Virus record (IMG/VR): IMGVR_UViG_2879742664_000006
Reading direction: 5' to 3' (one strand)
Source of the DNA: a virus
Taxonomy: Duplodnaviria; Heunggongvirae; Uroviricota; Caudoviricetes
DNA: 33,145 nt
Part shown: one piece after another, positions 1 to 33,145 of the stretch
How the letters are laid out: the number at the start of each line of letters is the position of its first letter
Numbering within the stretch: position 1 is the first letter of the stretch
Program-made: the position numbers and the translations under genes
The notes under the pieces: model-generated
The model's input: only the letters and a program-made list of their open reading frames with translations
Database searches by the model: none
What the model was told of the DNA's origin: nothing

Positions 1-55
1 GTGAACCGCCCCGGGAATCCTGGAGACTAAACTCCCTGAGAAAGAGGTAAACAGG

Positions 56-382
56 ATGACTAAAAATACTCGTTTTTCCCCCGAAGTCCGTCAGAGGGCG
101 ATTCGTATGGTTCTGGAAAGTCAGGGCGAATATGACTCACAGTGGGCGGCAATTTGTTCCATTGCCCCAAAGATTGGCTGTACACCGGAGACTCTGCGTG
201 TCTGGGTACGCCAGCATGAGCGGGATACCGGAGGCGGTGATGGCGGGCTCACCACCGCTGAACGTCAGCGTCTGAAAGAGCTGGAACGTGAAAATCGTGA
301 ACTGCGCCGCAGTAACGATATCCTTCGCCAGGCTTCCGCTTATTTTGCGAAGGCGGAGTTCGACCGCCTCTGGAAAAAGTGA
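56..382 (+). CDS. IS3-family transposase OrfA (HTH DNA-binding subunit)
   Basis: 108-aa [29 protein letters not shown]... with leucine-zipper-like C-terminus ([18 protein letters not shown]), typical of IS3-family OrfA. Confidence 0.9.
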
Positions 383-1269
383 TGCCACTGCTGGATAAGC
401 TGCGTAAGCTGTACGGGGTCGGACCGGTATGCAGTGAACTACATATTGCCCCGTCAACGTATTACCACTGTCAGCAACAGCGACATCATCCTGATAAACG
501 CAGTGCCCGTGCGCAGCGCGATGACTGGCTGAAGAAAGAGATACTGCGCGTATACGATGGGAATCATCAGGTATACGGTGTGCGTAAAGTCTGGCGTCAG
601 TTGTTACGGGAAGGTATCAGAGTGGCCAGATGCACTGTGGCACGTCTCATGGCGGTTATGGGACTTGCCGGTGTTCTCCGGGGTAAAAAGGTCCGTACGA
701 CCATCAGCCGGAAAGCCGTTGCCGCAGGCGACCGCGTAAACCGTCAGTTCGTGGCAGAACGACCTGACCAGCTGTGGGTGGCTGATTTTACTTACGTCAG
801 CACATGGCAGGGCTTCGTCTATGTGGCGTTCATTATTGATGTGTTTGCCGGATACATCGTGGGGTGGCGGGTCTCATCGTCCATGGAAACGACATTCGTG
901 CTGGATGCTCTGGAGCAGGCGTTATGGGCCCGTCGACCGTCCGGCACGGTCCATCACAGTGATAAAGGTTCTCAGTATGTATCGCTGGCCTACACACAGC
1001 GGCTTAAGGAAGCCGGATTACTGGCATCAACAGGAAGTACAGGCGACTCGTATGACAACGCGATGGCGGAGAGCATCAATGGTCTTTACAAAGCGGAGGT
1101 AATACACCGTAAGAGCTGGAAAAACCGTGCAGAAGTGGAACTGGCCACACTCACGTGGGTGGACTGGTATAATAATCGACGATTGCTGGAAAGGCTGGGC
1201 CACATCCCTCCGGCAGAAGCAGAAAAAGCTTATTATGCTTCCATCGGAAACGATGATCTGGCAGCCTGA
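379..1269 (+). CDS. IS3-family transposase OrfB (DDE catalytic domain), normally made as an OrfAB fusion by -1 frameshifting
   Basis: 296-aa ORF overlapping the orfA stop in the -1 frame; integrase-core-like residues (WVADFTY... HSDKGSQY... [15 protein letters not shown]). Confidence 0.9.
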
Positions 1270-1311
1270 GTTCACAGATAAAACACTCTCCAGGAAACCC
1301 GGGGCGGTTCA

Positions 1312-1430
1312 TGCTGAACGTGCGGCCCGTGACTCATTGACCAGAGCAATCCGAAGTCTGTATGACGTGGCTTTTTACGCTGATGATCTGGATGCACTTA
1401 ACGAACTTTCCGAGCTGATCTGTGCCGCAG
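1312..1430 (+). pseudogene. 3' remnant of an unidentified gene trapped between the IS629 end and an IS2 end
   Basis: Open frame ...AERAARDSLTRAIRSLYDVAFYADDLDALNELSELICAAVD runs from the IS629 boundary into the IS2 terminal repeat; no start codon of its own. Confidence 0.3.
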
Positions 1431-1695
1431 TGGATTTGCCCCTATATTTCCAGACATCTGTTATCACTTAACCCATTACAAGCCCGCTGCCGCAGATATT
1501 CCCGTGGCGAGTGATAACCCAGCGCACTATGCGGATGCCATTCGTTATAATGCTCGAACGCCTCTGCAAGGTTCTTTGCTGCCGTTAACCCGTCTGGTTT
1601 GGGCATGATACTGATGTAGTCACGCTTTATCGTTTTCACGAAGCTCTCTGCTATTCCGTTACTCTCCGGACTCCGCACCGCCGTGTTCTTCGGTT
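1431..1695 (-). mobile_element. IS2 right-end fragment (terminal repeat plus 3' end of insD), truncated by IS911
   Basis: Near-identical (1 mismatch seen) to the right end of the complete IS2 at 31416-31680; minus-strand ORF 1442..1768 encodes the InsD C-terminus ([25 protein letters not shown]...). Homology stops abruptly at 1695/1696 where the IS911 repeat begins. Confidence 0.8.
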
Positions 1696-1767
1696 TGAAG
1701 TGGCACACTGAATTTGGCCACCTGAACAGAGGTGATATGCTCACCTCAGAACAACACAGGTGCTCCA

Positions 1768-2936
<1,169 letters not shown>

Positions 2937-2944
2937 CCACTTCA

Positions 2945-3550
2945 AACCGCAAAAAAGCGAACGTCATGCGCCCGGTGGAGTACCAGAACGGCGAAGCATT
3001 CACTATCCGTAACGTACAGGTTATGCCTGAATCCATTCCGGCTGGCTTTAAGGCACTGGCTGACATGAGTCCGTTTGAATCCCTGCTGATTGTGGATTTG
3101 GGCGGAACCACGCTGGATGTGGCAAAGGTTCAGGGGCAACTGGCAGGTATCAGCCAGGTGTTTTGCGATCCACACGTGGGCGTTTCTCTGATGGCCGATG
3201 CCGTACTGTCGGTGATGGCCACTAACGGTATGCGCACCAGTCACCACATCGCCAATACCATTATCGAACATCGCCATGATGAAGCCTGGCTGCGCCAGCA
3301 CATCCACAATGACGCGCATTACGCCAGCCTGATGGCGGTAATTCGTGAAAAGGAAGAAACACTGAAACAACGCGTGATCCGCGCGCTGGCGGTTTTTTCG
3401 GGTTACGGGCGGGTGATGGTTGTCGGTGGAGGGGCGGAGATTGTGGCACCCGCTATCCGCGAAGCCTGCGGAGTTAATGCGACTTTCATCGCGGACGGGG
3501 TGCCACAGTTTGCTCTGGTTAATGGGCTGTACGCAATGGACAAGGAGTAA
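2945..3550 (+). pseudogene. ParM/StbA-like actin-type plasmid segregation ATPase, 5'-truncated by IS911 (C-terminal ~200 aa remain)
   Basis: Contains the actin-fold phosphate-2 motif LIVDLGGTTLDVAKV, preceded by VMPESIPAG and followed by VMVVGGGAE, as in R1 ParM (from memory). The frame opens exactly at the IS911 boundary. Confidence 0.7.
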
Positions 3551-3554
3551 ACCA

Positions 3555-3866
3555 ATGACGACTCCAACCAGACGGATAAGTTTCTATCTGAAGCCCACCG
3601 CCGTCAAGAACGAAGGAGAAGCATGCGCCTGGCTGGACAGCCTTACACCAGAAGCCCGCAAAAGCGGCCAACGCGTGGCTTTTCTGGCCGGGCTGGCACT
3701 TCTGAAAATGAATCCGGCAGAGGCTTATCGACTGGCTGCATGGGCTGGTGATGAAGCGTTATCAGTGACACAAACCAGGACAGAACGCCCCGCATCACAG
3801 CCAGTATCAACCGCACAGATAACCAGTCAGATGGCCGGAAATATCCGGGCGTTATTTCCTGAATAA
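3555..3866 (+). CDS. ParR/StbB-like small DNA-binding partner protein (putative)
   Basis: 103-aa ORF immediately downstream of the parM-like gene, RBS aaggag at 3542-3547; N-terminal ribbon-helix-helix-like region (RRISFYLKP). Assignment rests on position and size. Confidence 0.45.
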   Translation: MTTPTRRISFYLKPTAVKNEGEACAWLDSLTPEARKSGQRVAFLAGLALLKMNPAEAYRLAAWAGDEALSVTQTRTERPASQPVSTAQITSQMAGNIRALFPE

Positions 3867-3929
3867 CACAACATCAGGGCGAGTTCGCCCTGCTCTCCAC
3901 CTCAGAACATAAACAAGGAGAACGACTTA

Positions 3930-4520
3930 ATGAGCGAAATCAACTATCAGGCATTACGTGAACGTTATTCACCTGTGCCAGTACCGAAATGCCCTATTTG
4001 CGGCGAGGAAATGTCAATTCAGCGAATATCTGGAGCACAGGTTGTTTATGCCTGCTCCGGTTATGGTGATGATGGAGATTTCAAAATTGGCCGAACTCTT
4101 GCTGACAAACATTATGAAAAATCACGCGTAACAGTGTTGGATGTCGGGGATCCTGAAGTATTGGCGCTACTTGATTGGCTGGAAACCAAAGACAACCGAA
4201 TCGCTGAACTGGAAAAAATCGCCACTGACTATGCACTTAAATTCCAGAAAGCACAGGACGCATTAAAGCATGCCGCTTTGCTGCATAGCAGGACGGCGCA
4301 ACAAACAAATAATTTTGCAGTATCGCTTCCGGACATAAGCGAATATTTCATTAATGACGTATTTCAGCCCTTGCGATACGAGCGGGATGTTGAAAGAGCC
4401 ATCATAAAGGCTGGCGGAAAAGCATTGTGGCAGGAGAAACACGAGGACAGAACGCATCAGTCATGCGATGTAAATTGTGGATGGTTTAGCCCACTGACGA
4501 CAGATAAAAATAACACCTGA
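3930..4520 (+). CDS. Hypothetical protein with N-terminal CxxC...C zinc-ribbon-like motif
   Basis: 196-aa ORF; CPICGEEMSIQRISGAQVVYACSGYGDD; central coiled-coil-like stretch. No recognisable family. Confidence 0.6.
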   Translation: MSEINYQALRERYSPVPVPKCPICGEEMSIQRISGAQVVYACSGYGDDGDFKIGRTLADKHYEKSRVTVLDVGDPEVLALLDWLETKDNRIAELEKIATDYALKFQKAQDALKHAALLHSRTAQQTNNFAVSLPDISEYFINDVFQPLRYERDVERAIIKAGGKALWQEKHEDRTHQSCDVNCGWFSPLTTDKNNT

Positions 4521-4947
4521 TCCCCCTCAAACCAGGGCGATAATCGCACATCGCCCTGCTGCACATTTGCACAATTTTTTTGAACGAATTTTTGCCCTTC
4601 CAGCCCGCGTGGCGGCTGGATCCGTCAAGGATCCGTGCGTGCACAAAAAAACGCGCTTTTTCTGCGCGCAGGTGACGGGGGAACAGCCCGCGTTTCAGGG
4701 GGTAAATAGCGTTCCCTTAACGATGTCGCAGCGACACGACAGAATGGCCGTATTTCTCACGCTGAGCGTGAAAAATACGTGAGGGATTCTGATTTGATGG
4801 GGTGAAAGGTAAGGCCGTCAAAATCGCACTGAGGCGGCGAGAACATGCAGTCAACGCGGTGGGATTGCGTAAGAGTCTGACCGTCGATGGTGGCGATAAA
4901 CTGGAAGGCGTCGTGAAATTATCTGACTGATACAGGAGCTGGAGAGT

Positions 4948-4972
4948 CGGGGCATAAATTTTTTATGCCCCG
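4948..4972. terminator. Stem-loop between convergent genes (putative bidirectional terminator)
   Basis: cggggcataaa / tttatgccccg perfect inverted repeat with a T-rich loop, just 3' of the portal gene stop. Confidence 0.35.
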
Positions 4973-4998
4973 GCGAAGCAGCAGACAAGCGAAGCGCG

Positions 4999-6041
4999 TC
5001 AGGATGTGGGCTGGATGTCTAACAGTGCGTAAGGGTTAAAGCGGATCACCTCTTCGCCAAGCCAGTCATTGATGTGCTTCATGGCCTCCATGACGGGCAT
5101 CAGCTCGTTAATTGCGTAAACCCGCGCGGCCTTCTCCACATCACCAAACGCACTTTTTTCACCCGGCATCGCCCCCATCAGTTGCGGCGGAACGCGGTGC
5201 GCAGCCAGCACATCATCACGGGATGCCGCCTTAACATTCATGAACTCATCCTTTGCGGTGATCTGCTGGAACGGCAAAATTTGCACCCCCTCTTTGCCCC
5301 CGTTGGGCGCATGAATGAGCACGTTTTTAAACGCACCACCACCACGCGCACCCTGTAGCGTTTCTTTCAGGGAGTCCATGCTTTCGCGGTTTACCTGCGC
5401 GGCACCGATGTAGATGATGCACCCGGCGTGGGATCCGTTGTCGTAATACAGTTTTCTGAACATGTCCGCCGAATGAGACAGGCTGGCCGAGAGTAATGCG
5501 CCGAGATATTCCGGCATGCCGTAGATTTCCTGGTTAATGTCAGGATTCATCAGGTGACACACTTTGCCTGGGCGAAACTGAAACGCATCCTTGCCATCCT
5601 GCACATACCTCCATGATTCAAGATCGCTTCCGCGTCGCATGTATTTCGCCAGGGCGTGCCGTAATTTAAGCGGTTCGCCGAGCATATTGCTTCGAAGCTC
5701 AAGGAATGCGTTACCGAACACAAACCAGTCCAGCGCCAGCGCCAGCGCCGAGAAATCCTGCCGGGAAAGCAGCGGGTGCGGGATGTAGCAACCGAGCAAT
5801 ACATTGCGCTTAAAATAAAGCGCAGACTGATGCCAGGACGTTTGCCGGGCAGCTCTTGCCAGACCGTACCAGTCCACCGGGGTTTCATACCACCGCCCGT
5901 TATCAGCACAGTACATATTGTCCAGCAGGTCAGGCGATAAGGACCATCAAATGTGAATGCACTGAGCGATGATTCTTTCCTGAGCGCATCAGCGAGATCA
6001 ATGCGTGAACTCATGCGCACTTTTTTATTTTTTCTGCTCAT
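4999..6041 (-). pseudogene. Q: P2 gpQ-like portal protein, interrupted by a 1-bp frameshift near 5917-5946 as sequenced
   Basis: N-terminus MSRKNKKVRMSSRIDLADALRKESSLSAFTFDGP in one frame (track ORF 5550..6041), remainder MYCADNGRWYETPVDWYGL...RFNPYALLDIQPTS in another (4999..5916). Combined length 1043 nt is one short of a multiple of 3. Start overlaps the terminase stop (ATGA). Confidence 0.8.
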
Positions 6042-7792
6042 CAGAACTCCATAACCGTGAAACGCTCGTTTTCTCCTTCGCCGCCAATCGGTTCGTTAAT
6101 GACAGCAAGCATGGTTGCCCACGCAAGGTCGCCGTGGCTGATCCCCCTCGCTCGGTCCGTTTCGTAAGTGATAAAGCCGCCCGGTGTTTTCACCTTACGC
6201 ACGGCGTTAAAGGCCGCGACCAGCTCGCGTTCGGCGCGATCGTATTCCCACCGCCCGGCACGCATTATTTGCAGCATTTTCAGTACCAGCGACCGTTTTG
6301 ATGACAGCGTGAAGGTGTACGGAATAGCGGCAGGGAAAAACCGTTTCACTATCTGATAAACAGCCTCCCCGTTCCCGCCCGTCACATCAATGCCGATGTG
6401 TTCCACGTTGTAGCGACACGTGAACTCTTCAATGACTCTGGCCTGTTCTTCAAACTCCAGCCCCTGAACGCGTCGCGTCTCCACCGTTCGAAAACGGCCA
6501 CCAGGAACAGACGGAGGAACCACCACGGACACAGCGCCGCTGTCGCCGTTGCCACTGCTGCCGTTTGCGTCATACCCAATCCATACCGGACGATTCCCCA
6601 TCGGGCGGGGAGCAAAAGGTTTCCAGTCTTTCCAGTCGTCGTATCCGTCAACGCCGCAGCCAATCAGGATATTCAGGTTAAATGCCGATTCCCCTTCGCG
6701 GACAAACTCACACATATAGAGATTGAGGAACTCGTCTTCGGTGTTTTCATCACGAATTTCGTCGATATCGGTGTGTTTCCAGCCGTGATTAACCACATCT
6801 TCCAGCGTGACAATTTGCCGCCACGTCCGGTCAGGGCAGATAAGCCCGTTATGCAGCGTTTTCCAGTCCACAGAAAAACGCTGGCGTTTATGCGAGGCCT
6901 TTTTCTCGTTCCAGCGGTCGCCGTTCCAGTAGGCGTATGCCTCGTGCGTTTCGGTGGATGGCGTGGAGAAGTAGGTGCGCCGCAGTCCGCTGAGGGTTGC
7001 CATAGCGCCAGCCACCTTGCGCAGTTCAGCAAAGCGACTGACCCAGAAAAATTCATCAAAATAAAAATTGCCCGTATAGGACTGTGCCGACGCAGCAGAA
7101 GTGCCGAGAAAATGCAGCTCTGCGCCGTTGGAGAGGATGATTTTATCGCCCCCTTTCAGCTCCACATCAACTTCAGCCGCGGCCTTCTGAATAATGCTTT
7201 TAAACTGGAACGCCTGACGACGCGACGCAGACAAAAAAATCTGGTTACGCTGGTAAGGTTGCGCCACATCGTCACGCAGCGCCATCAGCAGTGCTTCCTG
7301 TGCAAAATACCAGGTCGCCCCAATCTGTCGGGATTTCAGGATCATCCTGTTACGTATCCCGGCTTCCCTGCAAAGGGTCAGGGAGTCAAACCAGCCCCGC
7401 TGATGCCACTCCAGCCTGCTGATGATTTTTTCCCGCAGTGCGGCAATCTGTTCCGGCGTGAAATGATTTTTGAGTTTTTTCGCCCGGCCTTTCTTTCCTG
7501 CGGCCATCACATCCGGCTGGCCATCATGCAGCTTTTTAAGCTGCCGGGTCAGCAGGTCTATTTCCTTAAAGTCACCGCCTGTTTTATTCTGTTTTTCAGT
7601 AAGCTGGATGAGGCGCGCATCGATGGACTGCGTGACACGCTGCCCGGGTGGCGTTTCATCCCACTGGTCACGTTTTTTCCACGCATAAATCGTGTTCGGG
7701 TTTATTCCCATCAGACGTGATATTTCTGCGGGCGGATAACCCTGCCAGTAAAGTTGCCGCGCACGCTGGCGCACAAAAGCGTCCTGAATCAT
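6041..7792 (-). CDS. P: P2 gpP-like terminase large (ATPase) subunit
   Basis: 583-aa intact ORF upstream of the portal gene and divergent from the scaffold gene, the P2 P-Q arrangement. Confidence 0.95.
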   Translation of the reverse strand: MIQDAFVRQRARQLYWQGYPPAEISRLMGINPNTIYAWKKRDQWDETPPGQRVTQSIDARLIQLTEKQNKTGGDFKEIDLLTRQLKKLHDGQPDVMAAGKKGRAKKLKNHFTPEQIAALREKIISRLEWHQRGWFDSLTLCREAGIRNRMILKSRQIGATWYFAQEALLMALRDDVAQPYQRNQIFLSASRRQAFQFKSIIQKAAAEVDVELKGGDKIILSNGAELHFLGTSAASAQSYTGNFYFDEFFWVSRFAELRKVAGAMATLSGLRRTYFSTPSTETHEAYAYWNGDRWNEKKASHKRQRFSVDWKTLHNGLICPDRTWRQIVTLEDVVNHGWKHTDIDEIRDENTEDEFLNLYMCEFVREGESAFNLNILIGCGVDGYDDWKDWKPFAPRPMGNRPVWIGYDANGSSGNGDSGAVSVVVPPSVPGGRFRTVETRRVQGLEFEEQARVIEEFTCRYNVEHIGIDVTGGNGEAVYQIVKRFFPAAIPYTFTLSSKRSLVLKMLQIMRAGRWEYDRAERELVAAFNAVRKVKTPGGFITYETDRARGISHGDLAWATMLAVINEPIGGEGENERFTVMEF

Positions 7793-7946
7793 TGCTCCCC
7801 CTGAGTAATTACAGGAAGATTACCCGCGCGCGAAACTGTTCTCCTTAACCCTCTGTTCTGGCCGTTTTCTTACAACAAAAGCCCTTTGTATCAGCCTGTT
7901 ACGCTTTGCCATCATGACTGAAGAACCAGTCAGAGGGGCAAAAACT
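7793..7946. promoter_or_regulatory. Divergent intergenic region between terminase P (-) and scaffold O (+); expected site of late promoters
   Basis: 154-bp non-coding gap between divergent operons; RBS gagggg 8 nt before the O start. No activator-binding site could be confirmed by eye. Confidence 0.3.
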
Positions 7947-8783
7947 ATGGCTAATGAAAAAAAGACATCCCGCAAAAAGTTTCGCGTGGCTGTCTCCGGA
8001 TCAACTGTTGATGGCCGTGAAATCAGTCCGGTGCATCTGCGTGAAGCCGCCGAGAACTTCAACCCGGATGTTTACGCTGCCCGCGTGAACGTTGAGCACT
8101 ATCTCTCGCCATGCCCGTCAAGCGAATTTTCCGCAATGGGCGATGTCACCGCACTGAGTACGGAAGACATTACGGAAGGTCCGCTGGCCGGACGTACTGC
8201 GCTGTATGCAGAAATCGAACCGACCGAGCGCATGAAGCAGCTTGTTGCGGACGGCAAGAAAATCTATTCCAGTATCGAACTGCACCCGCAGTTCTCCGTT
8301 AACGGGCGCGCCTATCTGGTCGGGCTGGCGATGACCGACACCCCGGCAAGCCTGGGCACTGAGCGCCTGAAATTCACGGCACAGCAACGTCAGGCGGTGA
8401 TGACGTTTAACAGTATCCAGGGTGAAGCGCCGCTTATCTCCGAAGCCATCGAGTCTGAAATCATCGAAATGGCAGAACAACGCCAGGAAGAAGGCACCCA
8501 GTGGTTTAACCGCGTAATGGGGATTATTGGCCGTGGCCGCAAAGCGGATGACGCCAGTTTTTCCCGTATTCAGGAAGCGGTGGAAGGCGTCGCAACGTCA
8601 CAGGCCGACATTATCGACCGTTTTAATGTGCTGGAAACCCGCCATCAGCAGGACCGCCAGAAAATTACGTCACTGACCACAGAGCTGGCAGCACTGAAGG
8701 AAAAACTGCGCACGCAGGACGGCGATCCGCAGAACCGCTTCACCGCAACGGGCGCAGCCTCCGACCAGCTGGCCGACTTCTGA
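7947..8783 (+). CDS. O: P2 gpO-like capsid scaffolding protein
   Basis: MANEKKTSRKKFRVAVSGSTVDGREISPVHLREAAENFNPDVY...; acidic C-terminus; position between P and N. Start taken at the internal ATG 7947 with an RBS. Confidence 0.9.
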   Translation: MANEKKTSRKKFRVAVSGSTVDGREISPVHLREAAENFNPDVYAARVNVEHYLSPCPSSEFSAMGDVTALSTEDITEGPLAGRTALYAEIEPTERMKQLVADGKKIYSSIELHPQFSVNGRAYLVGLAMTDTPASLGTERLKFTAQQRQAVMTFNSIQGEAPLISEAIESEIIEMAEQRQEEGTQWFNRVMGIIGRGRKADDASFSRIQEAVEGVATSQADIIDRFNVLETRHQQDRQKITSLTTELAALKEKLRTQDGDPQNRFTATGAASDQLADF

Positions 8784-8806
8784 TTAGACAAAGGAGCAAA
8801 TTTTTT

Positions 8807-9858
8807 ATGAATCTGGTGATGTCAGATATTACCCGCAACAAGCTGGGTTGCTATATGGCGCAGCAGGTGTCGCTTAATAATATCCCGGTATCTGCACTGG
8901 TGTCGCGATTTACCGTGGAACCCGCGGTGCAGCAGCGTTTTGAAAACGCCTCAAAGGAAAGTACCGAATTTACGAAAAAAATAACGTGATCGGCGTGACC
9001 GACCAGAAAGGCGAAAAAATCCTCCTGGATACCACAGGACCGATTGCGCGCACGAATACCAGTTATGACGGCACAAAACGCCGTAACCCGAATAACGTGG
9101 TTGATCTGAAAAACCGCAAATATCAGTGTGAACAGGTGAACTACGACACGTTTATTTCGTATCCGCAGCTTGATGCCTGGTCGGCACACCCTGATTTTCA
9201 GTCCCGCATCAGCGCACAGATTGCCCGACAGGTGGCGCTTGACCGCATCATGATCGGTTTCAACGGCACGTCTCACGCGGATGAGTCCAACTTCAGCACC
9301 AACAAGCTGCTTCAGGACGTTAACGTGGGCTGGCTGGAGCACATCAGAACCGACGCCAGCGAACGCGTTATGAATGACGTGACGCTGACCTCCCGCAACA
9401 TGGACAACACCGTGGCGCACGCGGGTAAGTATGCGAACGCTGATGCACTGGTACAGGACGCGCGTTCATCCCTGCTAGATGAATGGCACAAGGAAGCTGA
9501 CGACCTCGTGGTGATTATGGGGCGCAACCTGTTTAACTCGCTGCGTCTGCCCGTGCTGAACAGCATCAGCGGCCAGAATCCCAATGCGGAATTACTCGCC
9601 GGGCAGCTCATCCTGTCATCGCGCACCATTGGCGGGCTGGGCGTGTTCCTTGCGCCGTTCTTCCCGGATGCAACGATGCTGATCACCTCGTTCAACAACC
9701 TGTCGATTTACTGGCAGAAAGGTTCAATGCGTCGCCTGATGAAAGACGAGCCGGAATACAACCGCATCGCCACCTACCAGTCCATCAATGACGCTTATGT
9801 CGTTGAAGACTATGGCAAGTGCGCGATGGTTACTGGCCTGAAGTTCGCCGACAGCTAA
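8807..9858 (+). pseudogene. N: P2 gpN-like major capsid protein, frameshifted in an A-run at about 8975-8986 as sequenced
   Basis: Track ORFs 8807..8989 (ends ...ESTEFTKKIT*) and 8986..9858 (...VIGVTDQKGEKILLDTTGPIA...) are both capsid-like and adjacent frames; adding one base in acgaaaaaaataacg gives continuous ...TEFTKKINVIGVTDQ.... Confidence 0.85.
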
Positions 9859-9903
9859 TCAACTCACGGCGGGCATCATGCCCGCCTGTAACGGAGAGCA
9901 AAA

Positions 9904-10650
9904 ATGATTACTCCTGCACAACAACACTGGCAGAACGTGATGGCACAGCGCGCAGGCCGGGCGAATGAAGGCGTGGACCACGCCGCGCGTACCGCGCATG
10001 AAGAGGTGCTGTATCGTCTGCGTCTGGCACAGGCCCGGCTTAAGGGCGTACAGGCCAGAAGCGCGAAAGCCGCCATCAAAAAAGAGTTGTTGCCGGATTT
10101 TTCCGGCTGGATTGAGGGAACGCTGGAGGCTGACGGCGGGCAGCAGGATGAAGTGATTGCCACGCTGATGGTGTGGGCGATTGACTGTGGCGATCTTCCG
10201 CTTGCGCTGCGTATCGGCGCGTATGTAGTCCGTCACAACCTCATCATGCCGGATAACTTTGGCCGTACTGCTGCCACGGTACTGACCGAAGAAATCTGTA
10301 ATCCGGTACTGACGCAGGCCGGGACGGATGCCGACGCGGATTTGTCCGCCTTTATCGAACCACTGGACACCCTCCGGGAGATTGTCACCGACCAGGACAT
10401 GCCGGACGAAGTGCGCGCCAAATTATGCAAAGCGTGCGCCTTTGCCCGCCGTGGCCTGAGTGATGCGGACAGCATGGCCCTGTCACTGAAGCTGCTGCGC
10501 GAAGCAATGCACCTGAACCCGAACGCAGGTGTGAAACGCGAGATTGCAACCCTTTCCCGCGCCCTGAAAAAAGCCGATTCCGCAGCCGAACCAGAAGACG
10601 CCAGCGCACAGCAGGCGCAGGACGAAAGCAGCAAAAAGCAGCAAAAGTAA
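9904..10650 (+). CDS. M: P2 gpM-like terminase small (endonuclease) subunit
   Basis: 248-aa ORF following the capsid gene, as in P2. Confidence 0.9.
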   Translation: MITPAQQHWQNVMAQRAGRANEGVDHAARTAHEEVLYRLRLAQARLKGVQARSAKAAIKKELLPDFSGWIEGTLEADGGQQDEVIATLMVWAIDCGDLPLALRIGAYVVRHNLIMPDNFGRTAATVLTEEICNPVLTQAGTDADADLSAFIEPLDTLREIVTDQDMPDEVRAKLCKACAFARRGLSDADSMALSLKLLREAMHLNPNAGVKREIATLSRALKKADSAAEPEDASAQQAQDESSKKQQK

Positions 10651-10817
10651 AAAGACAACGCGGAAGCCTGCAACACGAAAAACCACCGCGACGCAGAAGG
10701 CGAAGCGCGGTTAACGACTGACCCCGTCAGCGGGCGGCGTGCGCGGTGTTCCAGTTTGACTCCGTGACCGTTTACACCGCGCACCCACCGCCCGATTTTT
10801 TTTCAGGAGTGAACCCC

Positions 10818-11312
10818 ATGACTATAGTTGCCAGAACTGAACCCGGACCCGCAGAGGACGACATCACCGATACCGATGATGGCGATACCCGCATTTCAGC
10901 GGGTGCATTCTGGCCGGATATTGTGCTGCGCGAGCTGCGTCTGGCGGTACGACTGCCGGGGCGCGTGACCACCTCCCGCCTGCTGCATACTGCCACCGGG
11001 GCTGTGGCACACGTTACCCGCGAGCTGGAAGCATGGCAGCAGGAACAGCAGGCAGCTGGCCATCAGACGCTGGCCGATGTTCCGGCACCCGTAATTAACG
11101 GAGAAAGCGTCAATCTCTGGCACTGGCGCAATGCTGTTTATACCGCCACGCGCGCCCTGATTCTGGAGCGTTATCGTGATGCAGACACTACGGACAAGGG
11201 CGACCGCCGGGCAGACGCTCTGGATATACAGACATCGGATTTGTGGCGTGATGTGAGCTGGGCCATCTCTGACATTCTGTGCCGCCCGCGAATCTTTGCG
11301 GAGTTGTGCTGA
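10818..11312 (+). CDS. L: P2 gpL-like head completion protein
   Basis: MTIVARTEPGPAEDD...; RBS caggag before ATG 10818; stop overlaps the next start (TGATG). Confidence 0.85.
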   Translation: MTIVARTEPGPAEDDITDTDDGDTRISAGAFWPDIVLRELRLAVRLPGRVTTSRLLHTATGAVAHVTRELEAWQQEQQAAGHQTLADVPAPVINGESVNLWHWRNAVYTATRALILERYRDADTTDKGDRRADALDIQTSDLWRDVSWAISDILCRPRIFAELC

Positions 11313-11512
11313 TGAAAGTGAAGGCACTGGAAGGCGACACCGTGGATTCGCTCTGTTTCCGGTACTACGGCACGACGCAGGGCGTCACCGAAAAGGTGCT
11401 GGATGCCAACCCCGGACTCTGTCAGCAGGTATTTCTGGACGCCGGGCAGGAAGTGGAGATGCCGGAGCCGGAGAAGAAGAAACGAGAAATGATTCAGTTG
11501 TGGGGGGAGTAG
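11312..11512 (+). CDS. X: P2 gpX-like small tail protein
   Basis: 66-aa MKVKALEGDTVDSLCFRYYGTTQGVTEKVLDANPGL...; position after L. Confidence 0.8.
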   Translation: MKVKALEGDTVDSLCFRYYGTTQGVTEKVLDANPGLCQQVFLDAGQEVEMPEPEKKKREMIQLWGE

Positions 11513-11514
11513 CA

Positions 11515-11838
11515 GTGAGCACCATTCAAACAGGGATCACAGAGCAGGTTATTGCGTGGCTCTTTGACCACCTGCCAACGGTGTATGCAGTAGGCGCGGC
11601 GGTCAGCATTTCCGCGCTGATGAGCCTTTATGACGGACGAACACTGGTTCAGACCGTAACGGGATCGCTGGCGTGCGGCGTTCTTGCCATGGCCGTGGCC
11701 GGGTCGTTGCGCTTCTTCGGGTTTCCTGAAGATGCCGTGACGTTTATCGGCGCATCAATCGGTTTTATGGGTGCAGAGAAAGCACGCGACAAGGTTATTG
11801 CGGCCTTTAATCGCAGGGTGAAGGAGAAGGACGAATGA
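11515..11838 (+). CDS. Putative holin
   Basis: 107-aa GTG-initiated ORF with RBS gggggag; hydrophobic helices (WLFDHLPTVYAVGAAVSISALMSL; LACGVLAMAVAGSL) and charged C-terminus; directly upstream of the endolysin. Confidence 0.6.
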   Translation: MSTIQTGITEQVIAWLFDHLPTVYAVGAAVSISALMSLYDGRTLVQTVTGSLACGVLAMAVAGSLRFFGFPEDAVTFIGASIGFMGAEKARDKVIAAFNRRVKEKDE

Positions 11839-12227
11839 GCAACACATTTAAATTCAGCAGCCGGAGCGAAAAGAATTTGCAGGGTGTAAATCCTGATCTG
11901 GTGAAAGTGACCCGACGGGCACTGGAAATCTCGGAAGTGGATTTTGGTATCACCGAAGGGTTGCGCAGCCGTTACCGCCAGAAGCAACTGGTGGCCACGG
12001 GTAAGAGCCAGACCATGAACAGCCGCCACCTTACGGGGCATGCCGTGGATGTTGTGGCTTATATCGGCAGCCAGATGTCATGGGAATGGCCGCTGTACGA
12101 AAAAATCGCAGCAGCATTCAGACAGGCCAGCCGGGAACTGAATATTCCGGTGGAATGGGGCGGCGACTGGAAGACCCTGAAAGACGGACCGCATTTTCAG
12201 TTACCACACGGAGCCTATCCGGCATGA
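11835..12227 (+). CDS. Endolysin, peptidase M15 (VanY/L-Ala-D-Glu peptidase-like)
   Basis: 130 aa; zinc-binding signature SRHLTGHAVD (SxHxxGxAxD) and downstream DGPHFQL; overlaps the holin stop (ATGA). Confidence 0.8.
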   Translation: MSNTFKFSSRSEKNLQGVNPDLVKVTRRALEISEVDFGITEGLRSRYRQKQLVATGKSQTMNSRHLTGHAVDVVAYIGSQMSWEWPLYEKIAAAFRQASRELNIPVEWGGDWKTLKDGPHFQLPHGAYPA

Positions 12228-12631
12228 AGCTCTGGCCCACGCTTGGCGTCGCTTTCCTTCTGACTGCCGGATGGGGAACATCCATGCGTCTGTCGTGGTC
12301 GCTGGGCCGGGAGAACGCCAGAAACGAAGCGCAGGCCAGCACCCTGAAAAGTACCGCCGACACCCTGAATATCATCAGCGCCGGGGTACAGGATATGCAG
12401 CAGGTGCTGGCGCAACTCCGCGTGGAAAATCAGCAACGCAATCAGGACGGAGAGGTAAGACGTGAACAGCTACGCAACGATATTGCAAAAGATGAATGCG
12501 CCCACGCTTTGCCTGACGCTCGTTTTACTGACAGGCTGCGCAGGCACGCAGAACGCGCCACTGCCAGCGCCGTCAGTCCGGCTTATACCGCAGACGCTGA
12601 CCATACCGGTAACGCCTCCCCCCTTCCCTGA
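12224..12631 (+). CDS. i-spanin (Rz/LysB-like inner-membrane spanin)
   Basis: MKLWPTLGVAFLLTAGWG N-terminal membrane anchor then coiled-coil-like region; start overlaps the endolysin stop; contains the nested o-spanin in another frame. Confidence 0.6.
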   Translation: MKLWPTLGVAFLLTAGWGTSMRLSWSLGRENARNEAQASTLKSTADTLNIISAGVQDMQQVLAQLRVENQQRNQDGEVRREQLRNDIAKDECAHALPDARFTDRLRRHAERATASAVSPAYTADADHTGNASPLP

Positions 12632-12782
12632 CACTCCCACATGGGGAAATCTCGGTATATGGGGCGACCGCCTTCTGGATGCACTGGAAACCTGTAACGC
12701 GGATAAACGGGCCATTGAATTACTGGAACAGCGCAGGCTGCAACGACTGAACAACGAGGATAACAACCATGCTGAAAACTGA
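12492..12782 (+). CDS. o-spanin (Rz1/LysC-like outer-membrane lipoprotein), overlapping the i-spanin
   Basis: MNAPTLCLTLVLLTGCAG lipoprotein signal with lipobox LTGC, proline-rich mature part; +1 frame overlap with the i-spanin and extends past it. Confidence 0.6.
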   Translation: MNAPTLCLTLVLLTGCAGTQNAPLPAPSVRLIPQTLTIPVTPPPFPDTPTWGNLGIWGDRLLDALETCNADKRAIELLEQRRLQRLNNEDNNHAEN

Positions 12783-13236
12783 TTCCCTGCGTGAAGCCAT
12801 GACCCGTTCATGCCGATGGTGTCAGGCTAACCCGGAAAAATTCACCATTTTCGTGGAGAGCGGCAACATTGAAACGACCGGAGAAACCCCATCGTTTGTT
12901 TACCGCTATCAGATGGTGATGTTTGTCATGGATTACGCCGGGGAGCTGGACGACCTCACGCTGCCGCTGCTGGCGTGGTTATCCGAAAATCAGCCACAGT
13001 TGTTGCTCAACCCTGAGCGTAATCAGGACATCAAATTTTCCGCCGTTATCAATGACGATGACAGCGCCGATCTCCTGTTTACGCTCCCCCTGCGGGAACG
13101 CGTTCGCATCACGCGCAGCAGTCAGGGCACACCGCAGGCAGAACACCTGCTGGAGCCAAAACCCCGCCTGCCATCTTCCGAAGGCGACTGGTCGCATGTA
13201 TTCCAGGATGTGACGTGGGGTGAAAGCGATGGATAA
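12769..13236 (+). CDS. R: P2 gpR-like tail completion protein
   Basis: 155-aa MLKTDSLREAMTRSCRWCQANPEKFTIFVESGN...; position after lysis genes. Confidence 0.8.
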   Translation: MLKTDSLREAMTRSCRWCQANPEKFTIFVESGNIETTGETPSFVYRYQMVMFVMDYAGELDDLTLPLLAWLSENQPQLLLNPERNQDIKFSAVINDDDSADLLFTLPLRERVRITRSSQGTPQAEHLLEPKPRLPSSEGDWSHVFQDVTWGESDG

Positions 13237-13864
13237 GGCATTCACTCGCGTGGATGAAACCTTTGAGGCCATCCGCGACAGCCTGAATCAGCAGGCCATC
13301 AATAACATCGCCAGAAAGCTGGCACAGGATTTACGCCGCGCCCAGCAGGCACGTATCCGGCCACAGAAAGCGCCGGACGGGACCGCATGGACACCACGCA
13401 GACGCCACGTAACCCGGATACAGGAGCGCATTCGCTTTATCTGGAATAACGAAGCACGCACGCTGAAAAACTGGCATCACGACACGGGGAAATACGGGCG
13501 AACCATCACCGGGTGGGATGAGGATAAAAACAGCATCCGCACGTTTTACCGGGATGACATCGACCGCTTTCTGGAAATACGCACCCGGCGCATCAACCAG
13601 GACAGCACAAAGCGCGTCCCCATGTTCGTAAAACTGCGCACCGCCCGCTACCTGAAAGCCCGTGCAGATGCTTCCGGTGTGACGGTGGGTTACAGCGGCG
13701 TGGCCGCACGTATTGCACGCGTTCATCAGTTCGGTGAGCGCGATCAGGTTGCGCCGGGCATTTTCACCGATTACCCGGTACGTGAGCTGCTGGGTATCAG
13801 CCAGGCAGATGAGCGCCTGATTTATAACACGGTGCTGGGCCGGATTGCGGAGGCTGTACGGTGA
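13229..13864 (+). CDS. S: P2 gpS-like tail completion protein
   Basis: ...ARIARVHQFGERDQVAPGIFTDYPVRELLGISQADERLIYNTV... resembles the gpS C-terminus; start could be GTG 13220 or ATG 13229. Confidence 0.75.
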   Translation: MDKAFTRVDETFEAIRDSLNQQAINNIARKLAQDLRRAQQARIRPQKAPDGTAWTPRRRHVTRIQERIRFIWNNEARTLKNWHHDTGKYGRTITGWDEDKNSIRTFYRDDIDRFLEIRTRRINQDSTKRVPMFVKLRTARYLKARADASGVTVGYSGVAARIARVHQFGERDQVAPGIFTDYPVRELLGISQADERLIYNTVLGRIAEAVR

Positions 13865-14442
13865 GCGCAGAACTCATGCGGCTACTGAGCAATATCATCC
13901 GCACCGGGATCATCTCTGAAGTTGATGAGAAGTCCTGGCGCGTGCGCGTTCGCAGCGGCGAACTGGAAACAGGTTGGCTGCGCTGGAACACCTCTCGCGC
14001 GGGAGCCTTCAATGTGTGGCTGCCGCCATCACCAGGCGAACAGGTGGTAATTGCCTGCATTGGCGGCAACCCGGAAACCGCCATGATAATTGGCAGCCTG
14101 TGGAGTGATGCCATTCCGGCCCCCGGCAAAAGCCTGAAAGAAATCGTGGTCAGCGCGCCGGATGGCGCGGTGTTCCGCTACGACGCGGACGCAGGCGCAC
14201 TGAGCGCCAGCGGCATGAAAACAGCCACCCTGCAGGCATCCGTCAGCGTGACACTGGATACGCCCGTCGTGGAATGCACAGACCTTCTGAGAACGGCGAC
14301 GCTTGACGTCACAAAAGGGGGAAAGATGAGCGGCAATATCACGCACAGCGGCGGTAATTTCACCTCAAACGGCATCACAGTGCATACGCATAAACACGGT
14401 GGCGTTAAAGGTGGCAGCGATTCGACAGGAGGCCCGCAGTGA
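13861..14442 (+). CDS. V: P2 gpV-like baseplate spike/hub protein
   Basis: GTG start overlapping S stop; ...VVIACIGGNPETAMIIGSLWSD... and C-terminal ...NGITVHTHKHGGVKGGSDSTGGP. Confidence 0.85.
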   Translation: MSAELMRLLSNIIRTGIISEVDEKSWRVRVRSGELETGWLRWNTSRAGAFNVWLPPSPGEQVVIACIGGNPETAMIIGSLWSDAIPAPGKSLKEIVVSAPDGAVFRYDADAGALSASGMKTATLQASVSVTLDTPVVECTDLLRTATLDVTKGGKMSGNITHSGGNFTSNGITVHTHKHGGVKGGSDSTGGPQ

Positions 14443-14789
14443 CAACCCGCTACACAGGAATGAACCCGGACGGAACGGGAAACCTGAACGATATGGAGCA
14501 CCTGAAACAGTCAGTCAGGGACATCCTGACCACCCCGCTGGCAAGCCGGGTTATGCGACGGGAATATGGCAGCCTTGTGCCTGATTTGATTGACGAACCC
14601 ATGAATAACACCACGCGTCTGCAATGCATGAGTGCTGCCGTGATTGCGCTGACACGATGGGAACCCCGCATTGCCCTGGACGCTATCGACGTTGTCTGGA
14701 AGGCAGGAGGCCGCGCCGGGGTGACGCTGTCGGGCACTGTCATGCAGACCATGCAGAATGTTGAATTAACCATCACGCTGAGGGAGTAA
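14439..14789 (+). CDS. W: P2 gpW-like baseplate wedge protein (gp25-like)
   Basis: 116-aa ORF, GTG start overlapping the V stop; position between V and J. Confidence 0.85.
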   Translation: MTTRYTGMNPDGTGNLNDMEHLKQSVRDILTTPLASRVMRREYGSLVPDLIDEPMNNTTRLQCMSAAVIALTRWEPRIALDAIDVVWKAGGRAGVTLSGTVMQTMQNVELTITLRE

Positions 14790-14792
14790 ATC

Positions 14793-15689
14793 ATGCCTGC
14801 CGTTGACCTTTCACAGTTACCGGAACCCGCCATCATCGCGGAGCCTGACTTTGAGGCAATTCTGGCTGACACAAAGGCCATGATGATTGCGTCCTATCCC
14901 GCCGAACAGCGTGAAGCCGTTTCCGCCGCGCTGGAGCTGGAATCGGAACCCCTTAACGTTATCGCTCAAACCATGTCGTTTCGTGAAATGCTGTTACGCC
15001 AGCGGGTCAATGAGGGTGCACGCGCCTGCATGCTAAGCCACAGCGCCGGGACAGACCTGGACAACCTCGCGGGCAATATGAACACAAAGCGCCTGGTTAT
15101 CACTCCGGCAACGGATACCACCGATGCAGTGATGGAAAGTGACACCTCGCTGAGACTACGGGCGCAACGGGCATATGACGGTCTGAGTGTTGCTGGCCCG
15201 TCAGGTGCATACGAGTATTTTGCACGCAGCGCCAGCGGTCTGGTACGCGATGCGCGGGCCATCAGCCCGTCTCCGGCCAACGTGACGGTTTCCATCCTGT
15301 CCACTGAGGGCGACGGCACAGCAACGGAGGCGTTGCTTAATACCGTTCGCGCCGTTCTGAATGCAGAGGATACCCGCCCGGTGGCCGACCGCCTGACCGT
15401 ACAGAGTGCCAGAATCGTGACATGGCGGCTGAATGCAAAACTGTACTTTTACCCCGGCCCGGAATCCGAACCTATTCTGGCCGCGGCTGAATCGTCGTTC
15501 AGGAAGTGGCTGGCTGAGCAGGGGCTTATCGGTCAGGACGTGGCGTTGTCCGCCATTGCTGCCGCACTGCATGTGCACGGTGTGCAACGCGTGGAGATAA
15601 TCGAACCCACACAGAATATGGCCATCAGCGACATACAGGCGGCGCGCTGTGCGTCATTCACCATCAGCGAAGGTGGACGCAATGAGTAA
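14793..15689 (+). CDS. J: P2 gpJ-like baseplate assembly protein
   Basis: 298-aa ORF in the V-W-J-I order. Confidence 0.9.
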   Translation: MPAVDLSQLPEPAIIAEPDFEAILADTKAMMIASYPAEQREAVSAALELESEPLNVIAQTMSFREMLLRQRVNEGARACMLSHSAGTDLDNLAGNMNTKRLVITPATDTTDAVMESDTSLRLRAQRAYDGLSVAGPSGAYEYFARSASGLVRDARAISPSPANVTVSILSTEGDGTATEALLNTVRAVLNAEDTRPVADRLTVQSARIVTWRLNAKLYFYPGPESEPILAAAESSFRKWLAEQGLIGQDVALSAIAAALHVHGVQRVEIIEPTQNMAISDIQAARCASFTISEGGRNE

Positions 15690-16212
15690 TTCGTTGTTAC
15701 CACCATCAGCCAGCAATTTCATGCGTTGTGCCGAAGCCGTCGGAACACGCATTACAGACATTCCGGTAGACCTCAACACGCTGTGGTCGCCGGACACCTG
15801 CCCGGTGCATCTGCTGCCTTATCTCGCCTGGGCGTTTTCCGTTGACCGCTGGGATCGCAACTGGCCGGAAGAGACAAAGCGACAGGTTATTCGTGATGCA
15901 TGGCTGATACACCGACACAAAGGGACCATCAGCGCACTGCGCCGGGCCATTGAGCCGCTGGGATACCTCATTCGCGTGTCTGAGTGGTGGGAGTTCGGCG
16001 GAGAACCGGGAACATTTACCGTTGAAGTCGGCACGCTGGACAGTGGCGTGACGGAGGAAATGTATCTGGAAATGGAGCGGTTGATTGCTGATGCCCGCCC
16101 GGTCAGCCGCCACATGACAGGGCTGAATATCATTCAGGAAATTCCGGGGGATATTTTCGCAGCGGCGGCAACTTATGACGGTGAAGTTATTACCATTTAT
16201 CCAGGCGATTAA
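15682..16212 (+). CDS. I: P2 gpI-like baseplate/tail protein
   Basis: MSNSLLPPSASNFMRCAEAVGTRITDIPVDL...; start ATG 15682 overlaps the J stop. Confidence 0.85.
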   Translation: MSNSLLPPSASNFMRCAEAVGTRITDIPVDLNTLWSPDTCPVHLLPYLAWAFSVDRWDRNWPEETKRQVIRDAWLIHRHKGTISALRRAIEPLGYLIRVSEWWEFGGEPGTFTVEVGTLDSGVTEEMYLEMERLIADARPVSRHMTGLNIIQEIPGDIFAAAATYDGEVITIYPGD

Positions 16213-16214
16213 GC

Positions 16215-18200
16215 ATGAGTACCACAACACGAAAATTTAAAACCATTATCACCGATACGGGTGCAAAAAAATTAGCTCAGGTAGCCGCGCCAGATGGTAA
16301 GCCTGTCCGCCTGACTCATATGGCCGTGGGCGACGGTGGCGGCACGTTGCCCACACCAGACAGTAAGCAGACCCGTCTGGTGCATGAGGTGTGGCGACAT
16401 ACTGTTAATCGCGTCATCCTGGACGCAACACATCAGAACCGCATTATTGCGGAGCTGGTTATTCCTCCTGAAACGGGCGGATTCTGGATCCGGGAAATTG
16501 GTGTATTTGATGAGCACGGCGATTTAATCGCGGTGGGAAATACTGCCGAAAGTTACAAGCCAGCCGTTGCCGAAGGGTCCGGTCGTGCACAAACATTTCG
16601 CACCATTCTGACCGTATCCAGCACTGCCACCGTGGCGCTTACCGTGGACAACACCATGGTGATGGCCACAGTGGATTACGTGGATGACAAACTGAAAGAG
16701 CATGAACAGTCACGACGTCACCCGGACGCCTCGCTGACCGCAAAAGGCTTTGTTCAACTCAGTAGCGCCACTAACAGCGTGTCTGAAACGCAGGCTGCAA
16801 CGCCGAAAGCAGTAAAGGCCGCGTATGATCTTGCTAACGGTAAATATACTGCGCAGGATGCCAGCACGACGCGAAAAGGCCTTGTCCAGCTCAGTAGCGC
16901 CACCAACAGCACGTCTGAAACGCAGGCTGCAACGCCGAAAGCAGTAAAGGCCGCGTATGACCTTGCTAACGCAAAATATACCGCTCAGGACGCCACGACG
17001 GCACAAAAAGGGATAGTCCAGCTCAGTAGTGCCACCAACAGCACGTCTGAAACACTGGCCGCGACATCGAAAGCGGTTAAGGCGGTAATGGATGAAACGA
17101 ACAAGAAAGCGCCCTTAAACAGTCCTGCGCTGACCGGAACGCCAACAACGCCAGCTGCGCGACAGGGAACGAATAATACCCAAATCGCAAGCACGGCTTT
17201 CGTTATGGCTGCGATTGCCGCCCTTGTAGATTCGTCACCTGACGCACTGAATACGCTGAACGAGTTAGCGGCGGCGCTGGGAAACGCCCCGAATTTTGCG
17301 ACCACCATGACTAACGCGCTTGCGGGTAAGCAACCGAAAGATGCCACCCTGACGGCGCTGGCCGGGCTTGCTACTGCGGCAGACAGGTTTCCGTATTTTA
17401 CGGGGAATGATGTCGCCAGCCTGGCAACCCTGACAAAAGTCGGGCGGGATATTCTTGCGAAATCGACCGTTGCTGCCGTTATCGAATACCTCGGTTTACG
17501 AGAACTCGGCACAAGCGGGGAGAAAATACCGTTACTCAGTACAGCGAATACCTGGACCAATCGACAAACATTCAGCGGTGGCCTTTCTGGGGAACTGTCC
17601 GGCAATGCCGCTACTGCAACAAAGCTGAAAACAGCACGAAAAATTGCTGGAGTTGGTTTTGATGGTTCTAGCGATATTTCAATTAGTGCCAAAAATGTCA
17701 ATGCATTTGCACTCCGACAAACAGGTAATACTGTTAATGGTGATACATCCGTTGGATGGAATTGGGATAGTGGTGCATATAACGCCCTGATTGGTGGTGC
17801 ATCTGCATTAATTCTTCACTTTAATATAAATGCTGGTAGCTGTCCTGCCGTACAATTCCGTGTGAATTATAAAAATGGTGGCATTTCCTACAGGTCGGCT
17901 CGTGATGGTTATGGGGTTGAATTAGGTTGGTCAGATTTCTATACCACGACACGAAAACCTTCAGCGGGAGATGTTGGTGCATATACGCGGGCAGAATGTA
18001 ACTCAAGGTTTATTACAGGTATTCGCCTTGGCGGTCTGTCATCTGTTCAGACATGGAATGGTCCCGGCTGGTCTGACAGGTCAGGTTATGTCGTTACGGG
18101 TTCAGTTAACGGAAACCGTGATGAATTAATTGATACAACACAGGCAAGGCCAATTCAGTATTGCATTAATGGGACGTGGTATAACGCGGGGAGTATTTAA
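16215..18200 (+). CDS. H: Tail fibre protein (P2 gpH-like), current fusion of constant N-terminal part with variable C-terminal segment Sv
   Basis: 661 aa; three tandem 44-aa collar repeats (KGxVQLSSATNSxSETQAATPKAVKAAYDLANxKYTAQDA); conserved crossover motif ...IEYLGLRE... at the gix-like site; followed by an assembly chaperone gene. Confidence 0.9.
   Translation: MSTTTRKFKTIITDTGAKKLAQVAAPDGKPVRLTHMAVGDGGGTLPTPDSKQTRLVHEVWRHTVNRVILDATHQNRIIAELVIPPETGGFWIREIGVFDEHGDLIAVGNTAESYKPAVAEGSGRAQTFRTILTVSSTATVALTVDNTMVMATVDYVDDKLKEHEQSRRHPDASLTAKGFVQLSSATNSVSETQAATPKAVKAAYDLANGKYTAQDASTTRKGLVQLSSATNSTSETQAATPKAVKAAYDLANAKYTAQDATTAQKGIVQLSSATNSTSETLAATSKAVKAVMDETNKKAPLNSPALTGTPTTPAARQGTNNTQIASTAFVMAAIAALVDSSPDALNTLNELAAALGNAPNFATTMTNALAGKQPKDATLTALAGLATAADRFPYFTGNDVASLATLTKVGRDILAKSTVAAVIEYLGLRELGTSGEKIPLLSTANTWTNRQTFSGGLSGELSGNAATATKLKTARKIAGVGFDGSSDISISAKNVNAFALRQTGNTVNGDTSVGWNWDSGAYNALIGGASALILHFNINAGSCPAVQFRVNYKNGGISYRSARDGYGVELGWSDFYTTTRKPSAGDVGAYTRAECNSRFITGIRLGGLSSVQTWNGPGWSDRSGYVVTGSVNGNRDELIDTTQARPIQYCINGTWYNAGSI
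16743..17100. repeat. Tandem 132-bp repeats (about 2.7 copies) inside the tail fibre gene
   Basis: Near-identical DNA units beginning aaaggc(t/c)ttgt(t/c)ca(a/g)ctcagtagcgcc at 16743 and 16875, partial third from 17007. Confidence 0.7.
17479..17504. other. Left gix/cix-like crossover site of the invertible fibre segment (inside H)
   Basis: ttatcgaatacctcggtttacgagaa is the imperfect inverted complement of the site at 20158-20183 (shared core cctcggtttac); lies at the EYLGL codons. Confidence 0.7.
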
Positions 18201-18202
18201 CG

Positions 18203-18736
18203 ATGATGCACTTAAAAAACATTACTGCTGGCAACCCTAAAACAAAAGAGCAATACCAGCTAACAAAGCAATTTAACATCAAATGGCTTTATTCAGATGA
18301 TGGGAAAAACTGGTATGAGGAACAAAAGAATTTCCAGCCAGACACTTTGAAAATGGTCTATTACCATAACGGCGTTATTATTTGTATTGAAAAGGATGTT
18401 TCAGCAATTAATCCGGAAGGCGCAAGCGTCGTTGAATTACCTGATATTACAGCAAATCGCCGGGCTGATATTTCGGGGAAATGGTTGTTCAAAGATGGCG
18501 TAGTGATAAAGCGAACTTATACCGAGGAAGAGCAGAGGCAACAAGCGGAAAATGAAAAGCAAAGCCTGTTGCAACTTGTCAGGGATAAAACCCAGCTATG
18601 GGACTCACAGCTACGGCTGGGCATCATTTCCGACGAGAATAAACAAAAATTAACCGAGTGGATGCTCTATGCGCAGAAAGTCGAATCTACAGACACCTCC
18701 AGCCTGCCAGTAACGTTTCCCGAACAACCAGAATGA
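18203..18736 (+). CDS. Tail fibre assembly chaperone (Tfa; P2 gpG / Mu U-like)
   Basis: 177-aa [40 protein letters not shown]...; directly after the fibre gene; paralogous to the minus-strand copy at 18765-19293. Confidence 0.85.
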   Translation: MMHLKNITAGNPKTKEQYQLTKQFNIKWLYSDDGKNWYEEQKNFQPDTLKMVYYHNGVIICIEKDVSAINPEGASVVELPDITANRRADISGKWLFKDGVVIKRTYTEEEQRQQAENEKQSLLQLVRDKTQLWDSQLRLGIISDENKQKLTEWMLYAQKVESTDTSSLPVTFPEQPE

Positions 18737-18739
18737 GAG

Positions 18740-18766
18740 AAGGCCCGATATTGGGCCTTAATTTTT
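18740..18766. terminator. Bidirectional terminator hairpin between the two convergent chaperone genes
   Basis: aaggccc-gatatt-gggcctt perfect hairpin followed by aattttt. Confidence 0.5.
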
Positions 18767-19293
18767 ACTCAGGCTTTTGTGGCCATTCGGGATTTGCTGT
18801 ATCCACACGGCTGACCAGAACGCTGTAGCGTTCCCATGACTCCAGTCGTGTGCGTTCCTCATCCATCGCCATATTCAGCCTGACAGCGCGTTCCAGTGGC
18901 TGAATAACGCTTTCAGCTTCAGAAAGCAACGCGACCTTTTGTGATTCGGCCTGTTGTTGCTGTTCGTCTGCTGTATAAATCCGCTTAACCACAGTTCCGT
19001 CCTTAAACATCCACTTCCCTGAATCATCGGCACGACGATTGGCTGTTATATCTGGAATCTCAACGACACTAAAGCCTTCGGGATTAAGCGTTGGGGCATC
19101 TTTGGTTATGGCAACAATAATATTATTTTCGTCGTATACAATCTTTATGGTGTCGTCCTGAAAGTTATTTACTTCCTCATACCAGTTTTTACCGTCTTCG
19201 GACCATAACCAGATAACATCAAAATTCTTTGTTAGCTGATATTGTTCTTTTGTTTTTGGATTTCCGGACTTAATATTTTTTAATATGCTGCAT
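18765..19293 (-). pseudogene. Alternate tail fibre assembly chaperone (Tfa', Mu U'-like), frameshifted at codons 5-6 as sequenced
   Basis: ATG at 19293 gives MQHIKKY* then stop; the body ([37 protein letters not shown]...) is in the +1 frame; removing one A from the A6 run (plus-strand T6 at 19276-19281) gives [17 protein letters not shown]..., colinear with Tfa. Confidence 0.7.
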
Positions 19294-19296
19294 AAT

Positions 19297-20157
19297 TTAC
19301 ACCTGTGCGACGTTATACCATGTGCCATTGATGTATTTTTGTATTGGTCTGAAGATGGCTTCATCATCGCCATCTACTTCACCAATGATTCTTAATCCGG
19401 TAATTGCGTGTCCGGCTTTTTCATAACGACCACCACGCGCCATCAATTGAACAACACGCGTACCCAGGCGAACATCTTTTACATAGCGTGAATCAAAATT
19501 CCCCCAGTTGCTGGGCTGTATCTGACCGTTAACAGAAAATATTACCGAGTTATCTGTATTTCGCTGGCTATAGAAATGCCATCCTGCCTCATTGCCTAAC
19601 TCTGCAACTACTGGACGGGTTGAAGCACCCCATAAATTAAACGTTGCATTCTTTGTGGAGTTGTTGGAGCTGGATAGCGTGAATTTTTTACCATCCCCGG
19701 CCTGAATATTTTTAAAAGCAATAGCCACTCCATTCTGAAAGCGGAATACACGCTGACTATTAGCATAAACATCCAGAATACCGTCTCCATTCTGTTTAAA
19801 TCCGGTGTCATTATCACCAAGAACAATAGAGCTACCACCTAACGCATTCGTCGAACCAACTCCAAGACTGCCATTAATGACAGCATTAACAAGAATATTT
19901 AGTGCATCCCATTTCAGCGTCATCAGGTCTTTTGTTGTGGTGCTCTGGCGGCTTCTCCATTTGAAATATTCATTGCCGTTGTCGCCTGTTTCAAACCACA
20001 TGTATGAATCAGTGTCACCATCGGCATCATTTTTAAATCCAATCTTCGCCCAGTCAGTATTTCGAATCCAGGCAAGGATTGAGTCATTTTCAAAAGTAAG
20101 CCCACCGGACAAGGTATCGCCATTTTTTTGCACGGCGTTACCAGCCCTGTTTACCGT
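19297..20157 (-). CDS. Alternate tail fibre C-terminal segment (Sv'), no start of its own; expressed only after inversion
   Basis: Minus-strand frame open from the right gix site (...[23 protein letters not shown]...) to a stop at 19297; C-terminus ...[17 protein letters not shown] parallels the current H C-terminus ...RPIQYCINGTWYNAGSI. Confidence 0.75.
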
Positions 20158-20183
20158 TTCCTGTAAACCGAGGTTTTAAATAA
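20158..20183. other. Right gix/cix-like crossover site of the invertible segment
   Basis: ttcctgtaaaccgaggttttaaataa closely resembles the Mu gix consensus as I remember it; inverted relative to 17479-17504; 54 bp upstream of the invertase gene. Confidence 0.75.
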
Positions 20184-20237
20184 TGGCCGTTTCTGGCCTG
20201 CATGGCATGATTTGCGCTTTTGGACGGGAGATTCAGT

Positions 20238-20837
20238 GTGCTGATTGGCTATGTAAGGGTATCAACAAATGACCAGAATACAGACCTGCAACGAAACGCT
20301 CTTGTTTGTGCAGGATGTGAACAAATATTTGAAGATAAATTAAGCGGGACAAAGACAGACCGACCGGGATTAAAACGCGCTTTAAAGCGCCTTCAAAAAG
20401 GTGACACGCTGGTTGTCTGGAAACTGGATCGCCTCGGGCGAAGCATGAAACATCTGATTTCTCTCGTCGGGGAACTACGGGAGCGAGGGATTAATTTTCG
20501 CAGTCTGACCGACAGCATAGACACATCTTCTCCAATGGGGCGTTTTTTCTTCCACGTGATGGGTGCCCTGGCTGAAATGGAACGTGAATTAATTGTTGAA
20601 CGTACACTGGCCGGGCTGGCGGCAGCGCGCGCAAGGGGGCGCACAGGCGGACGTCGACCGAAGCTGACAAAAGAACAGCATGAGCAAATAGCAAGGCTAA
20701 TCAAAAACGGGCACGACAGAAAACAACTGGCAATAATTTACGGCATTGGCACATCGACGATTTATCGTTATCACCCTGTAGGCGATATACAGACTGAAGA
20801 AACAACCGGGCAGACTCAGGAAAATGAAAACCGCTAA
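20238..20837 (+). CDS. Serine DNA invertase of the Pin/Gin/Cin/Hin family
   Basis: MLIGYVRVSTNDQNTDLQRNALVCAGCEQIFEDKLSGTKTDRPGLKRALKRL... (catalytic Ser in VRVSTNDQ), C-terminal HTH; GTG start inferred at 20238 inside track ORF 20220..20837. Confidence 0.9.
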   Translation: MLIGYVRVSTNDQNTDLQRNALVCAGCEQIFEDKLSGTKTDRPGLKRALKRLQKGDTLVVWKLDRLGRSMKHLISLVGELRERGINFRSLTDSIDTSSPMGRFFFHVMGALAEMERELIVERTLAGLAAARARGRTGGRRPKLTKEQHEQIARLIKNGHDRKQLAIIYGIGTSTIYRYHPVGDIQTEETTGQTQENENR

Positions 20838-20858
20838 TCTGACCATTAGCGGTTTTTG
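20827..20858. terminator. Rho-independent terminator hairpin shared by invertase (+) and gpU (-)
   Basis: aaaaccgctaat-ctgacc-attagcggttttt; includes the invertase stop codon. Confidence 0.55.
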
Positions 20859-20865
20859 TGTTAAA

Positions 20866-21360
20866 TCAGAACAGCCCTTTAACTGAACTGGCCGCGCTGT
20901 TAAGAGATGATGTCACCTTATCTTTGAAGCCGGACAGCATATCACTGAACGATGAGGATTGCAGGCGCTCCCGCAAATCCTCATCACAGCGTTCAAGAGT
21001 CAGTGAAAATTCTATCTTTTTCGCCTTACCGTAGCGATCAAACTCGGAGCGGGTCGTATTCGTTTCAGTCAGGACATACATGCCGTAAATCTGCCCGACG
21101 CCATCAATCAAAGGCCAGGGTCGTCCTGTATACGCCTGCGTAGTCAGCAGCGACAGCGACACTTCGCCACCTGTAATTTCAGGATAAAGCACACCAGAAA
21201 GAACGATGCGATCATCACCTGCACCGATATACTGCCAGCTTGCTGAACGGTTAACGCGTTCATTTTTCACATGCCGCCAGCTTTTGTTTTGCTGTAACTG
21301 CTGATGCGGCAGCGTGCGCAGCTCAAAAACAAACATGCCGTAGATCATCATCATGGCCAT
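20866..21360 (-). CDS. U: P2 gpU-like tail protein
   Basis: 164-aa MAMMMIYGMFVFELRTLPHQQLQQNKSWRH...; immediately downstream of the tape measure gene on the minus strand. Confidence 0.85.
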   Translation of the reverse strand: MAMMMIYGMFVFELRTLPHQQLQQNKSWRHVKNERVNRSASWQYIGAGDDRIVLSGVLYPEITGGEVSLSLLTTQAYTGRPWPLIDGVGQIYGMYVLTETNTTRSEFDRYGKAKKIEFSLTLERCDEDLRERLQSSSFSDMLSGFKDKVTSSLNSAASSVKGLF

Positions 21361-21366
21361 GACTCC

Positions 21367-24174
21367 TCAATCTTTATCGTAAAAACAGCCACGCCCGGCA
21401 CGGGCGCGCCGTTCCATTTCTGCCCTGACCATTTCACCGACCAGTTTCGCCAGTTCGCGGGGATTCTGCGTAACAACGTTATGCAGATGAACATGAATTT
21501 CACCACCAAATCCGAAGGCAACAGGCTCCCGGTTACGGGAAGTTACAGGAACTGATGCCACTGGAGATCGTATAGCCTCCGCCACCGGGCGGGAGCTGGC
21601 CGCAACAACAGGGACCAGCGCCGGAGGCAGCGGAGCCGGAACCACGGGTGTGATATTAATTGCGGGGGCAGGCTTACTGACCTGCGCAATCTTCCGCTCC
21701 TGCCACTCCCCACGAACAGCAAGTGCTCGGGGCAGGTTTTTAAAGACAATATCGCCGGGGCCAATGCGTTTTTTCGTCTCCTCAACCAGCTTACCTGTGT
21801 TATCAGCAATTTTGCTGAGTCTGCGCAGCGTACCGGTATTGCTGTCTGTGAGCGGTTTATTGTCTTTGGGGTTATCACCTCCGGTGCCATTGCCATTTTC
21901 CACAGGCTTCGGCGGATTGATTTTCGCCAGATCCCCCTGAAGCAAGGCAACCTTGTCCTGAAGAATGGCCGCACGCTGTGCGTCTTCGATTTTCTTGCGC
22001 GCCCTTTCCGCTTCATCCGGAAGCACACCAAGCTTTTCAAGTATCCACGCCAGCGTATCCAGCAACATTTTTGCAGGTGTCAGAACAAGTTGTAACGCAC
22101 CGCCAAGAACGTTACCGAATATCTCGCCAGCACTGGTACATTTATCCAGAGTTTCCTTGCTGGACTCCATCGGTGACAGCAGCGATTTAAACCAGTTAAA
22201 CACCTGGCTGATCCCACTCCCGATTGCGTCAAAAACAGGACCAAACCGTTCAAAGGTTTCGCGCAACGGGGTCAGCCTTTCCATAATCCCGCTGAACACC
22301 CCGGCAAAAAATGCCCTGATGGGATCCCAGTATTTCCAGATAAGAACGGCAGCTCCGGCAAGCGCAGCCACGATAAGACCAACCGGACTGAACAACGCCC
22401 CGATAGCGCCTCCCAGTAAAGAAACGGAACCCGTCACCATTCCCCATAGTGCTGGCAGAACCCTGACAGCATTCATTGATCCGGTCAGGAGGGAAAAACC
22501 AAGACGCAGTTTTGCCAGCGGGCCAGCAAGCACACCAATAGCCAGCGACAACGAGCCAACCGTTGCAGTCATTGCCAGCAATGCACCGCCTGCAATCAGT
22601 AGCTGGCGCGTCAGTGCGGGATGGGCCTGCGCCAGCGCCGTCACCTTTGATACCACACGCGTGAGCCACTGCGTGACAGAACGCAGCGGACCGTCAATCA
22701 GATCTGCAATGCGGATGCGCAACCCTTCCCATGCACTGCTGAGTGATTTCAGATCGCCGTCAAGGTTGTTGGCCATAACCTTTGCCGTGCGTTCAGCCTC
22801 ACCGCGCGCGCCTTCAAGTTCTTTTCTCAGTTTGGGTAAGGAGCCGTCACCTGCCGCATCAACGAGGGCCATAAATGATGTGAAAGCCTCTTCTCCGGCA
22901 ATGTCCTTAAAGAACGATACCCGGTCAACTTCCCCGTATTTGCGGGTAGCTTTATAAAGGTCAGCCAGCACATCCTCCATCGGGCGCATTTTGCCCCCGG
23001 CATCCGAGACAGACACGCCAAGCTCTTTCAGCGCCTCTGCTGCCGCCTTTGGCGGTGATGCCAGACGAGCCAGGCTGGCACGCATTGCCGTACCAGCATC
23101 ACTCCCCCTGATACCCATATTCGCCAGCACGCCCGCCATCGCTGCGGCCTGCTCCAGAGATATTCCCAGCTTACCCGCCACCGGACCTGCATATTTCATG
23201 GTTTCACCCAGTGCGCGAAGGTCAGTGTTGGTACGGGTAAACGCTGCGGTGAGTGTGTCGCCGACCCGGTCCATCTGGTCAGCAGAAAGACCGAACTGCG
23301 TCAGAATATTTGAGCCAATATCCGCCGTCTCACCGAGGTCCATACCGCCAGCCGTTGCCATGCTCAGTACGCCAGGGAGCGCAGCCTGAATGGCCTGTGG
23401 TGTAAAGCCAGCCATTGCAAGAAATGCCTGTCCACTGGCGGCATCGCCTGCGGTGAACTGCGTTTCAGAGCCAAGTTTTAACGCCTGCTCACGCAGCGCC
23501 TTAAACTGCGGGCTGTTCTGGTCGATTCGCGTCAGTGCCTGAACGCGGGACATCTCTTTGCCGAACCCGATCGCAGGCTGCAAAAAACGCCCGGCAGCAT
23601 AGCCGCCCGCCGCTGCCGCACCAATTGCCAGCGCACCACCTGTTTTCAGTTTTCCCGCTGTTTCCTGCGCGCGCGAATACCGCTCACGCGCCCGTGTTAC
23701 ACGCGCAAGCGCCTGCCGTTCGCGTTCAAGCTGGTTGTTGTACTGTTCGGTGCGTCTGATGGCCTGCTGGATGGTGTTATCGCTGCCTGTCAGGGAAATG
23801 CCGTGGCGTTTCAGCTCTCCGCCAAGCTCCCGCATTTTCTGAATTTCCCGTGTGCGCGATTCATTCAGGCGTTCAAGCCGGGTGCTTAACTGCTGCATCA
23901 GCTTTTGTTGTTTTTCGCTGAGCACTGTACCCGTGCGTTGTAACTGATTAAGGGCGTTAAGCTGGCGTCGTGCTTTCACGATGCCAGCATCCGCTTTACT
24001 GACAGCGTCACGGGCGCGCTCAAATGATCGCGCCTGACGCTCGAGATTTTTGATCGCCCCCTGCGTTCGCTGGATGGAGTCACCAAACTGCCCCATCAGG
24101 CGGCGGGCGTTTTCGGCAGGCCGGGTCAGCCTGTCAACGGCGCTGAAAGCGACCCGGATATCAAGAGTCTTCAT
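21367..24174 (-). CDS. T: Tail tape measure protein (P2 gpT-like)
   Basis: ~935-aa ORF, coiled-coil N-terminal third, Gly/Ala-rich hydrophobic middle; start placed at the Met of MKTLDIRV (RBS ggga); track ORF extends to 24210. Confidence 0.9.
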   Translation of the reverse strand: MKTLDIRVAFSAVDRLTRPAENARRLMGQFGDSIQRTQGAIKNLERQARSFERARDAVSKADAGIVKARRQLNALNQLQRTGTVLSEKQQKLMQQLSTRLERLNESRTREIQKMRELGGELKRHGISLTGSDNTIQQAIRRTEQYNNQLERERQALARVTRARERYSRAQETAGKLKTGGALAIGAAAAGGYAAGRFLQPAIGFGKEMSRVQALTRIDQNSPQFKALREQALKLGSETQFTAGDAASGQAFLAMAGFTPQAIQAALPGVLSMATAGGMDLGETADIGSNILTQFGLSADQMDRVGDTLTAAFTRTNTDLRALGETMKYAGPVAGKLGISLEQAAAMAGVLANMGIRGSDAGTAMRASLARLASPPKAAAEALKELGVSVSDAGGKMRPMEDVLADLYKATRKYGEVDRVSFFKDIAGEEAFTSFMALVDAAGDGSLPKLRKELEGARGEAERTAKVMANNLDGDLKSLSSAWEGLRIRIADLIDGPLRSVTQWLTRVVSKVTALAQAHPALTRQLLIAGGALLAMTATVGSLSLAIGVLAGPLAKLRLGFSLLTGSMNAVRVLPALWGMVTGSVSLLGGAIGALFSPVGLIVAALAGAAVLIWKYWDPIRAFFAGVFSGIMERLTPLRETFERFGPVFDAIGSGISQVFNWFKSLLSPMESSKETLDKCTSAGEIFGNVLGGALQLVLTPAKMLLDTLAWILEKLGVLPDEAERARKKIEDAQRAAILQDKVALLQGDLAKINPPKPVENGNGTGGDNPKDNKPLTDSNTGTLRRLSKIADNTGKLVEETKKRIGPGDIVFKNLPRALAVRGEWQERKIAQVSKPAPAINITPVVPAPLPPALVPVVAASSRPVAEAIRSPVASVPVTSRNREPVAFGFGGEIHVHLHNVVTQNPRELAKLVGEMVRAEMERRARAGRGCFYDKD

Positions 24175-24211
24175 TGTCTGCATTCCCGCTACGAAGTGCC
24201 GCCCGCTCACG

Positions 24212-24699
24212 TCAGCTAACCACTTCGCCGGGCGTCATCATGAAGATTTCGGCGGGCGACCAGTTAAAAATGGCGGCAATATCCGCCACCAGATCTTCGA
24301 TGTGCTCAAAGCACACCAGGGTGATTACGCTGCCGTCTCCTGCACGCTCTTCGCGCCAGAGTCTGGCTCGCTCATAAAATTTACAGCCACAGCGCACAAC
24401 TGAATAAAATCGCGTGACGACATTTTTTTAATCATCACTTCATCCAGTCGTGGCGAGGTCACGCGAGGCAACAGCGTGAACATGGTATCCGCTTTCAGAT
24501 TCAGCACATCAGACAGCGACAGACCACGCAGGGATCCAGCCTGCTCAATAGCCCCGGTGATCTCCACATACGTGATTTTTTCGCCACCACGCTCAATTGG
24601 TCGGGTCAGTTTTACGCCACGTTCGACAGCCATATCCTCAACTGCCGTCACATTATCCGCCACGGTGTTATTCCGGGTTTCAGTATCGATGTCTTTCAT
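24212..24699 (-). CDS. gpE+E'-like frameshift product (programmed -1 frameshift, putative)
   Basis: A -1 frame (...KFYERARLWREERAGDGSVITL...PGEVVS*) is open from a slippery-like heptamer A_AAT_TTT (plus-strand 24375-24381) in E through to a stop at 24212, 2 nt before the T start, the conserved chaperone arrangement. Confidence 0.55.
24325..24699 (-). CDS. E: Tail assembly chaperone gpE-like
   Basis: 124-aa ORF with strong RBS aaggaga 7 nt before ATG 24699; lies between tail tube and tape measure genes. Confidence 0.75.
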   Translation of the reverse strand: MKDIDTETRNNTVADNVTAVEDMAVERGVKLTRPIERGGEKITYVEITGAIEQAGSLRGLSLSDVLNLKADTMFTLLPRVTSPRLDEVMIKKMSSRDFIQLCAVAVNFMSEPDSGAKSVQETAA

Positions 24700-24754
24700 C
24701 TGTTGTCTCCTTTTCAGTCAGAGGCGACGCACTGCGCCGCCAGCATATTACTTA

Positions 24755-25265
24755 TCAGCCAAGCCCAAGCGCGGAACGGATGCGATCGGGCACAATGTCC
24801 TTGCCGTCCTTCCGGTAAATGAAGTTCAGCAGGTCAATCTCCCACAACGGGCGATCGTTAACACTCAGCTTGTAGTAGGTGTTTTAATGGCGTAAGTGTG
24901 TGATGTGGCTTCGCCCTGTTTGGCTTCCCCCATATCAATTTCCGTCACACGTCCGCGCATTTCGACTTCATACAGGTCGCTTTCTGCATCGGTGTAGTAT
25001 TCACCCGCAAAACGCAGCAGCGTGCCGTCAATCGTGCCGCCATACTTAAGGAACAGCTCACGAACTGCGCCCCCATGACAAAGCTCGCATCAAGCGCGGA
25101 GTCGTCCAGACCGAGATCAATACTTACCGCACCCATCATGCCACCACCCCGGTAGCTGTCGGTTTTGCGCGTCAGCTTAGGCAGAGTGACGGACGTCACA
25201 TTACCCACTTCGTTTTCACCATCCACAAACAGCGTAAAAAAGCGAAGATGTTTTGGCACAGCCAT
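24755..25265 (-). pseudogene. FII: P2 gpFII-like tail tube protein with two 1-bp frameshifts as sequenced
   Basis: N-terminal part in track ORF 24945..25265 (MAVPKHLRFFTLFVDGENEVGNVTSVTLPKLTRKTDSYRGGG...); tube-like sequence continues in two other frames (...GGAVRELFLKYGGTIDGTLLRFAGEYY..., then ...YYKLSVNDRPLWEIDLLNFIYRKDGKDIVPDRIRSALGLG*). Frame changes at a C5 run (25070-25074) and a T4 run (24883-24886). Confidence 0.8.
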
Positions 25266-26449
25266 CAGGCACCTCCCAGCACCGCAAATGCGGGTTCAAA
25301 GTATTCATCAGTAAACGTCTGGTAAAGCTCCATGTCTTCCAGTGGCGGAACGGGCGTATATTTGTAGCGAATACGCACACGTCCCTGACGTAAATCCGTG
25401 GTGCTGTTATCCACCACGTCATACCAGCACTCCGCGCCAATCAGTTTCCCGGCAGTCACCAGTGAATCCAGTTTTGCCCTGATGGCACTGATAACATCCT
25501 TCACATTCGCAGGCGTCAGTGGACTGTCGATGGTTTCAAACTGCGCTTCCGCAATTGAATCAGCCAGCACCTGTGCGGTTCGGGTATACACCTCAAAGAT
25601 GTAGGCGTTCGTTTCCGGTGTGCGGTTACCCCAGAAGCGGAACCCGTTGCGACGAATAATGGTCGTGATTTCTTTGTTGTTGAGGCTGTTGGCATCGCTG
25701 TCTTCGGCCTGCAACGACCAGAACACATGCCTCGACATCCCCAGCACATTTTTAACCGGAACGTTGGACAGCGATTTGTGCCATCCCTGTTCATGGTCAA
25801 TGTACGCACGAAGGCCGCACGCATAGGCAGGCGCGGGGAACGTTTCGTTTTTGCCATTTTTCGGGTTGTAGGCGATGAAGTCCGGCCATAAGAGCATCAC
25901 CTCACGTTCGTTGAATTTCTGGCGGTAGGTAATTGCCTCGGCCATCGTGTTACAGCCATGACATGAGGCATACACAAACGCGCGCAGTTTATCTGCAATC
26001 ACGCACAGGGATTTTGTTACCGCCTCCGTGTCCAGCTCCGGCGCGGCCAGAATACGCGGACGGTATCCGATGCTTTCATCCTGCTCTGCAACAAGCAGCG
26101 CATACATCCCCGTATAGCTGCCGTCATCCTCAGAACCACCGATAACCAGTTGATCCTGCGTCTTTCCGTCTTCTTCTTTGTGTTCAGCCACGCGAACGAC
26201 GATCACCTTTGTGCTCACCTGGTCTGCGATGGCCTTAAGCGCACGATAAAGCGTCCCCGTTGTCCCGCATTTTCCCAGCACGTCATTGACGCGGGTCAGC
26301 AGTGTGGGCTTGTTCAGCGGGAACAGCTTCGCGTCCGCATCATCCGCCGTTGCCACGATACCGATAACGCTGGAATCAACATCGTTAATCGCTGTTACCA
26401 GGTCGGTATTCTCCGTAACACGGGCACCATGAAAACGAGTTTCACTCAT
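25265..26449 (-). CDS. FI: P2 gpFI-like tail sheath protein
   Basis: 394-aa intact ORF; stop overlaps the tail tube start. Confidence 0.9.
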   Translation of the reverse strand: MSETRFHGARVTENTDLVTAINDVDSSVIGIVATADDADAKLFPLNKPTLLTRVNDVLGKCGTTGTLYRALKAIADQVSTKVIVVRVAEHKEEDGKTQDQLVIGGSEDDGSYTGMYALLVAEQDESIGYRPRILAAPELDTEAVTKSLCVIADKLRAFVYASCHGCNTMAEAITYRQKFNEREVMLLWPDFIAYNPKNGKNETFPAPAYACGLRAYIDHEQGWHKSLSNVPVKNVLGMSRHVFWSLQAEDSDANSLNNKEITTIIRRNGFRFWGNRTPETNAYIFEVYTRTAQVLADSIAEAQFETIDSPLTPANVKDVISAIRAKLDSLVTAGKLIGAECWYDVVDNSTTDLRQGRVRIRYKYTPVPPLEDMELYQTFTDEYFEPAFAVLGGA

Positions 26450-26606
26450 AGCTTCAGCCCCTTGTATCCGTTAAATGATTCAGCAACAATCATCACCCAC
26501 CACGCGCGTAATCTCACCCCTGCGCCGTTCTCCCGCCACGGCGACAACAAAAAGCAGTAACCCCCTCCGCACGCACATGCGACCATGCCGCACAGGGAGG
26601 GAGCAG

Positions 26607-27716
26607 ATGACCGACACCACCATGCAATTGCTCAGTCAGGGCACGGCCCCCGTGAAAATGCCGGATTTTGATATTCTCTCGGAGGGTAAAACGCTGTCAG
26701 GCGTGGCGGAGCGCCTGATGAGCCTGTAACTGACCGACAACCGGGGATTTGAGGCGGACCAGCTCACCATCACGCTGGATGATGCGGATGGTCAGTTGCA
26801 GCTACCGCCACGGGGCGCGCGTCTGACGGTTCTCATTGGCTGGAAAGGGGAACCGCTGACAGAAAAAGGCACTTACATTGTTGATGAAATCGCTCACGAA
26901 GGACCGCCGGACAGGCTGACTGTTTCAGCCAGAAGCGCAGATTTTCGGGATGAATTTAACGTTAAACGTGAGGTGTCCTGGCATGATGTGACCGTTGAGC
27001 GTGTGGTATCCGCCATCACTCATCGGTACGGTCTGAAACCGCAAATCAGCGAAATGCTGATGGATATCGAAATCGACCACGCCGACCAGACCGAAGAAAG
27101 CGACATGTCCTTTCTTACGCGCATGGCGGAAATGCTGGGAGCAATCGCCACGGTAAAAAGCGGCAATCTGTTATTCATCATGCCAGGTGGTGGCGTGAAC
27201 GCACAGGGGCAGCCGTTGCCCTCGTTCGCCATTACACGCAGCAGCGGCGATCGCCATCAGTTCCGCATTGCTGACCGCGAGGCGTATACGGGGGTACGCG
27301 CCTACTGGCTTGATCTTAATTACGGGAAAAAGAAAAAAGTCAGCGTGAAACGCCGCAAACCGCCAAAACCCAAAAAGGAGAAAAGCAGCAGTCGGGAAGG
27401 CGACTATATGGAAGGTGCGGAAGGCAACGTGTTTGTGTTACGCAAGACTTATCAGAACGAGCAGGCAGCAAGACGCGCAGCGGCGGCAAAGTGGCAGCAG
27501 CTACAACGCGGAGCCGCATCATTCTCCATCACGCTGGCGCGTGGTCGTGCAGAACTCTATCCCGAAATGCATGGCACAGTGACAGGCTTTAAAAGCGAGA
27601 TTGATTATCAGGACTGGACTATTGCAAAAGCCGAGCACACCATTGATAACAGCGGCTTTACCACGCAGCTTGAACTTGAAGCAAAAATCCCGGAATGGAT
27701 AGCAGAAACAGAATAA
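26607..27716 (+). pseudogene. D: P2 gpD-like tail protein with an in-frame TAA stop at codon 41 (26727-26729)
   Basis: ATG 26607 with RBS agggaggg; track ORFs 26475..26729 and 26796..27716 are in the same frame, separated only by TAA; D-like sequence reads continuously across it (...GVAERLMSL*LTDNRGFEADQLTITLDDADGQLQLPPRGARLTVLIGWKGEPL...). Confidence 0.8.
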
Positions 27717-27964
27717 ATCTCTTAAAAATATTATTTTTGAGATGTGCTTCTACACTGACAGTAAGAACAAAAGATAATGTATCAGCCCACTAGATGTCAG
27801 AGGTTGGGGCATCAACCAGATGCTAACAATAATACGGATGTTTTTCCCACATGACAGAGGAAGTCAAGTATAATCTTCACAGTCCATCCCGTCCAAGGGA
27901 ATATGACTCAATAGTAAAAGTTCCAGTTTAGTTAGTAGACCCACACTTTATAGAAGAGTAATTC

Positions 27965-30900
27965 ATGATTGGACAATTTTTAAGTGCAACAGAGATTTTA
28001 GCAAAGAACTATGTTCGTAATAAAATGGTTAAAAATCCATTTTATTCGAATTTAAAATGGAATTTTATTGAAAAAAACATCATAAGATTAACATCCTCAC
28101 CGGTTAAATCAGTACTTTGCATATCAGCTTTTTCATTTGTACTACTTTATGTTGGATATTTAAACGAATTATTTATAAAAAATAATCTTTTACATTATTT
28201 CCCGTTTAGGCATTCATTAACCGAATGGCAAACAACCATTTTAAGTGGCCAATTGACAATTATTGGTATTGTATACCCCCTTGTTATAGGTTTAGTAAGT
28301 GTCTTATTCCAAAAAAAGGCAGATAGAAAAATAGCCCAAACTGCTTATCAGCGTTACTCAGGATTCATGCTTGCTGGACTCAGCGGGCTTTTCTTATCAG
28401 GATTTATACTTCTCAGTGTACTAATTAAAACTGTCTTTGGAAGTTATCTTTATGGTATAGCTTGTCTAATCAGCATATTATGGCTTTTGATAAACATAGT
28501 TCTTTCTATTTGGTTCTTTATCGTGAGTCTTGAAATTCTTGATGATGTAAAACGGCAAATAATTATAAAGCGATACATTGCCTTCGAAATAGTAATGCCC
28601 CATATTTGTAACAAAATATCAGCCAAGCTTAGGTTATACCCTATCTATCAAAAACATAACTATTCAAATTTAGAAATCACGCAAGCCGATTACAAAGGAG
28701 AATACATATCTGTGGCTAGCAGTTATTCTAAGGAAGATGAGTTAAGTTTATATCACCGTCCTTTTCAACTTACTCTTAATCTTATTAATTACCAACTAAA
28801 AAAGAAGAATCATTTTGCGTCATTTGTCATTGGTGATAATCGTACAAAAGAAACAGAATCCACGGGTAAGATACTTTTTAGCGTTAAAAATATCAAACCA
28901 GACAGCTTATTAATAAAAATACTTAAGCAATGTTTTTATAGGGCTCCGATTAAAGGAGGAGATTTTTCCGTAAGTCTTACAATGCAGGCTATAACAGCAG
29001 ATACGTATATGTATCTGCGGGATTCTGATCTCATTAGTTTTGACAATGCTATCTCTGCATTAATTAATAACTTTAATAATCTCTGCGATTTGTATTTTTT
29101 TCAAGATGATAATACCAACAATAACTTCTTACTGATCACTACAGAATTATTTGAACGGAGTTTTCAATATGAGTTTTCAGATGAAGTTTATAAAATATCA
29201 AATAATTCCATGGATAAAATTAATCTTTCTGAAAGATTTTTTGAATTATGTCTTTGGAGCGGAGTGCGTATTATCAATAATAGAAAACATCTTATCAGCA
29301 ATGAACTTTGTATCTATATGGGAATTACTCGTTCACAATGGTCAATATTAACAGAATGGTTCCGAAACAACCAATCACTCTTAAATGCCTCGCTTCGTTC
29401 ACGTTATAATCGTATATTAAGAACCTATATCACTGTTTGGGAGCAATATCAAGAAAGCATAAACTTTCGTTTCTGCAATACAGAGAATTCAGATTTATTT
29501 GAATTATTTTGCAAAACGCAACTACAAGAACTTCCATCGATGATTATTGATGCAACACAGACTCGCGATCCTTCTACTATTGATACAGCCGTCGATCTTA
29601 TTAACCGATGGCAGCACTCAATGAATATTGACAGCCATTCGGTAGAAAAATACAGTTACAAAGGCCAGCTTTTTAACCCGGGTTTTTTCATATCCAAAAA
29701 ACTAAACTTCAATTCAGACAGAGAGTGGTTCAATATTGCCATCATAAATGCGTTGACTGACATGCGTATATGCACATGTCTTTATCTGACATCAAGAATC
29801 AATACTTCTGACAAACTAATGACACATTACATTAAACTTATTTTAGAGGGTAAACTTATTGACCAAACCGGTGGATATGAAACTCCCACTGAAGAAATTG
29901 ATAATGCAAGCCAACTAATCAAGATATTAATTAGAATCTGCCTGTGGACATGGTCTGAAAATATGGAGCACAATGGGTGGATGAATAGTTTAGCAAGGCG
30001 TTTACGTGACTATGATAAAACAGACATGGTGATGGGCAGAGTTTACAGTAATGTTTTTGACTGTGGATTTATTGATATGGAACAATCATGGGTTCAGCTA
30101 TTATTAATTTTTTCTAACAAGAACGATAGCGTATCAAAAGAAATAAAAGAAGCAATAGAAAACAACTATATAACATATCGTGAGAAGCAACGACTCATTG
30201 GAGTATTATCAAAAATTTGTAACTCCATCGAATACACTAAAATCAAGCTGACTTTAACATTGGACGATCTCCAAACAAAAAAAGAAAACTTAAGAAAGTT
30301 GCTTCAAGAGCATATTAACATGCTAAAGAAAGATCTTGATATGAGACTTCAGGATGCTGCCATAGATGTACATCGACTAGATAGCACTGCACGTAAAACA
30401 TCAGAACATCTTCGTAAACGCATCAAGAAAACGCTCCCTCTTTCACTTTTCAAATCTATTGATTTTAAGCAGGCTAGCGATTGTTTCACAAAACATAAGA
30501 TATCTATTAAGATAGATAAAGAACCGTATGCCGAAGGAATAGAATCCATCCCTTATATCAATGAAGGTGATATTCAAGCAGACTTAATTCTCAAGGACAT
30601 CCAGAGAATAATACTTTCAAATTTATTTAGCACTGGCTGTTCGCAACATACCGTAATAGAAGATTTCAATATGTTGATTGATCACATAAAATCATCTGCT
30701 GACTTGGCTGGCAAACTGGTTCTTGTGATGAGTAAAGAGATCTTTCAGCAATATAATCGTATGCTTTTCGATAATCCCAACCTCAGAGAACTAATGAGAA
30801 AAAATGATGATGGCTCTATGAACATAACTACTGAATCCGGTACCCGTAAGGTTTACTTCTTACCATTTGTTAATCAACCATTTTCTCTTGTGGTAAAGGA

Positions 30901-31084
30901 TAACTACTTCACTAAATTAATTATTAGAGAATATGATAATAATAAGTTAGTAAATGTCACTTCAGAGAATATCAAAAGTGACTCAGATAAATTCAAGCTA
31001 ACTCTTAACTATGAGTTGAATATAGTATTTGAAGGAAACGCTGATTTAAAAATAGCTCACTCGCAAAGAGTGACATCAGAATAA
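27965..31084 (+). CDS. Large membrane-anchored protein of unknown function (1039 aa), AT-rich cargo gene
   Basis: Single uninterrupted ORF, visibly AT-rich (about 17 G+C in the first 60 nt) against GC-rich phage genes; N-terminal hydrophobic helices (residues ~50-190), then ~850 aa with no recognisable motif; possible -10 box TATAAT at 27869-27874. Confidence 0.8.
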   Translation: MIGQFLSATEILAKNYVRNKMVKNPFYSNLKWNFIEKNIIRLTSSPVKSVLCISAFSFVLLYVGYLNELFIKNNLLHYFPFRHSLTEWQTTILSGQLTIIGIVYPLVIGLVSVLFQKKADRKIAQTAYQRYSGFMLAGLSGLFLSGFILLSVLIKTVFGSYLYGIACLISILWLLINIVLSIWFFIVSLEILDDVKRQIIIKRYIAFEIVMPHICNKISAKLRLYPIYQKHNYSNLEITQADYKGEYISVASSYSKEDELSLYHRPFQLTLNLINYQLKKKNHFASFVIGDNRTKETESTGKILFSVKNIKPDSLLIKILKQCFYRAPIKGGDFSVSLTMQAITADTYMYLRDSDLISFDNAISALINNFNNLCDLYFFQDDNTNNNFLLITTELFERSFQYEFSDEVYKISNNSMDKINLSERFFELCLWSGVRIINNRKHLISNELCIYMGITRSQWSILTEWFRNNQSLLNASLRSRYNRILRTYITVWEQYQESINFRFCNTENSDLFELFCKTQLQELPSMIIDATQTRDPSTIDTAVDLINRWQHSMNIDSHSVEKYSYKGQLFNPGFFISKKLNFNSDREWFNIAIINALTDMRICTCLYLTSRINTSDKLMTHYIKLILEGKLIDQTGGYETPTEEIDNASQLIKILIRICLWTWSENMEHNGWMNSLARRLRDYDKTDMVMGRVYSNVFDCGFIDMEQSWVQLLLIFSNKNDSVSKEIKEAIENNYITYREKQRLIGVLSKICNSIEYTKIKLTLTLDDLQTKKENLRKLLQEHINMLKKDLDMRLQDAAIDVHRLDSTARKTSEHLRKRIKKTLPLSLFKSIDFKQASDCFTKHKISIKIDKEPYAEGIESIPYINEGDIQADLILKDIQRIILSNLFSTGCSQHTVIEDFNMLIDHIKSSADLAGKLVLVMSKEIFQQYNRMLFDNPNLRELMRKNDDGSMNITTESGTRKVYFLPFVNQPFSLVVKDNYFTKLIIREYDNNKLVNVTSENIKSDSDKFKLTLNYELNIVFEGNADLKIAHSQRVTSE

Positions 31085-31219
31085 TATCTTTGACGGCGCT
31101 CCTTAGAGTGCCGTTCGTTTATTAACTAATGCTAAAAATCATTATATAGAGAAAGTCATGTTTAAATCTTAGAGAATACAACCTAGAATAGTGTAAGCAC
31201 TACAATAAGAGAGGTCGCT

Positions 31220-31415
31220 ATGTTCCGTTGTCCGCTTTGTGGCGCATCTGCCCGTATCCGCACCAGTCGTCCGGAAAATGATTCAAACACCGTGAGACAA
31301 AAGTATTATCAGTGTAACAATCTAGAATGCGGCGTATGTTTCTCAACACTGGAAGCCTTCCACAAATTCACTTCAAAGCACGCCTCCCCCATTCACTCAT
31401 CAGAGGGCATCCCGT
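31220..31415 (+). pseudogene. ogr: ogr-like zinc-finger late-gene activator, 3' end split off by IS2 (remaining codons at 32746-32823)
   Basis: MFRCPLCGASARIRTSRPENDSNTVRQKYYQCNNLECGVCF... (CxxC...CxxxxC); the IS2 terminal repeat begins at 31416 inside the frame, which resumes after the IS2 left end as ...PWHELPTSHRGNNQMSLPLPQN*. Confidence 0.8.
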
Positions 31416-31426
31416 TGGATTTGCCC

Positions 31427-32331
31427 CTATATTTCCAGACATCTGTTATCACTTAACCCATTACAAGCCCGCTGCCGCAGATATTCCCGTGGCGAGCGAT
31501 AACCCAGCGCACTATGCGGATGCCATTCGTTATAATGCTCGAACGCCTCTGCAAGGTTCTTTGCTGCCGTTAACCCGTCTGGTTTGGGCATGATACTGAT
31601 GTAGTCACGCTTTATCGTTTTCACGAAGCTCTCTGCTATTCCGTTACTCTCCGGACTCCGCACCGCCGTGTTCTTCGGTTCAAGTCCCAACATCCGGGCG
31701 AACTGGCGTGTTTCATTAGCCCGGTAGCATGAACCATTATCCGTCAGCCACTCCACTGGAGACGACGGAAGATCGTTGCCGAAGCGGCGTTCCACCGCTC
31801 CCAGCATGACGTCCTGTACTGTTTCACTGTTGAAGCCGCCGGTAGTCACCGCCCAGTGCAGTGCCTCACGATCACAGCAGTCCAGCGCGAACGTGACACG
31901 CAGTCTCTCTCCGTTATCACAGCAGAACTCGAACCCGTCAGAGCACCATCGCTGATTGCTTTCTTTCACGGCCACTCTGCCTGTATGTGCCCGTTTCGAT
32001 GGCGGTACAGCAGGTTTTCGTCAAGCAACAGCGCATTCTGGCGCATGATCCGGTAAACACGTTTGGCATTGATCGCAGGCATACCATCAAGTTCTGCCTG
32101 TCTGCGAAGCAGCGCCCATACCCGACGATAACCATACGTGGGCAGCTCTCCGATAACATGGTGTATACGGAGAAGCACATCCGTATCATCAGTGTGACGA
32201 CTGCGGCGGCCATCCATCCAGTCATCGGTTCGTCTGAGAATGACGTGCAACTGCGCACGCGACACCCGGAGACAACGGCTGACTAAGCTTACTCCCCATC
32301 CCCGGGCAATAAGGGCGCGTGCGCTATCCAC
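31427..32331 (-). pseudogene. insD: IS2 transposase OrfB (InsD) with an internal 1-bp frameshift near 32019-32025
   Basis: Split into track ORFs 31966..32331 ([12 protein letters not shown]...[28 protein letters not shown]) and 31427..31975 ([17 protein letters not shown]...); the shifted frame reads [24 protein letters not shown], so one base is missing around cttga(a)cgaaaacc. Confidence 0.8.
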
Positions 32332-32654
32332 TTTTTTGCCCGTCCATATTCAACGGCTTCTTTGAGGAGTTCATTTTCCATCGTTTTCTTGCCGAGCAGG
32401 CGCTGGAGTTCTTTAATCTGCTTCATGGCGGCAGCAAGTTCAGAGGCAGGAACAACCTGTTCTCCGGCGGCCACAGCAGTAAGACTTCCTTCCTGGTATT
32501 GCTTACGCCAGAGAAATAACTGGCTGGCTGCTACACCATGTTGCCGGGCAACGAGGGAGACCGTCATCCCCGGTTCAAAGCTCTGCTGAACAATTGCGAT
32601 CTTTTCCTGTGTGGTACGCCGTCTGCGTTTCTCCGGCCCTAAGACATCAATCAT
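32289..32654 (-). CDS. insC: IS2 transposase OrfA (InsC)
   Basis: [56 protein letters not shown]...; track ORF starts 15 codons upstream at 32699. Confidence 0.85.
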
Positions 32655-33004
32655 CTGTACTCCAATGACTAGTCTAAAAACTAGTATTAAGACTATCACT
32701 TATTTAAGTGATACTGGTTGTCTGGAGATTCAGGGGGCCAGTCTACCGTGGCATGAACTGCCAACTTCACACAGAGGAAACAATCAGATGAGTTTGCCCT
32801 TACCTCAGAATTAACGAGCAGAATTGCCGGAGTAACAAAAAAGCGATAGATTACGCGCGGGTGCCTTTCGGCTGATGGTCGGAGGGAATACCTGAAGGCC
32901 AGATGTGGAAAGGCCCCGGAAAACATTTTTGTTTAACCGAGGCCCTAACCGTCTACCCTAAGCAAGTGATAGGTTAGCGCCTCCCCGAAAAAGGAGCAAG
33001 CGCT

Positions 33005-33145
33005 ATGTCGCAAAAATCGCTTACGGCCATCACGTTCTGCGTGACGGCAATCCTCATCATCTGGATGCTGCACGGTTCGCTGTGCGAAATACGGATGAGC
33101 TTCTGGGGAGCGGAGTTTGCGGCGTTCTTACAGTGTAAGCAGTAA
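33005..33145 (+). CDS. Hok/Gef/PndA-family type I toxin (small membrane peptide), putative
   Basis: 46-aa ORF MSQKSLTAITFCVTAILIIWMLHGSLCEIRMSFWGAEFAAFLQCKQ: one TM helix then SLCEIR and E(F)AAF motifs as in Hok/PndA (from memory); RBS aaggag 8 nt upstream. Too short for the ORF track. Confidence 0.5.
   Translation: MSQKSLTAITFCVTAILIIWMLHGSLCEIRMSFWGAEFAAFLQCKQ

Follow-up and report, generated by a model that had tools for sequence, protein, structure and literature searches.

In partition systems of the plasmid R1 ParMRC type, dimers of ParR bind DNA repeats through an N-terminal strand, the C-terminal tail of ParR captures the ends of ATP-ParM filaments, and growth of the filament pushes sister DNA circles apart. 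The R1 centromere consists of two sets of five 11-bp iterons. In the integrated prophage CGP3 of Corynebacterium glutamicum, the actin-like protein AlpC forms filaments and the DNA-binding adaptor AlpA recognises sites upstream of its own operon; efficient replication of the phage DNA upon induction depends on both proteins (PMC4446434). In P2-like phages, the region between gpA and gpQ is a hotspot, and Rousset et al. 2022 (PMC9122126) report a putative plasmid partitioning system at this site in about a fourth of these phages. Both the occurrence of the system and the idea that it serves plasmid maintenance are already in print (PMC9122126). On the function of parMR in P88 or other Xuanwuvirus phages, we found annotations only and no experimental study in the literature.

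We analysed a stretch of 33,145 nt (IMG/VR virus record IMGVR_UViG_2879742664_000006, Caudoviricetes), called the window here, in which a preliminary description made from the sequence alone had placed a truncated parMR-like cassette at 2945–3866. Our reading, held with high confidence, is that 2945–3866 is a decayed parM–parR module of the P88-like (Xuanwuvirus, Peduoviridae, P2-family) temperate phages, cut by IS911 and not working here, and that the element is no plasmid but a cryptic prophage in the chromosome of an IS-rich genome of Shigella type. The features on which this reading draws are as follows.

2–1311, plus strand: complete IS629/IS1203-type element of the IS3 family, with orfA at 56–382 and orfB at 379–1269 (Pfam HTH_Tnp_1 and rve; terminal inverted repeats; match annotated 'IS3-like element IS1203 family transposase')
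1312–1430, plus strand: fragment, about 120 bp, of a DUF4754 early phage gene, covering P88 gp06 residues 24–65 (100% to M19 prophage 2645–2766; 95% to P88 gp06, tblastn)
1431–1695, minus strand: 265-bp end fragment of IS2 (99.6% to the full IS2 copy at window 31416–31680; Pfam rve_3)
1696–2944, plus strand: complete IS911 (99.8% to elements annotated 'IS3-like element IS911 family transposase')
2945–3550, plus strand: parM remnant, codons 119–320 (Pfam, BLAST, tblastn and structure match)
3555–3866, plus strand: parR/stbB, intact, 103 aa (PF10784, PHROG 2515)
3930–4520, plus strand: Ead/Ea22-like gene, in the variable cargo slot downstream of parR (PF13935, E 3.6e-32)
4999–6041, minus strand: portal gpQ pseudogene with a frameshift near 5928–5931, P88 portal residues 1–38 and 41–348 lying in different frames (tblastn)
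6041–7792, minus strand: large terminase gpP, intact (residues 1–583 at 97.6% to P88)
33005–33145, plus strand: hok/gef-family toxin gene (PF01848, E 4.1e-07; 97.8% to P88 gp52)

The first gene of the pair had been described as a ParM-like actin-fold ATPase remnant, and its matches identify it as a genuine ParM remnant. In the translation of window 2930–3547, the ParM C-terminal domain PF21523 was matched over its full profile (1–159 of 159, E 2.3e-69), and the N-terminal domain PF06406 only over its last 39 positions (119–157 of 158). Window position 2945 corresponds to position 8001 of the E. coli M19 prophage, that is, to nucleotide 355 and codon 119 of 320 in the intact M19 parM (annotated at 7647–8606 in M19 prophage coordinates), and homology begins exactly there (BLAST). 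From that point, window 2945–12515 is collinear with M19 prophage 8001–17576 at 97.7% identity over 9.6 kb (BLAST), and residues 119–319 of P88 ParM match the window at 99.0% identity (tblastn). In an intact relative, residues 2–316 align with ParM of plasmid R1 (PDB 1mwk) at E 1.2e-92, by which a different actin/Hsp70-fold protein is ruled out. In NCBIfam, the remnant gave only a sub-threshold PRTRC_D match and ParR gave nothing. A complete actin-fold ParM with both domains and the nucleotide-binding loops is present in the intact relatives (319 aa) but not in the window copy, which lacks a start codon, a promoter and residues 1–118, including the N-terminal IDDGSTNIK nucleotide-binding loop. 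The open frame starts with a TTG at 2930, its first five codons lying inside the right inverted repeat of IS911, and the ORF listing has no internal stop codon in the remnant.

The second gene begins 5 nt after the parM stop, as ParR adjoins ParM in type II ParMRC systems, and its identification as a ParR-like partner holds: the product matches PF10784 (Plasmid_stab_B, E 3.1e-23, Pfam) and PHROG 2515 ('partition protein', E 1.7e-57). It is identical to the E. coli M19 allele; the strand region at its N-terminus reads RRISFYLKP and its C-terminal tail NIRALFPE, and both end motifs are common to the ParR proteins of phage D6 and of IncL/M plasmids. No solved structure matched ParR at E ≤ 1. The preliminary description would have been mistaken had the actin-like gene belonged to another fold family without a partition partner, and what we found is a true ParM with an adjoining ParR. 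On its sequence, the window module descends from a type II ParMRC system.

Directly upstream of the remnant, the right inverted repeat of IS911 (2921–2944, GGCCAGTTTTTGTTGACCACTTCA, 24 bases) adjoins parM codon 119. Compared with the intact M19 prophage, positions 2767–8000, about 5.2 kb, are missing (BLAST). They hold the rest of the early operon, gene A, the junction of gene A and parM with its candidate centromere repeats, and parM codons 1–118. Searches with P88 proteins found no int, C, cox or gpA anywhere in the window (tblastn), and with all 53 P88 proteins ParM residues 1–118 were absent from the entire window (tblastn). We also considered that the parM 5' end or gene A had been moved elsewhere in the window by an IS-mediated inversion; the same tblastn search with all 53 P88 proteins found no such segment. 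A parC-like repeat array, which the preliminary description proposed to look for upstream, cannot be found here: the native DNA has been deleted, IS911 now lies immediately upstream of parM, and IS911, the IS2 fragment and IS629 have replaced what was there.

The closest record with the same IS911–parM junction, within a 6-kb collinear match, is Shigella boydii NZ_CP049283.1, so the truncation is one that a Shigella-type lineage has passed on by descent. This record is filed as 'plasmid unnamed' and is 26.8 kb long and linear; its content is the same degraded prophage and IS elements only, with no replication gene among the 20 features listed for bases 1–23161. It is probably a mislabelled chromosomal contig.

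The window copy has lost the candidate centromere, the start of the gene and the 118 N-terminal residues that bind ATP, and so the system cannot work here. Our account is that an IS-associated deletion of about 5.2 kb took most of the early region, gene A, the repeats, and the start of parM with its ATP-binding N-terminus, leaving a whole parR that would have neither partner nor target. It might be argued that the intact parR, or an IS911–ParM fusion read from the TTG at 2930, keeps some activity, perhaps regulating as a DNA-binding protein or causing incompatibility with related parC sites, since parR has its full length, with the same allele as in intact prophages, and no stop interrupts the remnant. 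We regard this as very unlikely. A sigma-70 promoter scan of window 2700–5000 found no promoter-like site, the native upstream region has been deleted, and the remnant lacks its nucleotide-binding N-terminus, while the intactness of the sequence is explained by low divergence (about 98% identity to intact prophages) at a time when neighbouring genes decay.

Decay of this kind extends through the rest of the prophage. Matches to 37 P88 proteins, most of them at 93–100% identity, follow the P88 order except in the invertible tail-fibre segment (tblastn). Collinear late genes of P2 type, high identity to P88 and a parMR module between the gene A and portal positions together place the element among the P88-like phages. 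It is not, however, an intact inducible genome: int, C, cox and gpA are lacking and several late genes are damaged. Decayed late genes lie at 4999–6041, 8807–9858, 9904–10650, 24758–25265 and 26607–27716. The portal, major capsid and tail-tube genes are frameshifted (tblastn against P88), the small terminase (terS) retains 247 of 266 residues, codon 41 of gpD is an in-frame stop, and a complete IS2 at 31416–32745 splits the 3' part of ogr. Thus, the window copy of parMR is an ordinary IS-cut relic inside a dead prophage.

Two further segments drew our attention. An invertible tail-fibre segment at 16215–20837, which carries alternative ends of the H/G genes and, at 20220–20837, a Cin/Gin-type invertase, lies in the orientation opposite to that of the P88 record. 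Between gpD and ogr, a 1039-aa ORF (27965–31084, plus strand) has 32–34% GC, compared with about 55% for the prophage, and had no match in Pfam, PADLOC or PHROG; an identical gene in E. coli ETEC4088 is called 'MFS transporter' by PGAP. The ORF may occupy a cargo slot of P2 type, as a moron or defence gene that is so far uncharacterised.

In intact relatives, parMR is a standard component. P88 gp17 and gp18 are parM and parR, directly after the replication endonuclease (gene A) and ahead of the cos/portal end, and the order gpA–parM–parR–(variable)–portal is found in P88 and in E. coli M19, O157:H7, ST131 and 2013C-4081. We queried 5426 complete E. coli genomes with the stretch comprising the upstream repeats and parM–parR, and found the module in 1308 (24%), at 1454 chromosomal and 2 plasmid places. 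This share agrees with the fourth or so of P2-like phages given by Rousset et al. (PMC9122126). Among the 40 matches listed, 'replication endonuclease' was annotated beside the module in every full-length match. All 14 phage records other than D6 that have this ParM are P88-like, at 95.6–100% amino acid identity, and 249 contigs in IMG/VR encode the phage-type ParM. An other-genera scan of genome contigs returned only three loci, at 98–99% identity, from E. albertii, Salmonella enterica and a contig labelled Vagococcus. The last, NZ_JBQPOM010000071.1, is a 226-kb contig labelled Vagococcus sp. whose ParM is 98% identical to an E. coli prophage protein, and we suspect contamination or mislabelling.

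Sequence variation was followed in 80 loci, comprising the 74 best-matching IMG/VR viral loci (of the 249 contigs) and six prophage, phage and genome loci. ParM was 319 aa long in all 80. Pairwise dN/dS for parM in intact relatives ranged from 0 to 0.17 and was typically about 0.07, which indicates strong purifying selection; judged by these ratios, the gene does something. ParR occurred in 49 variants among the 80 loci, with residues 1–14 (MTTPTRRISFYLKP) invariant, a core of two main types, a hypervariable linker and a conserved C-terminal N-I-x-x-[LF]-F-P motif. ParR is thus mosaic across prophages, whereas ParM stays at least 98% identical. A comparison of ParR alleles with the upstream repeats for co-variation was uninformative, and no co-variation was to be expected, because the N-terminal 14 residues of ParR do not vary.

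The preliminary description had suggested, from the partition genes and from a Hok-family ORF at the right edge of the window, that the element resides on a plasmid, derives from a phage-plasmid, or acquired plasmid stability genes as cargo. The Hok-family assignment stands (PF01848, E 4.1e-07). The gene is, however, a normal member of the P88 lineage, gp52, whose position in that lineage is between ogr and attR. The right 10 kb of the window is 99.7% identical to the end of a prophage on the E. coli ETEC4088 chromosome, where ogr and hok are followed by ihfA–pheT–pheS, hok standing immediately before ihfA. The window itself runs from the IS629 end to the hok stop codon, and its chromosomal placement rests on these relatives.

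A home on a plasmid, or descent from a phage-plasmid with parMR and hok as its maintenance genes, is a reading that we consider extremely improbable, even though both are classic plasmid stability functions and two database records seem to speak for it. One is the S. boydii record, which shares the IS911–parM junction and is labelled a plasmid, but which is linear and holds prophage and IS DNA only. The other is NZ_CP148288.1 (1–34461), a circular 34.5-kb molecule deposited as an E. coli plasmid that holds a whole P88-like genome. In another strain of the same project, however, its phage sits in the chromosome, with 100% identity over 25 kb. The circle contains the genes from int to hok and a com/methyltransferase pair; it may be phage DNA released by excision or induction, or a true episome, and an episomal state is therefore conceivable for the lineage. 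Against residence on a plasmid stand the 1454 chromosomal as opposed to 2 plasmid places and the chromosomal right end in ETEC4088. The relatives are flanked by host genes and carry integrase, C repressor and Cox, as integrated prophages do, and descent from a phage-plasmid accordingly found no support. The window has no replication functions of its own (tblastn against P88), and with gene A, the integrase and part of parM gone, autonomous maintenance is impossible; that it is no plasmid is again a conclusion drawn from relatives.

Comparison with plasmid databases, which had been proposed as a check, gave the same answer. Plasmid ParMs are at most 53% identical to the phage-type ParM, and the phage-type ParM occurs in six PLSDB records, five of them large (228 kb to 1.4 Mb) and one a whole 34.5-kb phage genome. 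The distance of the plasmid ParMs and the small number of PLSDB records point to an old capture, not to recent plasmid traffic. The idea of plasmid stability genes acquired as cargo therefore survives as an old, lineage-wide trait of P88-like phages and fails as an event at this locus. The preliminary description had itself allowed that chromosomal residence, with these genes common at the locus, would count against it, and this is what the 1454 chromosomal places show for the lineage.

The position of the module was also correctly described. It lies in the slot where P2 carries old and tin, upstream of the portal gene (4999–6041), with the large terminase gene (6041–7792) beyond. This slot is a documented defence hotspot (PMC9122126), and the genes just 3' of parR differ from one prophage to the next, like hotspot cargo, so that parMR itself might be taken for an anti-phage or anti-plasmid defence or exclusion module in the gpA–gpQ hotspot. 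We give this very little credence. ParM, ParR, Ead and the 1039-aa ORF had no PADLOC match at E ≤ 0.1, ParM matches R1 ParM over its full length (E 1.2e-92), and ParR has the Plasmid_stab_B domain and the end motifs of its family. Moreover, parMR is constant and the variable slot is downstream of it, the content after parR differing among P88, ST131 and other prophages. In E. coli ST131 MNCRE44, a minus-strand pair (4030–5409 in the coordinates of the ST131 locus analysed) replaces Ead/Ea22 and encodes a DUF4760 protein and a 279-aa protein that had no significant Pfam match; the pair looks like typical hotspot cargo.

We return to parMR as a partition module of the P88 lineage and to what it may do where it is whole. 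Upstream of parM, intact relatives have two 38-nt repeat blocks, 73 nt apart, each with a CGGGA-N8-TCCCG inverted repeat, and one of the blocks lies within the last codons of gene A. In M19 prophage coordinates the blocks are at 7504–7541 and 7577–7614. Across 53 variants, the repeat arms are nearly invariant and the spacer positions variable. The whole stretch upstream of parM is well conserved, blocks included, and there are only two blocks; in an IncL/M plasmid relative, parM is likewise preceded by a pair of repeat blocks with the same 73-nt distance between them. The two blocks may tentatively be taken as a candidate centromere (parC) of the lineage. The gap between gene A and parM in the intact locus is 76 nt, and a scan found no consensus sigma-70 promoter or plus-strand terminator in it. 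We therefore infer expression with the early replication operon, and parMR is perhaps co-transcribed with gene A.

The intact cassette would thus comprise a 319-aa ParM ATPase, a 103–104-aa ParR adaptor and two repeat blocks, with ParR presumably binding DNA through its conserved N-terminal strand and ParM through its conserved C-terminal tail. By analogy with R1, ParR on the repeats would cap ATP-ParM filaments that separate sister circular phage genomes, and the most plausible place of action would be extrachromosomal phage DNA, after infection or induction. It is conceivable, though we think it doubtful, that in intact P88-like phages ParMR, with the repeat blocks as its centromere, forms an active actin-based machine of this kind, either segregating a hok-backed episome that lasts over generations (a facultative phage-plasmid) or positioning replicating genomes in lytic growth in the manner of AlpAC. 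Were that so, no integrating enterobacterial myovirus would have been shown to have such a system before, and the window would hold only a dead copy of it.

A broken cassette in a broken prophage matters little and is no pointer to a plasmid; the window is an example of the IS-driven prophage decay typical of Shigella-like genomes. The lineage is another matter, as about a quarter of E. coli genomes have an integrating phage with a strongly conserved, putative partition system of actin type. Should it turn out to support episomal persistence or to organise lytic replication, phage and plasmid biologists would be interested.

Among described systems, P88 is the closest: its ParM is 99.0% identical over residues 119–319 and its ParR 95.1% identical to the window, the gene order is the same, and hok is its gp52. 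Unlike P88, the window lacks parM codons 1–118 and the region upstream, has lost its early region and has several late pseudogenes. The gpA–gpQ hotspot of P2, the old/tin locus, is the same genomic slot, but parMR is no recognised defence system and is constant in the lineage, with the variable cargo downstream of parR.

Intact ParM of the lineage aligns with that of R1 ParMRC, including the IDDGSTNIK and DLGGTTLD loops; parM is followed by parR in both, and the ParR proteins share PF10784. In contrast to R1, the lineage module belongs to a P2-family phage that integrates; the nearest plasmid ParMs that we found are of IncL/M type and at most 53% identical, and the upstream gap of the module is only 76 nt with two 38-nt blocks, all of which is absent from the window. 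Outside the P88-like phages, a ParM homologue at E ≤ 1e-10 turned up in one phage record alone, that of the P1-like plasmid prophage D6 (StbA/StbB, 47.5% identity). The D6 ParR shares the N-terminal strand region and a C-terminal N-x-x-x-x-L-P motif, and a similarity to P88 StbA is mentioned in the D6 record. D6, however, is extrachromosomal, a plasmid prophage of 91 kb, and its upstream region, 267 nt long, is rich in iterons, whereas P88-like phages integrate. With AlpAC of CGP3 the likeness is a functional analogy only, as host phylum and phage type differ; AlpAC is a tested precedent for the role that ParMR would have on phage DNA after infection or induction.

Follow-up and report, generated by a model that had tools for sequence, protein, structure and literature searches.

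The open reading frame at positions 3930..4520 (+ strand) of the 33,145-nucleotide stretch of viral DNA analysed here (hereafter the window) encodes what is, on the evidence of its sequence, a clear member of the Ead/Ea22-like family (PF13935), and the gene occupies a cos-proximal cargo slot in which related P2-like phages carry other genes. A Pfam profile search matched the protein to PF13935 with E=3.6e-32 and a score of 112.3 bits, against a gathering threshold of 27; the match spans residues 2-140 of the protein and positions 1-134 of the 139-position model. The N-terminal signature, MSxI(D/N)xQALRE, is present as MSEINYQALRE and agrees with lambda Ea22 at 10/11 positions, and L9 and E11 of the signature are invariant in alignment A1. 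Three PHROGs were also matched (368, 1138 and 250), all of them in the unknown function category. The RefSeq protein WP_001289966, annotated as 'ead/Ea22-like family protein' and corresponding to the copy in strain FDAARGOS_1299, is identical at 195/196 residues, with E60K as the sole difference from the window protein, and the exact 196-aa sequence is a multispecies Shigella RefSeq entry found on 396 contigs. Together with the many IS elements present, this entry points to Shigella flexneri as the probable source of the window. At least 80% of the gene was found in 134 of 5,426 complete E. coli genomes. The first-pass annotation had called the protein uncharacterised and could not assign it a function; this has to be revised, as the protein is a PF13935 member that is named in RefSeq and its gene arrangement has already been catalogued. 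Because the family is annotated and the variable slot is known, we regard the finding as ordinary i.e. as a usual kind of gene in a described slot, with protein, family and locus arrangement all present in databases or in the catalogue. No homology to a conserved phage replication or structural protein was found; a PDB sequence search with the 196-aa protein gave no meaningful match, and an NCBIfam search returned zinc-finger or topoisomerase noise only, all of it below threshold.

The open reading frame is intact, as had been reported: it begins with an ATG at 3930, runs on the + strand through 196 codons plus stop and ends with a TGA at 4520, and direct reading of the sequence places a ribosome-binding site, AAGGAG, at 3915..3920 (+ strand), 9 nt before the ATG. 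The two motifs quoted in the same annotation are both found in the translation, CPICGEE at residues 21-27 and YACSGYGDD at residues 40-48. The GC content of the gene is 45%, compared with 54% in the flanking genes. We found 515 database homologs of the 196-aa protein, and among the matches listed all but one carry PF13935. Comparison with the E. albertii copy gave a dN/dS of ~0.3 in the first two-thirds of the protein (the N-terminal module and the coiled coil described below), which are thus under purifying selection across species. The PF13935 score of 112 bits, the 515 homologs and the dN/dS of ~0.3 together show that the frame is coding and has not arisen by chance.

Alignment of the homologs shows the protein to be a mosaic of three modules, namely an N-terminal module, a coiled coil and a C-terminal cap, followed by a drifting tail. 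The N-terminal module, residues 1-78 (3930..4163, + strand), starts with MSEINYQALRE and continues into a putative CCCH zinc knuckle. All 106 of 106 homologs that bear the module keep Cys21, Cys24, Cys42 and His61, and these four are likewise invariant in alignment A3; the knuckle is likely, and the four residues form a predicted zinc site. The AF2 model of this module (pLDDT 64) contains a beta-hairpin at residues 29-41, which lies between the CxxC pair and the third Cys, and a helix at residues 55-65 that includes His61. Topoisomerase-I-type zinc ribbons share with it a CxxC knuckle before a beta-hairpin and a third Cys after it, and they were its best sequence and fold matches, all non-significant (Pfam E 0.01-0.1, Foldseek E=1.2). 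However, the second knuckle of the N-module consists of a single Cys and a distal His in the helix, which is atypical for a zinc ribbon. The zinc-ribbon families of Pfam gave E-values of 0.014-0.12, none of which passed the cut-off, and a Foldseek search of the PDB with the N-domain gave no match with E below 1, the best being E. coli topoisomerase I at E=1.2. Of the zinc ribbon proposed in the first-pass annotation, metal binding therefore stays plausible with four invariant candidate ligands, but the site has the form CxxC...C...H rather than that of a four-Cys ribbon and no ribbon family was matched significantly. Codon 60 (4107-4109) encodes Lys in the Shigella allele and Glu in all other examined module-bearing homologs; the change (DEHY to DKHY) directly adjoins the putative metal ligand His61.

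The central coiled coil, residues 75-123 (4152..4298, + strand), is predicted by AF2 as a single helix and contains the motifs LLDxLE and RIAELE. Its heptad register has hydrophobic residues at 11/14 a/d positions, and in the homolog alignment L80, L81, L94 and RxAELE are invariant or nearly so. It is followed by the C-terminal cap, residues 125-171 (4302..4442, + strand; FAVSLP..EYFINDVFQPLRYERDVERAIIKAGGKALW), a unit of ~45 residues for which AF2 predicts a beta-alpha-beta fold. Word-indexed searches with the isolated C-module or N-module gave fragments only; the informative search was an exhaustive HMMER search of the C-module against 1.84 billion representatives, which matched 21 representative clusters. 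In these the cap always lies at the extreme C-terminus, in mosaic prophage proteins of 68-322 aa, and it is also found in the P22-like phages ST160/SE1 and in the 'Ea22' of PhiR46_1. The C-module homolog P0136, which ends in ...AVIRAGLKIKGD, links the cap to the K/RGE ending of the Ea22 proteins that have been studied, as does the ending ...RAGLKIKGD seen among the cap matches. That K/RGE motif is absent from the window protein, which ends in ...TTDKNNT. The last 25 residues, 172-196 (4443..4517, + strand), form a lineage-specific tail with pLDDT ~30 that is probably disordered, as judged from the model. HMMER found no homologs of the tail outside close relatives, and sister proteins lack it, stopping near residue 168-174. 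The dN/dS of the tail in the comparison with E. albertii is 1.17, a value based on small counts that is consistent with neutral change.

The description of the C-terminal region as helical is accordingly half right: there is a predicted helix, but it lies in the middle of the protein (75-123), and the C-terminus is predicted as an alpha/beta unit followed by a disordered tail. Structure prediction supplied this helix but no fold match, and the models were of low confidence, with a pLDDT of 59 for the full protein and 64 for the N-domain. We drew no conclusions about fold because of these pLDDT values and the null Foldseek result.

The N- and C-modules recombine independently among homologs. 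In the slot of P88-type phages at least four different N-modules are combined with the cap, and truncated copies occur too; this swapping and truncation suggest that the short conserved linkers are recombination joints, which appear to have been used in exchanges with Ea22-like genes of co-resident lambdoid prophages. Mosaicism of Ea22 has been published (PMC10834534), and the build described here agrees with it. Lambda Ea22 (NP_040612) and the Stx-phage Ea22 variants V1-V3 belong to the same Pfam family (PF13935 / IPR025153) and share with the window protein a variable N-region, a central coiled coil, a swappable C-terminal domain and mosaic evolution. With lambda Ea22 the protein has in common the identical signature MSEINxQALRE and the status of an early-operon accessory gene, the lambda gene being non-essential, but sequence similarity between the two is limited to the first 11 residues and short linker motifs. 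Lambda Ea22 lacks the CCCH zinc module, as does P22 EaD, and has its own unrelated C-terminal domain of 80 residues, whereas the protein described here lacks the terminal K/RGE of the lambda and Stx proteins and has instead the 25-residue tail predicted to be disordered; moreover, lambda ea22 lies in the lambdoid exo-xis region, whereas the present gene belongs to a P2-like phage and adjoins cos.

The closest counterparts of the N-module are found in other Ea22-like proteins i.e. ES18 gp41, ST64B Sb32 and orf92 of the P1-like phage D6, which are 60-71% identical over this module, keep all four putative ligands, have the same family annotation and are encoded in early accessory arrays. They differ from the window protein in having longer coiled coils and other C-terminal domains, and their phages are lambdoid or P1-like, whereas the phage studied here is P2-like.

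The gene belongs to a P88-type phage (Xuanwuvirus, Peduoviridae). In intact relatives the gene order is gpA replication endonuclease, parM, parR-like gene and Ea22-like gene, followed by the convergent portal gene and the terminase; in the window, too, the gene is convergent with the portal gene (4999..6041, - strand), as the annotation had noted. Alignments with P88, Shae_phiSM, 520873 and Chuche showed that similarity is lost after the parR stop codon (3866) and regained at ~4557, which defines a variable cargo slot at 3867..4556 (assigned to neither strand), from the parR stop codon to the conserved cos-side flank. The cargo enclosed by these flanks is a ClpX-type zinc-finger protein and a 112-aa protein in P88, a DUF4760 membrane protein on the opposite strand in Shae_phiSM, an 89-aa protein in phage 520873, and in Chuche (L006 2099-2905, - strand) a DUF3800 protein with a match to the candidate defence family PDC-M04A of PADLOC at E=2.6e-35. 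The hotspot reading of the locus holds because the cargo differs in these four phages, and the PDC-M04A match indicates that the slot can hold candidate defence genes.

The earlier placement of the gene in an accessory hotspot was therefore correct: its location is the cos-proximal gpA-gpQ slot, which in P2 holds old and tin, and comparison with P88-type relatives found unrelated cargo between the same flanks. Rousset et al. 2022 described a hotspot of variation at the cos-proximal locus between gpA and gpQ, which houses many validated defence systems, also carries non-defence cargo such as partition systems and toxins, and holds a partition system in about one quarter of P2-like phages (PMC9122126). 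The same study catalogued parM, parR and the Ea22-like gene together as one hotspot arrangement, and in it the name Ead/Ea22-like is confined to the locus table (file 6) and absent from the tables of systems evaluated for defence (PMC9122126).

The ClpX-type C4 zinc-finger protein (PF06689) that forms part of the P88 cargo is mislabelled 'carboxylate--amine ligase' in database records. Its gene was located in P88 (gp19, L002 1931-2263), in D6 (orf93, L008 3669-3989) and at L014 2084-2419, and both in D6 and in the prophage of E. albertii it is a neighbour of an Ea22-like gene; this proximity suggests that the two genes come from one circulating gene pool, as they seem to do.

Directly upstream of the gene, on the same strand and separated from it by a spacer of 63 nt, lies the gene for a ParR-like partition protein (Plasmid_stab_B; 3555..3866, + strand; PF10784 E=7.8e-23, PHROG 2515), which is likewise annotated in relatives, and upstream of this a 3' remnant of parM (2945..3550, + strand). 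This position 3' of parM-parR, together with the single arrangement that the three genes form in the hotspot catalogue, could point to an accessory of the ParM/ParR system e.g. a third partition factor or a centromere-associated factor of a plasmid-like prophage state. We consider such a role highly improbable and have rejected it, because the gene and ParMR are independently distributed: ParMR occurs with unrelated cargo in P88, Shae_phiSM, 520873 and Chuche, and Ea22-like genes occur without ParMR in E. albertii, in other P2-like prophages and in lambdoid phages.

The gene is flanked by two hairpins and is the last co-directional gene before a terminator-like element. In the parR-cargo spacer there is a G+C-rich hairpin at 3875..3892 (+ strand) that has no U-tract on the + strand; the stretch around it, 3864-3932, folds at -18.1 kcal/mol (z -3.7), and the hairpin travels with the parR flank in L001, P88, L009 and L010. 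The strong hairpin that had been reported near the end of the gene was confirmed as a 9-bp G+C-rich stem at 4533..4558 (+ strand), 13 nt past the stop codon; the surrounding stretch, 4515-4590, folds at -18.4 kcal/mol (z = -3.5 vs shuffles), and this hairpin travels with the 3' end of the gene, as it also follows the E. albertii copy. The hairpins at 3875-3892 and 4533-4558 share an identical 8-bp stem, CAGGGCGA / TCGCCCTG, a pattern that occurs nowhere else in the window and in 0/100 shuffles; the identity may be a coincidence or may mark a recombination joint.

Immediately beyond, at 4560..4581 (+ strand), lies the remnant of the terminator-like hairpin with which the early operon closes, consisting of TGCAC repeats plus T7 with one 10-bp repeat missing. 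A scan of the + strand of an intact relative found the complete form, GTGCACAAATTTGCAC followed by AATTTTTTTG, and the terminator-like hairpin with T7 is present in 5/5 phages (P88, Shae_phiSM, 520873, Chuche and FDAARGOS_1299). The TGCAC repeats have a 10-bp spacing, both at 4557-4581 of the window and at 7060-7095 of L001, and the loss of one 10-bp repeat in the window leaves a weaker terminator stem. We also considered the repeats as 10-bp-phased iterons, but they are more simply explained as the arms of the conserved terminator-like hairpin. Judging from the ends of the P884B11 record, cos is probably situated ~40-60 nt beyond the terminator flank.

In both the window and the intact relative, a crude consensus scan of the + strand that began where gene A ends and ran to the portal gene found no sigma-70-like site. 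ParMR is missing from E. albertii and from a second P2-like lineage; in both, the Ea22-like gene overlaps its upstream neighbour and ends a co-directional array whose first gene directly follows gene A. The Ea22-family genes of ES18, D6 and lambda sit in early accessory arrays. On the simplest reading the gene-A early operon has the Ea22-like gene as its last cistron, although a weak or ParR-regulated promoter could express it in lysogens. Expression of the present copy is uncertain because IS elements sever the upstream operon.

These data bear on the proposal that the gene is an anti-phage defence or superinfection-exclusion gene of the prophage, i.e. an analogue of old and tin that is expressed in the lysogen. 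Its slot, from the replication gene to cos and the portal gene, is the same as that of P2 old, tin and other hotspot cargo, including many validated defence systems (PMC9122126), and its content varies among relatives, one of which holds the PADLOC candidate PDC-M04A (DUF3800) at this site; the low GC content of the gene would fit a horizontally acquired moron, and the reading frame is still intact within a decaying prophage. However, a scan of the protein and its neighbours against PADLOC-DB v2 matched no family at E<=1, the protein has no sequence or domain similarity to P2 old, tin or the PADLOC models, and independent expression is not indicated: no consensus promoter of its own was found, and in other lineages the gene overlaps an upstream early-operon gene. 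Furthermore, lambda, ES18 and D6 have their homologs in early accessory arrays and one copy of the N-module lies in the nin-type region of a lambdoid prophage, none of these being defence islands, and the same hotspot also carries cargo other than defence genes (PMC9122126). No text connecting Ea22 with defence turned up in our literature searches. A role in defence, which the first-pass annotation had entertained, thus received no direct support, and we consider it unlikely.

We consider it probable, largely by analogy with the studied members of the Ead/Ea22 family, that the gene in this cos-proximal slot encodes an early-expressed, oligomeric, non-essential modulator of phage development. 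The gene would be transcribed with the early operon (gene A, parM and parR) upon infection or induction and would not be expressed from a repressed prophage. The protein would then oligomerise through its coiled coil, as in the Ea22 tetramers of lambda and P27, and its terminal modules would bind a host or phage partner. The predicted outcome is a damping of lytic development i.e. a non-essential bias towards lysogeny and host survival.

The experimental basis for this comes from work on other phages. Lambda ea22 is expressed from pL (PMC10834534) and is non-essential (PMC10695390); deletion of ea22 in lambda and Phi24B lowered host survival (PMC7093339), and it led to faster prophage induction and a higher phage yield (PMC10834534). 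Full-length Ea22 is a tetramer in lambda and P27, the lambda C-terminal domain is a dimer, and the fold of this domain has not been seen elsewhere (PMC10834534). The studies of Ea22-family proteins found no binding partner (PMC10834534, PMC7093339, PMC10695390). The lambda and Phi24B phenotype may not transfer to the window protein, because the proteins that have been studied differ from it in both the N- and the C-terminal modules.

The early position of the gene would also fit an early counter-defence or host-takeover protein, in which the swappable N-modules would be specificity determinants that neutralise factors of the host or of rival phages. The finding of at least four N-modules on the same cap in the same slot is typical of diversifying conflict, the gene travels together with the small ClpX-type zinc-finger gene in D6 and E. 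albertii, and there is the weak, non-significant resemblance of the N-module to topoisomerase-I-type zinc ribbons. On the other hand, homology to known anti-defence proteins is absent, every zinc-ribbon similarity is below threshold, and the sole experimental data on the family concern developmental timing and host survival; this role received no direct support, and we think it unlikely. A broader version of the idea, to which we give a low probability, would treat Ea22-like proteins as modular adaptors in phage-phage and phage-host conflict, in which a constant coiled coil and cap are repeatedly re-armed with different N-modules in the P2-type cos-proximal hotspot and the pro-lysogenic phenotype is a by-product of defence or counter-defence. 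If this were true, the CCCH zinc knuckle would be one of several swapped N-terminal recognition modules.

The modulator favoured above refers to the gene as it functions in an intact phage, and the prophage in the window is defective, with IS911 in parM and a frameshifted portal gene. The portal gene is a pseudogene that consists of two open reading frames in different frames: alignment to the intact 1047-bp copy in E. coli FDAARGOS_1299 showed a 10-bp deletion near codon 40, which lies between short direct repeats and shifts the frame, and a 6-bp in-frame insertion, GCGCTG. The parM remnant corresponds to approximately residues 119-320, its 5' part having been removed by IS911; in the Pfam search StbA_N was matched from model position 119 only, and the ParM C-terminal domain was complete. 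The IS911 match ends at ~2944-2948.

The upstream end of the window holds several further insertion sequences. The IS911 copy itself extends over ~1700-2948 inside parM (orfA 1732-2070, orfB 2097-2936); its insertion removes approximately the first 118 codons of parM and cuts the early operon off from the sequence upstream. Further upstream, at 56-1269, there is a complete IS3-family element with orfA of 108 aa and orfB of 296 aa, which we take to resemble IS629/IS1203, and which carries a programmed-frameshift ALIL pseudoknot at 337-453 (Rfam RF01497, 116 bits). A C-terminal fragment of an IS2 transposase lies between these two elements at 1442-1768 on the - strand (NCBIfam PRK09409 'IS2 transposase TnpB', positions 216-301/301), which indicates a nested pile-up of IS elements. 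Across the whole window, Rfam found nothing beyond the IS3 frameshift pseudoknot, and no tRNA genes were found.

This decay raises the question of whether the present copy has no function left and persists in a dead prophage, its frame being intact solely because decay set in recently. The frameshifted portal gene, the interruption of parM by IS911 with severance of the early operon, the neutrally evolving tail and the allele-specific E60K next to the putative ligand His61 would all fit such a history. However, the exact allele is carried on as many as 396 Shigella contigs and the N-module and coiled coil are under purifying selection across species, so that we think it quite unlikely; moreover, this explanation concerns the one copy and leaves the identity of the gene as an Ea22-family member unaffected.

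As a discovery the finding carries little weight, since the protein, the family and the arrangement are already public. Its value is descriptive: the boundaries of one common N-module and its invariant CCCH site have been defined, and the swapping of N-modules on a constant C-terminal cap has been documented. The results demonstrate that Ea22-family genes, which had previously been studied only in the exo-xis regions of lambdoid phages, recur as cos-proximal cargo of P2-type phages, and the module data provide starting points for finding the partner of Ea22.

Follow-up and report, generated by a model that had tools for sequence, protein, structure and literature searches.

The portal gene of the prophage in this window (the whole stretch of DNA analysed, 33,145 nucleotides) is split into two reading frames by a 10-bp deletion between two copies of a 5-bp direct repeat. 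We hold it very probable that this slippage-type deletion struck the portal gene of an already dead prophage and represents neutral, inherited decay, with no regulatory or recoding device behind the split. The lesion is a case of ordinary pseudogene decay, of which both the mechanism and the setting are already known. Deletion between short direct repeats is typical of replication slippage or of a microhomology-mediated event, and Shigella is known for cryptic or defective prophages, pseudogenes, IS expansion and gene decay. The analysis corrects the description of the lesion, identifies the host lineage and supplies a few nested markers. The portal region contains the following features.

4999 to 6041, minus strand, 1043 nt: portal (gpQ-type, PF04860) pseudogene of a P88-like prophage
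5550 to 6041, minus strand: frameshifted 163-residue ORF, native portal sequence for its first 38 residues and out of frame for the other 125
4999 to 5916, minus strand: residual 305-residue ORF, equal to P88 portal residues 46-348 plus two residues from a repeat expansion, starting at the internal Met46
6041 to 7792, minus strand: terminase large subunit, 583 residues, intact, directly upstream of the portal
5932 to 5928, minus strand: deletion junction, the sole remaining TGACC copy of the 5-bp direct repeat
5732 to 5749, minus strand: in-frame run of three GGCGCT hexanucleotides (coding-strand sequence), translated as Ala-Leu repeats

The TGA stop of the terminase gene and the ATG of the portal gene (6041, minus strand) overlap as ATGA. 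The ORF that starts at this ATG begins MSRKNKKVRMSSRIDLADALRKESSLSAFTFDGPYRLT and ends at a stop at 5550, and upstream the frame of the 305-residue portal body (MYCADNGRWYE...) runs into a TGA at 5949-5947. Because the N-terminus and the body lie in different frames and the span from 6041 to 4999 measures 1043 nt, a multiple of three minus 1, the frame change must fall in 5946-5917. In tblastn searches, the P88 portal matches the window in two frames: residues 1-38 in frame -3 (100% identity, E=1e-18) and residues 41-348 in frame -2 (98.7% identity). The two ORFs are thus one gene and not a chance pair. The 305-residue ORF also matches the Phage_portal profile PF04860 in a Pfam search (63 bits against a cut-off of 39.1, E=3.4e-17). 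The source annotation table likewise gives PF04860 for the portal region and calls the 305-residue ORF as a gene, and the protein cluster listing places this ORF with ordinary 348-residue portals of E. coli. The frameshifted 163-residue ORF had no match in the Pfam search and no record in an exact look-up in the sequence collection. Among solved structures, the P88 portal matched distant HK97-family portals only (6TE8 and 6TBA, E=1e-5, over residues 99-321, with the N-terminal region outside the match).

An earlier, sequence-only reading of this DNA had already described the portal of a P2-family (Peduoviridae) phage, with its N-terminus and the rest of the protein in different frames, a switch within 5917-5946 and a length one nucleotide below a multiple of three. 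The P88 matches and the PF04860 profile bear out the family, and the frames and the length hold as well, with the break about 38 codons into the gene. The same reading had allowed for a true start at the Met at 5916 with an unrelated ORF upstream, which is ruled out by the identity of the first 38 residues to the N-terminus of the P88 portal. Annotated intact portals are single ORFs of 1041-1047 nt (P88, 520873 and Shae_phiSM). The window has no single uninterrupted ORF of ~345 residues here; the frame breaks after codon 38, with the position and the ATGA overlap conserved. Judged by its frames and its profile match, the portal gene of the window is best classed as a pseudogene of the PF04860 family without functional membership. 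For annotation, 4999 to 6041 is best entered as a portal pseudogene carrying a 10-bp deletion, and neither as two genes nor as a single-base error that can be corrected.

Alignments with five intact relatives (P88, 520873, Shae_phiSM, Chuche and the E. coli ETEC4088 prophage) give the same 10-bp gap in the window each time. The relatives read TATCGCC-TGACC-GGGCA-TGACC-TGCTGGAC, and the window reads TATCGCC-TGACC-TGCTGGAC; around the site the intact relatives have CGCC-TGACC-GGGCA-TGACC-TGCTGG, of which the window lacks the 10 bp TGACCGGGCA. The ancestral form TGACC-GGGCA-TGACC was read in P88, 520873, Chuche and ETEC4088, and the window retains one TGACC. The intact form of the site is 27 bp long (CGCCTGACCGGGCATGACCTGCTGGAC). 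Within 5900-5960 of the window, the deletion-bearing form is CGCCTGACCTGCTGG and the undeleted form would be CGCCTGACCGGGCATGACCTGCTGG. The deletion affects portal codons 38-41, where the intact protein reads ...GPYRLTGHDLLDN... across the site. The single-base repair suggested earlier, CC to CCC with the product GPYRPDLLDN, is refuted by the alignment, in which the relatives read GPYRLTGHDLLDN and the window lacks the 10 bp between the TGACC repeats. The loss is bounded by direct repeats with one copy retained, and this arrangement points to replication slippage or a microhomology-mediated process as the presumable cause.

The apparent deficit of one nucleotide has a second contributor. The hexanucleotide GGCGCT occurs once in 520873, twice in P88 and in most relatives, three times in the window and four times in CP026866.1 and CP026867.1. 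Taking the 1047 nt of the P88 gene, subtracting 10 and adding 6 for the extra GGCGCT copy gives 1043 nt. The one-nucleotide deficit therefore fits a 10-bp deletion, because the 6-bp repeat expansion, an unrelated event, offsets the length. A gene that is short by one nucleotide need not have lost one nucleotide.

The portal region is 96-97% identical to P88-like phages (Xuanwuvirus, Peduoviridae) in megablast searches. Across the structural module, identity to P88, 520873, 503458 and Shae_phiSM is 96-98%, and the structural genes of the window are colinear with those of P88 by tblastn. Nucleotide similarity and gene order together identify the window as a Xuanwuvirus (P88-like) prophage. The DNA of the P88 portal (YP_009113066.1) and of its E. 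coli prophage copies (such as ETEC4088, WP_000087810.1) is 97-99.5% identical to the window, with the closest E. coli prophage, ETEC4088, at 99.5%. P88 shares the terminase large subunit upstream, the ATGA overlap and the synteny with the window, but the window differs by the missing 10 bp, one extra GGCGCT, a broken frame and the loss of a full-length product.

The gene had been named portal gene Q in the earlier reading. The portal assignment stands, and the identification with Q of P2 itself does not: the gene is the orthologue of the P88/Xuanwuvirus group and has 47% identity to P2 gpQ. The P88 protein and P2 gpQ (NP_046757.1) align over residues 26-341 (E=1e-113), starting at P88 residue 26 and P2 residue 23, and they share PF04860 and the gene order Q-P. 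They differ in genus (Xuanwuvirus against Peduovirus) and in their N-terminal ~25 residues, which are unrelated, and Q of P2 is intact and processed to Q*.

The left flank in CP026811.1, the chromosome that matches the window (see below), contains a 45-residue integrase remnant and two hypothetical genes, followed by btuC, btuE, btuD and nlpC. The insertion site beside btuC is common to the window prophage and the ETEC4088 prophage. We note that the ETEC4088 prophage, with an intact portal, has a frameshift in its DUF2570/lysis gene and a shortened gpD (25655-26059 and 40294-41147 of its locus), and may be non-inducible too, judged by these lesions.

The portal lesion had been treated as isolated at first, yet the same decayed prophage carries at least eight inactivating lesions. 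Besides the portal deletion, these include the following.

8807 to 9858, plus strand: major capsid gene (gpN type) that has lost 1 nt at 8982 (TT to T), leaving ORFs of 60 and 290 residues
10627 to 10646, plus strand: 10-bp tandem duplication in the small terminase gene terS (AGCAGCAAAA twice), which frameshifts the C-terminal end (248 against 266 residues)
24758 to 25265, minus strand: tail tube gene with two 1-nt deletions in homopolymers, in the T-run 24882-24885 and the C-run 25070-25074
26727 to 26729, plus strand: nonsense change TCA to TAA in codon 41 (S41*) of gpD (26607 to 27716)
31416 to 32745, minus strand: IS2, 1330 bp, interrupting ogr (late-gene activator) in its 3' part
2 to 2940, plus strand: IS block in place of the integrase-C-cox-replication genes; its parts are an IS629-like element at 2-1311, a fragment of IS2 at 1431-1695 and, at ~1696-2940, a second IS3-family element

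The lesions were compared with P88, Shae_phiSM, Chuche and ETEC4088. A tblastn search with P88 proteins found int, C, cox and repA (the replication endonuclease) to be absent from the window, and ParM (2945 to 3547) is truncated at residue 119 by the second IS3-family element. The set of genes essential for an inducible prophage is incomplete, with portal, capsid, terS, tube, gpD and ogr all disrupted. The window resembles the cryptic prophages of Shigella such as that of Sb227: the same prophage lies in other Shigella-type chromosomes, with the capsid and terS lesions shared, and IS2, IS629-like and other IS3-family elements replace or interrupt its phage genes. As for the insertion elements themselves, tnpB of the full IS2 in ogr is split into two ORFs (31966 to 32331 and 31427 to 31975), and the 265-bp IS2 fragment at 1431-1695 is 99.6% identical to one end of this full copy.

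The codon changes private to the window lineage number 12 non-synonymous to 10 synonymous, against 129:400 for the sum of three intact phages (31:87 for P88, 40:105 for Shae_phiSM and 58:208 for Chuche; Fisher p=0.004). The ratio of the window is consistent with relaxed selection, with the reservation that short branches tend to inflate such ratios, as deleterious variants that are not yet purged can do; the ETEC4088 branch has 7 non-synonymous to 4 synonymous changes. The portal substitutions of the window lineage include W146R.

Of the other explanations, the one that survives best is that translation starts at the internal Met46 (5916) and yields a truncated 305-residue portal with some activity, for example as a domesticated protein or a dominant-negative decoy against P2-like phages. 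This ORF is open, keeps the Phage_portal domain and is called as a gene, and P2 gpQ loses its first 26 residues during maturation anyway, with the mature Q* modelled over residues 27-340 (bioRxiv 10.64898/2026.09.14.750843). However, Met46 corresponds to about residue 44 of P2 gpQ, and a product starting there would be without ~17 conserved residues from the ordered part of the mature portal. Upstream of the ATG there is only a GGA triplet, a weak Shine-Dalgarno sequence, and ribosomes coming from the native start cross the ATG at 5916 out of frame. Judged by sequence, the 305-residue ORF, which is open and called as a gene, may undergo weak internal initiation. The substitutions of the lineage, W146R among them, look unconstrained, and other Shigella strains have different disruptions of the portal (products of 228+97, 183+168 and 80+103+164 residues). 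We regard an active truncated portal as very improbable. The more specific version, in which S. flexneri serotype 6 expresses the 305-residue ORF as a decoy that co-assembles with, and poisons, the portal rings of P2/P88-type phages that superinfect it, appears slightly less probable still; were it true, the deletion would have turned a structural gene into an exclusion factor.

A second explanation is that the split arose in sequencing or assembly and that the portal is intact in the real genome. Long-read assemblies often have 1-nt errors of the homopolymer type. Three other lesions of the window are 1-nt deletions in or beside homopolymer runs, and some related records are rich in errors, with the portal of phage 503458, for instance, cut into four CDS. 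The portal lesion, however, is a 10-bp deletion between direct repeats, which is atypical of base-calling error, and its junction recurs. Positions 1-15916 of the window, the range over which the two were compared, are 100% identical to CP026811.1, the chromosome of Shigella flexneri serotype 6 strain 64-5500 (PMC9455713). The same junction is found in the Logan assembly of a separate SRA run, SRR4184743, with 2 SNPs over 13 kb. Marker counting also detected the 10-bp deletion in CP162080.1, ABEMYW010000032.1, AERO01000026.1, AAVTNG010000105.1 and AKMW01000043.1. Two of these records come from S. flexneri strains of serotype 6, AERO01 from CDC 796-83 and AKMW01 from CCH060 (PMC4206707). In total, at least six assemblies besides the source of the window carry the junction, draft assemblies with short contigs included. 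The capsid and terS lesions recur even more widely, the truncated capsid product in 1219 blocks of the collection and the truncated terS product in 847. Because the junction recurs in independent assemblies, the deletion should be a real and inherited mutation, a conclusion drawn at the level of assemblies, and an artefact is highly improbable.

The deletion appears to be specific to a sub-lineage, the named carriers being the S. flexneri serotype 6 strains 64-5500, CDC 796-83 and CCH060. Of 5426 complete E. coli genomes searched with the junction by megablast, 1055 carry the stretch, every one of them with the extra 10 bp. The exact junction CCTTAYCGCCTGACCTGCTGGACAATATG had zero matches in collections of viral sequences, GTDB-representative genomes and metagenome contigs, which do not include these Shigella assemblies, and an exact-protein look-up placed the 305-residue portal fragment on just two contigs. 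We considered that the deletion might be private to the window and rejected this, as exact-protein look-ups gave Shigella assemblies with the same junction. It is worth noting that three other Shigella-type chromosomes (CP026866.1, CP026867.1 and CP026872.1) contain the same prophage with the 10 bp kept and with portal and terminase genes that are fragmented differently. The three sets of portal products listed in the discussion of Met46 are theirs, and these fragmentations could be independent decay or assembly errors.

The last explanation, a programmed -1 ribosomal frameshift or other recoding that joins both ORFs into a functional portal, has next to no chance of being right, for although the frame change needed is -1 and both frames overlap stop-free across 5946-5917, this interval contains zero X XXY YYZ slippery heptamers, every intact relative has a single ORF, the split comes from a deletion for which a single Shigella sub-lineage supplies all known cases, the joined product would miss three conserved residues, and with the capsid, tube and gpD genes also broken a portal would be without assembly partners. 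A programmed frameshift site was rejected as a candidate on two of these grounds, the absence of the heptamer in 5946-5917 and of the two-frame arrangement in intact relatives.

Neutral decay by deletion is thus the reading we prefer, and the order in which the lesions accumulated agrees with it. We fetched 20 further loci by exact identity to the truncated capsid or terS product and counted markers in them. The capsid deletion is present in 20/20 of these Shigella-type loci, and the 10-bp duplication in terS is present in a subset of them. The portal deletion occurs only among carriers of the terS duplication, and the three-copy GGCGCT repeat only among carriers of the portal deletion, namely strain 64-5500 and SRR4184743. 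In CP000036.1, which we take to be S. boydii Sb227, the capsid and terS lesions coexist with an intact 348-residue portal; the window differs from Sb227 in this last respect. The marker table suggests the order capsid -1, terS +10, portal -10 and repeat +6. Part of the nesting reflects the choice of loci by capsid or terS identity, but the confinement of the portal deletion to carriers of the terS duplication, and of these to carriers of the capsid deletion, is independent of that choice.

We propose the following course of events. The setting is a P88-like prophage (Xuanwuvirus, Peduoviridae) adjoining btuC in S. flexneri serotype 6 strain 64-5500. Replication slippage or microhomology between the TGACC repeats would have removed 10 bp from the portal gene after the capsid gene was frameshifted and terS was altered, and the deletion was then inherited, being shared by several serotype 6 assemblies. 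Ribosomes starting at the ATG at 6041 would translate 38 native codons and 125 out-of-frame ones before the stop at 5550, presumably leaving no functional portal. Portal loss would be neutral decay because the prophage was already unable to build capsids. The nested lesions illustrate how a prophage may decay stepwise after the loss of its first essential gene, and the four markers offer a cheap set for separating the lineage that contains S. flexneri serotype 6 from S. boydii Sb227-like strains.

Several other genes of the window deserve mention. Between gpD and ogr, at a place where P2-type prophages carry variable cargo, the window has a 1039-residue ORF (27965-31084, plus strand). This large cargo protein has zero matches in NCBIfam, Pfam and PADLOC, searches that also give no support to the label 'MFS transporter' under which the ETEC4088 copy is annotated; the ORF is possibly a candidate defence gene. 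The segment with the tail-fibre and tail-fibre-assembly genes (17475-20187) is inverted relative to ETEC4088 and adjoins a DNA invertase gene at 20220-20837, so that it looks like an invertible host-range segment in the opposite orientation. Two further cargo genes are an Ead/Ea22-like ORF of 196 residues (3930-4520, plus strand), flanked by the partition genes on one side and the portal on the other, and, at the right end of the window, a gene for a hok/gef-family toxin (33005-33142, plus strand).

Follow-up and report, generated by a model that had tools for sequence, protein, structure and literature searches.

Introduction

IS expansion and the accumulation of pseudogenes are well documented in Shigella. 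In E. coli K-12 and Shigella, cryptic or 'grounded' prophages undergo point mutation, IS insertion and deletion after they have lost inducibility, and they are inherited vertically (PMC6379469). The remnant described here resembles DLP12, Rac, Qin and e14 in that it decays by mutation, IS insertion and deletion and is passed on vertically. Those four elements, however, are lambdoid, much older and more eroded, whereas the present remnant is young, of P2 type, and still has most of its ORFs at full length.

The E. coli strains ETEC4088 (NZ_CP122629.1) and GDSC2BY4G (NZ_CP136025.1) carry intact P2-family (Peduovirus-type) prophages at the same site, with ihfA and pheT as neighbours and 98.6-99.7% identity to the window, by which we mean the whole stretch of 33,145 nucleotides that was analysed. 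The gene order is also the same (Q-P-O-N-M-L-X-Y-K-lysB/C-R-S-V-W-J-I-H-G-(invertible segment)-U-T-E-FII-FI-D-cargo-ogr-hok). Both prophages are wild-type at every site broken in the window and, unlike the window, GDSC2BY4G keeps replication gene A and a full-length parM. What sets the window apart from these copies is seven small lesions, a nonsense codon, the insertion of IS2 into ogr and the replacement of the left arm by an IS nest. We conclude with high confidence that the broken genes are inherited mutations in a dead P2-type prophage, produced by genuine stepwise decay in an IS-rich genome.

Results

The window is 100% identical to CP026811.1, the record of Shigella flexneri serotype 6 strain 64-5500, which was presumably sequenced on the PacBio platform. 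The strain belongs to S. flexneri 6 (PMC9455713), a serotype that groups with S. boydii. We found a P2-family prophage remnant adjoining hok/ihfA, in which 36 annotated reference proteins are collinear at 93-100% identity (tblastn). The Pfam families at the locus include Phage_cap_P2, Phage_GPD, Ogr_Delta, P2_Phage_GpR and Phage_P2_GpU, and the late genes, from Q P / O N M L X Y K through to ogr, show conserved synteny, with portal, capsid, sheath and tube proteins of the P2 type. The early genes for lysogeny control and replication (int, C, cox, B, A) are absent from the window, where IS elements lie at 1-2944 instead, and upstream of it in the source record the integrase is reduced to a 45-aa scrap. 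Because the early region was replaced by IS elements and only this scrap of integrase is left, the element is a remnant and not a functional member of the P2 family. Six of about 27 phage genes carry small disabling lesions, on top of three IS events, and this load is far beyond chance. As in a defective prophage, lesions disrupt the portal, capsid, tube and D genes, IS2 interrupts ogr, and gene A has been lost.

The prophage left arm, from int to the N-terminal half of parM, has been replaced by the IS nest, which the first-pass annotation missed. An IS3-family element (1..1312, plus strand; orfA 56-382, orfB 379-1269), which we take to be IS629-like, forms its left edge. An annotated IS3-family transposase element in one of the intact relatives (L002) matches it at 97.3% identity, and the junction at 1312 is common only to the source record (L022), L014 and L019. 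A 265-bp IS2 end (1431..1695, minus strand; InsD C-terminus) is truncated by IS911 and matches positions 1-265 of the IS2 in ogr at 99.6% identity. The 1249-bp IS911 (1696..2944, plus strand), annotated as 'IS3-like element IS911 family transposase', has terminal repeats and runs directly into parM at codon 119. Replication gene A is lost, as is the early region, and all 10 Shigella loci covering the left half have the same IS911/parM junction. The surviving early or hotspot genes (2945..4520, all on the plus strand) are the parM C-terminal remnant (2945-3547), a ParR-like stability gene (3555-3863) and an ead/Ea22-like gene (3930-4520). An intergenic deletion of 12 bp follows at 4565.

The portal gene Q (5002..6041, minus strand) is a pseudogene with two changes. 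At 5927/5928 the 10 bp GGTCATGCCC were lost between GGTCA direct repeats, a deletion also found in three other complete genomes (L014, L018, which is FDAARGOS_714, and L019). Among the 288 contigs that carry the resulting 303-aa product are those of S. flexneri CCH060 and CDC 796-83. The second change is an apparent in-frame expansion of a CCAGCG hexamer from two to three copies at 5730-5735, private to the window's assembly. In the major capsid gene N (8807..9858, plus strand), the ancestral AAAAGAATT became AAAAAAAT at ~8978-8982 by a base loss and a substitution beside an A-run, with a net effect of -1. This pseudogene allele is identical in 10 of 10 Shigella loci, including S. boydii Sb227, and its fragments of 290 aa and 60 aa were found on 690 and 636 contigs, respectively. 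The small terminase gene M (9904..10650, plus strand) carries a 10-bp tandem duplication of AAAGCAGCAA at 10625-10634, likewise missed in the first pass, which frameshifts the C-terminus and leaves 248 aa instead of 266 aa. The 248-aa product is present on 436 contigs, Sb227 included.

The tail-fibre region contains an invertible segment (17475..20187) with the H C-termini and two chaperones, bounded at both ends by inverted repeats. Seven loci (L006, L008, L011, L014, L016, L017 and L021) align to it in the opposite orientation. It is followed by an intact serine invertase of 199 aa (20238..20837, plus strand; Pfam Resolvase and HTH_7), 99.5% identical to a 'recombinase family protein' of L001. 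The intact invertase, the inverted repeats and the two orientations among near-identical strains are those of a Gin/Cin/Pin-type switch. The alternate tail-fibre chaperone has gained a T at 19284 (AAATG to AATATG, codon 4) beside a T6 run whose length is unchanged; what remains is a 187-aa ORF that starts at an upstream ATG. This allele occurs in 13 of 22 loci, Sb227 among them, and the 187-aa product on 506 contigs.

Further downstream, the tail tube gene FII (24758..25265, minus strand) is a pseudogene with two 1-bp deletions, C6 to C5 at 25070 and T5 to T4 at 24882 (plus-strand notation), both identical in all 10 Shigella loci covering the right half, including Sb227. Its 106-aa frameshift product was found on 953 contigs in 1068 index blocks, mostly of 5-20 kb contigs. 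The gpD pseudogene (26607..27716, plus strand) has a nonsense substitution at 26727-26729 (TCA to TAA, Ser41 to stop at codon 41) that is common to 10 of 10 Shigella loci; the downstream 306-aa ORF occurs on 670 contigs.

The late activator gene ogr (31220..32814, plus strand) is split by IS2 into a 5' part (31220-31415) and a 3' part (32746-32814). IS2 is ~1331 bp long and is recognised by terminal inverted repeats, orfA and orfB with a programmed -1 frameshift, and a 5-bp target duplication. The inserted copy (31416..32745, minus strand; 1330 bp) has the features of IS2 of the IS3 family and is 99.5% identical to annotated IS2. The left junction is the same in eight of 10 loci, while L008 and L013 each have a one-base difference within the IS2 end. 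At the right junction two variants were seen over nine loci, with a target duplication of 5 bp (CCCGT) or 4 bp (CCGT); five loci (L004, L005, L007, L010 and L013) keep CCCGT intact, and in the window the right-hand copy has been reduced to CCGT. Within insD (orfB), a C is lost at 32020 in CGCTC, which is not a homopolymer, and the frame is shifted. From this extra -1 in orfB, the transposase of this copy is predicted to be non-functional. The same deletion is present in L008 and L011, and the frameshift-specific 121-aa product also in S. flexneri CCH060. It is absent from L009, otherwise the nearest draft; the L009 contig leaves synteny at IS2, with no syntenic right flank there, and may represent a collapsed IS2 consensus at this point.

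Between D and ogr lies an intact cargo ORF of 1039 aa (27965..31084, plus strand) with a low GC content (32%), which aligns at 99.6% identity without gaps. We found no match for it in Pfam, PADLOC, PHROGs, NCBIfam or PDB.

The allele comparison places the lesions in nested tiers. Every Shigella copy examined has the first tier: the capsid -1, both tail tube -1 deletions, D Ser41 to TAA, IS2 in ogr, and IS911 with the loss of replication and early genes. S. boydii Sb227 (CP000036) and other cluster-1 Shigella carry these lesions in identical form. The second tier, the chaperone +T and an IS2 target duplication shortened by one C, is limited to one sub-clade including Sb227. Sb227 also has the terminase duplication, which is polymorphic with a distribution different from that of this tier. 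Overall, Sb227 is 99.8% identical to the window, and its truncated genes have already been deposited as proteins (ABB66010.1 and ABB66008.1). In contrast to the window, its portal gene and IS2 transposase are intact and it retains ~330 bp more of the left arm. The third tier comprises the portal deletion, the 12-bp deletion at 4565 and a further left-arm loss beside the IS3-family element; the window shares it with three other complete genomes, with serotype 6 confirmed only for FDAARGOS_714 and the portal product extending to CCH060 and CDC 796-83. The insD -1 and the hexamer expansion, both again beyond the state of Sb227, belong to the level of the strain or sub-lineage. The lesions are thus seen again in related strains with the same ihfA/pheT flank, as is expected under vertical inheritance.

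The intact relatives give the direction of change. The sibling prophage of ETEC4088, at the same chromosomal site and 99.5-99.7% identical, is wild-type at all lesions. Two intact relatives (L001 and L002) have none of them and are annotated with full-length versions of the disrupted genes, and L024 is also wild-type at every lesion site. The PGAP annotation of L024 gives a short D and marks lysB as a pseudogene despite these wild-type sites. Between the window and ETEC4088 we counted 78 substitutions, ~70 of them outside the two inversion crossover sites, and seven indel events attributed to the Shigella copy. The pN/pS ratio was 0.50 for this pair and 0.07-0.11 between intact prophages (Fisher p = 3e-7 and 2e-11), as under relaxed purifying selection, although the value rests on 61 coding changes over a short divergence and very close sequences inflate pN/pS through slightly deleterious polymorphism.

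Discussion

Our results point strongly to the following history. The ancestor of the S. boydii / S. flexneri-6 cluster acquired a P2-family prophage next to hok/ihfA, where the phage died, and neutral mutations have since built up and been passed on vertically. The loss of Ogr, the late-gene activator, of the replication genes or of a single structural gene would each have been enough to kill the phage. Slippage during replication probably produced the small lesions, at homopolymers, short direct repeats and tandem units, and drift probably fixed them after selection on phage function had ended.

An alternative is selective domestication, in which the remnant was kept for its useful parts and the lesions disarmed only virion and regulatory functions. 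The cargo ORF, holin/endolysin/LysB, the invertase and hok are indeed all intact, the remnant is kept on hundreds of contigs from Shigella assemblies, and the invertible segment still flips between near-identical strains. If so, the lesions would have disarmed the prophage while selection acted on its cargo. It is doubtful that the host benefits from the orphan, membrane-anchored 1039-aa cargo protein, for example as a new anti-phage defence, with possible contributions from the invertase, the lysis genes and hok. Since most of the sequence consists of structural and packaging genes, hits confined to them are expected by chance. About seven indels in 27 kb predict only ~0.8 in the 3.1-kb cargo gene, and its intactness is therefore not significant. 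Moreover, this gene has five nonsynonymous changes and one synonymous change relative to ETEC4088, no sign of purifying selection, and it lacks a family or defence-system match. We consider domestication unlikely.

It is far less probable that the 1-bp indels are long-read consensus errors and that the prophage genes are really intact. The first-pass annotation had offered decay and systematic homopolymer indel error side by side without choosing. Two of the lesions are homopolymer shortenings, the source appears to come from a long-read-only project, judging from its accession series and strain naming, and a sister assembly of the same series, CP026731.1, does hold many such errors: ~18 private homopolymer deletions in 18 kb of the same genes. 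Like the window's lesions, these are 1-bp changes splitting ORFs. However, they occur in one assembly only, all of them shorten runs, and they affect every gene including the cargo gene. The window's lesions recur in different strains and sequencing projects, and some of them lie outside runs or span several bases. Every disrupting lesion is found in at least two other assemblies, and six occur in all 10 loci covering each site; the 1-bp indels recur in the Sb227, NCTC and FDAARGOS records. Exact-sequence look-ups placed the frameshift-specific products on 288-953 contigs, and most of the index blocks with matching products hold contigs of 5-20 kb, a size typical of short-read assemblies. We found no private 1-bp indel in the stretches covered by the five nearest relatives (L014, L018, L019, L009 and L011), a comparison that leaves out ~2.1 kb (20188-22300), which no near-identical relative spans. 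Systematic homopolymer error is thus refuted for the window by frameshifts shared among independent assemblies of other strains.

The types of lesion point the same way. The first pass had counted at least six 1-bp indels, five of them in or beside short homopolymers. The capsid, the two tail tube, the chaperone and the insD changes hold, while the portal lesion is the 10-bp deletion. The two FII changes do alter run length, and those in the capsid and chaperone genes lie beside runs, but insD does not fit and 'mostly homopolymer' was an overstatement. Only the two FII changes among the five to six single-base indels alter a run of at least four bases, and three of the 1-bp changes alter no run length. 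The indels are therefore neither confined to runs nor spread by run content: 150 runs of at least five bases in the prophage are otherwise unaltered, as are 27 in the AT-rich cargo gene, which serves as an internal control. The 10-bp microhomology deletion, the 10-bp tandem duplication, the nonsense substitution and the IS insertions are none of them homopolymer-chemistry errors. The IS2 in ogr and the TAA in D had been put forward as real inactivation and both are confirmed. The comparison with the same prophage in close genomes, proposed at that stage, showed the lesions recurring in other Shigella and the intact sibling to be wild-type; the suggestion of a decaying prophage in an IS-rich Shigella was right on both counts, with lesions shared among Shigella assemblies.

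Equally improbable are contingency (phase-variable) loci or programmed recoding that keep the phage conditionally functional through the M 10-bp unit, the Q hexamer and the FII homopolymers: the 10-bp unit does vary (one copy in L015, two in eight loci, three in L023), as does the hexamer (two, three or four copies among strains), but the FII, capsid and D alleles are invariant over all Shigella copies with no switching seen, two separate -1 shifts in FII are beyond rescue by a single recoding event, and no switching could restore the phage because ogr is split and the replication and early genes are physically missing, as is almost the whole integrase gene in the window's strain.

Stepwise decay as described here is an event of a known kind, the routine erosion of prophages in Shigella. 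The frameshifts are biology and not artefact, so the genes should be annotated as pseudogenes and the lesions can be used as lineage markers. The locus also provides a side-by-side example: genuine lesions recur between strains, are of several types and agree with the phylogeny, and the artefacts are private, deletions only and located in runs. The nesting of the lesions gives an order for how S. flexneri 6 separated from its S. boydii-like relatives.

Source and gene order of the prophage

The ORF listing, composition and similarity searches showed that the late region of a P2-family prophage fills the window. The genes follow the order portal Q, terminase P, scaffold O, capsid N, small terminase M, L, X, holin, endolysin, lysB/C, R, S, V, W, J, I, H and G, which is the canonical P2 order, and continue with an invertible tail-fibre segment and its invertase. 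The right end carries U, T, E, FII, FI, D, a low-GC cargo gene, ogr and hok. The first-pass annotation had guessed a Shigella host. This guess was correct, since the window is identical (100%, no gaps) to CP026811.1 in the two halves retrieved, L012 and L022, and a published table assigns this record to the chromosome of strain 64-5500, a Shigella flexneri of serotype 6 (PMC9455713). Serotype 6 groups with S. boydii, apart from other S. flexneri (PMC9455713). The ~2 kb of CP026811.1 beyond the window contains an intact ihfA and a partial pheT.

Lesions in the late genes and the left arm

Lesions were defined by alignment to two intact relatives, L001 (98.6% identity) and L024 from E. coli strain ETEC4088 (99.5-99.7%), and by tblastn of reference proteins. 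ETEC4088 carries this prophage at the corresponding chromosomal site, with the flank hok, ihfA and pheT. Portal Q, previously thought to carry a 1-bp indel, has a 10-bp deletion at 5927/5928, where GGTCATGCCC was lost between two GGTCA repeats, and an in-frame CCAGCG expansion at 5730-5735. Capsid N has a net loss of one base at ~8978-8982, adjoining an A-run. The small terminase gene M has a tandem duplication of 10 bp (10625-10634), which shifts the last ~25 codons and leaves 248 aa instead of 266 aa. Tail tube FII lost one base at 25070 (C6>C5) and one at 24882 (T5>T4). We rejected the idea that these two frameshifts compensate each other, as both are deletions (net -2) and stops occur in all three frames. 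The TCA>TAA change in D (26727-26729) and the IS2 copy interrupting ogr (31416-32745) were both seen in the alignment, as first annotated. The insD gene of this IS2 lacks one base at 32020, inside CGCTC and in no homopolymer. The lesions of the original list are thus real, but their sizes were partly wrong and the duplication in M had been missed. Just two of the six single-base indels alter a run of at least four bases.

The alternate chaperone, i.e. the tail-fibre chaperone inside the invertible segment, carries an additional T at 19284, in codon 4, which removes the native start and leaves the run length unchanged (affected stretch 19284-19373, minus strand). Since an in-frame upstream ATG in the terminal part of the alternate fibre gene yields a 187-aa ORF, which RefSeq gives the ordinary name 'tail fiber assembly protein [Shigella]', this insertion may not be a null lesion.

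Other differences were discarded. At the intergenic T-runs 8801 and 10796 the window state is also found in L002 (another intact relative), ETEC4088 and all Shigella copies, and the odd copy is L001, so these are not Shigella changes. The indels at 14969-14976 relative to L001 are only apparent, as they lie in a divergent patch with zero net length change.

The left arm (1-2944, up to parM codon 119) consists of a nest of three IS3-family elements: a complete copy, presumably IS629-like, a 265-bp IS2 end fragment cut by IS911, and the complete IS911. Neither replication gene A nor the early genes remain, and upstream in the source record the integrase persists only as a 45-aa scrap. Comparison with the loci L015 and L023, which still carry int, repressor and cox-like genes, shows that the left arm was lost stepwise by IS-associated deletion.

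Distribution of the lesions among Shigella assemblies

We built a base-level allele table from 20 fetched Shigella loci of 15 assemblies. The capsid deletion, both FII deletions, the TAA in D, the IS2 insertion in ogr and the IS911/parM junction were each found in 10/10 loci covering the site, including S. boydii Sb227, whose sequence we take to be a Sanger shotgun of 2005. At the left junction of IS2, L008 and L013 have a one-base difference inside the IS2 end.

Other lesions are restricted to part of the strains. The chaperone insertion occurs in one sub-clade that includes Sb227, and it co-segregates with a shortening of the IS2 target duplication CCCGT by one C (32746-32750). The duplication is intact in five Shigella loci, and its right-side copy lacks one C in the window, Sb227, L008 and L011; this loss is a small lineage marker. 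The portal deletion is common to L014, L018 (FDAARGOS_714, CP055124.1, serotype 6) and L019, and a 12-bp intergenic deletion at 4565 (AATAGTGCACAA, between TGCACAA repeats) was found in these portal-deletion carriers and the source only. Two tandem units differ in copy number between strains: AAAGCAGCAA in the small terminase (10615-10634) occurs in one, two or three copies and CCAGCG in the portal (5724-5741) in two, three or four, with a putative three-copy state limited to the source assembly.

The insD deletion is present in L008, L011 (an NCTC assembly), L012 and CCH060 and absent from the draft L009, a distribution slightly incongruent with that of the portal deletion. Since the synteny of L009 ends exactly at IS2, the IS2 sequence there may represent a collapsed consensus. 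Gene conversion between IS2 copies is an alternative explanation of the incongruence.

We then looked up the exact sequences of frameshift-specific products, proteins that exist only where the lesion exists. The 106-aa FII fragment was found on 953 contigs, including ABB66010.1 of Sb227, the capsid fragments of 290 aa and 60 aa on 690 and 636, the 306-aa D ORF on 670, the 248-aa terminase M on 436 and the 187-aa chaperone on 506. For the 121-aa insD fragment there were two contigs, that of the source and one from S. flexneri CCH060. The 163-aa and 305-aa portal fragments at first suggested a lesion unique to one contig. This was rejected, since the apparent uniqueness came from the private hexamer in the query allele; the hexamer-free 303-aa allele with the deletion is on 288 contigs, including S. 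flexneri CCH060 and CDC 796-83. In the index blocks 5-20 kb contigs predominate, the size expected for short-read assemblies broken at IS copies.

Decay or sequencing error

The first-pass annotation, which counted at least six 1-bp indels in phage and IS genes, had left open prophage decay or homopolymer error. The sister assembly CP026731.1 (L008/L017) served as a positive control for artefact. It has ~18 private 1-bp deletions in ~18 kb (aligned to window 14500-31450), all within homopolymer runs, by which W, J, H, T, the cargo gene and the two chaperone genes are broken up. Such a pattern is the textbook mark of a long-read assembly without polishing, which this record would probably need. 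No such pattern was found in the window. Its AT-rich cargo gene, with 27 runs of at least five bases, is collinear with the references and gap-free. The nearest relatives (L014, L018, L019, L009 and L011) are 2-16 substitutions away from the window, and where the count is larger, about half of the changes fall at the inversion crossover sites. It has no private 1-bp indel against them outside the ~2.1 kb at 20188-22300, which none of these relatives covers, and only the in-frame portal hexamer is an indel unique to the source assembly. The frameshifts recur in other assemblies and none of the run deletions of CP026731.1 is present, which refutes homopolymer error for the frameshifts of this window. 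The allele table and the product look-ups support prophage decay; the lesions are decay, and a sequencing artefact is excluded for the frameshifts.

Polarity and probable mechanism of decay

ETEC4088 is wild type at each of the lesion sites. The window differs from it by 78 substitutions, of which ~70 remain when the two inversion crossover sites are set aside, and by seven indel events (+6, -10, -1, +10, +1, -1 and -1), a ratio of ~1:10. About one indel per ten substitutions is close to the rate in unselected E. coli DNA. The coding changes comprise 38 nonsynonymous and 23 synonymous ones (pN/pS = 0.50), whereas comparisons between intact copies gave 70:193 and 42:198 (pN/pS = 0.11 and 0.07; Fisher's test against the window, p = 3e-7 and 2e-11). 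Such a pattern fits relaxed selection, while very recent divergence itself inflates pN/pS.

The lesions are nested among the strains. The indels bear slippage signatures, namely homopolymers, a 5-bp direct repeat, variable 6-bp and 10-bp tandem units and the 12-bp direct-repeat deletion at 4565, and three IS events are present in the remnant. One early knock-out would have turned the element into neutral DNA, and later erosion would have been fixed by drift in small, IS-expanded Shigella populations. Candidates for the first knock-out are the IS2 insertion in ogr, the loss of replication genes associated with IS911 or any structural lesion, each of which alone would be enough.

The ETEC4088 record has two peculiarities of its own. 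Its D gene (21910-23019) translates to the full 369 aa and is annotated by PGAP as a 266-aa C-terminal piece. Its lysB (~7527-7931) has a C5 run in place of the C6 of the window (12618) and is marked as a pseudogene for that reason; the shorter run is either its own lesion or an assembly error.

Cargo ORF, invertase and the known picture

The cargo ORF in the D-ogr interval (27965-31084, plus strand) is intact, has 32% GC and encodes 1039 aa with a hydrophobic N-terminal region. We take this interval to be a cargo/defence hotspot in P2-like phages. PGAP names the product 'MFS transporter', and no family match was obtained from Pfam, PADLOC, PHROGs, NCBIfam or PDB. Two intact sibling prophages in E. 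coli, those of GDSC2BY4G (99.6% aa identity) and ETEC4088, carry the ORF too.

The tail-fibre segment (17475-20187) lies in opposite orientation in strains only a few SNPs away, e.g. L014 (3 substitutions in 17.5 kb). Judged from these orientations, the serine invertase (20238-20837) of the dead prophage is evidently still active.

Prophage grounding through IS insertion, deletion and point mutation has been reviewed for E. coli and Shigella (PMC6379469), and we saw no departure from the grounded prophages described there. Truncated genes identical to these are already deposited for Sb227. The remnant is a standard defective prophage in line with the reviewed picture. This kind of event is already known, and only the orphan 1039-aa cargo ORF and the evidently active invertase in a dead prophage go beyond the routine.

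Follow-up and report, generated by a model that had tools for sequence, protein, structure and literature searches.

A split major capsid gene N in a P2-like prophage of Shigella boydii and S. flexneri 6 is very probably a genuine, inherited frameshift pseudogene

The major capsid gene N of a P2-like (P88-type) prophage carried by the S. boydii / S. flexneri 6 lineage is split after 60 codons, and the split gene is very probably a genuine, vertically inherited frameshift pseudogene in a defective element. The prophage was analysed in a stretch of 33,145 nucleotides, referred to here as the window, and the coordinates of its features are collected in Table 1. Directly established were the lesion itself, its occurrence in identical form in independent assemblies, the lack of it in matching E. 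coli prophages and the presence of other lesions in the element.

The frame opened by ATG 8807, which is preceded by a Shine-Dalgarno sequence rated as good (AAAGGAG), was found on translation to end with ...ACC GAA TTT ACG AAA AAA ATA ACG TGA (TEFTKKIT*), as the original prediction had stated. The remainder of the gene lies in the adjacent -1 frame, also as stated; the first start codon of this frame is GTG 8986, overlapping the upstream TGA (GTGA), and the frame is already open from 8944. The window reads AGTACCGAATTTACGAAAAAAATAACGTGATCGGCGTGACC at 8960-9000, and three-frame translation indicated that a -1 shift anywhere in 8944-8989 gives a full-length capsid protein. Instead of a single uninterrupted ORF of ~350 codons, the gene thus consists of 60 + 290 codons in different frames. 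The two ORFs are not a chance pair, since they are contiguous halves of one PF05125 (Phage_cap_P2) domain; in Pfam, the 60-aa piece covers profile positions 4-49 (E 8.5e-7) and the 290-aa piece positions 50-324 (E 7.4e-102). The 3' fragment shows 100% amino-acid identity to residues 60-350 of the intact protein WP_001055089.1.

It had been proposed that one added base would give a continuous capsid protein of about 350 aa, and insertion of one base does give a protein of 350 aa. This repaired protein scores 390 bits against PF05125 (cutoff 27), passes the equivalog cutoff of TIGR01551 (major_capsid_P2; 252.3 vs 219.65 bits) and aligns end to end with P2 gpN (PDB 7JW1_A; E 1e-81), with residues 8-349 matching gpN 4-344 unbroken over the junction. 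A tblastn map of the relatives' genes showed the head-gene synteny of P2, with Q-P on one strand and O-N-M-L on the other. By the criteria of sequence, structural homology and synteny, the gene is best read as a pseudogene of a P2-family major capsid gene, and its assignment as a P2-type N was upheld. P2 gpN is uninterrupted, whereas N is here broken after codon 60. Under standard decoding, translation would stop at this point and yield a 60-aa N-terminal peptide, with the C-terminal junction peptide ESTEFTKKIT; the GTGA overlap could permit termination-reinitiation, giving a 290-aa fragment without the N-terminal 60 residues. Neither product is the capsid protein, and the claim that no full-length capsid protein can be made holds under standard decoding. 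In P2 gpN, the first 31 residues are removed at maturation and the next ~30 form part of the N-terminal arm.

Table 1. Features of the window, with the changes found in them
Feature	Position	Strand	Remarks
Left end	1..2945		IS3-family elements 1-1311 and ~1696-2945; insertion-sequence fragment 1431-1695 (265 bp)
Portal gene Q	4999..6041	-	Frameshift: 10-bp deletion between GGTCA direct repeats at 5933; also an in-frame 6-bp insertion at 5744
In-frame A7/T7 run in gpO	7957-7963		Gene intact; run also in functional relatives
Capsid gene N, 5' fragment	8807..8989	+	60 codons, premature TGA 8987-8989; tblastn to intact N residues 1-59
Overlap with both frames open	8944..8989	+	46 nt; three-frame translation
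Lesion site	8975..8983	+	A7 run 8975-8981, then single T at 8982 (intact relatives: TT)
Capsid gene N, 3' fragment	8986..9858	+	290 codons, -1 frame, TAA 9856-9858
Small terminase gene M	9904..10650	+	10-bp tandem duplication AAAGCAGCAA at 10637-10646
A_AAA_AAA in tail-fibre gene H	16265-16271		GCA AAA AAA TTA, canonical, in frame; gene intact; run also in functional relatives
Invertible tail-fibre segment	~17500-20187		Orientation differs between genomes
Alternative tail-fibre assembly gene	18768-19292	-	+1 insertion at 19284, codon 3-4, inside invertible segment
Invertase gene	20238-20834		Product 100% identical to an E. coli one
In-frame A7/T7 run in gene E	24423-24429	-	Gene intact; run also in functional relatives
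Tail tube gene FII	24758..25265	-	Two 1-bp homopolymer deletions: T5>T4 at 24882, C6>C5 at 25070
gpD	26607..27716	+	Nonsense TAA 26727-26729 (intact relatives: TCG)
Cargo ORF	27965-31084	+	1039 aa, between gpD and ogr
ogr, late-gene activator	31220..32811	+	Split by insertion sequence 31416-32745

The original prediction had located a 1-bp frameshift in an A-run at 8975-8985. Its effect is as described and its position nearly so: the run is an A7 at 8975-8981, and the missing base is most simply a T adjoining it. The closest intact relatives (99.6-99.7% identical) read ACG AAA AGA ATT AAC GTG (T K R I N V) at the junction, phage P88 and E. coli GDSC2BY4G read ACA AAA AAA ATT AAC GTG (T K K I N V), and the window reads ACG AAA AAA AT- AAC GTG; the N gene is 1053 nt long in all intact relatives. 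Most simply, the lost base would be the T of the ATT (Ile59) codon, just 3' of the A-run, between 8982 and 8983, and its loss would be accompanied by G>A at 8979 (AGA>AAA; AAAAGAA to A7), which makes the run seven long. An equally short account would have the G deleted and a T>A change; both accounts need two changes in a stretch of four bases. The intermediate intact allele, ACG AAA AAA ATT AAC, was absent from 5,426 complete E. coli genomes, and a gapped-pattern search for it gave 0 hits among GTDB species representatives and 1 hit in IMG/VR, which is the lesion form; the search did not help in dating or polarising the two changes. Since the direct intact ancestor allele was not found, a two-step origin of the lesion is something we only infer.

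Over 1-19858 and 17265-33145, the window is 100.000% identical to CP026811.1 (at ~1010055-1043199 of that record), the chromosome of S. flexneri serotype 6 strain 64-5500 (PMC9455713). The junction GAATTTACGAAAAAAATAACGTG was found to be identical in 14 distinct Shigella records, its carriers including S. boydii serotype 4 Sb227 (CP000036; PMC8767353), S. boydii ATCC 8700 (PMC9430107), S. boydii ATCC 9210 (PMC6456863), S. boydii 602068, a hybrid assembly of Illumina 118x and PacBio 30x reads (PMC7545283), and the S. flexneri 6 strains FDAARGOS_714 and 703427. Related isolates had been suggested as a check on the lesion, and it proved identical in every close sister assembly (S. boydii / S. flexneri 6), a result that is partly so by construction, the sister loci having been retrieved by exact match to the N fragments. 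The uninterrupted N frame that would have spoken against the prediction was found in no sister assembly; N is intact only in more distant E. coli prophages. Exact copies of the two products, of 60 and 290 aa, occur in 1122 and 1219 blocks of public assemblies, respectively, >20 complete chromosomes included, and on 636 and 690 contigs at NCBI, where both fragments are named 'MULTISPECIES: P2 family phage major capsid protein [Shigella]'. S. flexneri 6 groups with S. boydii and not with other S. flexneri (PMC9455713, PMC8767353), and the distribution of the lesion therefore fits vertical descent. Public sequence has contained the lesion from the Sb227 genome onwards at the latest, both halves are catalogued as proteins, and a literature search found no paper singling the lesion out.

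There are ~1,045 complete E. coli genomes with this capsid gene, none of which matches the lesion. When a 101-nt junction query was compared with 5,426 complete E. coli genomes, 1047 records covered the junction, none at an identity of at least 99%; the best E. coli record reaches 98.0%, that is, a substitution plus a gap. All of the E. coli matches listed (40/40) span 102 bases, thus holding the extra base, and lie in an annotated intact capsid gene. A lesion shared with E. coli prophages was rejected on this ground, as no complete E. coli genome is at least 99% identical at the junction. A phase-variable run length was likewise rejected, no length variation at the tract being present among the 14 records.

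A homopolymer miscall in one assembly, with the real gene intact, might be thought of, given that the lesion site adjoins an A7 run, that other lesions in the window are also 1-bp homopolymer changes (T5>T4, C6>C5) and that some other Shigella drafts contain many scattered homopolymer indels. However, the same sequence is present in 14 independent records, Sb227 and Illumina+PacBio hybrids among them, and in hundreds of assemblies; the lesion is a substitution plus a deletion rather than a plain change of run length; and two further lesions, each of 10 bp at direct repeats, bear no signature of error. The chance that the split is a sequencing or assembly artefact is consequently next to nil.

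The Shigella copies of N have ~5 variable sites, and divergence among the Shigella copies is 0.05-0.6%. A second deletion in N, of 11 bp, was observed in CP026866, which would be expected once selection on the gene had ceased. In all 14 records, the 290-codon 3' fragment is otherwise undisrupted. Such an intact 3' fragment, together with the many intact prophage genes, could suggest constraint, yet it would carry no weight, because the divergence is only 0.05-0.6%.

The prophage is located between btuC and ihfA. Intact prophages of E. coli O145:H28 strain 16003 (L006) and of E. coli GDSC2BY4G (L038) served as references, and the window shares with them a collinear block of 23-27 kb at 98.5-98.6% identity. 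Relative to both, insertion sequences at the left end of the window occupy the place of the integrase, the repressor/immunity and early genes, gpA and the 5' part of parM. From their transposase sequences, the left-end elements are presumably IS629-, IS2- and IS911-like and the element within ogr is presumably IS2-like. The transposase orfB of this last element is itself split (121 + 182 aa). The insertion-sequence fragment at the left end is a copy of one end of the ogr insertion sequence (99.6% identical); because this 265-bp end copy adjoins another IS3-family element, it suggests that the early and replication region was lost through a deletion mediated by insertion sequences. The tandem duplication in gene M alters its last ~19 codons (248 aa vs 266 aa), and the 10-bp events in portal and gpM are typical replication-slippage mutations, the presence of which varies among sister chromosomes. 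The two lesions in FII and that in gpD were found in 7/7 Shigella chromosomes checked, whereas E. coli copies with an identical sheath protein lack them. Still intact are the large terminase, scaffold, lysis, baseplate, sheath and tape measure genes.

Since ogr, portal, tube and gpD are inactive and the integrase and gpA are gone, the prophage is judged non-functional; from its sequence, it should be able neither to excise, replicate and activate late genes nor to build a particle. The lesion in N would not decide virion production, as the prophage holds about ten other lesions that appear disabling, and no virion would be possible whatever happens at N.

The lesions differ in their distribution. 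The integrase and repressor are kept in CP026866 and CP026766, of which the former has neither the M duplication nor the +1 in the tail-fibre assembly gene and the latter has the M duplication and no +1. In CP011511, the +1 is present and the M duplication absent; most sister chromosomes, though not all, have the +1. Sb227 and ATCC 8700 combine the lesions in N, M and the tail-fibre assembly gene, the S. flexneri 6 group has the portal deletion in addition, and the 6-bp portal insertion was seen, among the sister chromosomes, in CP026811 only. The lesions thus appear roughly nested among sister chromosomes, with the two exceptions of CP011511 and CP026766.

These results suggest a course of events in which a 1-bp deletion arose through ordinary replication error in the A/T-rich tract and became fixed by drift in a host lineage in which pseudogenes are known to accumulate. 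Decay would have continued after the loss of N with the portal, small terminase, tail tube, gpD, ogr and tail-fibre assembly genes, and the integrase, repressor and replication gene would have been removed by insertion sequences. The mutational mechanism, neutrality and the order of events are, in this account, what we infer. Gene decay in Shigella has been described as an incipient stage of host-adaptation (PMC3218036), and in the portion of that report drawn on here the decay takes the same forms, namely, frameshifts, nonsense codons and insertion-sequence hits that are lineage-specific and nested and that occur in Shigella but not in matching E. coli; no difference in kind from the lesions of the prophage was apparent there.

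A split gene may nevertheless be expressed if a -1 ribosomal slip, or an extra A in the mRNA, yields some full-length capsid protein, the frameshift then being tolerated or programmed. A -1 shift or +1 A within 8944-8989 would indeed restore 350 aa (TKKNNV..., I59N), and the junction peptide of the -1 read-through product would be ESTEFTKKNNVIGVTDQK, also given as ...FTKKNNVIGVTDQK. An A_AAA tetramer stands in the right frame, and such motifs can frameshift in E. coli (PMC4066793). However, the zero-frame heptamer is G_AAA_AAA (ACG AAA AAA ATA) and not the canonical X_XXY_YYZ (as defined in PMC4066793), and even good heptamers without a stimulator yield just 2-10 times the background of 0.055% in E. 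coli (PMC4066793). The downstream RNA (89 nt, beginning 1 nt after the A-run) folds somewhat better than shuffles (z -2.1), but as the sequence is the same in intact relatives, the fold would not have evolved for recoding.

Slippage rescue of interrupted genes has been documented in C. rodentium tssM (A11, ~20%; PMC4256274) and, according to a citation in the part of PMC1088944 used here, in S. flexneri mxiE. As far as these sources were drawn on, tssM and mxiE resemble the present case in that a stop follows soon after the A-run and the rest of the gene lies in another frame; they differ in that the run is here only A7, the split is absent in E. coli homologues and the element is non-functional. 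The slippage sites documented in these sources are longer (A8, A9, A11; PMC1088944, PMC4256274), and programmed transcriptional slippage calls for a long homopolymer, the run here being A7. The split is not conserved either: none of the 1047 E. coli records is at least 99% identical at the junction, and the listed matches and the phage relatives examined have a single ORF. Further, in-frame A7 runs exist in prophage genes that need a full-length product, which is an internal sign that A7 alone would not be strongly slippery in this prophage. Each particle requires capsid protein subunits by the hundred. Portal, tube, gpD and ogr are dead regardless, and trace read-through would be irrelevant here. 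Taken together, recoding is a very unlikely explanation of the split, and a plain frameshift pseudogene is the preferred one. In-frame runs of the kind mentioned were observed in gpO and gene E, and the tail-fibre gene H has a canonical slippery heptamer (Table 1).

Another possibility is that the prophage has been kept for use by the host, as a tailocin, as a source of capsid fragments directed against invading P2-like phages or as a carrier of the 1039-aa cargo, capsid loss serving to ground the element. In its favour, the invertase is intact, as are most of the genes for tail, baseplate and lysis, the cargo ORF is full length in 8/9 loci carrying it, and the element persists across an entire clade of Shigella. 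Against this, each of the seven Shigella chromosomes examined has a broken tube (two frameshifts) and a broken gpD (nonsense), and in the window an insertion sequence splits ogr, on which late transcription depends. The phage genes contain ~1 lesion per 3 kb, and at this density the lack of any lesion in the 3.1-kb cargo or in the 0.9-kb fragment is not significant. Domestication is therefore hardly credible as the reason for the split of N, and neutral decay of the gene remains the favoured account. A working tailocin was ruled out by the broken tube, gpD and ogr.

The cargo ORF has a GC content of 0.33, compared with 0.54 in the phage backbone, and no recognisable domain was found in it in Pfam, NCBIfam, PADLOC or PHROGs; it is named 'MFS transporter' by PGAP. 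It is also present in the intact prophage of E. coli GDSC2BY4G at the same attachment site.

An appropriate annotation for the 33-kb region of S. flexneri 6 / S. boydii would be that of a prophage remnant which is not inducible; in the protein databases, the two entries named 'capsid protein' are halves of one pseudogene. Beyond this bookkeeping the significance is small, ordinary prophage decay in Shigella explaining the lesion fully. The case can also serve as a worked example of how a homopolymer-adjacent frameshift is separated from a sequencing artefact: it recurs unchanged in independently produced assemblies, matching E. coli prophages lack it, and other, roughly nested lesions accompany it. 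Two mild by-products are the 1039-aa cargo gene, intact and unannotated on a dead prophage, and the possibility that P88-type capsid genes have a recurrent frameshift hotspot.

The P88-type phages and prophages closest to the element (P88, KP063541; 500465-2; Citrobacter Shae_phiSM; E. coli O145:H28; GDSC2BY4G) have an N gene with 94-99.7% nucleotide identity to that of the window, and the GDSC2BY4G prophage shares with it the ihfA/btuC attachment site and the 1039-aa cargo gene. Unlike the window, these intact relatives have an uninterrupted N of 1053 nt and intact portal, M, FII, D, ogr, integrase and gpA. P88 and phiSM have been reported as active phages (PMC6456863).

A different P2-like prophage was found to have the same 60+290 split through another deletion, CTT ACA AAA AAA -TT AAC (A8>A7), which lies at position ~10168-10176 in the loci L039-L044, 1-2 nt from the lesion site of the window. 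This prophage, in which gpA is intact and the lysis module differs, is carried by S. sonnei 53G, S. sonnei 3226-85 and a small number of further assemblies; its N allele shows 42 differences from that of the window in an alignment of 1053 columns. The intact A8 form of the S. sonnei-type allele occurs in two complete E. coli genomes. The A8>A7 lesion leaves a canonical A_AAA_AAA, at which a -1 slip would recreate the exact wild-type protein. Several scattered homopolymer indels that resemble sequencing error were noted in 4 of the 6 carriers, L040 and L043 being reasonably clean, and the value of the S. sonnei-type lesion as strong evidence for a hotspot is weakened by these indel-rich carriers. 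At most, it hints that the A/T tract may be a mutational hotspot. It is highly improbable that the tract of codons 57-59 is a recurrent frameshift hotspot at which low-level recoding keeps capsids partly functional, or that the prophage persists because its cargo is useful to Shigella.

The invertible tail-fibre segment differs in orientation between sister chromosomes, and this holds even within S. flexneri 6, where CP162080 is opposite to its close relatives CP026811, CP055124 and CP160646. The prophage, although otherwise dead, may thus have kept an active site-specific inversion.

Follow-up and report, generated by a model that had tools for sequence, protein, structure and literature searches.

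The closest described relatives of the locus analysed here are Din-type DNA inversion systems that exchange tail-fibre tips. In phage Mu, the G(+) and G(-) orientations give two virion types that differ in receptor specificity. The Mu G segment (recombinase Gin, sites gix), to which the systems of D108 and SfMu are near-identical, is laid out as a constant fibre part, a site, Sv-U, U'-Sv', a second site and an outward-facing invertase; P1 and P7 carry the C segment (Cin, cix). The Shigella boydii B segment with pinB was described by Tominaga, Ikemizu and Enomoto (1991, J Bacteriol 173:4079; GenBank D00660), and we draw on it as rendered in PMC3241671 and in the GenBank notes of P1. Switches of the fibre C-terminus also occur in cryptic or P2-like prophages, such as the P segment of e14 in E. 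coli K-12 (PinE) and the segments of P2-like prophages in EPEC E2348/69; flipping has been measured experimentally in P2-like E. coli prophages and in e14, whose P segment flips at about 50:50 in culture (PMC4272514).

We analysed a stretch of 33,145 nucleotides (the window). It very likely carries a Din-family inversion system of the Mu G-segment/S. boydii B-segment (pinB) type, located within the tail-fibre operon of a prophage that is P2-like (Peduoviridae, Xuanwuvirus-like) and belongs to the Shigella boydii/flexneri lineage. The switch is real, and its kind has been described before. Its layout is the same as that of Mu, with the following features:

16215-17489, plus strand: constant N-terminal 425 codons of tail-fibre gene H, lying outside the segment and common to both fibre forms
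17479-17504, plus strand: left recombination site (bixL-like), inside H, core dinucleotide TC at 17491-17492
17490-18200, plus strand: currently expressed fibre C-terminus, 236 codons, tip of Mu S'/P1 Sv' type
17493-20169, no strand: invertible segment, 2677 bp between both core dinucleotides (from in-silico inversion)
18203-18736, plus strand: currently expressed tail-fibre assembly chaperone, U' type, Pfam Caudo_TAP
18740-18759, plus strand: G+C-rich hairpin between the convergent chaperone genes at the segment centre, an 8-pair stem followed by AATTTTTACT, terminator-like
18765-19293, minus strand: silent alternate chaperone, U type, Pfam Caudo_TAP, +1 frameshift at codon 4
19297-20169, minus strand: silent alternate fibre C-terminus, 291 codons, diverged Mu S/P1 S type, Pfam Gp34_trimer
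20158-20183, minus strand: right recombination site (bixR/gix-like), plus-strand core GA at 20170-20171
20238-20837, plus strand: serine DNA invertase of the Din family (Gin/PinB type), 199 aa with a GTG start, reading away from the segment
20256-20327, plus strand: recombinational-enhancer homologue at the 5' end of the invertase gene (nt 19-90)
20827-20856, no strand: perfect 12-bp inverted repeat separating the invertase gene from the convergent gpU gene, a hairpin resembling a bidirectional terminator

Recombination sites and the two fibre sets

The two inverted 26-bp sites that the earlier note had read at 17479-17504 (in H) and 20158-20183 lie where it placed them. The resemblance to gix and cix that it proposed extends to hix and, above all, to bix, and identity with the published sites ranges from 21 to 25 of 26 positions (site sequences from PMC3241671). 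The left site reads TTATCGAATACC TC GGTTTACGAGAA on the plus strand and the right site, on the minus strand, TTATTTAAAACC TC GGTTTACAGGAA; they agree at 21 of 26 positions and have the identical 2-bp core (TC/GA) that marks inverted sites of the Din family. Two 12-bp half-sites flank each core, with dyad symmetry of 9/12 and 8/12 matches. The 12-mer ACCTCGGTTTAC, common to both sites, has exactly two copies in the 33 kb, one per strand, against a chance expectation of ~0.06 occurrences (two copies were reached in 1/100 shuffles), and no third gix-like site was found in the window.

Among the published sites, the left one is nearest to bixL (24/26), followed by cixR (23/26) and gix (22/26), and the right one to bixR (25/26) and gix (24/26). 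The left site has the same outer half as bixL, GGTATTCGATAA, and after recombination in silico it is bixL at all 26 positions. The likeness to the B segment lies in the sites, including the GA core on the right, and in the host lineage. As to the lineage, the exact flipped fibre protein, which its sources name '[Shigella]' or '[Shigella boydii]', occurs in CP000036.1, an S. boydii record. However, bixL and bixR as published have a common inner half, TTCCTGTAAACC, whereas one inner half in the window is TTCTCGTAAACC, which gives a junction (LGLRE) like that of P1, and the right outer half is one base away from bixR. The core dinucleotide is that of Mu, although the inner half-sites of the window are, unlike those of Mu, not identical to each other. 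The cix core of P1 and P7 is AA/TT, and the e14 and EPEC E2348/69 segments use pix-type sites (AAACCTTGGTTTGGGAGAA, core AA/TT) with other variable fibre and chaperone genes.

As the left site is within gene H, the constant N-terminus acquires a different C-terminal tip in each orientation. The open reading frame at 16215-18200, with Pfam matches to Phage_tail_fib and Phage_fiber_2, passes in frame through the left site (...AVIEYLGLRELGTSG...) and encodes a 661-aa fibre; inversion in silico replaces it with an intact, in-frame fibre of 716 aa that has the identical N-terminus. That both orientations read through the crossover was claimed in the earlier note, and both fusions are indeed open. 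The note had also described two opposed sets of fibre C-terminus and chaperone, the alternate C-terminus lacking a start, and reading frames and Pfam matches agree: the silent C-terminus has no ATG, and the one candidate start in its frame, a GVG at 20133, is internal.

The expressed set is close to those of Mu and P1. Over its last 165 aa, the tip shares 88% identity with Mu S' and 87% with P1 Sv', the junction LGLRELGTSG with the next ~65 aa is 80% identical to P1 Sv/Sv', and the U'-type chaperone shares 96.6% identity with Mu U' and 94.4% with P1 U'. At the DNA level, the window is ~91% identical to Mu over 17702-19296. The two chaperones share ~96.5% identity with Mu U' and U. In contrast, the silent S-type tip shares just 47% identity with Mu S(G+) and 55% with P1 S(C+), and reaches 98% with the expressed fibre of NU14; E. 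coli IHE3034 has a close homologue of the 716-aa protein under the name 'Bcv gene product'. The carrier also sets the locus apart from Mu, being a P2-like prophage rather than a transposable Mu-like phage, and the constant fibre part is P2 H-like.

The silent chaperone contains an extra base at 19284, in codon 4, which the earlier note had overlooked. Its own ATG (19293-19291) reaches a stop after 7 codons, while the sequence from residue 4 onward is 96.5% identical to Mu U. The 1-nt insertion, called against UTI89, NU14 and ETEC4088, occurs in none of the 5,426 complete E. coli genomes (best match 240/241) and is present in all Shigella-lineage loci (L008, L010 and L014-L017). Thus, the Mu G-type architecture and both fibre fusions are intact, but the U-type chaperone is frameshifted across the lineage, and one of the two fibre/chaperone sets is therefore probably non-functional.

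The invertase and its putative enhancer

A Pin/Gin-family serine invertase had been proposed directly after the segment, and the protein is of the Gin family by its structural matches and conserved residues. The program-listed frame opens at a TTG at 20220; however, the GTG at 20238 is the likely start. The protein has the N-terminal resolvase-type catalytic domain with Ser9 and the C-terminal helix-turn-helix of a small serine recombinase, with Pfam matches to Resolvase (1.5e-50) and HTH_7 (4.4e-13), and its best solved relatives are the Gin structures 4m6f and 3uj3 (E 3e-100). Overall identity is 80% to Gin, 78% to PinE and 72% to Cin. Residues 1-120 differ from Gin at only two positions (K39R and V120I), whereas the DNA-binding domain is ~50% identical (22/45 in the helix-turn-helix region) and the tail is 16 aa longer. 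R7, S9, D64, R65 and R68 are invariant in an alignment of the window invertase with Gin, Cin and the 503458 invertase. Changing M114 makes Gin Fis-independent. This residue is wild type in the window, which is consistent with Fis dependence; the roles of S9 and M114 have been described for Gin (PMC3575834).

The earlier note had also suggested a Fis-dependent enhancer in the 5' part of the invertase gene, and a candidate lies there. The first 200 nt of the gene are identical to Mu gin at 197 positions, and DNA identity to Mu is 93% over the right site and the 5' half of the gene. Within it, the putative enhancer matches gin at 72/72 positions and, at 55/72, the P1 region annotated 'enhancer of Cin-mediated C-segment inversion', which occupies the same place in the recombinase gene; cin itself, unlike the window invertase gene, sits at the other end of its 4.2-kb segment. 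The two Fis sites of such an enhancer follow a known consensus and a 48-bp spacing rule. Fis-consensus-like 15-mers are predicted at 20260-20274 and 20308-20322 (nt 23 and nt 71), 48 bp apart, and both are conserved in gin, cin and pinE, so that, judged by sequence, the Fis-dependent enhancer of the Din family appears to be present.

We propose the following mechanism. Dimers of the invertase would bind both 26-bp sites and synapse with the Fis-bound enhancer in the first ~90 nt of the invertase gene; Ser9 would cut both sites at the identical 2-bp core, and 180 degrees rotation and religation would invert the 2677-bp segment. The constant 425-codon N-terminus would thus be joined to the S'-type tip (661 aa, the window orientation) or to the S-type tip (716 aa), with the matching chaperone gene placed downstream in each orientation. 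By analogy with Mu, the two tips may confer different receptor specificities.

Orientation in related genomes

Genome comparison finds both orientations of the segment, with the exchange points located in the core. The loci of UTI89 and NU14 (9,401 bp) differ only in the 2,662 bp between the sites, where one is the exact reverse complement of the other; the breakpoints fall exactly in the gix-type core, and the inner half-sites are exchanged as expected. The inverted junction predicted from the window occurs at 100% identity in real E. coli genomes. Counting matches that span 80% or more of the junction query, the flipped form occurs in 358 genomes and the native form in 329. Likewise, Shigella has the predicted 716-aa fibre at 100% identity, in 181 collection blocks; 72 blocks carry the native 661-aa fibre.

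As the two sites are inverted repeats, one might ask whether RecA-dependent homologous recombination, instead of a site-specific recombinase, has turned the segment. We regard this as extremely improbable: the uninterrupted identity is only 12 bp within the 21 of 26 shared positions, far below what RecA usually needs, a dedicated invertase and enhancer adjoin the segment, and the UTI89/NU14 exchange maps to the core itself.

Within the Shigella lineage, the window flipped in silico aligns with assembly locus L014 over 14,151 bp with 0 mismatches and one 1-nt gap. L008 and L014 show no mismatches over 14 kb and one shared 1-nt gap, yet lie in opposite orientations, which indicates very recent flips. 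Some sibling assemblies, however, carry a frameshift in the invertase (A5 to A4 at 20395), and these occur in both orientations: L008 is native, L014 and L017 are flipped, and all three have A4. Orientation differences are thus no proof that the resident invertase is active in every strain.

These observations bear on two further possibilities. First, the switch could be a frozen relic that no longer inverts in this lineage, its orientation differences being old or made by other enzymes. The decay of the prophage, the frameshifted invertase of some siblings and a simple scan that found no sigma-70-like promoter for the invertase all point that way. Nevertheless, we consider this quite unlikely, given that the L008/L014 difference comes without a single mismatch, that cryptic e14 also flips in culture (PMC4272514), and that the window invertase, identical to the UTI89 protein WP_000905061.1, is intact, as are the sites and enhancer; the switch may be active in the sequenced strain. 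Second, the segment could still be flipping in a prophage that makes no particles, including where the resident invertase is frameshifted, either because the Shigella genome has a further Din invertase at another locus, acting in trans, or because the invertase/enhancer module is retained for host use, flipping other loci. Fin of Fels-2, which acts in flagellar phase variation in Salmonella, offers an analogy for such service to the host. This possibility is unlikely, though not negligible.

The carrier prophage and its decay

The flanking genes V, W, J, I, U, T and FI are of the P2 family, and membership in a P2-like (Peduoviridae) tail module is supported by Pfam and by gene-by-gene tblastn. 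Pfam matches include Phage_P2_GpU, Phage_GPO, Phage_cap_P2, Phage_GPD and sheath and, on the baseplate side, Phage_base_V, GPW_gp25, Baseplate_J and Tail_P2_I; among phage records, the nearest is assigned to Peduoviridae, Xuanwuvirus. The earlier note called the locus a complete phase-variable host-range cassette inside a P2-like tail module. Its kind, family, architecture and P2-like setting stand, but 'complete' needs qualifying, as the alternate chaperone is frameshifted and the carrier prophage is defective.

By tblastn, the genes of portal Q, capsid N and tail tube FII are broken by frameshifts, FII into three frames; the small terminase gene is truncated, and an insertion of 1331 bp interrupts the late activator ogr. 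To the left of 4560, where ETEC4088 has early/replication genes, the window does not align and carries IS3-family transposases. With the portal, capsid, tail tube, small terminase and ogr damaged, a host-range phenotype is not expected from the window copy alone.

A fully functional, live host-range switch, in which an inducible P2-like phage releases two virion types of different receptor specificity, is therefore very unlikely here. All five cassette components and both fibre fusions are present, related Xuanwuvirus records were deposited as phages, and intact relatives, such as those in UTI89 and ETEC4088, carry complete chaperones; against this stand the broken structural and regulatory genes, the unaligned left region and the frameshifted silent chaperone. 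Since the head genes are broken and most tail and baseplate genes (R, S, V, W, J, I, H, U, T, E and FI) are intact, the remnant might alternatively have been domesticated as a tailocin (phage-tail bacteriocin), its switch diversifying the range of targets killed, as in carotovoricin Er; PMC4272514 cites tailocins with invertible fibres. However, FII is essential for any contractile tail, and both FII and ogr are disrupted, which makes this highly improbable. The Din-type inversion system thus sits in a prophage that has lost portal, capsid, tail-tube and ogr integrity, and with the frameshifted chaperone its host-range output in the window copy is probably vestigial. Its situation is comparable to that of the still-flipping P segment of cryptic prophage e14.

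Anatomy of the switch

The segment at 17493-20169 is a classical Din-type tail-fibre inversion switch. Such a switch is already known, because the Shigella boydii B segment with its invertase gene pinB and the fibre inversions of P2-like prophages were described earlier. The B segment/pinB form was sequenced from S. boydii in 1991 (Tominaga et al., cited in PMC3241671), and PMC4272514 reports, with measurements, invertible fibre segments in P2-like prophages. At every sequence-level point the system agrees with the Din family.

Features of the switch in the window
16215-18200, plus strand: fibre gene H (Phage_tail_fib and Phage_fiber_2), its C-terminal 236 codons within the segment
17479-17504, plus strand: left site, 26 bp, outside to inside TTATCGAATACC-TC-GGTTTACGAGAA
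18203-18736, plus strand: expressed chaperone (Caudo_TAP)
18740-18759: terminator-like hairpin between the convergent chaperone genes
18765-19293, minus strand: silent chaperone (Caudo_TAP)
19297-20169, minus strand: silent fibre C-terminus, 291 codons, without an ATG of its own
20158-20183, minus strand: right site, 26 bp, outside to inside TTATTTAAAACC-TC-GGTTTACAGGAA
20238-20837: serine invertase, 199 aa, likely GTG start at 20238 (Resolvase and HTH_7)
20827-20856: terminator-like hairpin after the invertase

The earlier note had placed two inverted 26-bp sites at the segment ends, and both were located: a repeat finder applied to the window returned the inverted pair 17475-17504 / 20158-20187, and the two sites are identical at 21 of 26 positions, with the same central dinucleotide. 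The 12-mer common to both, ACCTCGGTTTAC, has two copies in the 33-kb window, one per strand, where 0.06 are expected. The proposed resemblance to gix-type sites holds on alignment to those published for the Din family (PMC3241671, Table 3), the right site agreeing with gix of Mu at 24/26. The best match among these published sites is even closer, namely the bix sites of the B segment (24-25/26). The left site agrees with bixL at 24/26, the outer half being identical, and at 26/26 once recombined by inversion; the right site agrees with bixR at 25/26. Going by these published bix sites and the citation in PMC3241671, the B segment/pinB system is the closest described counterpart. The inner half-sites are unlike (ACGAGAA vs ACAGGAA) because the flanks on the inner side of each site (17505-17700 vs 20100-20157) came from different sources: at the expressed junction (LGLRELGTSG...) the sequence resembles P1 Sv, with 80% identity over 65 aa, and at the silent one it resembles Mu S. 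A degenerate gix pattern found no third site across the window, and a multi-inversion, shufflon-like layout as in EPEC was rejected on that ground.

Between the sites lie two opposed sets of fibre C-terminus and chaperone, as had been proposed, and all four coding pieces were found, the minus-strand fibre piece lacking its own start. Both orientations read through in frame: in-silico inversion of 17493-20169 converts the native 661-aa H (...EYLGLRELGTSG...) into an unbroken 716-aa H. Of the two chaperones, the expressed one shares 96.6% identity with Mu U' and the silent one 96.5% with Mu U. Over its last 165 aa the expressed tip shares 88% identity with Mu S'; the silent tip, of a diverged S type, shares 47% with Mu S and 55% with P1 S. 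At the DNA level, the segment is 88-92% identical over ~2.4 kb to Mu, D108, SfMu, P1, P7 and D6, and 96.5% identical to Escherichia phage 503458 (a prophage-derived record; Peduoviridae, Xuanwuvirus), in which the same five genes are annotated, including a 'DNA invertase'. Gene H also carries, at 16742-17137, three tandem 132-nt repeats (the others 87% and 61% identical to the first) that encode Phage_fiber_2 repeats; the constant part of P1 gene S has an annotated 132-bp 'repeated element a1'.

Inversion in related genomes

The segment has inverted in the past. The window flipped in silico aligns with L014, a Shigella-lineage locus of the assembly collection, along 14,151 bp without a mismatch and with one gap of 1 nt, and L008, a locus in native orientation, has the same single difference from the window; therefore, the window's own lineage exists in both orientations. 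Over the homologous 9,401-bp loci, E. coli UTI89 and NU14 differ only in a stretch of 2,662 bp, which in one is the exact reverse complement of the other; the shared core bounds this stretch, and the inner half-sites are exchanged as a Gin-type crossover predicts; our literature search found no description of this inversion. A synthetic inverted left junction is found unchanged (100% identity, 401 bp) in E. coli genomes, and with at least 80% of the query covered, the native junction form occurs in 329 genomes and the flipped form in 358. At the protein level, the exact native H is present in 72 blocks of the assembly collection, and the exact predicted 716-aa H in 181, including the complete chromosome CP000036.1; the sources name the latter 'tail fiber protein [Shigella]', '[Shigella boydii]' or '[Shigella flexneri]'. 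Taken together, genome comparison provides strong evidence that the segment is able to invert. For e14 and two P2-like prophages of EPEC E2348/69, paired-end sequencing showed experimentally that tail-fibre segments flip constantly (PMC4272514).

In several near-identical Shigella assemblies the run at 20395 (invertase codon ~53) is A4 rather than A5, which frameshifts the invertase, and loci with A4 are found in native (L008, L011) as well as in flipped orientation (L014, L017). It is possible that A4 arose by homopolymer sequencing error or by recurrent slippage, or that another invertase acts in trans. That inversion goes on in sub-lineages whose own invertase is frameshifted (L008 native; L014 and L017 flipped) seems to us quite unlikely; if true, it would point to trans-acting Din invertases or to a module kept for a host function.

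The invertase, its predicted enhancer and the proposed mechanism

A Pin/Gin-like serine invertase had been predicted directly after the segment, and the Resolvase and HTH_7 gene found there encodes a protein 80% identical to Gin overall. Its GTG at 20238 is the likely start and gives 199 aa, as annotated for relatives. Over residues 1-120 it departs from Mu Gin at only two positions (K39R, V120I), the C-terminal DNA-binding domain is about half identical to Gin, and the closest solved structures are those of Gin (E 3e-100). Catalytic Ser9 and M114 are present; mutation of M114 frees Gin from its Fis requirement (PMC3575834). The protein is thus built as a mosaic, Gin-like over 1-120 with a helix-turn-helix region ~50% identical to both Gin and Hin, and its C-terminus is 16 aa longer than that of Gin (...PVGDIQTEETTGQTQENENR). 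A Hin-derived DNA-binding domain was considered and dropped, since the counts of 24/45 vs Hin and 22/45 vs Gin are not decisive.

The enhancer was sought in the 5' part of the gene, where the first 200 nt are identical to Mu gin at 197 positions and the 72-nt counterpart of P1's annotated Cin-inversion enhancer is identical to Mu at 72/72. Two predicted Fis sites, the consensus-like 15-mers 20260-20274 and 20308-20322, are spaced exactly 48 bp apart and conserved in gin, cin and pinE. A sigma-70 promoter scan of 17300-21000 found no promoter-like site upstream of the invertase.

By its likeness to the Mu G, P1 C and e14 P systems, the switch would work in the same way. Invertase dimers would bind the two sites and assemble a synaptic complex with the Fis-bound enhancer (the centre of the first predicted Fis site is ~97 bp away from the right site); cleavage at the 2-bp core through Ser9, rotation by 180 degrees and religation would follow. 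Because the left site falls within H, the constant 425-codon N-terminus would be fused to either C-terminal tip, and the matching chaperone gene would be brought in behind it. Fis dependence, present activity and receptor specificity we infer from the Mu, P1 and Hin paradigm.

An inversion module in a decayed prophage

In the silent U-type chaperone gene, one base too many is present at 19284. The gene's own ATG (19293-19291), behind a good AGGTG, reads MQHIKKY followed by a stop; the remainder lies in another frame, and the sole upstream ATGs are inside the fibre gene without a Shine-Dalgarno. The insertion is absent from all 5,426 of 5,426 complete E. coli genomes (best match 240/241) and present in 6/6 Shigella-lineage loci checked (L008, L010, L014-L017). 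Its presence in all six, which include both orientations, rules out a private sequencing error and indicates a real, fixed mutation older than some of the flips.

The prophage itself is, judging from its genes, defective. Several genes are damaged when set against the prophage of E. coli ETEC4088, to which it is 99.5-99.7% identical. Portal Q is broken up by two changes, 6 bp duplicated at 5730 and 10 bp deleted at 5928, and capsid N by the loss of one nucleotide at 8979. In small terminase M, 10 bp duplicated at 10625 cut the gene short; in tail tube FII, the loss of single nucleotides at 24882 and 25070 spreads the gene over three frames. A 1331-bp insertion (31415-32746), IS-like in appearance, disrupts the late activator gene ogr. 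The chaperone frameshift and this decay mean that the switch is best seen as a module probably still competent for DNA inversion in a cryptic prophage, like e14, and thus not as a working host-range device. The earlier note, which proposed a Mu G-type host-range switch in a P2-like tail module and called the cassette complete, was correct as to kind; with the silent chaperone frameshifted and the prophage defective, completeness was overstated and a working host-range output is unlikely.

The discovery value is small, as the switch is classical and 'DNA invertase' is already annotated in related RefSeq phage records. It nevertheless explains the 2.7-kb inversion differences among assemblies of near-identical Shigella and E. 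coli strains and the 'partial' or 'hypothetical' tail-fibre calls that annotation pipelines make beside the invertase, and it is a clean example of a switch outliving the phage it once served.

The regions decayed relative to ETEC4088 are 4560-6041, 8807-9858, 9904-10650, 24758-25265 and 31220-32811. No part of the window left of 4560 aligns to the intact ETEC4088 prophage, in which genes for a replication endonuclease, a Dam methylase and an AAA ATPase precede the portal gene; the window instead has two transposase ORFs of IS3-family type (rve, HTH_21), at 379-1269 and 2097-2936. A tRNA scan of the window found none. Within 26796-31084, gpD (tail/late control protein D) seems to lack its N-terminus (306 aa, Pfam profile matched from position 64) and is followed by a 1039-aa ORF without a Pfam match ('MFS transporter' in the RefSeq naming of the ETEC4088 relative); common to relatives, it resembles cargo inserted between D and ogr. 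The tail genes U, T, E, FII and FI (20866-26449, minus strand) lie on the strand opposite to V-W-J-I-H-G and converge on the invertase, an arrangement common to Xuanwuvirus relatives; in P2, these genes are co-oriented with V-W-J-I-H-G.

Follow-up and report, generated by a model that had tools for sequence, protein, structure and literature searches.

Apparent neutral decay of a fibre chaperone gene in the invertible tail-fibre module of a defective Shigella prophage

In the G segment of phage Mu (S, U, U′ and S′; invertase gin) and the C segment of phage P1 (invertase cin), a constant fibre part is combined with two convergent variable parts and two convergent chaperone genes, with 26-bp inverted sites and an adjoining serine invertase, and all of these features recur in the locus described here. 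Shigella genomes carry many pseudogenes and insertion sequence (IS) elements, together with decayed cryptic prophages. An invertible B segment with its invertase gene pinB was reportedly described from Shigella boydii by Tominaga, Ikemizu & Enomoto in 1991 (J Bacteriol 173:4079; GenBank D00660).

We analysed a stretch of 33,145 nt from an IMG/VR virus record (IMGVR_UViG_2879742664_000006), here called the window. It is colinear with the Xuanwuvirus genomes P88 and P88_4B11: late genes and invertible module align at approximately 96-99% nucleotide identity. Its late region has the P2-family layout: gpJ (14793-15689), gpI, the fibre gene, tfa, tfa′ and Sv′ (both on the minus strand) and the invertase gene, beyond which gpU, tape measure, tube and sheath genes all lie on the minus strand (Table 1). 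The alternate fibre chaperone gene, tfa′, carries a frameshift. We consider it about 90% probable that this frameshift is inherited neutral decay in a defective P88-like prophage of the S. boydii lineage, in which the invertase still flips its segment both ways.

Table 1. Coordinates of features in the window
Feature	Position	Strand	Remarks
IS3-family transposase genes	56-1269, 1442-2936, 31427-32699		Take the place of the early region
Portal gene lesion	5928	-	10-bp deletion, frameshift
Major capsid gpN lesion	8982	+	1-bp deletion (A8 to A7), frameshift
terS lesion	10625-10634		10-bp duplication (AAAGCAGCAA) near the 3′ end
Tail fibre gene, current orientation	16215-18200	+	661 aa; constant part and Sv
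Left 26-bp crossover site	17479-17504		Core dinucleotide 17491-17492; inside the fibre gene
Invertible segment	17492-20170		2,679 bp; exact flip reproduces locus L008
Tfa of current orientation	18203-18736	+	Intact, 177 aa, Mu/P1 U′ type
tfa′ pseudogene	18765-19293	-	Mu gpU orthologue; body in the +1 frame relative to the native ATG
187-aa ORF from upstream ATG 19328 (inside Sv′)	18765-19328	-	Publicly annotated as ‘tail fiber assembly protein [Shigella]’
Residual 7-codon ORF, MQHIKKY and TAA	19270-19293	-	Begins at the native tfa′ start
A6 run (T6 on the plus strand)	19276-19281	-	Wild-type length, not the lesion; six A’s also in P88_4B11, P88 and P1 U
Inserted base of tfa′ (A on the minus strand, T on the plus strand)	19284	-	1-nt insertion; frameshifts tfa′ at codon 4; lone alignment gap
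Sv′, alternate variable fibre C-terminal part	19297-20170	-	Intact
Right 26-bp crossover site	20158-20183		Core dinucleotide 20170-20171
PinB-type serine DNA invertase	20238-20837	+	199 aa, GTG start, intact
Tail tube FII lesions	~24882-24887 and 25070	-	Two 1-bp deletions, frameshift

An inserted base in codon 4 of tfa′

A preliminary description of the window had read the minus strand from ATG 19293 as MQHIKKY followed by a stop, had recognized the rest of a chaperone homologue in the next frame and had ascribed the break to an additional A in the A6 run, at codons 5-6. The sequence agrees with the first two readings. From the ATG at 19293-19291 the codons are ATG CAG CAT ATT AAA AAA TAT TAA, with the stop at 19272-19270 and the T6 run at exactly 19276-19281. 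The +1 frame after this stub is open for 171 codons, up to a stop at 18767-18765; in protein alignment this body, free of stop codons, shares 98% of its residues with intact 175-aa orthologues, and it matches Pfam Caudo_TAP (E = 4e-35), the family of tail fibre assembly proteins of the Mu gpU / P2 gpG type. Its colinearity with the plus-strand Tfa, also proposed earlier, is upheld at 56% identity, far above chance. An intact tfa′ orthologue matches the Mu tail fibre assembly protein U (PDB 5YVQ_B) from end to end (E = 3e-111). No uninterrupted open reading frame runs from the conserved start (MQHLKNI... in intact genes); tfa′ of the window stops after seven codons and, with respect to its native start, is a pseudogene.

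That one A has been gained thus stands; its placement in the A-run does not. Alignment with P88_4B11, P88 and P1 U leaves a single gap, at 19284 in codon 4. Whole-window blastn against P88 and P88_4B11 returns this gap as the only one within the invertible segment, and it appears again against four Shigella sister loci (L018-L021). The window allele reads CAT-A-TTAAAAAA, with the extra A between CAT and TTAAAAAA. The intact alleles of P88 and P88_4B11 begin ATG CAG CAT TTA AAA AAT ATT AAG (MQHLKNIK), and P1 U begins ATG CAG CAC TTA AAA AAT. A gap at 19284 costs 0 mismatches, versus 2 if it is put in the A-run. These alignments place the tfa′ lesion, an insertion of 1 nt, in codon 4 and outside the homopolymer, three bases upstream of A6.

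The earlier attribution to the homopolymer is contradicted by P88, P88_4B11 and P1 U, which carry the same six A’s. The comparison with orthologous invertible segments that had been suggested as a check, run here with P1 and additionally with the P88 types, finds A6 in its wild-type state and the insertion elsewhere; because the run has wild-type length, counting five versus six A’s in sequencing reads would aim at the wrong position. Dropping one A from A6 does restore the frame, as had been noted, yet the product begins MQHI... and not with the ancestral MQHL...; the wild-type N terminus in intact relatives is MQHLKNIKSG, not MQHIKNIKSG. The hypothetical repaired allele with five A’s was also looked for in viral contigs by exact pattern and was not found, because the true intact allele is CATTTAAAAAAT and not CATATTAAAAAT. 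A frameshift adjacent to a homopolymer should not be blamed on that homopolymer without comparison with relatives; here the run length is wild type.

Inversion of the segment in both directions

The two crossover sites are inverted relative to each other, each with the core GA on the site strand. The invertase matches Pfam Resolvase (E = 1e-50) and HTH_7, and over residues 1-183 it is 98.9% identical to the P88 invertase. When the segment is flipped in silico, the alternate fibre is intact at 716 aa and shares 98.6% identity with the fibre that P88_4B11 expresses. Both fibre variants (661 and 716 aa) are therefore intact in the window and both chaperone genes are there, tfa′ being frameshifted at codon 4. 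The constant fibre part also holds two imperfect direct repeats of approximately 214 bp (16739-17083; 86% identity), corresponding to repeated SSATNS(T/V)SETQAATPKAVKAAYDLAN motifs.

The reading frames support the view that tfa′ would not be translatable from its own start. The flipped 716-aa fibre gene would therefore precede a 7-codon stub, and probably no functional Tfa′ is made. To this extent the preliminary description was right that the flipped form lacks its chaperone at the native start; the phenotypic consequence that it attached to this does not follow in a defective prophage (see below).

Its further proposal, that the switch would be effectively one-way, conflicts with the distribution of orientations. 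Among the loci that carry the lesion, seven are flipped (L003, L004, L005, L008, L009, L012 and L013) and five have the orientation of the window (L002, L006, L007, L010 and L011), so the switch is two-way at the DNA level, where inversion is the work of the intact invertase next to the segment. Over 20,564 bp, L008 differs from the window flipped in silico by a single mismatch, which lies outside the segment; this match indicates that the inversion was precise and recent. Judged by comparison of these near-identical loci, the segment inverts in both directions. The most that the lesion could do is to deprive virions of one orientation of their infectivity.

The invertase gene is intact in the window and in L003, L005, L006, L008, L009, L010 and L013, and frameshifted in L004, L007, L011 and L012. 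In three of the latter (L004, L007 and L011) tblastn splits the protein in the same way, into residues 1-54 and 41-199 (around window 20360-20400), with the frameshift around codons 41-54. Strains with a frameshifted invertase are fixed in either orientation, L004 flipped and L007 and L011 unflipped. A separate event touches the alternate fibre: in L002 (1-238) and L003 (1-255), Sv′ is joined at window position 19831 to the end of the IS3-family element that the window has at 56-1311. The alternate fibre thus seems to have received an IS insertion in these two IMG/VR contigs (genomes 2751185970 and 2751185972), which have the segment in opposite orientations.

A defective prophage and the fate of tfa′

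Around the module, the prophage has decayed. A tblastn search of the window with P88 proteins did not find int, C, cox or repA; ParM was cut short, and the matches to portal, gpN and FII were each divided between reading frames. The terS duplication alters the C terminus, such that 247 of 266 residues align. A split capsid gene (60 + 290 aa) is present in the gene calls of L004-L010, and the tube gene is truncated or uncalled in most Shigella loci. On these frameshifts relative to P88 and P88_4B11, virions would be expected in neither orientation. A tailocin, that is, a head-less killing particle, was considered and ruled out, given the two frameshifts in the tail-tube gene.

Several further observations concern the backbone. 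The portal gene has an in-frame 6-bp duplication, CCAGCG, at 5730-5735. The window holds three to four IS3-family elements or fragments with HTH_Tnp_1 and rve ORFs (56-1311, 1431-2936 and 31414-32745); only 122 bp of early-region remnant lie between IS elements (1309-1430), and the right end of the prophage is interrupted by an IS3-family element. Between gpD, which ends at 27713, and a remnant of the ogr/hok region, a plus-strand ORF of 1039 aa (27965-31084) is conserved in all Shigella loci and is not at the equivalent position in P88 or P88_4B11. No Pfam or PADLOC entry matches it; one possibility is a cargo or defence-type gene that occupies a variable locus of the P2 family. In the P88_4B11 record (L014, NC_049391.1), 4229-5266 contains only a 489-nt ‘major head protein’ and an opposite-strand hypothetical ORF, where the P88 capsid gene has 1053 nt. 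This may be an error in the P88_4B11 record or a lesion, and because of this doubt P88 served as the main reference.

A sister lineage, comprising L018, L019 and two short contigs, is 99.5% identical to the window, and the source records name its Tfa′ protein for S. boydii. Its tfa′ is intact (175 aa), and both the 19284 insertion and the terS duplication are missing. At 8982, L018 and the window align without an indel, so the capsid frameshift is common to both. With that frameshift and an intact tfa′ in L018, the capsid gene therefore broke before the tfa′ insertion.

The following course of events accounts best for these findings. A P88-like (P2-family, Xuanwuvirus-type) prophage of the S. 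boydii lineage carried a PinB/B-segment fibre module. Its tfa′, the Mu gpU orthologue, gained an A at 19284, in codon 4, such that native translation ends after seven codons. The insertion arose in an already defective prophage, most probably as neutral decay and not as a regulatory device. The invertase keeps flipping the 2.7-kb segment both ways, and phage particles would come from neither orientation. We infer that the tfa′ lesion has no phenotype: with head and tube genes broken, it would be without consequence for the fibre switch.

Could tfa′ nevertheless be alive? Translation might begin at ATG 19328 or ATG 19373 and give an N-terminally extended Tfa′, with native residues 4-175, that works as a chaperone. 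The +1 frame is open back to ATG 19373 (a 202-aa ORF), which is preceded by an SD-like GGTGA (-5.8 kcal/mol), and the 187-aa product from ATG 19328 joins native residues 4-175 to a 15-residue foreign N terminus, retaining the whole of Caudo_TAP (residues 52-187) and the conserved motif. Against this, ATG 19328 lacks a Shine-Dalgarno sequence (+2.2 kcal/mol), and both ATGs lie inside the Sv′ coding sequence in a different frame. Moreover, the native ATG 19293, 4 nt past the Sv′ stop, keeps its Shine-Dalgarno sequence, AGGTG, intact 8 nt upstream (SD:anti-SD -6.3 kcal/mol); the two together should therefore capture ribosomes and direct synthesis of the heptapeptide. The 202-aa ORF is not recorded as a called gene, whereas the 187-aa form is. 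The N-terminal extension probably represents the 3′ end of Sv′ read in an alternate frame, because the upstream ATGs would be out of frame with tfa′ in insertion-free relatives. The undamaged tfa′ body is compatible with a recent lesion and equally with continued use. We regard an active upstream start as very unlikely, and with head and tube genes broken it would be moot for phage biology.

A broader proposal is that the fibre, chaperone and invertase module is maintained in working order within a prophage whose head and tube genes are lost, with tfa′ leakily expressed. Recent flipping, the two intact fibre variants and the undamaged tfa′ body all speak for this, as does an intact invertase in 8 of the 11 loci that contain the gene. 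Were it true, tfa′ would leak through an upstream ATG or a +1 slip on A6, and the module could be a reservoir of host-range cassettes for superinfecting P2-, Mu- or P1-type phages; alternatively, PinB could be retained for action in trans on other invertible DNA. We give this proposal only a faint chance.

Recoding would be a third route, in which a +1 ribosomal slip of tRNA-Lys or transcriptional slippage on A6 yields MQHIKNIK... at a low and possibly regulated level. Homopolymeric A runs are known slippage sites, and if the tRNA moved by +1 from the first AAA onto the AAA that overlaps it, reading would resume precisely in the chaperone frame. Substantial transcriptional slippage requires runs of approximately 8-9 or more, and A6 is shorter. 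Programmed frameshifts are conserved in homologues, but here all relatives outside the Shigella lineage, and the Shigella sister lineage too, are in frame; the A6 run is ancestral and did not arise together with the lesion; and no stimulator was seen on reading the sequence (no Shine-Dalgarno sequence 3 nt upstream, no slow or stop codon in the A site). We therefore find recoding scarcely credible. Internal restart was also considered and rejected: the body frame contains no ATG, GTG or TTG between 19328 and 19100, and the sole candidate, a weak ATT at 19274, shares bases with the stop codon and lacks a Shine-Dalgarno sequence. As far as the sequence can tell, functional rescue of tfa′ is unlikely, and it would be irrelevant to phage production given the defective prophage.

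The distribution of the insertion bears on whether it is authentic, which the preliminary description had questioned as a possible read error. All 12 Shigella-type loci fetched carry CATATTAAAAAAT, among them S. boydii serotype 4 Sb227 (L005, CP000036.1); another, L010 (CP026811.1), is 100% identical to window 8765-29328, and the exact allele was found in two IMG/VR contigs. The 187-aa ORF that the insertion creates has entries in 636 index blocks of the assembly collection and was located on 506 contigs; it goes by the names ‘MULTISPECIES: tail fiber assembly protein [Shigella]’ and, in UniRef, A0A3T2UXY4_SHIFL. Searches with a 61-mer centred on the lesion site gave 0 identical sequences among 119 matching E. 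coli complete-genome records, 12 matching phage records and 32 matching plasmid records; in each set, the listed matches have 60 bases versus 61. An exact scan of the GTDB species representatives for the window allele gave no match, we think because Shigella is folded into E. coli there, with one representative. From the 12 loci and the 506 contigs it follows that the insertion is an inherited mutation of a Shigella lineage and not an artefact; on this comparative evidence it is real and has been passed on vertically. A miscount of the T6/A6 homopolymer in sequencing or assembly has a negligible probability: the lesion does adjoin a homopolymer, and other lesions of the prophage are changes in homopolymer length (A8 to A7 at 8982, C6 to C5 at 25070), but A6 is equally long in intact alleles, the extra base at 19284 lies outside the run, and the identical allele is present in 12 independently assembled loci (complete chromosomes, drafts and IMG/VR contigs) and on the 506 contigs.

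Read as neutral decay, the insertion has little biological weight, being one among six or more lesions that inactivate genes of this cryptic Shigella prophage. It matters more for annotation. Because public annotation picks the upstream ATG, the lesion is masked as a 187-aa ‘tail fiber assembly protein’, and Tfa catalogues therefore carry an artefactual N terminus on approximately 500 Shigella contigs. The gene itself is an ordinary pseudogene in a known invertible-segment system, with nothing new about it.

Relation to known invertible segments

The module is of the known PinB/B-segment type of invertible tail fibre, and its architecture is not new. It shares with the S. boydii B segment the host lineage (L005 being Sb227), a Din-family invertase next to the segment and an organization like that of Mu G. 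In a published table that includes the S. boydii PinB system (PMC3241671, citing Tominaga et al. 1991 and D00660), bixL is given as TTCCTGTAAACC GA GGTATTCGATAA, which equals the reverse complement of the flipped left site; after the flip, the right site is one base off the bixR given there. The published inner half-site is TTCCTG, where the window has TTCTCG. The P1 record notes identity to D00660, over a stretch that ends approximately 75 nt short of the lesion site. The window module and the S. boydii B segment are almost certainly the same element.

The likeness to Mu and P1 extends to the chaperones, the intact form of tfa′ resembling Mu gpU and the plus-strand tfa being of the U′ type. 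It differs in that the chaperone genes of Mu and P1 are both intact and in that the backbone of the window is P2/P88-like. P88 and P88_4B11 (Xuanwuvirus, Peduoviridae) are colinear with the window in both late genes and module. In P88, however, portal, capsid, tube, terS and tfa′ are intact, whereas the window has frameshifts in all five, lacks int, C, cox and repA, and bears several IS3-family elements. These several independent frameshifts and IS insertions, fixed across a lineage, are shared with other decayed Shigella prophages, from which the prophage in the window differs in that it retains its invertase and the flipping of its fibre segment.

Follow-up and report, generated by a model that had tools for sequence, protein, structure and literature searches.

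The window, that is the whole 33,145-nt stretch of viral DNA that was analysed, carries a P2-like (Peduoviridae) tail module whose genes and strands were assigned from the map of open reading frames together with Pfam and PHROG scans. The minus strand carries genes U, T, E/E', FII and FI (20866-26449), and the plus strand carries D (26607-27716), which is divergent from FI. This is the arrangement given in the preliminary description, and the Pfam and PHROG matches bear out both the identities of the genes and their strands. By the same matches the module is complete as a set, comprising the GpU protein, the tape measure protein, the E/E' pair, the FII tube, the FI sheath and the GPD hub; FII, E' and D are disrupted in this copy. 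The block of minus-strand genes is bounded by a 28-bp spacer at its U end (20838-20865) and by a 157-bp spacer between FI and D (26450-26606). On the minus strand at 24376-24382, the heptamer A_AAU_UUU is a possible slip site for the E and E' frames. The coordinates of the features are collected in Table 1.

Table 1. Features of the tail block and of the regions related to it. Positions are those of the window; L003 is the intact relative with which the genes were compared.
Feature	Position	Strand	Basis
Serine DNA invertase (Gin/Cin/Pin type), neighbour of the block and not part of it	20238..20837	+	Pfam Resolvase and HTH_7; 75% identical to Fels-2 invertase
Hairpin bordered by A and T runs, probably a bidirectional intrinsic terminator that serves both the invertase gene (+) and the FI-U operon (-)	20827..20856		Terminator scan, 12-pair stem
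gpU tail protein, last gene of the leftward FI-U operon	20866..21354	-	Pfam Phage_P2_GpU, E 5e-39; 100% identical to L003 protein
gpT tape measure protein	21367..24174	-	Pfam PhageMin_Tail; 99.6% identical to L003
E' extension frame, -1 relative to E	24161..24316	-	Translation compared with L003; PGAP name in L003 'GpE family phage tail protein'
gpE tail assembly chaperone	24325..24699	-	Pfam Phage_TAC_7, weak, under curated cut-off; PHROG 103 'tail protein', E 8e-37; 35% identical to P2 E
gpFII tail tube gene, pseudogene here	24753..25265	-	Pfam Phage_tube at 24945-25265; match over first 66 residues of the gene product
gpFI tail sheath, first gene of the leftward operon	25265..26449	-	Pfam sheath domains; 100% identical to L003
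Divergent FI-D spacer, proposed bidirectional late promoter region	26450..26606		Sequence and comparative analysis
-10-like hexamer GATGAT, proposed leftward P_F, predicted start ~26482	26489..26494	-	Fixed offset from dyad; start from P2 geometry
Predicted P2-type late activator dyad GTTCT-N12-ACAAC	26527..26548		9/10 match to GTTGT-N12-ACAAC
-10-like hexamer GACCAT, proposed rightward P_D, predicted start ~26593	26581..26586	+	Same offset on the D side, also in clade members; inferred
gpD baseplate hub gene, pseudogene here	26607..27716	+	Pfam Phage_GPD (26796-27716); PHROG 52
Same dyad GTTCT-N12-ACAAC in the divergent P/O (terminase/scaffold) spacer	7855..7876		Identical half-sites
ogr/delta-type late activator gene, split by a ~1.33 kb IS (31416-32745)	31220..32811	+	L003 alignment; Pfam Ogr_Delta on 5' part, HTH_Tnp_1 on IS ORF; tblastn, two pieces

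In P2, Fels-2 and phiCTX, FI, FII, E, T, U and D follow one another on one strand, in the same direction as the fibre genes, and the block in the window is therefore inverted relative to all three, as had been claimed for P2. The canonical single rightward F operon (FI...U-D) is absent, FI-U being on the strand opposite to D, and this trait divides the P88-type clade from the P2/Fels-2-type clade. With the F operon of P2, Fels-2 and phiCTX the window shares the gene set, the order within FI-U, the layout of the E/E' frameshift, an Ogr/Delta-type activator and a dyad of the TGT-N12-ACA type upstream of FI. It differs from that operon in that FI-U is inverted as a block, the overlap of U with D is lost, and D has an upstream region of its own; the proteins of the two share only 33-54% identity.

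The same order is met in P88/Xuanwuvirus-type genomes, with fibre genes on the plus strand, U-T-E-FII-FI on the minus strand and D on the plus strand. The annotations of P88 and of the Citrobacter phage phiSM give the same strands as in the window block. Eight phages (P88, P884B11, phiSM, 503458, 520873, 500465-2, PhiR44_2 and Chuche) match the block and D as one collinear place at 93-98% identity, and P88, P884B11, phiSM and phage 503458 are 95.6-97.6% identical at the nucleotide level over 63-89% of window positions 16000-28500. Both P88 and phiSM are viable phages, plaque-forming or inducible (PMC5285337; PMC6456863), so that the inverted layout is functional. In E. coli GDSC2BY4G an intact prophage, 99.6% identical and adjoining ihfA/pheT, has the same order. 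When a collinear match over at least 80% of the query was demanded, the stretch from the invertase through U...FI to D was found as one match in 1101 of 5426 complete E. coli genomes, UTI89 included, or about a fifth. For comparison we built the junction that the P2 orientation would produce, composed of the invertase end, the spacer and the 5' end of FI in forward orientation. None of the 5426 genomes spans this hypothetical junction, while 1657 match one half of it.

These counts bear on the three origins that the preliminary description had left side by side, an ancestral inversion, a natural variant or a misassembly. The order common to 1101 E. coli genomes, to eight phages and to 29 loci of other genera (drawn from the best 80 of 425 matches in the survey below) speaks for a natural variant descended from an old inversion and excludes misassembly. 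A recent inversion or an assembly fault private to this genome would have the contrast with P2 itself as its sole support; the exact order recurs in all the genomes just named, the alternative junction is missing from the 5426 genomes, and no inverted repeats pair the two block junctions. We regard the chance of such a private event as negligible. It had been stated beforehand that many independent P2-like prophages with exactly this arrangement would mark it as typical of a lineage, and this is precisely what the genomes hold.

Within Peduoviridae the closest group is P88 and other Xuanwuvirus members (P884B11, phiSM and the E. coli prophages by ihfA/pheT), in which the order of invertase, opposite-strand U-T-E-FII-FI and D is identical to that of the window. 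The window copy differs from them in its defects, which affect FII, E', D and ogr as well as the portal, capsid and small terminase genes. What is more, it carries between D and ogr a low-GC gene of 1039 amino acids that P88 and phiSM lack at that place; searches of Pfam, PADLOC, NCBIfam, PHROGs and PDB sequences gave no match for this cargo reading frame.

To place the order more widely, one genome per bacterial species was scanned with an alignment of D proteins, and the best 80 of 425 matches, all of them in Enterobacterales, were taken. Local tblastn searches with the tail proteins of the P88 type, of P2 and of Fels-2 served to classify the loci; contig ends cut 12 of the 80. Among these best 80 matches, U...FI lies on the strand opposite to D in every one of the 29 loci with a D protein that shares 61-99% identity with the P88-type D, while all 39 classifiable loci whose D is at most 54% identical have the canonical order of the P2/Fels-2 type. 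Hosts of the inverted loci within this sample are Salmonella, Kluyvera, Kosakonia, Enterobacter, Klebsiella, Xenorhabdus, Providencia, Rouxiella, Photorhabdus, Dryocola, Hafnia, Citrobacter, Morganella, Yersinia and Pectobacterium; besides these 15 Enterobacterales genera, one inverted-order contig among the 80 bears the label Vagococcus. Across the same 80 loci, D, FI and U are nearest to the P88-type query wherever the order is inverted and nearest to P2 or Fels-2 wherever it is canonical.

Neighbour-joining trees of D and of FI, rooted on phiCTX, place the two gene orders in separate clades. The P88-type proteins are evenly 33-61% identical to those of P2 and Fels-2 across head, baseplate, FI-U and D. 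This evenness argues against a recent import of the block and fits an old lineage rather than a mosaic. Since P2, Fels-2 and the distant phiCTX are all canonical, the simplest reading is a single old inversion that defines the clade; the canonical order would then be ancestral, a direction of change judged from few outgroups. HP1 was rejected as an outgroup for being too rearranged. Fels-2 was also considered as a sharer of the inversion and rejected, its order being canonical with the invertase before FI.

At the U end, the block converges on the invertase gene. The preliminary description saw an ordinary convergent terminator at this junction, and the hairpin found there agrees with it: the stem of 12-15 bp has a fold energy of -17.1 kcal/mol on the plus strand and -15.7 kcal/mol on the minus strand, with z values of -4.2 and -3.6. 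The position of the invertase gene, which abuts the U end, raises the alternative that this Gin/Cin/Pin-type enzyme flips the FI-U block, now or formerly, as a second invertible segment. Serine invertases occasionally use secondary sites, which lends the alternative some general plausibility. The sites in the window point elsewhere. A search of the whole window for gix-like patterns with up to 3 mismatches returned two sites, TTCTCGTAAACCGAGGTATT at 17485-17504 (minus) and TTCCTGTAAACCGAGGTTTT at 20158-20177 (plus), both flanking the H/G fibre segment, and none at the ends of the FI-U block. An inverted-repeat search over 15500-28200 likewise returned this gix-like pair and chance-level pairs, with none pairing 20838-20865 with 26450-26606.

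The distribution of the gene leads to the same answer. In the sample of the best 80 matches, an invertase gene accompanies only 4 of the 29 loci of inverted order, and two near-identical Xuanwuvirus copies (L006 and L007) are without one. On the other hand, Fels-2 and other loci of canonical order have the invertase at the same position. Orientation of the FI-U block is not polymorphic: the alternative junction occurs in none of the 5426 E. coli genomes and the 29 clade loci all show one orientation. Flipping by the invertase is accordingly very improbable, if slightly less so than a private rearrangement. The neighbouring invertase is not responsible for the inverted order, and both parts of the earlier statement, that the breakpoints have no gix-like site and that the inversion cannot be attributed to the Pin-type enzyme, agree with the site search and with the 4/29 count. 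As an accessory of the fibre module the invertase is optional, and it has been inserted at the meeting point of two convergent operons. The likeness to the classical Gin/Cin/Pin/Hin segments (Mu G, P1 C, e14 P) consists in the direct neighbours of the block, an invertase of that family and a fibre segment that is truly invertible and has gix-like sites; the FI-U block differs from such segments in having neither flanking recombination sites nor orientation polymorphism and, in most loci, no invertase. The inverted order is neither a switch nor a recent event nor an assembly error.

At the other end, the spacer between FI and D contains a predicted late activator dyad of the P2 type, whose centre (26537.5) lies at a distance of 88.5 nt from the ATG of FI and 69.5 nt from that of D. 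An exact search of the window for TGT-N12-ACA gave 9 matches, which is the chance level, and none of them was in the FI-D or P/O spacers. The dyad in the window is one base off this pattern (TCT) and is seen only when one mismatch is allowed and the pattern is extended to GTTGT-N12-ACAAC. Matches of at least 9/10 to the extended pattern number 5 in the window against 0.9 expected, and 2 of the 5 lie in the two divergent late spacers. Among the clade loci from the best 80 of 425 matches, 25 of the 29 FI-D spacers contain TGT-N12-ACA in its exact form, which has a background frequency of 0.16 per kb, and the other 4 of this sample have TCT-N12-ACA or an alternative perfect dyad, GTTCTC...GAGAAC. 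None of the 29 clade loci from these best 80 matches lacks an equivalent dyad between FI and D; the loci are related, so that such counts overstate their independence, but the flanking spacer sequence has nonetheless diverged heavily.

When the spacers of clade members are aligned on the dyad, a NANNAT hexamer appears on both flanks at bases 33-38 after the 22-mer. On the FI side the relatives show AATCAT, GAATAT or AATGAT, and on the D side AATTAT, AACTAT, AATCAT, GACGAT, AATGAT or GAGTAT; the P/O spacer of the window has TAATCT and CATCAT at the same offset from its dyad. A scan for sigma-70-like promoters found none in the FI-D spacer. The predicted P_D start would fall just ahead of the Shine-Dalgarno sequence GGGAGGGAG and would leave a leader of just ~14 nt. 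We also observed a conserved CGCGCG-rich box between the dyad and the D-side hexamer.

The preliminary description had reasoned that D needs a promoter of its own. This was right, and the FI-D spacer holds a conserved candidate for it. The closest precedent is the pair P_P/P_O of P2, for which the GenBank record places one 'activator binding site; pO, pP promoters' at 3057-3087; the two starts, at 3016 and 3127, flank this central site at a distance of ~55 nt. The likeness lies in one central dyad within a spacer of ~150-175 bp between divergent late genes and in starts ~55 nt either side, those of FI-D being predicted. While the P2 starts and binding site are annotated in the record, their FI-D counterparts are sequence predictions. 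The activator itself would be supplied by the Ogr/Delta zinc-finger gene that the window encodes (Pfam Ogr_Delta at 31220-31456), split by an IS here and intact in L003.

A different assignment of the dyad would leave the order typical of the lineage but have the dyad serve FI only, D being read from a separate promoter that is either independent of the activator or dependent on a second, unrecognised site. Two points in favour of this assignment are the weakness of the D-side hexamer in the window (GACCAT) and the great shortness of the predicted leader; a third is the presence of the CGCGCG-rich box on the D side between dyad and hexamer. Against it, the plus strand of the spacer has no sigma-70-like site, the offset of the D-side hexamer from the dyad is kept in all clade members and mirrors both the FI side and the P/O spacer of the window, and P2 offers the precedent of one site for two divergent late promoters. 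We consider a separate D promoter unlikely, if more credible than either of the alternatives for the gene order.

The reading that we prefer, with a probability of roughly 85%, is that the window is a P88-like (Xuanwuvirus, Peduoviridae) prophage with an order fixed in its clade after one old inversion, and that the dyad would drive two divergent late promoters. The FI-FII-E/E'-T-U block would have been inverted once, long ago, in the P88/Xuanwuvirus branch of the P2-like phages, and the order would have been fixed since, with V, W, J, I, H and G rightward, then U, T, E, FII and FI leftward, then D (ogr) rightward. The promoter of the F operon would have been carried along by the inversion, and hence an Ogr-type activator dyad would have come to occupy the centre of the FI-D spacer, which measures ~160-200 bp. 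This single dyad may drive two divergent late promoters ~110 bp apart, P_F leftward and P_D rightward, as in P2 for P and O. The leftward operon would end at the hairpin, shared with the converging invertase or fibre genes.

As the activator site is symmetric and P_F lies inside the inverted segment, the inversion would place the site beside D automatically, which may be why late control survived the splitting of the operon. That the inversion in this way moved the F-operon site next to D and gave rise to a second bidirectional late promoter dependent on Ogr, maintained throughout the existence of the Enterobacterales-wide clade, seems to us somewhat favoured; the promoter reasoning as a whole, from sequence and conservation, we hold to be fairly probable. 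If true, it would provide a natural example of a dyad-symmetric class I activator site that permits an operon to be split by inversion with its regulation kept, and the FI-D spacer would be a compact, testable second case of a bidirectional Ogr-type promoter.

The prophage in the window is a further, decayed member of a well-sampled genus, and both this genus and a wider enterobacterial clade typically show its gene order. In the literature on P88, Xuanwuvirus, P2-like/Peduoviridae synteny and xenorhabdicin we found no paper on the inverted order or on a promoter shared by FI and D. The arrangement is plain in public annotations and is therefore already known. Its value as a discovery is small, since this layout is standard in a common phage genus and can already be seen in annotated reference genomes, and the sole mildly new point is the putative bidirectional late promoter. 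For annotators and for synteny-based classifiers of prophages, an inverted U...FI with a divergent D is a marker of the P88-type clade and not an error.

The copy in the window can be scored as defective. Compared with L003, FII is frameshifted by two 1-bp deletions, at ~24882 and ~25070, and in E' a Trp codon has become a stop; in D, codon 41 is an in-frame TAA (26727-26729). All three genes are intact in the 99.6% identical prophage of E. coli GDSC2BY4G. Relative to L003, the portal gene has a 10-bp deletion and a 6-bp insertion, the capsid gene has indels and a stop, the small terminase gene has a 10-bp insertion, and G' has a 1-bp insertion. Sequencing error could account for the 1-bp indels, which lie in homopolymer runs at 8801, 8982, 10796, 19284, 24882 and 25070, but not for the nonsense changes, the 10-bp indels or the IS; the prophage is therefore defective, and the proposed promoter is without its activator in this genome. 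With ogr, D, FII, E' and several head genes broken, the late system of this copy is dead. The earlier reading from the sequence alone had overlooked that FII, E' and D are pseudogenes here.

In both the FI-D spacer and the divergent terminase/scaffold (P/O) spacer, the putative activator dyad GTTCT-N12-ACAAC is accompanied by a CGCGCG-rich box that lies between the dyad and a -10-like hexamer, at a roughly fixed distance. The D side of the dyad carries such a box in all members of the clade with the inverted U to FI block and divergent D, and the P side of the P/O spacer in the window is similarly equipped.

Location of the features discussed in the text
Feature	Position	Strand	Remarks
CGCGCG-rich box	26503-26508, 26569-26582, 7822-7829		Also in FI-D spacers of the related loci L008-L034
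Invertible tail-fibre segment, H C-terminus/G vs G'/H'	17485-20177		gix-like site at each end (two)
A_AAU_UUU heptamer	24376-24382	-	E reading frame, ~50 nt ahead of E stop
1039-aa ORF	27965-31084	+	Between D and ogr
ogr/delta-type late activator gene	31220-32811		Interrupted at 31415 by insertion sequence
Insertion sequence, ~1.33 kb	31416-32745		Inside ogr
HTH_Tnp_1 ORF of insertion sequence	32289-32699	-	Pfam

Within the tail block, the A_AAU_UUU heptamer is placed so that a -1 slip there would lead into the E' frame; judged from the sequence, it is likely to be where the programmed frameshifting of the E/E' pair occurs. The invertible fibre segment shares 89-94% identity with the Mu G, P1 C, P7, D108 and D6 segments.

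The place of the 1039-aa ORF downstream of D is occupied in most relatives by ogr, which there lies immediately 3' of D. The ORF has a GC content of 31-36%, and no match to it was found in Pfam, PADLOC, NCBIfam, PHROGs or PDB sequences. A 99.6% identical copy is named 'MFS transporter' by PGAP, a label that looks doubtful; the gene may represent uncharacterised cargo, of either the moron or the defence type. As for ogr itself, the size and layout of the element that interrupts it suggest an IS2/IS3-family insertion sequence, the second ORF of which is broken in two (31427-31975 and 31966-32331).

Further inactivating lesions, in 5000-10720 and at 19284, were scored against L003, the intact, closely related prophage of E. 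coli GDSC2BY4G. The portal gene has gained 6 bp at 5730 and lost 10 bp near 5928. The capsid gene contains a stop as well as 1-bp indels at 8801 and 8982, an extra 10 bp is present in the small terminase gene at 10625, and G' has acquired 1 bp at 19284. The single-base changes, in the capsid gene and G', all fall within homopolymer runs and could be artefacts of sequencing. On the early/replication side, window 1-4520 differs from L003: only 2945-3892 can be aligned, with 96.6% identity and at a shifted position, which indicates that the early region is mosaic. The aligned stretch spans ParM-like and ParR-like genes, indicating that partition genes of plasmid type reside within this P2-like prophage.

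The 226-kb contig NZ_JBQPOM010000071.1 (locus L007), labelled Vagococcus sp., contains a Xuanwuvirus tail region whose proteins are 95-99% identical to the E. coli type, probably as a result of contamination or mislabelling of the assembly. The tail of Citrobacter phage phiSM, which has the same tail-gene order as the window, has been described as long, noncontractile and Siphoviridae-like (PMC6456863); its genome (OR565851) encodes a P2-type sheath and tube. In the deposited annotation of OR565851, the name 'late control gene D' has wrongly been given to the sheath gene, and 'ogr' to D.

What the first reader, a model, noticed from the sequence alone, without database searches (positions are those of the whole stretch)
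24375..24381. Candidate programmed -1 frameshift site for the tail chaperone pair E/E'
On the coding (minus) strand the heptamer A_AAT_TTT lies in the E frame, and the -1 frame is open from this point to a stop two nucleotides before the tape measure start. This reproduces the conserved long-tailed-phage chaperone arrangement, but the heptamer differs from the T6G motif I recall for P2.
Basis: partly seen in the sequence, partly recalled or inferred. Interest (0 to 1): 0.4.

Follow-up and report, generated by a model that had tools for sequence, protein, structure and literature searches.

The report
Tail chaperone E/E' frameshift site, decayed prophage
This is the well-known ribosomal -1 frameshift site that P2-like phages use to make two tail-assembly chaperones from one gene, here with a variant slippery sequence (A_AAT_TTT instead of T_TTT_TTG), and it sits in a dead Shigella/E. 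coli prophage, so it is an ordinary feature with a small twist.

Summary
The heptamer exists, but at 24376-24382 (minus strand), one base off the stated coordinates. It is in the X_XXY_YYZ register of gene E (GTA AAT TTT ATG). The window is a P88-like (Xuanwuvirus, Peduoviridae) prophage with the order sheath, tube, E, E', tape measure, U.

Protein alignment places the window's F108-M109 on the invariant Phe-Leu (TTT TTG) of P2's mapped T_TTT_TTG site. In this lineage TTG became ATG, which destroys T6G, while the overlapping heptamer one codon upstream remains. P88 itself carries both (A_AAT_TTT_TTG). Klebsiella Reipivirus-like phages lost T6G independently and keep C_CCT_TTC in the same upstream register.

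Inside the ATG-type lineage, 17 of 22 polymorphisms in the E'-only segment fall on third codon positions, so E' is still translated. Plaque-forming phage phiSM carries the same site. In published E. coli reporter data A_AAU_UUU shifts at least as well as U_UUU_UUG once a stimulator is present.

This particular copy is a relic. E' carries a nonsense change (TGG to TGA, 24212-24214) that removes half of the GpE domain. Tube, D, capsid and portal are also broken, and the lesions are inherited in Shigella assemblies. Verdict: new member of a known kind; low interest.

The parts
24325..24699 (-). Gene E (tail assembly chaperone, 124 aa, stop included). ATG at 24699 preceded by AAGGAG.
   Evidence: ORF. 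PHROG 103 'tail protein' E=7.9e-37. Pfam Phage_TAC_7 below threshold, 20.7 bits against a cutoff of 25. tblastn to P2 E: 34.8% identity, E=3e-7. RBS.
24376..24382 (-). Slippery heptamer A_AAT_TTT in the E zero frame (P-site codon AAT Asn107, A-site codon TTT Phe108). Proposed -1 slip site.
   Evidence: GTA AAT TTT is invariant in 120 of 120 IMG/VR loci retrieved with a pattern that allowed synonymous variants. P(GTA AAT TTT | V-N-F) = 0.03 under this phage's codon usage.
24373..24379 (-). Position homologous to P2's T_TTT_TTG. It reads T_TTT_ATG here, so the T6G motif is destroyed by TTG to ATG (Leu to Met109).
   Evidence: In the protein alignment F108 is invariant and L109 nearly invariant. 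P2 site. P88 has AAT TTT TTG.
24215..24376 (-). E' coding part read in the -1 frame after the slip (54 codons, YERARLW...GEVVS). It contains the first half of the GpE domain.
   Evidence: Pfam Phage_P2_GpE 21 bits (cutoff 23), profile positions 1-19 of 37. With Trp restored and the ORF read to 24161 the score is 45.1 bits over positions 1-36 of 37. PHROG 1756 E=2e-31.
24212..24214 (-). Premature TGA in E', replacing the conserved Trp codon TGG (the W of P2 'ITWREKA').
   Evidence: alignment. 81 TGG against 1 TGA in IMG/VR loci, the one being the same sequence as the window. No exact match among 1354 matching E. coli genomes. Shared by three Shigella-lineage assemblies, absent from a fourth.
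24161..24211 (-). Ancestral C-terminal remainder of E' (RERAALRSGNADNEDS plus TGA), now downstream of the nonsense codon. It overlaps the tape measure start.
21367..24174 (-). Tape measure gene T (935 aa from ATG 24174). An in-frame ATG at 24183 and a GTG at 24210 lie upstream.
   Evidence: Pfam PhageMin_Tail E=3.6e-58. Start as annotated in relatives. Start region.
24423..24429 (-). A7 run (zero frame ATT AAA AAA ATG) directly after the TAA that opens the -1 frame. Rival slip or transcriptional-slippage site.
   Evidence: In P88, 500465-2 and L172 a TGA closes the -1 frame between this run and AAATTTT.
24332..24367 (-). Predicted imperfect hairpin starting 8 nt after the heptamer. Possible stimulator, not supported.
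   Evidence: -16.7 to -18.9 kcal/mol, z = -1.6 to -1.9. 5 of 15 pairs are broken in P88. No informative variation in close relatives. Absent from ATG-type locus L172.
24755..25265 (-). Tail tube gene (FII homolog), inactivated by two single-base deletions (G6 to G5 at 25070-25074, A5 to A4 at 24882-24885). It lies directly upstream of E.
   Evidence: The resulting 106-aa product is indexed in 1068 assembly blocks.

Best explanation
The locus is the E/E+E' tail-assembly-chaperone recoding cassette of a P88-like (Xuanwuvirus, Peduoviridae) prophage, homologous to P2 E/E' and analogous to lambda G/GT. In the lineage, most ribosomes translate E (124 aa) and stop at TAA 24327-24325. A minority slip back one nucleotide on A_AAU_UUU (24382-24376). 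In the proposed slip, tRNA-Asn in the P site moves from AAU to AAA and tRNA-Phe in the A site moves from UUU to UUU, a fully cognate re-pairing. Those ribosomes continue with UAU in the -1 frame and give E(1-108) fused to the GpE domain (junction ...AVAVNF|YERARLW...). The ancestral fusion is 179 aa and ends over the tape measure start. The family's usual heptamer U_UUU_UUG sat one codon downstream and was lost here by TTG to ATG. The overlapping upstream heptamer, already present in the ancestral A_AAU_UUU_UUG, carries the function. In this window the cassette is a relic. A TGG to TGA change truncates E' to 54 residues (fusion 162 aa) and removes half of the GpE domain, and the tube, D, capsid and portal genes are also broken. 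Shown: homology, register, conservation, selection on the E' frame, and the lesions. Inferred: the slip itself, which tRNAs move, and its efficiency.
For: Identity and context. The best matches are Xuanwuvirus phages at 98-99.9% and P88 at 85%. Gene order is sheath-tube-E-E'-T-U. E is homologous to P2 E and the -1 ORF to GpE.

Site homology. F108 is invariant and L109 nearly invariant across 13 Peduoviridae E proteins. P2's annotated frameshift site GGT TTT TTG aligns with the window's AAT TTT ATG.

Family survey. 39 of 42 species-representative Enterobacterales genomes have T_TTT_TTR there, as do 78 of 80 P2-type IMG/VR loci. Leu is always TTG or TTA, although these codons make up 6% each of Leu codons in this phage.

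A parallel case. 57 Klebsiella Reipivirus-like loci plus 2 species genomes have CCT TTC TTG: T6G is lost and C_CCT_TTC is retained in the same upstream register.

Conservation of the heptamer. All 120 loci found with a synonymous-tolerant pattern have GTA AAT TTT, 62 followed by ATG and 58 by TTG.

Exclusion of sites further upstream. In P88-type sequences and in ATG-type locus L172 the -1 frame is closed by a TGA upstream of the heptamer.

E' is still expressed after the loss of T6G. Within the ATG-type lineage the E'-only segment has 22 variants, 17 at third codon positions and 15 synonymous (P = 3e-5 and 8e-6). Phage phiSM carries AAATTTTATG and TGG and forms plaques on E. coli K-12 (PMC6456863). 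P2's record marks E+E' as essential.

Heptamer competence in E. coli (Sharma et al. 2014, Table S3; % -1 frameshifting with no stimulator / IS911 stimulators / IS3 pseudoknot): AAAUUUU 0.070 / 0.355 / 11.4; UUUUUUG 0.118 / 0.247 / 0.765. H_HHU_UUY is listed among the best E. coli motifs.

Relic status..
Against: There are no protein or reporter data for any Xuanwuvirus, and no database record annotates a frameshift here.

Without a stimulator A_AAU_UUU gave only 0.07% in the reporter, close to the 0.055% background. I found no convincing stimulator. The downstream hairpin is not significant (z about -1.6 to -1.9), is not conserved in P88 and is absent from L172. There is no Shine-Dalgarno-like sequence upstream of the kind seen in P2 and 186.

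The heptamer is expected by chance in about 11% of synonymous re-codings. Its invariance among relatives that are 85-100% identical is only mild evidence.

A P-site-only slip of tRNA-Phe on U_UUU gives the same protein and cannot be separated from the tandem slip by sequence.

In this copy nothing functional can be demonstrated, because E' is truncated.
Confidence: 0.78

Rival explanations
1. The site and product are the same but the mechanics differ. Only the P-site tRNA-Phe slips, on the tetramer U_UUU (24379-24376), while the A site over AUG is empty. The upstream AAA plays no role.
For: U_UUU is the third most shift-prone tetramer in E. coli: 0.80% with a pseudoknot against about 0.07% for the mutated control. 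T_TTT is the one element shared by every variant at this position: T_TTT_TTG, T_TTT_TTA, T_TTT_ATG.
Against: The Klebsiella variant CCT TTC TTG breaks T_TTT as a P-site motif for the next codon yet keeps a full heptamer C_CCT_TTC. That argues that two-tRNA heptamers are what is being preserved. GTA and AAT are invariant at their synonymous positions in 120 of 120 loci. In Sharma et al. the best tetramer reached about 10-fold less than the best heptamer with the same stimulator.
Confidence: 0.13
2. The shift happens upstream at the A7 run (24429-24423). Either tRNA-Lys slips on A_AAA, or RNA polymerase inserts one A. The resulting E' fusion lacks the last 17 residues of the E body.
For: The -1 frame opens exactly at this run: TAA 24430-24428 immediately precedes it. 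AAAAAAA is intrinsically slippery, at 0.4-25% in reporters in the X_XXZ_ZZN phasing, and is prone to transcriptional slippage. The run is conserved in the window type and in P88.
Against: Its register here is T_AAA_AAA, not A_AAA_AAA. In P88, 500465-2 and ATG-type L172 a TGA closes the -1 frame between the run and the GpE region. E homology to P2 continues to residues 108-110, so all relatives keep this segment in E+E'. Fifteen stop-free codons occur by chance about half the time, (61/64)^15.
Confidence: 0.04
3. There is no recoding. E' is a separate small gene initiated at an internal GTG (24316 as in PGAP and RefSeq annotations, or 24397), and the heptamer is a coincidence.
For: Every database record annotates a stand-alone 51-aa 'GpE family phage tail protein' or 'tail protein'. 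The heptamer alone is not statistically unusual.
Against: No Shine-Dalgarno sequence precedes either GTG (sequence). In P2 the homologous product is annotated as an E+E' fusion made by a -1 frameshift (PMC3091744). The conserved TTT-TTR codon choice at this spot across the family is unexplained without slippage. Amino-acid conservation of the -1 frame between window type and P88 type starts at the heptamer (KF[YF]ER...) rather than at the GTG.
Confidence: 0.03

Closest known systems
Bacteriophage P2 E / E+E' programmed -1 frameshift (Christie et al. 2002, as summarised in PMC3091744; NC_001895 annotation)
   Same: It occupies the same gene slot, between tube FII and tape measure T. E is homologous (34.8% identity) and E' carries the GpE domain. 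The shift is in the -1 direction. The slip position aligns on the invariant Phe codon. E' ends overlapping the T start in intact relatives. No conserved downstream structure is found.
   Different: The heptamer is A_AAT_TTT, one codon upstream of P2's T_TTT_TTG, which here reads T_TTT_ATG. The E tail after the slip is 16 codons against 7 in P2. There is no AAGGTG Shine-Dalgarno-like element upstream. E' is truncated by a nonsense codon in this copy.
Escherichia phage P88 / Gemsvirus 500465-2 (closest sequenced relatives with the ancestral site)
   Same: About 85% nucleotide identity, identical gene order, and the same GTA AAT TTT codons.
   Different: They keep TTG, so they carry the nonamer A_AAT_TTT_TTG with both heptamers, and their -1 frame is closed by a TGA just upstream. 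The frameshift is not annotated in them either.
Klebsiella Reipivirus-like phages (ST16-OXA48phi5.4, Kp48xx series)
   Same: An independent loss of T6G with retention of a canonical heptamer in the same upstream register: GTC CCT TTC TTG gives C_CCT_TTC.
   Different: The change is in the Phe codon (TTT to TTC) rather than the Leu codon. X is C rather than A. E is about 45% identical to the window's.
Phage lambda G/GT tail assembly chaperone frameshift (Levin et al. 1993; Xu et al. 2004, 2013, via review PMC5009743)
   Same: The logic is the same: two products at a fixed ratio (about 30:1 in lambda) from overlapping ORFs between the major tail and tape measure genes, made by -1 slippage on an X_XXY_YYZ heptamer. 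Neither product is found in the virion.
   Different: I found no sequence homology. Lambda uses G_GGA_AAG, as does Mannheimia phage 587AP1 among the Peduoviridae. Lambda has a non-contractile tail; this phage has a contractile one.

Membership tests
P2-type E/E+E' tail chaperone frameshift cassette (Peduoviridae) | Located between the tail tube (FII) and tape measure (T) genes, on the same strand | tested here: met
   Tube 25265..24755, E 24699..24325, T 24174..21367, U 21360..20866, all on the minus strand. Same order in P884B11, phiSM, P88 and P2.
P2-type E/E+E' tail chaperone frameshift cassette (Peduoviridae) | Upstream ORF homologous to gpE (Pfam Phage_TAC_7) | tested here: met
   tblastn to P2-group E: 34.8% identity over residues 26-114, E=3e-7. 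PHROG 103 E=7.9e-37. The Pfam PF10109 hit is below the curated cutoff, 20.7 against 25 bits.
P2-type E/E+E' tail chaperone frameshift cassette (Peduoviridae) | The -1 frame extension encodes a complete GpE domain (Pfam PF06528) | tested here: not met
   The window product scores 21 bits (cutoff 23) and covers profile positions 1-19 of 37 because of TGA 24214-24212. With TGG restored the score is 45.1 bits over positions 1-36 of 37. The feature is met in the lineage but not in this copy.
P2-type E/E+E' tail chaperone frameshift cassette (Peduoviridae) | Slippery sequence T_TTT_TTG in the E frame | tested here: not met
   The homologous position reads T_TTT_ATG. A canonical A_AAT_TTT lies one codon upstream.
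P2-type E/E+E' tail chaperone frameshift cassette (Peduoviridae) | E' reading frame ends at or overlapping the tape measure start codon | tested here: not met
   The window stops at 24214-24212, 38 nt before ATG 24174. Relatives end at 24163-24161, overlapping that ATG.
P2-type E/E+E' tail chaperone frameshift cassette (Peduoviridae) | A fusion protein E+E' is actually produced by ribosomal slippage and is needed for tail assembly | not testable with these tools
   The support is indirect only: purifying selection on the E' frame within the ATG-type lineage, and plaque-forming phiSM carrying the same site.
General tailed-phage tail assembly chaperone -1 PRF (lambda G/GT type, Xu et al. 2004) | Two overlapping ORFs upstream of the tape measure gene, joined by a canonical X_XXY_YYZ heptamer in the zero frame inside the region where the -1 frame is open | tested here: met
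   A_AAT_TTT at 24382-24376. The -1 frame is open from 24427 to 24215. It is the only full heptamer in the overlap (overlap codons also read by eye from that call).
General tailed-phage tail assembly chaperone -1 PRF (lambda G/GT type, Xu et al. 2004) | The heptamer is shift-competent in the host's translation system | tested here: met
   From published E. coli reporter values, not an assay of this sequence. AAAUUUU gives 0.07 / 0.36 / 11.4% (no stimulator / IS911 / IS3 pseudoknot) and belongs to the H_HHU_UUY class of best motifs (PMC4066793).

The most novel reading that the evidence does not exclude
The slippery site of the Peduoviridae E/E' cassette can hop by one codon. Ancestors carried an overlapping nonamer X_XXT_TTT_TTG with two usable heptamers. 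At least two lineages then lost P2's T6G and rely on the upstream heptamer alone: A_AAT_TTT in the E. coli/Shigella/Citrobacter Xuanwuvirus type, where the exact 61-nt site is found in 526 records and the segment matches in 599 of 5426 complete E. coli genomes, and C_CCT_TTC in the Klebsiella Reipivirus type. By E. coli frameshifting rules the upstream heptamers are the better ones. This raises the possibility that in P88-, Novemvirus- and Senquatrovirus-like phages, and perhaps more widely, T6G is not the main working site.
Probability: 0.55. Interest if true: 0.3.

Novelty: new member of a known kind. Interest (0 to 1): 0.2.

Why it matters
Practically, the E/E' fusion is unannotated in every Xuanwuvirus, Gemsvirus and Reipivirus record and in RefSeq E. 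coli genomes. There the -1 part is called as a free-standing 51-aa "GpE family" gene. Knowing the slip site allows a correct joined CDS for a prophage family present in roughly a tenth to a quarter of complete E. coli genomes. Conceptually, it is a small natural experiment on slippery-site turnover. T6G, conserved from Burkholderia to Escherichia, is dispensable when an overlapping canonical heptamer is present. For this window specifically, the site is a fossil inside a decaying Shigella-lineage prophage and has no current function.

Tried and rejected
1. Downstream stimulatory structure. I folded 46-, 80- and 191-nt windows and 50 nt downstream of the site in 13 family members. The window has an imperfect hairpin 8 nt downstream, but z is only -1.6 to -1.9. 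It is broken in P88, absent from ATG-type L172, and 83 close relatives give no covariation. Rejected as evidence. The idea that the hairpin arose to compensate for the loss of T6G is also weakened by L172.

2. Upstream Shine-Dalgarno-like stimulator. It is present as AAGGTG/GAGGTG in P2, 186, ENT4 and RSA1 (Lys/Glu-Val codons), but absent from the window, P88 and the Klebsiella types.

3. Sequencing error as the cause of the lesions. I first suspected this because both tube indels lie in homopolymers. I rejected it because the truncated 106-aa tube product is indexed in 1068 assembly blocks and the TGA recurs in three assemblies.

4. A rearrangement as the reason why D lies on the opposite strand from the sheath-to-U block. 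Rejected: this is the normal Xuanwuvirus order.

5. The Christie et al. 2002 P2 paper could not be read. P2 facts are taken from the NC_001895 annotation and from PMC3091744.

6. The first genome-collection scan, with a 13-sequence alignment, failed for lack of a conserved stretch and was repeated with 7 sequences.

7. My first heptamer scan had a frame bug. The heptamer lists in that call are unreliable; the printed sequences were used instead. The scan was corrected.

8. The first polymorphism count was contaminated by a few haplotypes with indels. It was redone with haplotypes within 8 mismatches of the reference.

Full report
OBSERVATION. On the minus strand the sequence reads ...GCT GTA AAT TTT ATG AGC... 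in the frame of a 124-codon ORF (24699..24325). The heptamer A_AAT_TTT occupies 24382..24376. The coordinates in the finding (24375-24381) read AATTTTA and are one base off. The heptamer is in the canonical X_XXY_YYZ register. The -1 frame is open from just after a TAA at 24430-24428 to a TGA at 24214-24212. As a bare motif it is unremarkable. AAATTTT occurs 8 times in the window against 9.3 expected. If the E protein is kept and its last 36 codons are redrawn from this phage's codon usage, a canonical heptamer appears 11% of the time.

CONTEXT. The window is a P88-like prophage (genus Xuanwuvirus, Peduoviridae). The region is 98-99.9% identical to Escherichia phages 520873, 503458 and P884B11 and to Citrobacter phage phiSM, and 85% identical to P88. 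The minus strand carries sheath (26449..25265), tube (25265..24755), E, the -1 ORF, tape measure (24174..21367, PhageMin_Tail E=3.6e-58) and gpU. That this block lies opposite gene D is normal for the genus. E matches PHROG 103 (E=7.9e-37) and P2 gpE (34.8% identity, E=3e-7). The -1 ORF matches PHROG 1756 and Pfam Phage_P2_GpE. No record annotates a frameshift: the -1 part is called as a separate 51-aa gene from an internal GTG.

THE SITE IS THE FAMILY'S CONSERVED SLIP POSITION. P2's record marks its -1 frameshift at GGT TTT TTG, and PMC3091744 summarises that P2 shifts at TTTTTTG. In an alignment of 13 Peduoviridae E proteins the Phe is invariant and the following Leu nearly so. The window's F108-M109 aligns with them. 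At the DNA level, the following all have NNT TTT TTG: P2, 186, ENT4, Kp4885-2, RSA1, KS14, Kp4845-2, SEN4, phiT5282H, Kp4876-2, Shewanella M16-3, P88 and 500465-2. The same site is found in 39 of 42 species-representative Enterobacterales genomes (T_TTT_TTG or TTA) and in 78 of 80 P2-type IMG/VR loci. Leu is never CTN there, although TTG and TTA are each only 6% of Leu codons in this phage.

The window lineage has TTT ATG, so T6G is gone. The codons before it are GTA AAT, which give A_AAT_TTT one codon upstream. P88 carries the nonamer A_AAT_TTT_TTG, that is, both heptamers. The conserved site overlaps the flagged heptamer by four bases.

IS THE UPSTREAM HEPTAMER USED? Five lines of evidence bear on this.

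(a) A degenerate pattern that allowed every synonymous codon for Val, Asn and Phe retrieved 120 IMG/VR loci. All have GTA AAT TTT, 62 followed by ATG and 58 by TTG, while neighbouring synonymous positions vary. P(GTA AAT TTT | V-N-F) is 0.03.

(b) In P88-type sequences a TGA closes the -1 frame between the upstream A7 run and the heptamer. Locus L172 has this P88-type background but ATG, so AAATTTT (or its TTTT core) is the only possible entry point there.

(c) Klebsiella Reipivirus-like phages lost T6G independently (CCT TTC TTG) and retain C_CCT_TTC in the same upstream register. This was seen in 57 IMG/VR loci and 2 species genomes. Their sisters have C_CCT_TTT_TTG.

(d) E' is still under purifying selection inside the ATG-type lineage. 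In the 150-nt segment that codes only for E', 23 haplotypes from 137 loci show 22 variants. Of these, 17 are at third positions of the -1 frame and 15 are synonymous (P = 3e-5 and 8e-6). No Shine-Dalgarno sequence precedes the internal GTGs, so translation must enter from E. PhiSM has exactly this site with an intact E' and forms plaques on K-12 strains (PMC6456863).

(e) In the systematic E. coli reporter study of Sharma et al. 2014 (Table S3), -1 frameshifting without stimulator, with IS911 stimulators and with the IS3 pseudoknot was as follows:
- AAAUUUU: 0.070 / 0.355 / 11.4%
- UUUUUUG: 0.118 / 0.247 / 0.765%
- CCCUUUC: 0.19 / 1.4 / 23%
H_HHU_UUY is listed among the best bacterial motifs, because the A-site tRNA re-pairs cognately.

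The proposed mechanism is tandem slippage of tRNA-Asn (AAU to AAA) and tRNA-Phe (UUU to UUU), with decoding continuing at UAU. This gives ...AVAVNF|YERARLW.... That step is inferred, not shown.

RIVALS. A P-site-only slip of tRNA-Phe on U_UUU gives the same protein and cannot be excluded (about 0.13). The A7 run at 24429-24423 sits exactly where the -1 frame opens. However, it is in the T_AAA_AAA register, it is cut off by a stop in P88-type and L172 sequences, and it would delete an E segment that all relatives keep. Independent initiation of E' is what the databases imply, but it lacks a ribosome-binding site and does not explain the codon conservation.

STIMULATORS. An imperfect hairpin begins 8 nt after the heptamer (24367..24332; -16.7 to -18.9 kcal/mol). 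It is not significant against shuffles (z -1.6 to -1.9), is not conserved in P88 (5 of 15 pairs broken), is absent from L172, and is uninformative among close relatives. No conserved structure exists across the family, in line with what is reported for P2. The AAGGTG element upstream of T6G in P2 and 186 is absent here. Efficiency is therefore unknown. The no-stimulator reporter value is close to background, and this is the main weakness of the explanation.

THIS COPY IS A RELIC. It is absent from 81 of 83 IMG/VR relatives, and the one carrier is the same sequence as the window. It is also absent from all 1354 complete E. coli genomes that contain this segment. It removes 17 residues and half of the GpE domain: 21 bits, below the cutoff, against 45.1 bits when restored.

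The gene just upstream, tube, has two single-base deletions. D has an in-frame TAA at 26727-26729, and capsid and portal are each split across two frames. These are real mutations, not sequencing errors. The truncated 106-aa tube product is indexed in 1068 assembly blocks. The TGA is shared by three of the retrieved assemblies (CP000036.1, CP026731.1, AMJX01000052.1) but not by CP026766.1, which already has the tube lesions. So the tube gene died first and E' decayed later. An identical copy of the neighbouring 1039-aa protein is named as from Shigella boydii. From memory, CP000036 is S. boydii Sb227.

COMPARISON AND NOVELTY. Functionally and by descent this is the P2 E/E+E' cassette, and by analogy lambda G/GT (about 30:1 ratio). 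It fails two literal P2 criteria, the T6G motif and an E' that ends over the T start. The first failure is a lineage-wide variant and the second is a private lesion. I file it as a new, unannotated member of a known kind. The modestly new point is comparative. The slippery heptamer has moved one codon upstream in two independent lineages. The A_AAT_TTT type is common: the exact 61-mer is found in 526 records, and the segment matches in 599 of 5426 complete E. coli genomes.

LIMITS. All functional statements rest on sequence comparison and on published reporter values measured in other contexts. The Christie 2002 paper could not be read. Family surveys return the best 80-120 loci per scan and are not exhaustive.

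Noticed in passing
window 24755-25265 (-): The tail tube gene is a pseudogene, with two single-base homopolymer deletions (G6 to G5 at 25070-25074, A5 to A4 at 24882-24885). The resulting 106-aa product is indexed in 1068 assembly blocks, so the lesion is inherited in a large Shigella-type lineage.
   Followed up: yes
window 26607-27716 (+), stop at 26727-26729: The gene D homolog has an in-frame TAA (TCA in P884B11) at codon 41.
   Followed up: yes
window 4999-6041 (-) and 8807-9858 (+): The portal gene is split across two frames near 5930 (indels of +6 and -10 relative to P884B11). The major capsid gene is split near 8983 (1-nt difference). The small terminase C-terminus is altered by a 10-nt insertion near 10625. 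Together with tube, E' and D, this shows a thoroughly decayed prophage.
   Followed up: partly
window 27713-31178; ORF 27965-31084 (+): A 3.4-kb insertion relative to P884B11 lies between D and ogr and carries a 1039-aa ORF with predicted N-terminal membrane segments. The ORF has no hit in Pfam, NCBIfam, PADLOC or PHROGs. An identical protein is in Shigella boydii (named 'MFS transporter'). A family of proteins about 1069 aa long and 26-29% identical is widespread in Enterobacteriaceae as 'hypothetical protein'. It is possibly phage cargo of unknown function.
   Followed up: partly
window 31427-32699 (-): An IS2-like element sits just after ogr (31220-31456). orfA is intact (136 aa) and orfB is split into 121-aa and 182-aa ORFs. 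Judged against my memory of IS2 InsD, this looks like a 1-nt indel. IS2 itself uses a programmed -1 frameshift between orfA and orfB.
   Followed up: no
window 17475-20187, invertase 20238-20837 (+): The tail-fibre segment next to a Gin/Cin-type DNA invertase is inverted relative to P884B11. This is an invertible host-range switch caught in the other orientation.
   Followed up: partly
window 24298-24318 (-): A perfect 9-bp hairpin (GGUGUGCUU UGA GCACAUC region) begins about 7 nt after the E stop codon, inside the E'-only segment. The sequence is identical in P88. It is too far (about 57 nt) from the heptamer to act as a classical stimulator, and its role, if any, is unknown.
   Followed up: no
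L087, L109, L110, L265-L321 (Klebsiella phages and prophages): Reipivirus-like phages have GTC CCT TTC TTG at the E/E' site. P2's T6G is lost and C_CCT_TTC is retained, a heptamer that gave 23% frameshifting with a pseudoknot in E. coli reporters. This too is unannotated as a frameshift.
   Followed up: partly
L118 (Symbiopectobacterium MAG, NZ_JBLLJS010000023.1): E and E' are fused in one frame there: the zero frame reads through into ...PPSELFSMDLGEVIAWRER.... This is either a T-run length change or an assembly error at the slippery run.
   Followed up: no
L425, L429, L431, L432: In other assemblies of the same dead prophage an IS1 element is inserted between the tube gene and E. This is further decay of the same operon.
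   Followed up: no
L172 and L253 (IMG/VR): Two loci combine a P88-type flanking sequence with the ATG variant of the slip site. The TTG/ATG polymorphism has therefore either arisen twice or moved by a very short recombination tract.
   Followed up: partly

Follow-up and report, generated by a model that had tools for sequence, protein, structure and literature searches.

How a broken gene should be read depends on what broke it. The 33,145-nucleotide stretch of phage DNA analyzed here (hereafter 'the window') carries what looks like the gene for the tail tube protein, FII, yet the protein sequence can be followed from one end to the other only by changing reading frame twice, each time at a short run of a single base. 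Are the two missing bases true mutations, inherited along a bacterial lineage, are they mistakes of sequencing or assembly, or do they belong to some device by which the gene is still expressed, or is switched off to advantage?

The tail tube gene and its two deletions

The gene occupies positions 24755-25265 on the minus strand. It can be aligned over its full length with intact tube genes if two gaps are allowed, and is 511 nt long instead of 513. The intact 513-nt gene of Escherichia coli O145:H28 strain RM12581, annotated 'phage major tail tube protein', aligns to 25265-24755 with two gaps of 1 nt each and a single mismatch. The first gap, a reduction of G6 to G5 (C5 on the given strand, at 25070-25074), falls in codons 64-66 and shifts translation into a frame that ends with a stop at codon 107. 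The second, a reduction of A5 to A4 (T4 on the given strand, at 24882-24885), falls in codons 128-129 and is a further frameshift, downstream of the first premature stop. Relatives have C6 where the window has C5, and T5 where it has T4. The original prediction, made from the window alone, was of an FII gene with two separate 1-bp deletions in homopolymer runs, and the alignment with RM12581 and the family match described below confirm it. It located the C5 run correctly, with G6 needed on the coding strand, and it was right that the T4 run is present and that A5 is needed there, but it gave that run as 24883-24886, one base off. The peptide pieces it quoted are reproduced exactly by the three reading frames.

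When one G and one A are put back, the gene encodes a 170-aa protein containing ...FVMGGAVRELFLKYGG... and ...TYAIKNTYYKLSVND..., the strings that had been predicted to appear on repair. This protein differs from that of RM12581, which is the common E. coli allele, solely by K22N. Compared with the Pfam family PF04985 (Phage_tube, FII), the repaired translation scores 159 bits (E 9e-47) and spans profile positions 1-165 of 165. Unrepaired, the gene retains an ORF of 106 aa (24945-25265, minus strand), comprising 65 native and 41 out-of-frame residues. This fragment also matches PF04985, and the same product is on deposit as ABB66010.1, 'putative tail tube protein [Shigella boydii Sb227]'.

The neighbors are those expected of the family, and all lie on the minus strand. 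Immediately upstream is the tail sheath gene FI (25265-26449), which is intact, with no gaps or stops relative to RM12581, and has Pfam sheath domains. Downstream come E, a 124-aa chaperone-like gene (24325-24699), then E', and then the tape measure gene T (21367-24174), which is intact in the mapping of the RM12581 late genes. By family match and synteny, and with two frameshifts where an intact ORF would be expected, 24755-25265 is a pseudogene of the FII (PF04985) tail tube family.

The closest relatives of this gene are found in phage P88 and in phages 503458 and 520873 (Xuanwuvirus; P2-family temperate myoviruses), which are 98% identical to the window in nucleotide sequence over the sheath-tube-E region. 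After repair, the window's tube protein shares 99.4% identity with those of P88-group Escherichia phages, whose genes are ordered as they are here: D, sheath, tube, E, E', T, U, invertase and fiber. The tube genes of the P88 group are intact 170-codon ORFs, whereas that of the window is frameshifted twice, and the prophage around it is without most of its early genes. The likeness to P2 FII that was originally proposed holds at the level of the family: the repaired tube matches the full profile to which P2 gpFII belongs, and the gene occupies the same place after FI. Identity to the FII proteins of Peduovirus (P2-like) phages is only ~44%, however, and it is P88 that is closest. In the window's phage group, unlike in P2, D is found on the other strand, upstream of the sheath gene.

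Decay of the surrounding prophage

Every late gene of the intact RM12581 prophage was mapped onto the window. Besides the tube gene, the genes Q, N, M, D and E', one tail fiber assembly gene, and ogr proved to be disrupted. The portal gene Q (4999-6041, minus) has lost 10 bp between GGTCA direct repeats at 5932/5933, which shifts its frame, and it also contains an in-frame 6-bp duplication. The major capsid gene N (8807-9858, plus) lacks 1 bp at 8978/8979 (AAAAGAAA reduced to A7), meets a stop at codon 61, and is split into pieces of 60 aa and 290 aa. In the small terminase gene M (9904-10714, plus), a 10-bp tandem duplication at 10637-10646 causes a frameshift at codon 249, and in the fiber assembly gene (18765-19293, minus) a 1-bp insertion at 19284 causes one at codon 8. 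Two genes are ended by substitutions: the E' extension ORF (GpE family; 24161-24316, minus) at W35, where TGG has become TGA (24212-24214), and the tail gene D (26607-27716, plus) at S41, where TCA has become TAA (26727-26729). Finally, a 1330-bp IS2-like element of the IS3 family (31416-32745) splits ogr after nucleotide 196 of 261.

The early region has fared no better. It has been replaced for the most part by two IS3-family elements (56-1269 and 1732-2936), and beside these lie a truncated parM (2930-3550), a gene for a plasmid stability protein (3420-3866) and an ead/Ea22-like gene (3930-4520). Of the integrase, only a 45-aa remnant persists, beside the window in the source genome. The window is evidently, from this catalog of broken genes, a cryptic, decayed P88-like (P2-family) prophage of Shigella, and it is a typical case of prophage decay in that genus, in which frameshifts, nonsense codons and IS insertions (two IS3-family elements, IS2 and IS1) are nested among strains.

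This nesting is evident in the distribution of the lesions. Both tube deletions, the D stop and the IS2 insertion in ogr are present in every Shigella locus examined for them. Among the ten Shigella loci that cover the head genes, the lesions of those genes are graded: the capsid deletion, with the same 60-aa and 290-aa pieces, occurs in all ten, the terminase duplication in nine, and the portal deletion in four, which include both strains identifiable as S. flexneri 6. Three lesions are each limited to some Shigella strains: the E' stop, the insertion in the fiber assembly gene, and an IS1 element in the tube gene. The IS1, present in four of the ten loci compared for the tube gene, follows nucleotide 462, at the 3' end of the gene. 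The hierarchy is best read as the product of stepwise decay along a phylogeny, quite unlike sequencing noise. An intact sibling also exists. E. coli ETEC4088 carries, at the same chromosomal site (ihfA ... btuC), a prophage 99.5-99.8% identical, in which all of the genes broken in the window are intact, and the integrase and replication genes as well. We considered and rejected the idea that ETEC4088 shares the D nonsense codon; RefSeq annotates a shortened D for this strain, but direct translation gives TCA (Ser) at that codon, and no stop.

That two lesions should fall within one 0.5-kb gene had at first been judged striking. It is less so in a prophage that carries at least nine. In trials that scattered nine lesions randomly over the 22.3 kb of late genes, the probability that some gene took at least two was 0.86, and a gene of 600 nt or less did so in 21% of them. 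For the 513-nt FII itself to take two, with placement uniform, P was ~0.016, a value that the mutability of its G6 run, discussed below, explains only partly. We take the two lesions in the tube gene to be ordinary pseudogenization by slippage.

Several other features of the prophage deserve mention in their own right. Between D and ogr lies an intact ORF of 1039 aa (27965-31084, plus), with a GC content of 32.8%, against 51.4% for the window, and with N-terminal hydrophobic helices. It found no match in searches of Pfam, PADLOC and NCBIfam; the copy in ETEC4088 is labeled 'MFS transporter' in RefSeq. The ORF is intact in nearly all of the Shigella loci although the phage genes decay, and in related prophages its site holds other cargo (HxsB/C, ParA, PIN, DUF3800). 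We regard it as a candidate for an uncharacterized defense or moron gene. At the very end of the prophage, adjoining ihfA, is an intact hok/gef-family toxin gene (33005-33145, plus) that is kept in all related prophages. And the segment 17475-20187, which encodes the C-terminus of the tail fiber and its assembly protein and adjoins a resolvase-type invertase (20238-20837), runs in the opposite direction to its counterparts in ETEC4088 and Sb227, and in the same direction as in RM12581 and in a further locus, L012. It has the look of a host-range switch of the Cin/Gin kind, and one that still varies from strain to strain.

Alleles of the two runs in other genomes

The two runs behave differently in E. 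coli. G6 is present in ~1085 of 1088 matching records (~99.7%) and G5 in three. The exact 60-mer containing G5 occurs in three unrelated complete genomes (RM12275-C1, O6:H16 2011EL-1370-2 and STEC1585), in at least two different chromosomal contexts, and in all three the gene is annotated 'frameshifted'. The truncated product that results from G5 also exists as several diverged alleles. There are only three runs of G or C of length 6 in the 23-kb late region, this one among them, and none longer; the tube G6 site is a slippage hotspot. The A4 allele, found in all ten Shigella loci, occurs in none of 895 matching E. coli records, and for this reason the A4 deletion seems to have happened just once, in the Shigella lineage. 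The intact allele with N22 is known from one E. coli record. The N22 product with the A4 deletion alone is absent from the protein collection, and its K22 counterpart occurs in just two contigs, each of ~1.2 kb; a G5-only gene would look the same as the double mutant at the protein level. The 31-aa middle ORF that is diagnostic of the A4 deletion is absent from the gene-position index, but gene callers do not call an ORF of this kind.

Another Shigella lineage offers a parallel. S. dysenteriae 155-74 (170 contigs) has a diverged tube allele with different frameshifts of its own and a product of 133 aa; the other G5 run, near codon 112, is apparently involved. In that lineage the same gene has become a pseudogene independently.

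One of the three E. coli cases calls for caution. RM12275-C1 (E. coli O145; NZ_CP031341.1) has G5 at the same site, but its prophage differs from the window and from the sibling strain RM12581 by ~20 further deletions of 1-2 bp, which lie for the most part in homopolymer runs and cluster in the invertible segment, and seven of its genes, the tube gene and six more, are flagged 'frameshifted'. This RefSeq complete genome looks like an unpolished long-read consensus, and its G5 is probably an artefact. The change is of the same form, G6 to G5, as that in the window. What sets the window's lineage apart is that G5 is reproducible there across assemblies, and that lesions outside homopolymers lie alongside it.

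Might the recurrence of G5 mean that the tract is a weak point, at which hosts have repeatedly and independently disarmed P88-like prophages while keeping their cargo, the 1039-aa orphan and the hok/gef gene? We think this very unlikely; if it were true, inactivation of the tube would be a favored first step in domestication, and not a neutral late event. We also think it very unlikely that the tract is a contingency switch, with ON and OFF states, or that loss of the tube was selected as a safeguard against lethal induction. In favor of such ideas, G5 has replaced G6 at least three times among E. coli prophages that are unrelated and lie at different sites in the chromosome, and several diverged versions of the truncated product show the change as well. 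But phase-variable loci vary in tract length within a lineage and usually have tracts of 7-8 or more, and this tract, of only 5-6, shows no length polymorphism among the ten Shigella loci, all of which are fixed at G5. G5 is rare in E. coli, moreover, one of its three occurrences there sits in the error-rich assembly just described, and the second, irreversible lesion and the many other dead genes of the window point to drift.

Sequencing error, recoding and inheritance

The most familiar explanation for missing bases in homopolymers is that they are not missing at all: the true genome would have G6 and A5, and the consensus would have under-called both. Both lesions are 1-bp homopolymer deletions, the typical error of long-read or 454 sequencing, and RM12275-C1 indicates that this very G6 can be miscalled. 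For the window, nevertheless, we consider an artefact highly improbable. The doubly deleted gene of 511 nt is 100% identical to the window's in ten out of ten Shigella loci, S. boydii Sb227 included, taken from separate assemblies that belong to different projects. The exact 106-aa truncated product, on deposit for two S. boydii strains, Sb227 and 3594-74, is found in 953 contigs, most of them of 5-20 kb, and in 1068 blocks of the gene-position index. It is because the exact gene and the exact product recur in so many independent assemblies that we dropped sequencing error as the explanation.

The identity extends well beyond the tube gene. Over all of the length covered by two fetched loci, the window is 100% identical to CP026811.1, the chromosome, according to a published table, of S. 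flexneri serotype 6 strain 64-5500 (PMC9455713). Nor is the assembly prone to homopolymer errors: the 23 kb of late genes contain 115 runs of five or more, and in all but 2 of these the window agrees with RM12581. Intact relatives of 98-99.8% identity have neither deletion, and the absence of A4 from the E. coli records argues that it is not a recurrent miscall. CP026811.1 is presumably a long-read assembly and the Sb227 genome a Sanger-sequenced one. Homopolymer miscalling, finally, does not make several other kinds of lesion found in the prophage: stop codons created by substitution, 10 bp lost from one gene and 10 bp duplicated in another, and insertion of an IS element. We treat the window's two deletions, on these comparisons, as true inherited mutations.

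Could the tube protein still be made, by programmed ribosomal frameshifting or transcriptional slippage at both runs? Re-pairing of tRNA-Gly in the -1 direction on the G5 run would restore the wild-type peptide exactly (...MGGAV...), and programmed frameshifts are used elsewhere in tail operons (E/E'), but this is scarcely credible: the related E. coli genes are, with three exceptions at G5 and none at A4, single uninterrupted ORFs, so that the frame changes are derived and not conserved; neither site has an X XXY YYZ slippery heptamer (the sequences are GTC ATG GGG GCG and ATT AAA ACA) or is a long A/T run (about 9 or more); two low-efficiency events would have to be combined; the product would have no use, with D, capsid and portal dead and ogr interrupted; and four strains have IS1 in the 3' end of the gene besides. 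Transcriptional slippage, for its part, is not efficient on runs as short as 4-5 bases.

We are left, with a high degree of confidence, with a vertically inherited tube pseudogene in a P88-like prophage, one that probably arose by slippage deletions and decayed once selection for virion production was lost. In the ancestor of a Shigella lineage to which S. boydii Sb227 and S. flexneri serotype 6 both belong, the prophage would have been resident at the site flanked by ihfA and btuC. With selection for virion production relaxed, random inactivating mutations would have piled up, among them two slips of the replicating strand, we infer, that removed one base from the G6 run and one from the A5 run. 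Whichever came first would have killed the gene, and the other would then have been neutral. Translation is predicted to end at codon 107, leaving no functional tube subunit, and no tail would be possible in any case from a D truncated by its nonsense codon. Capsid, portal and small terminase are likewise frameshifted. Ogr is the activator of P2 late promoters, and with its gene interrupted by IS2, late transcription would probably be lacking, too.

Inherited decay of this sort is an ordinary phenomenon, already known and visible in public annotation, and the present case has little importance beyond annotation. There it has consequences. The two frameshifts are real and define a lineage, and polishing should not remove them as if they were errors; the proper annotation for the tube gene is that of a pseudogene within a cryptic prophage. 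In one long-read E. coli assembly the change from G6 to G5 is probably an artefact, and in the window the same change is a true mutation; because it occurs both ways, homopolymer frameshifts need evidence from across assemblies before either call is made. And the nested lesions, in the tube, capsid, D, small terminase and portal genes, together with the IS1 insertion, could serve to mark the phylogeny of the S. boydii Sb227 / S. flexneri 6 lineage.
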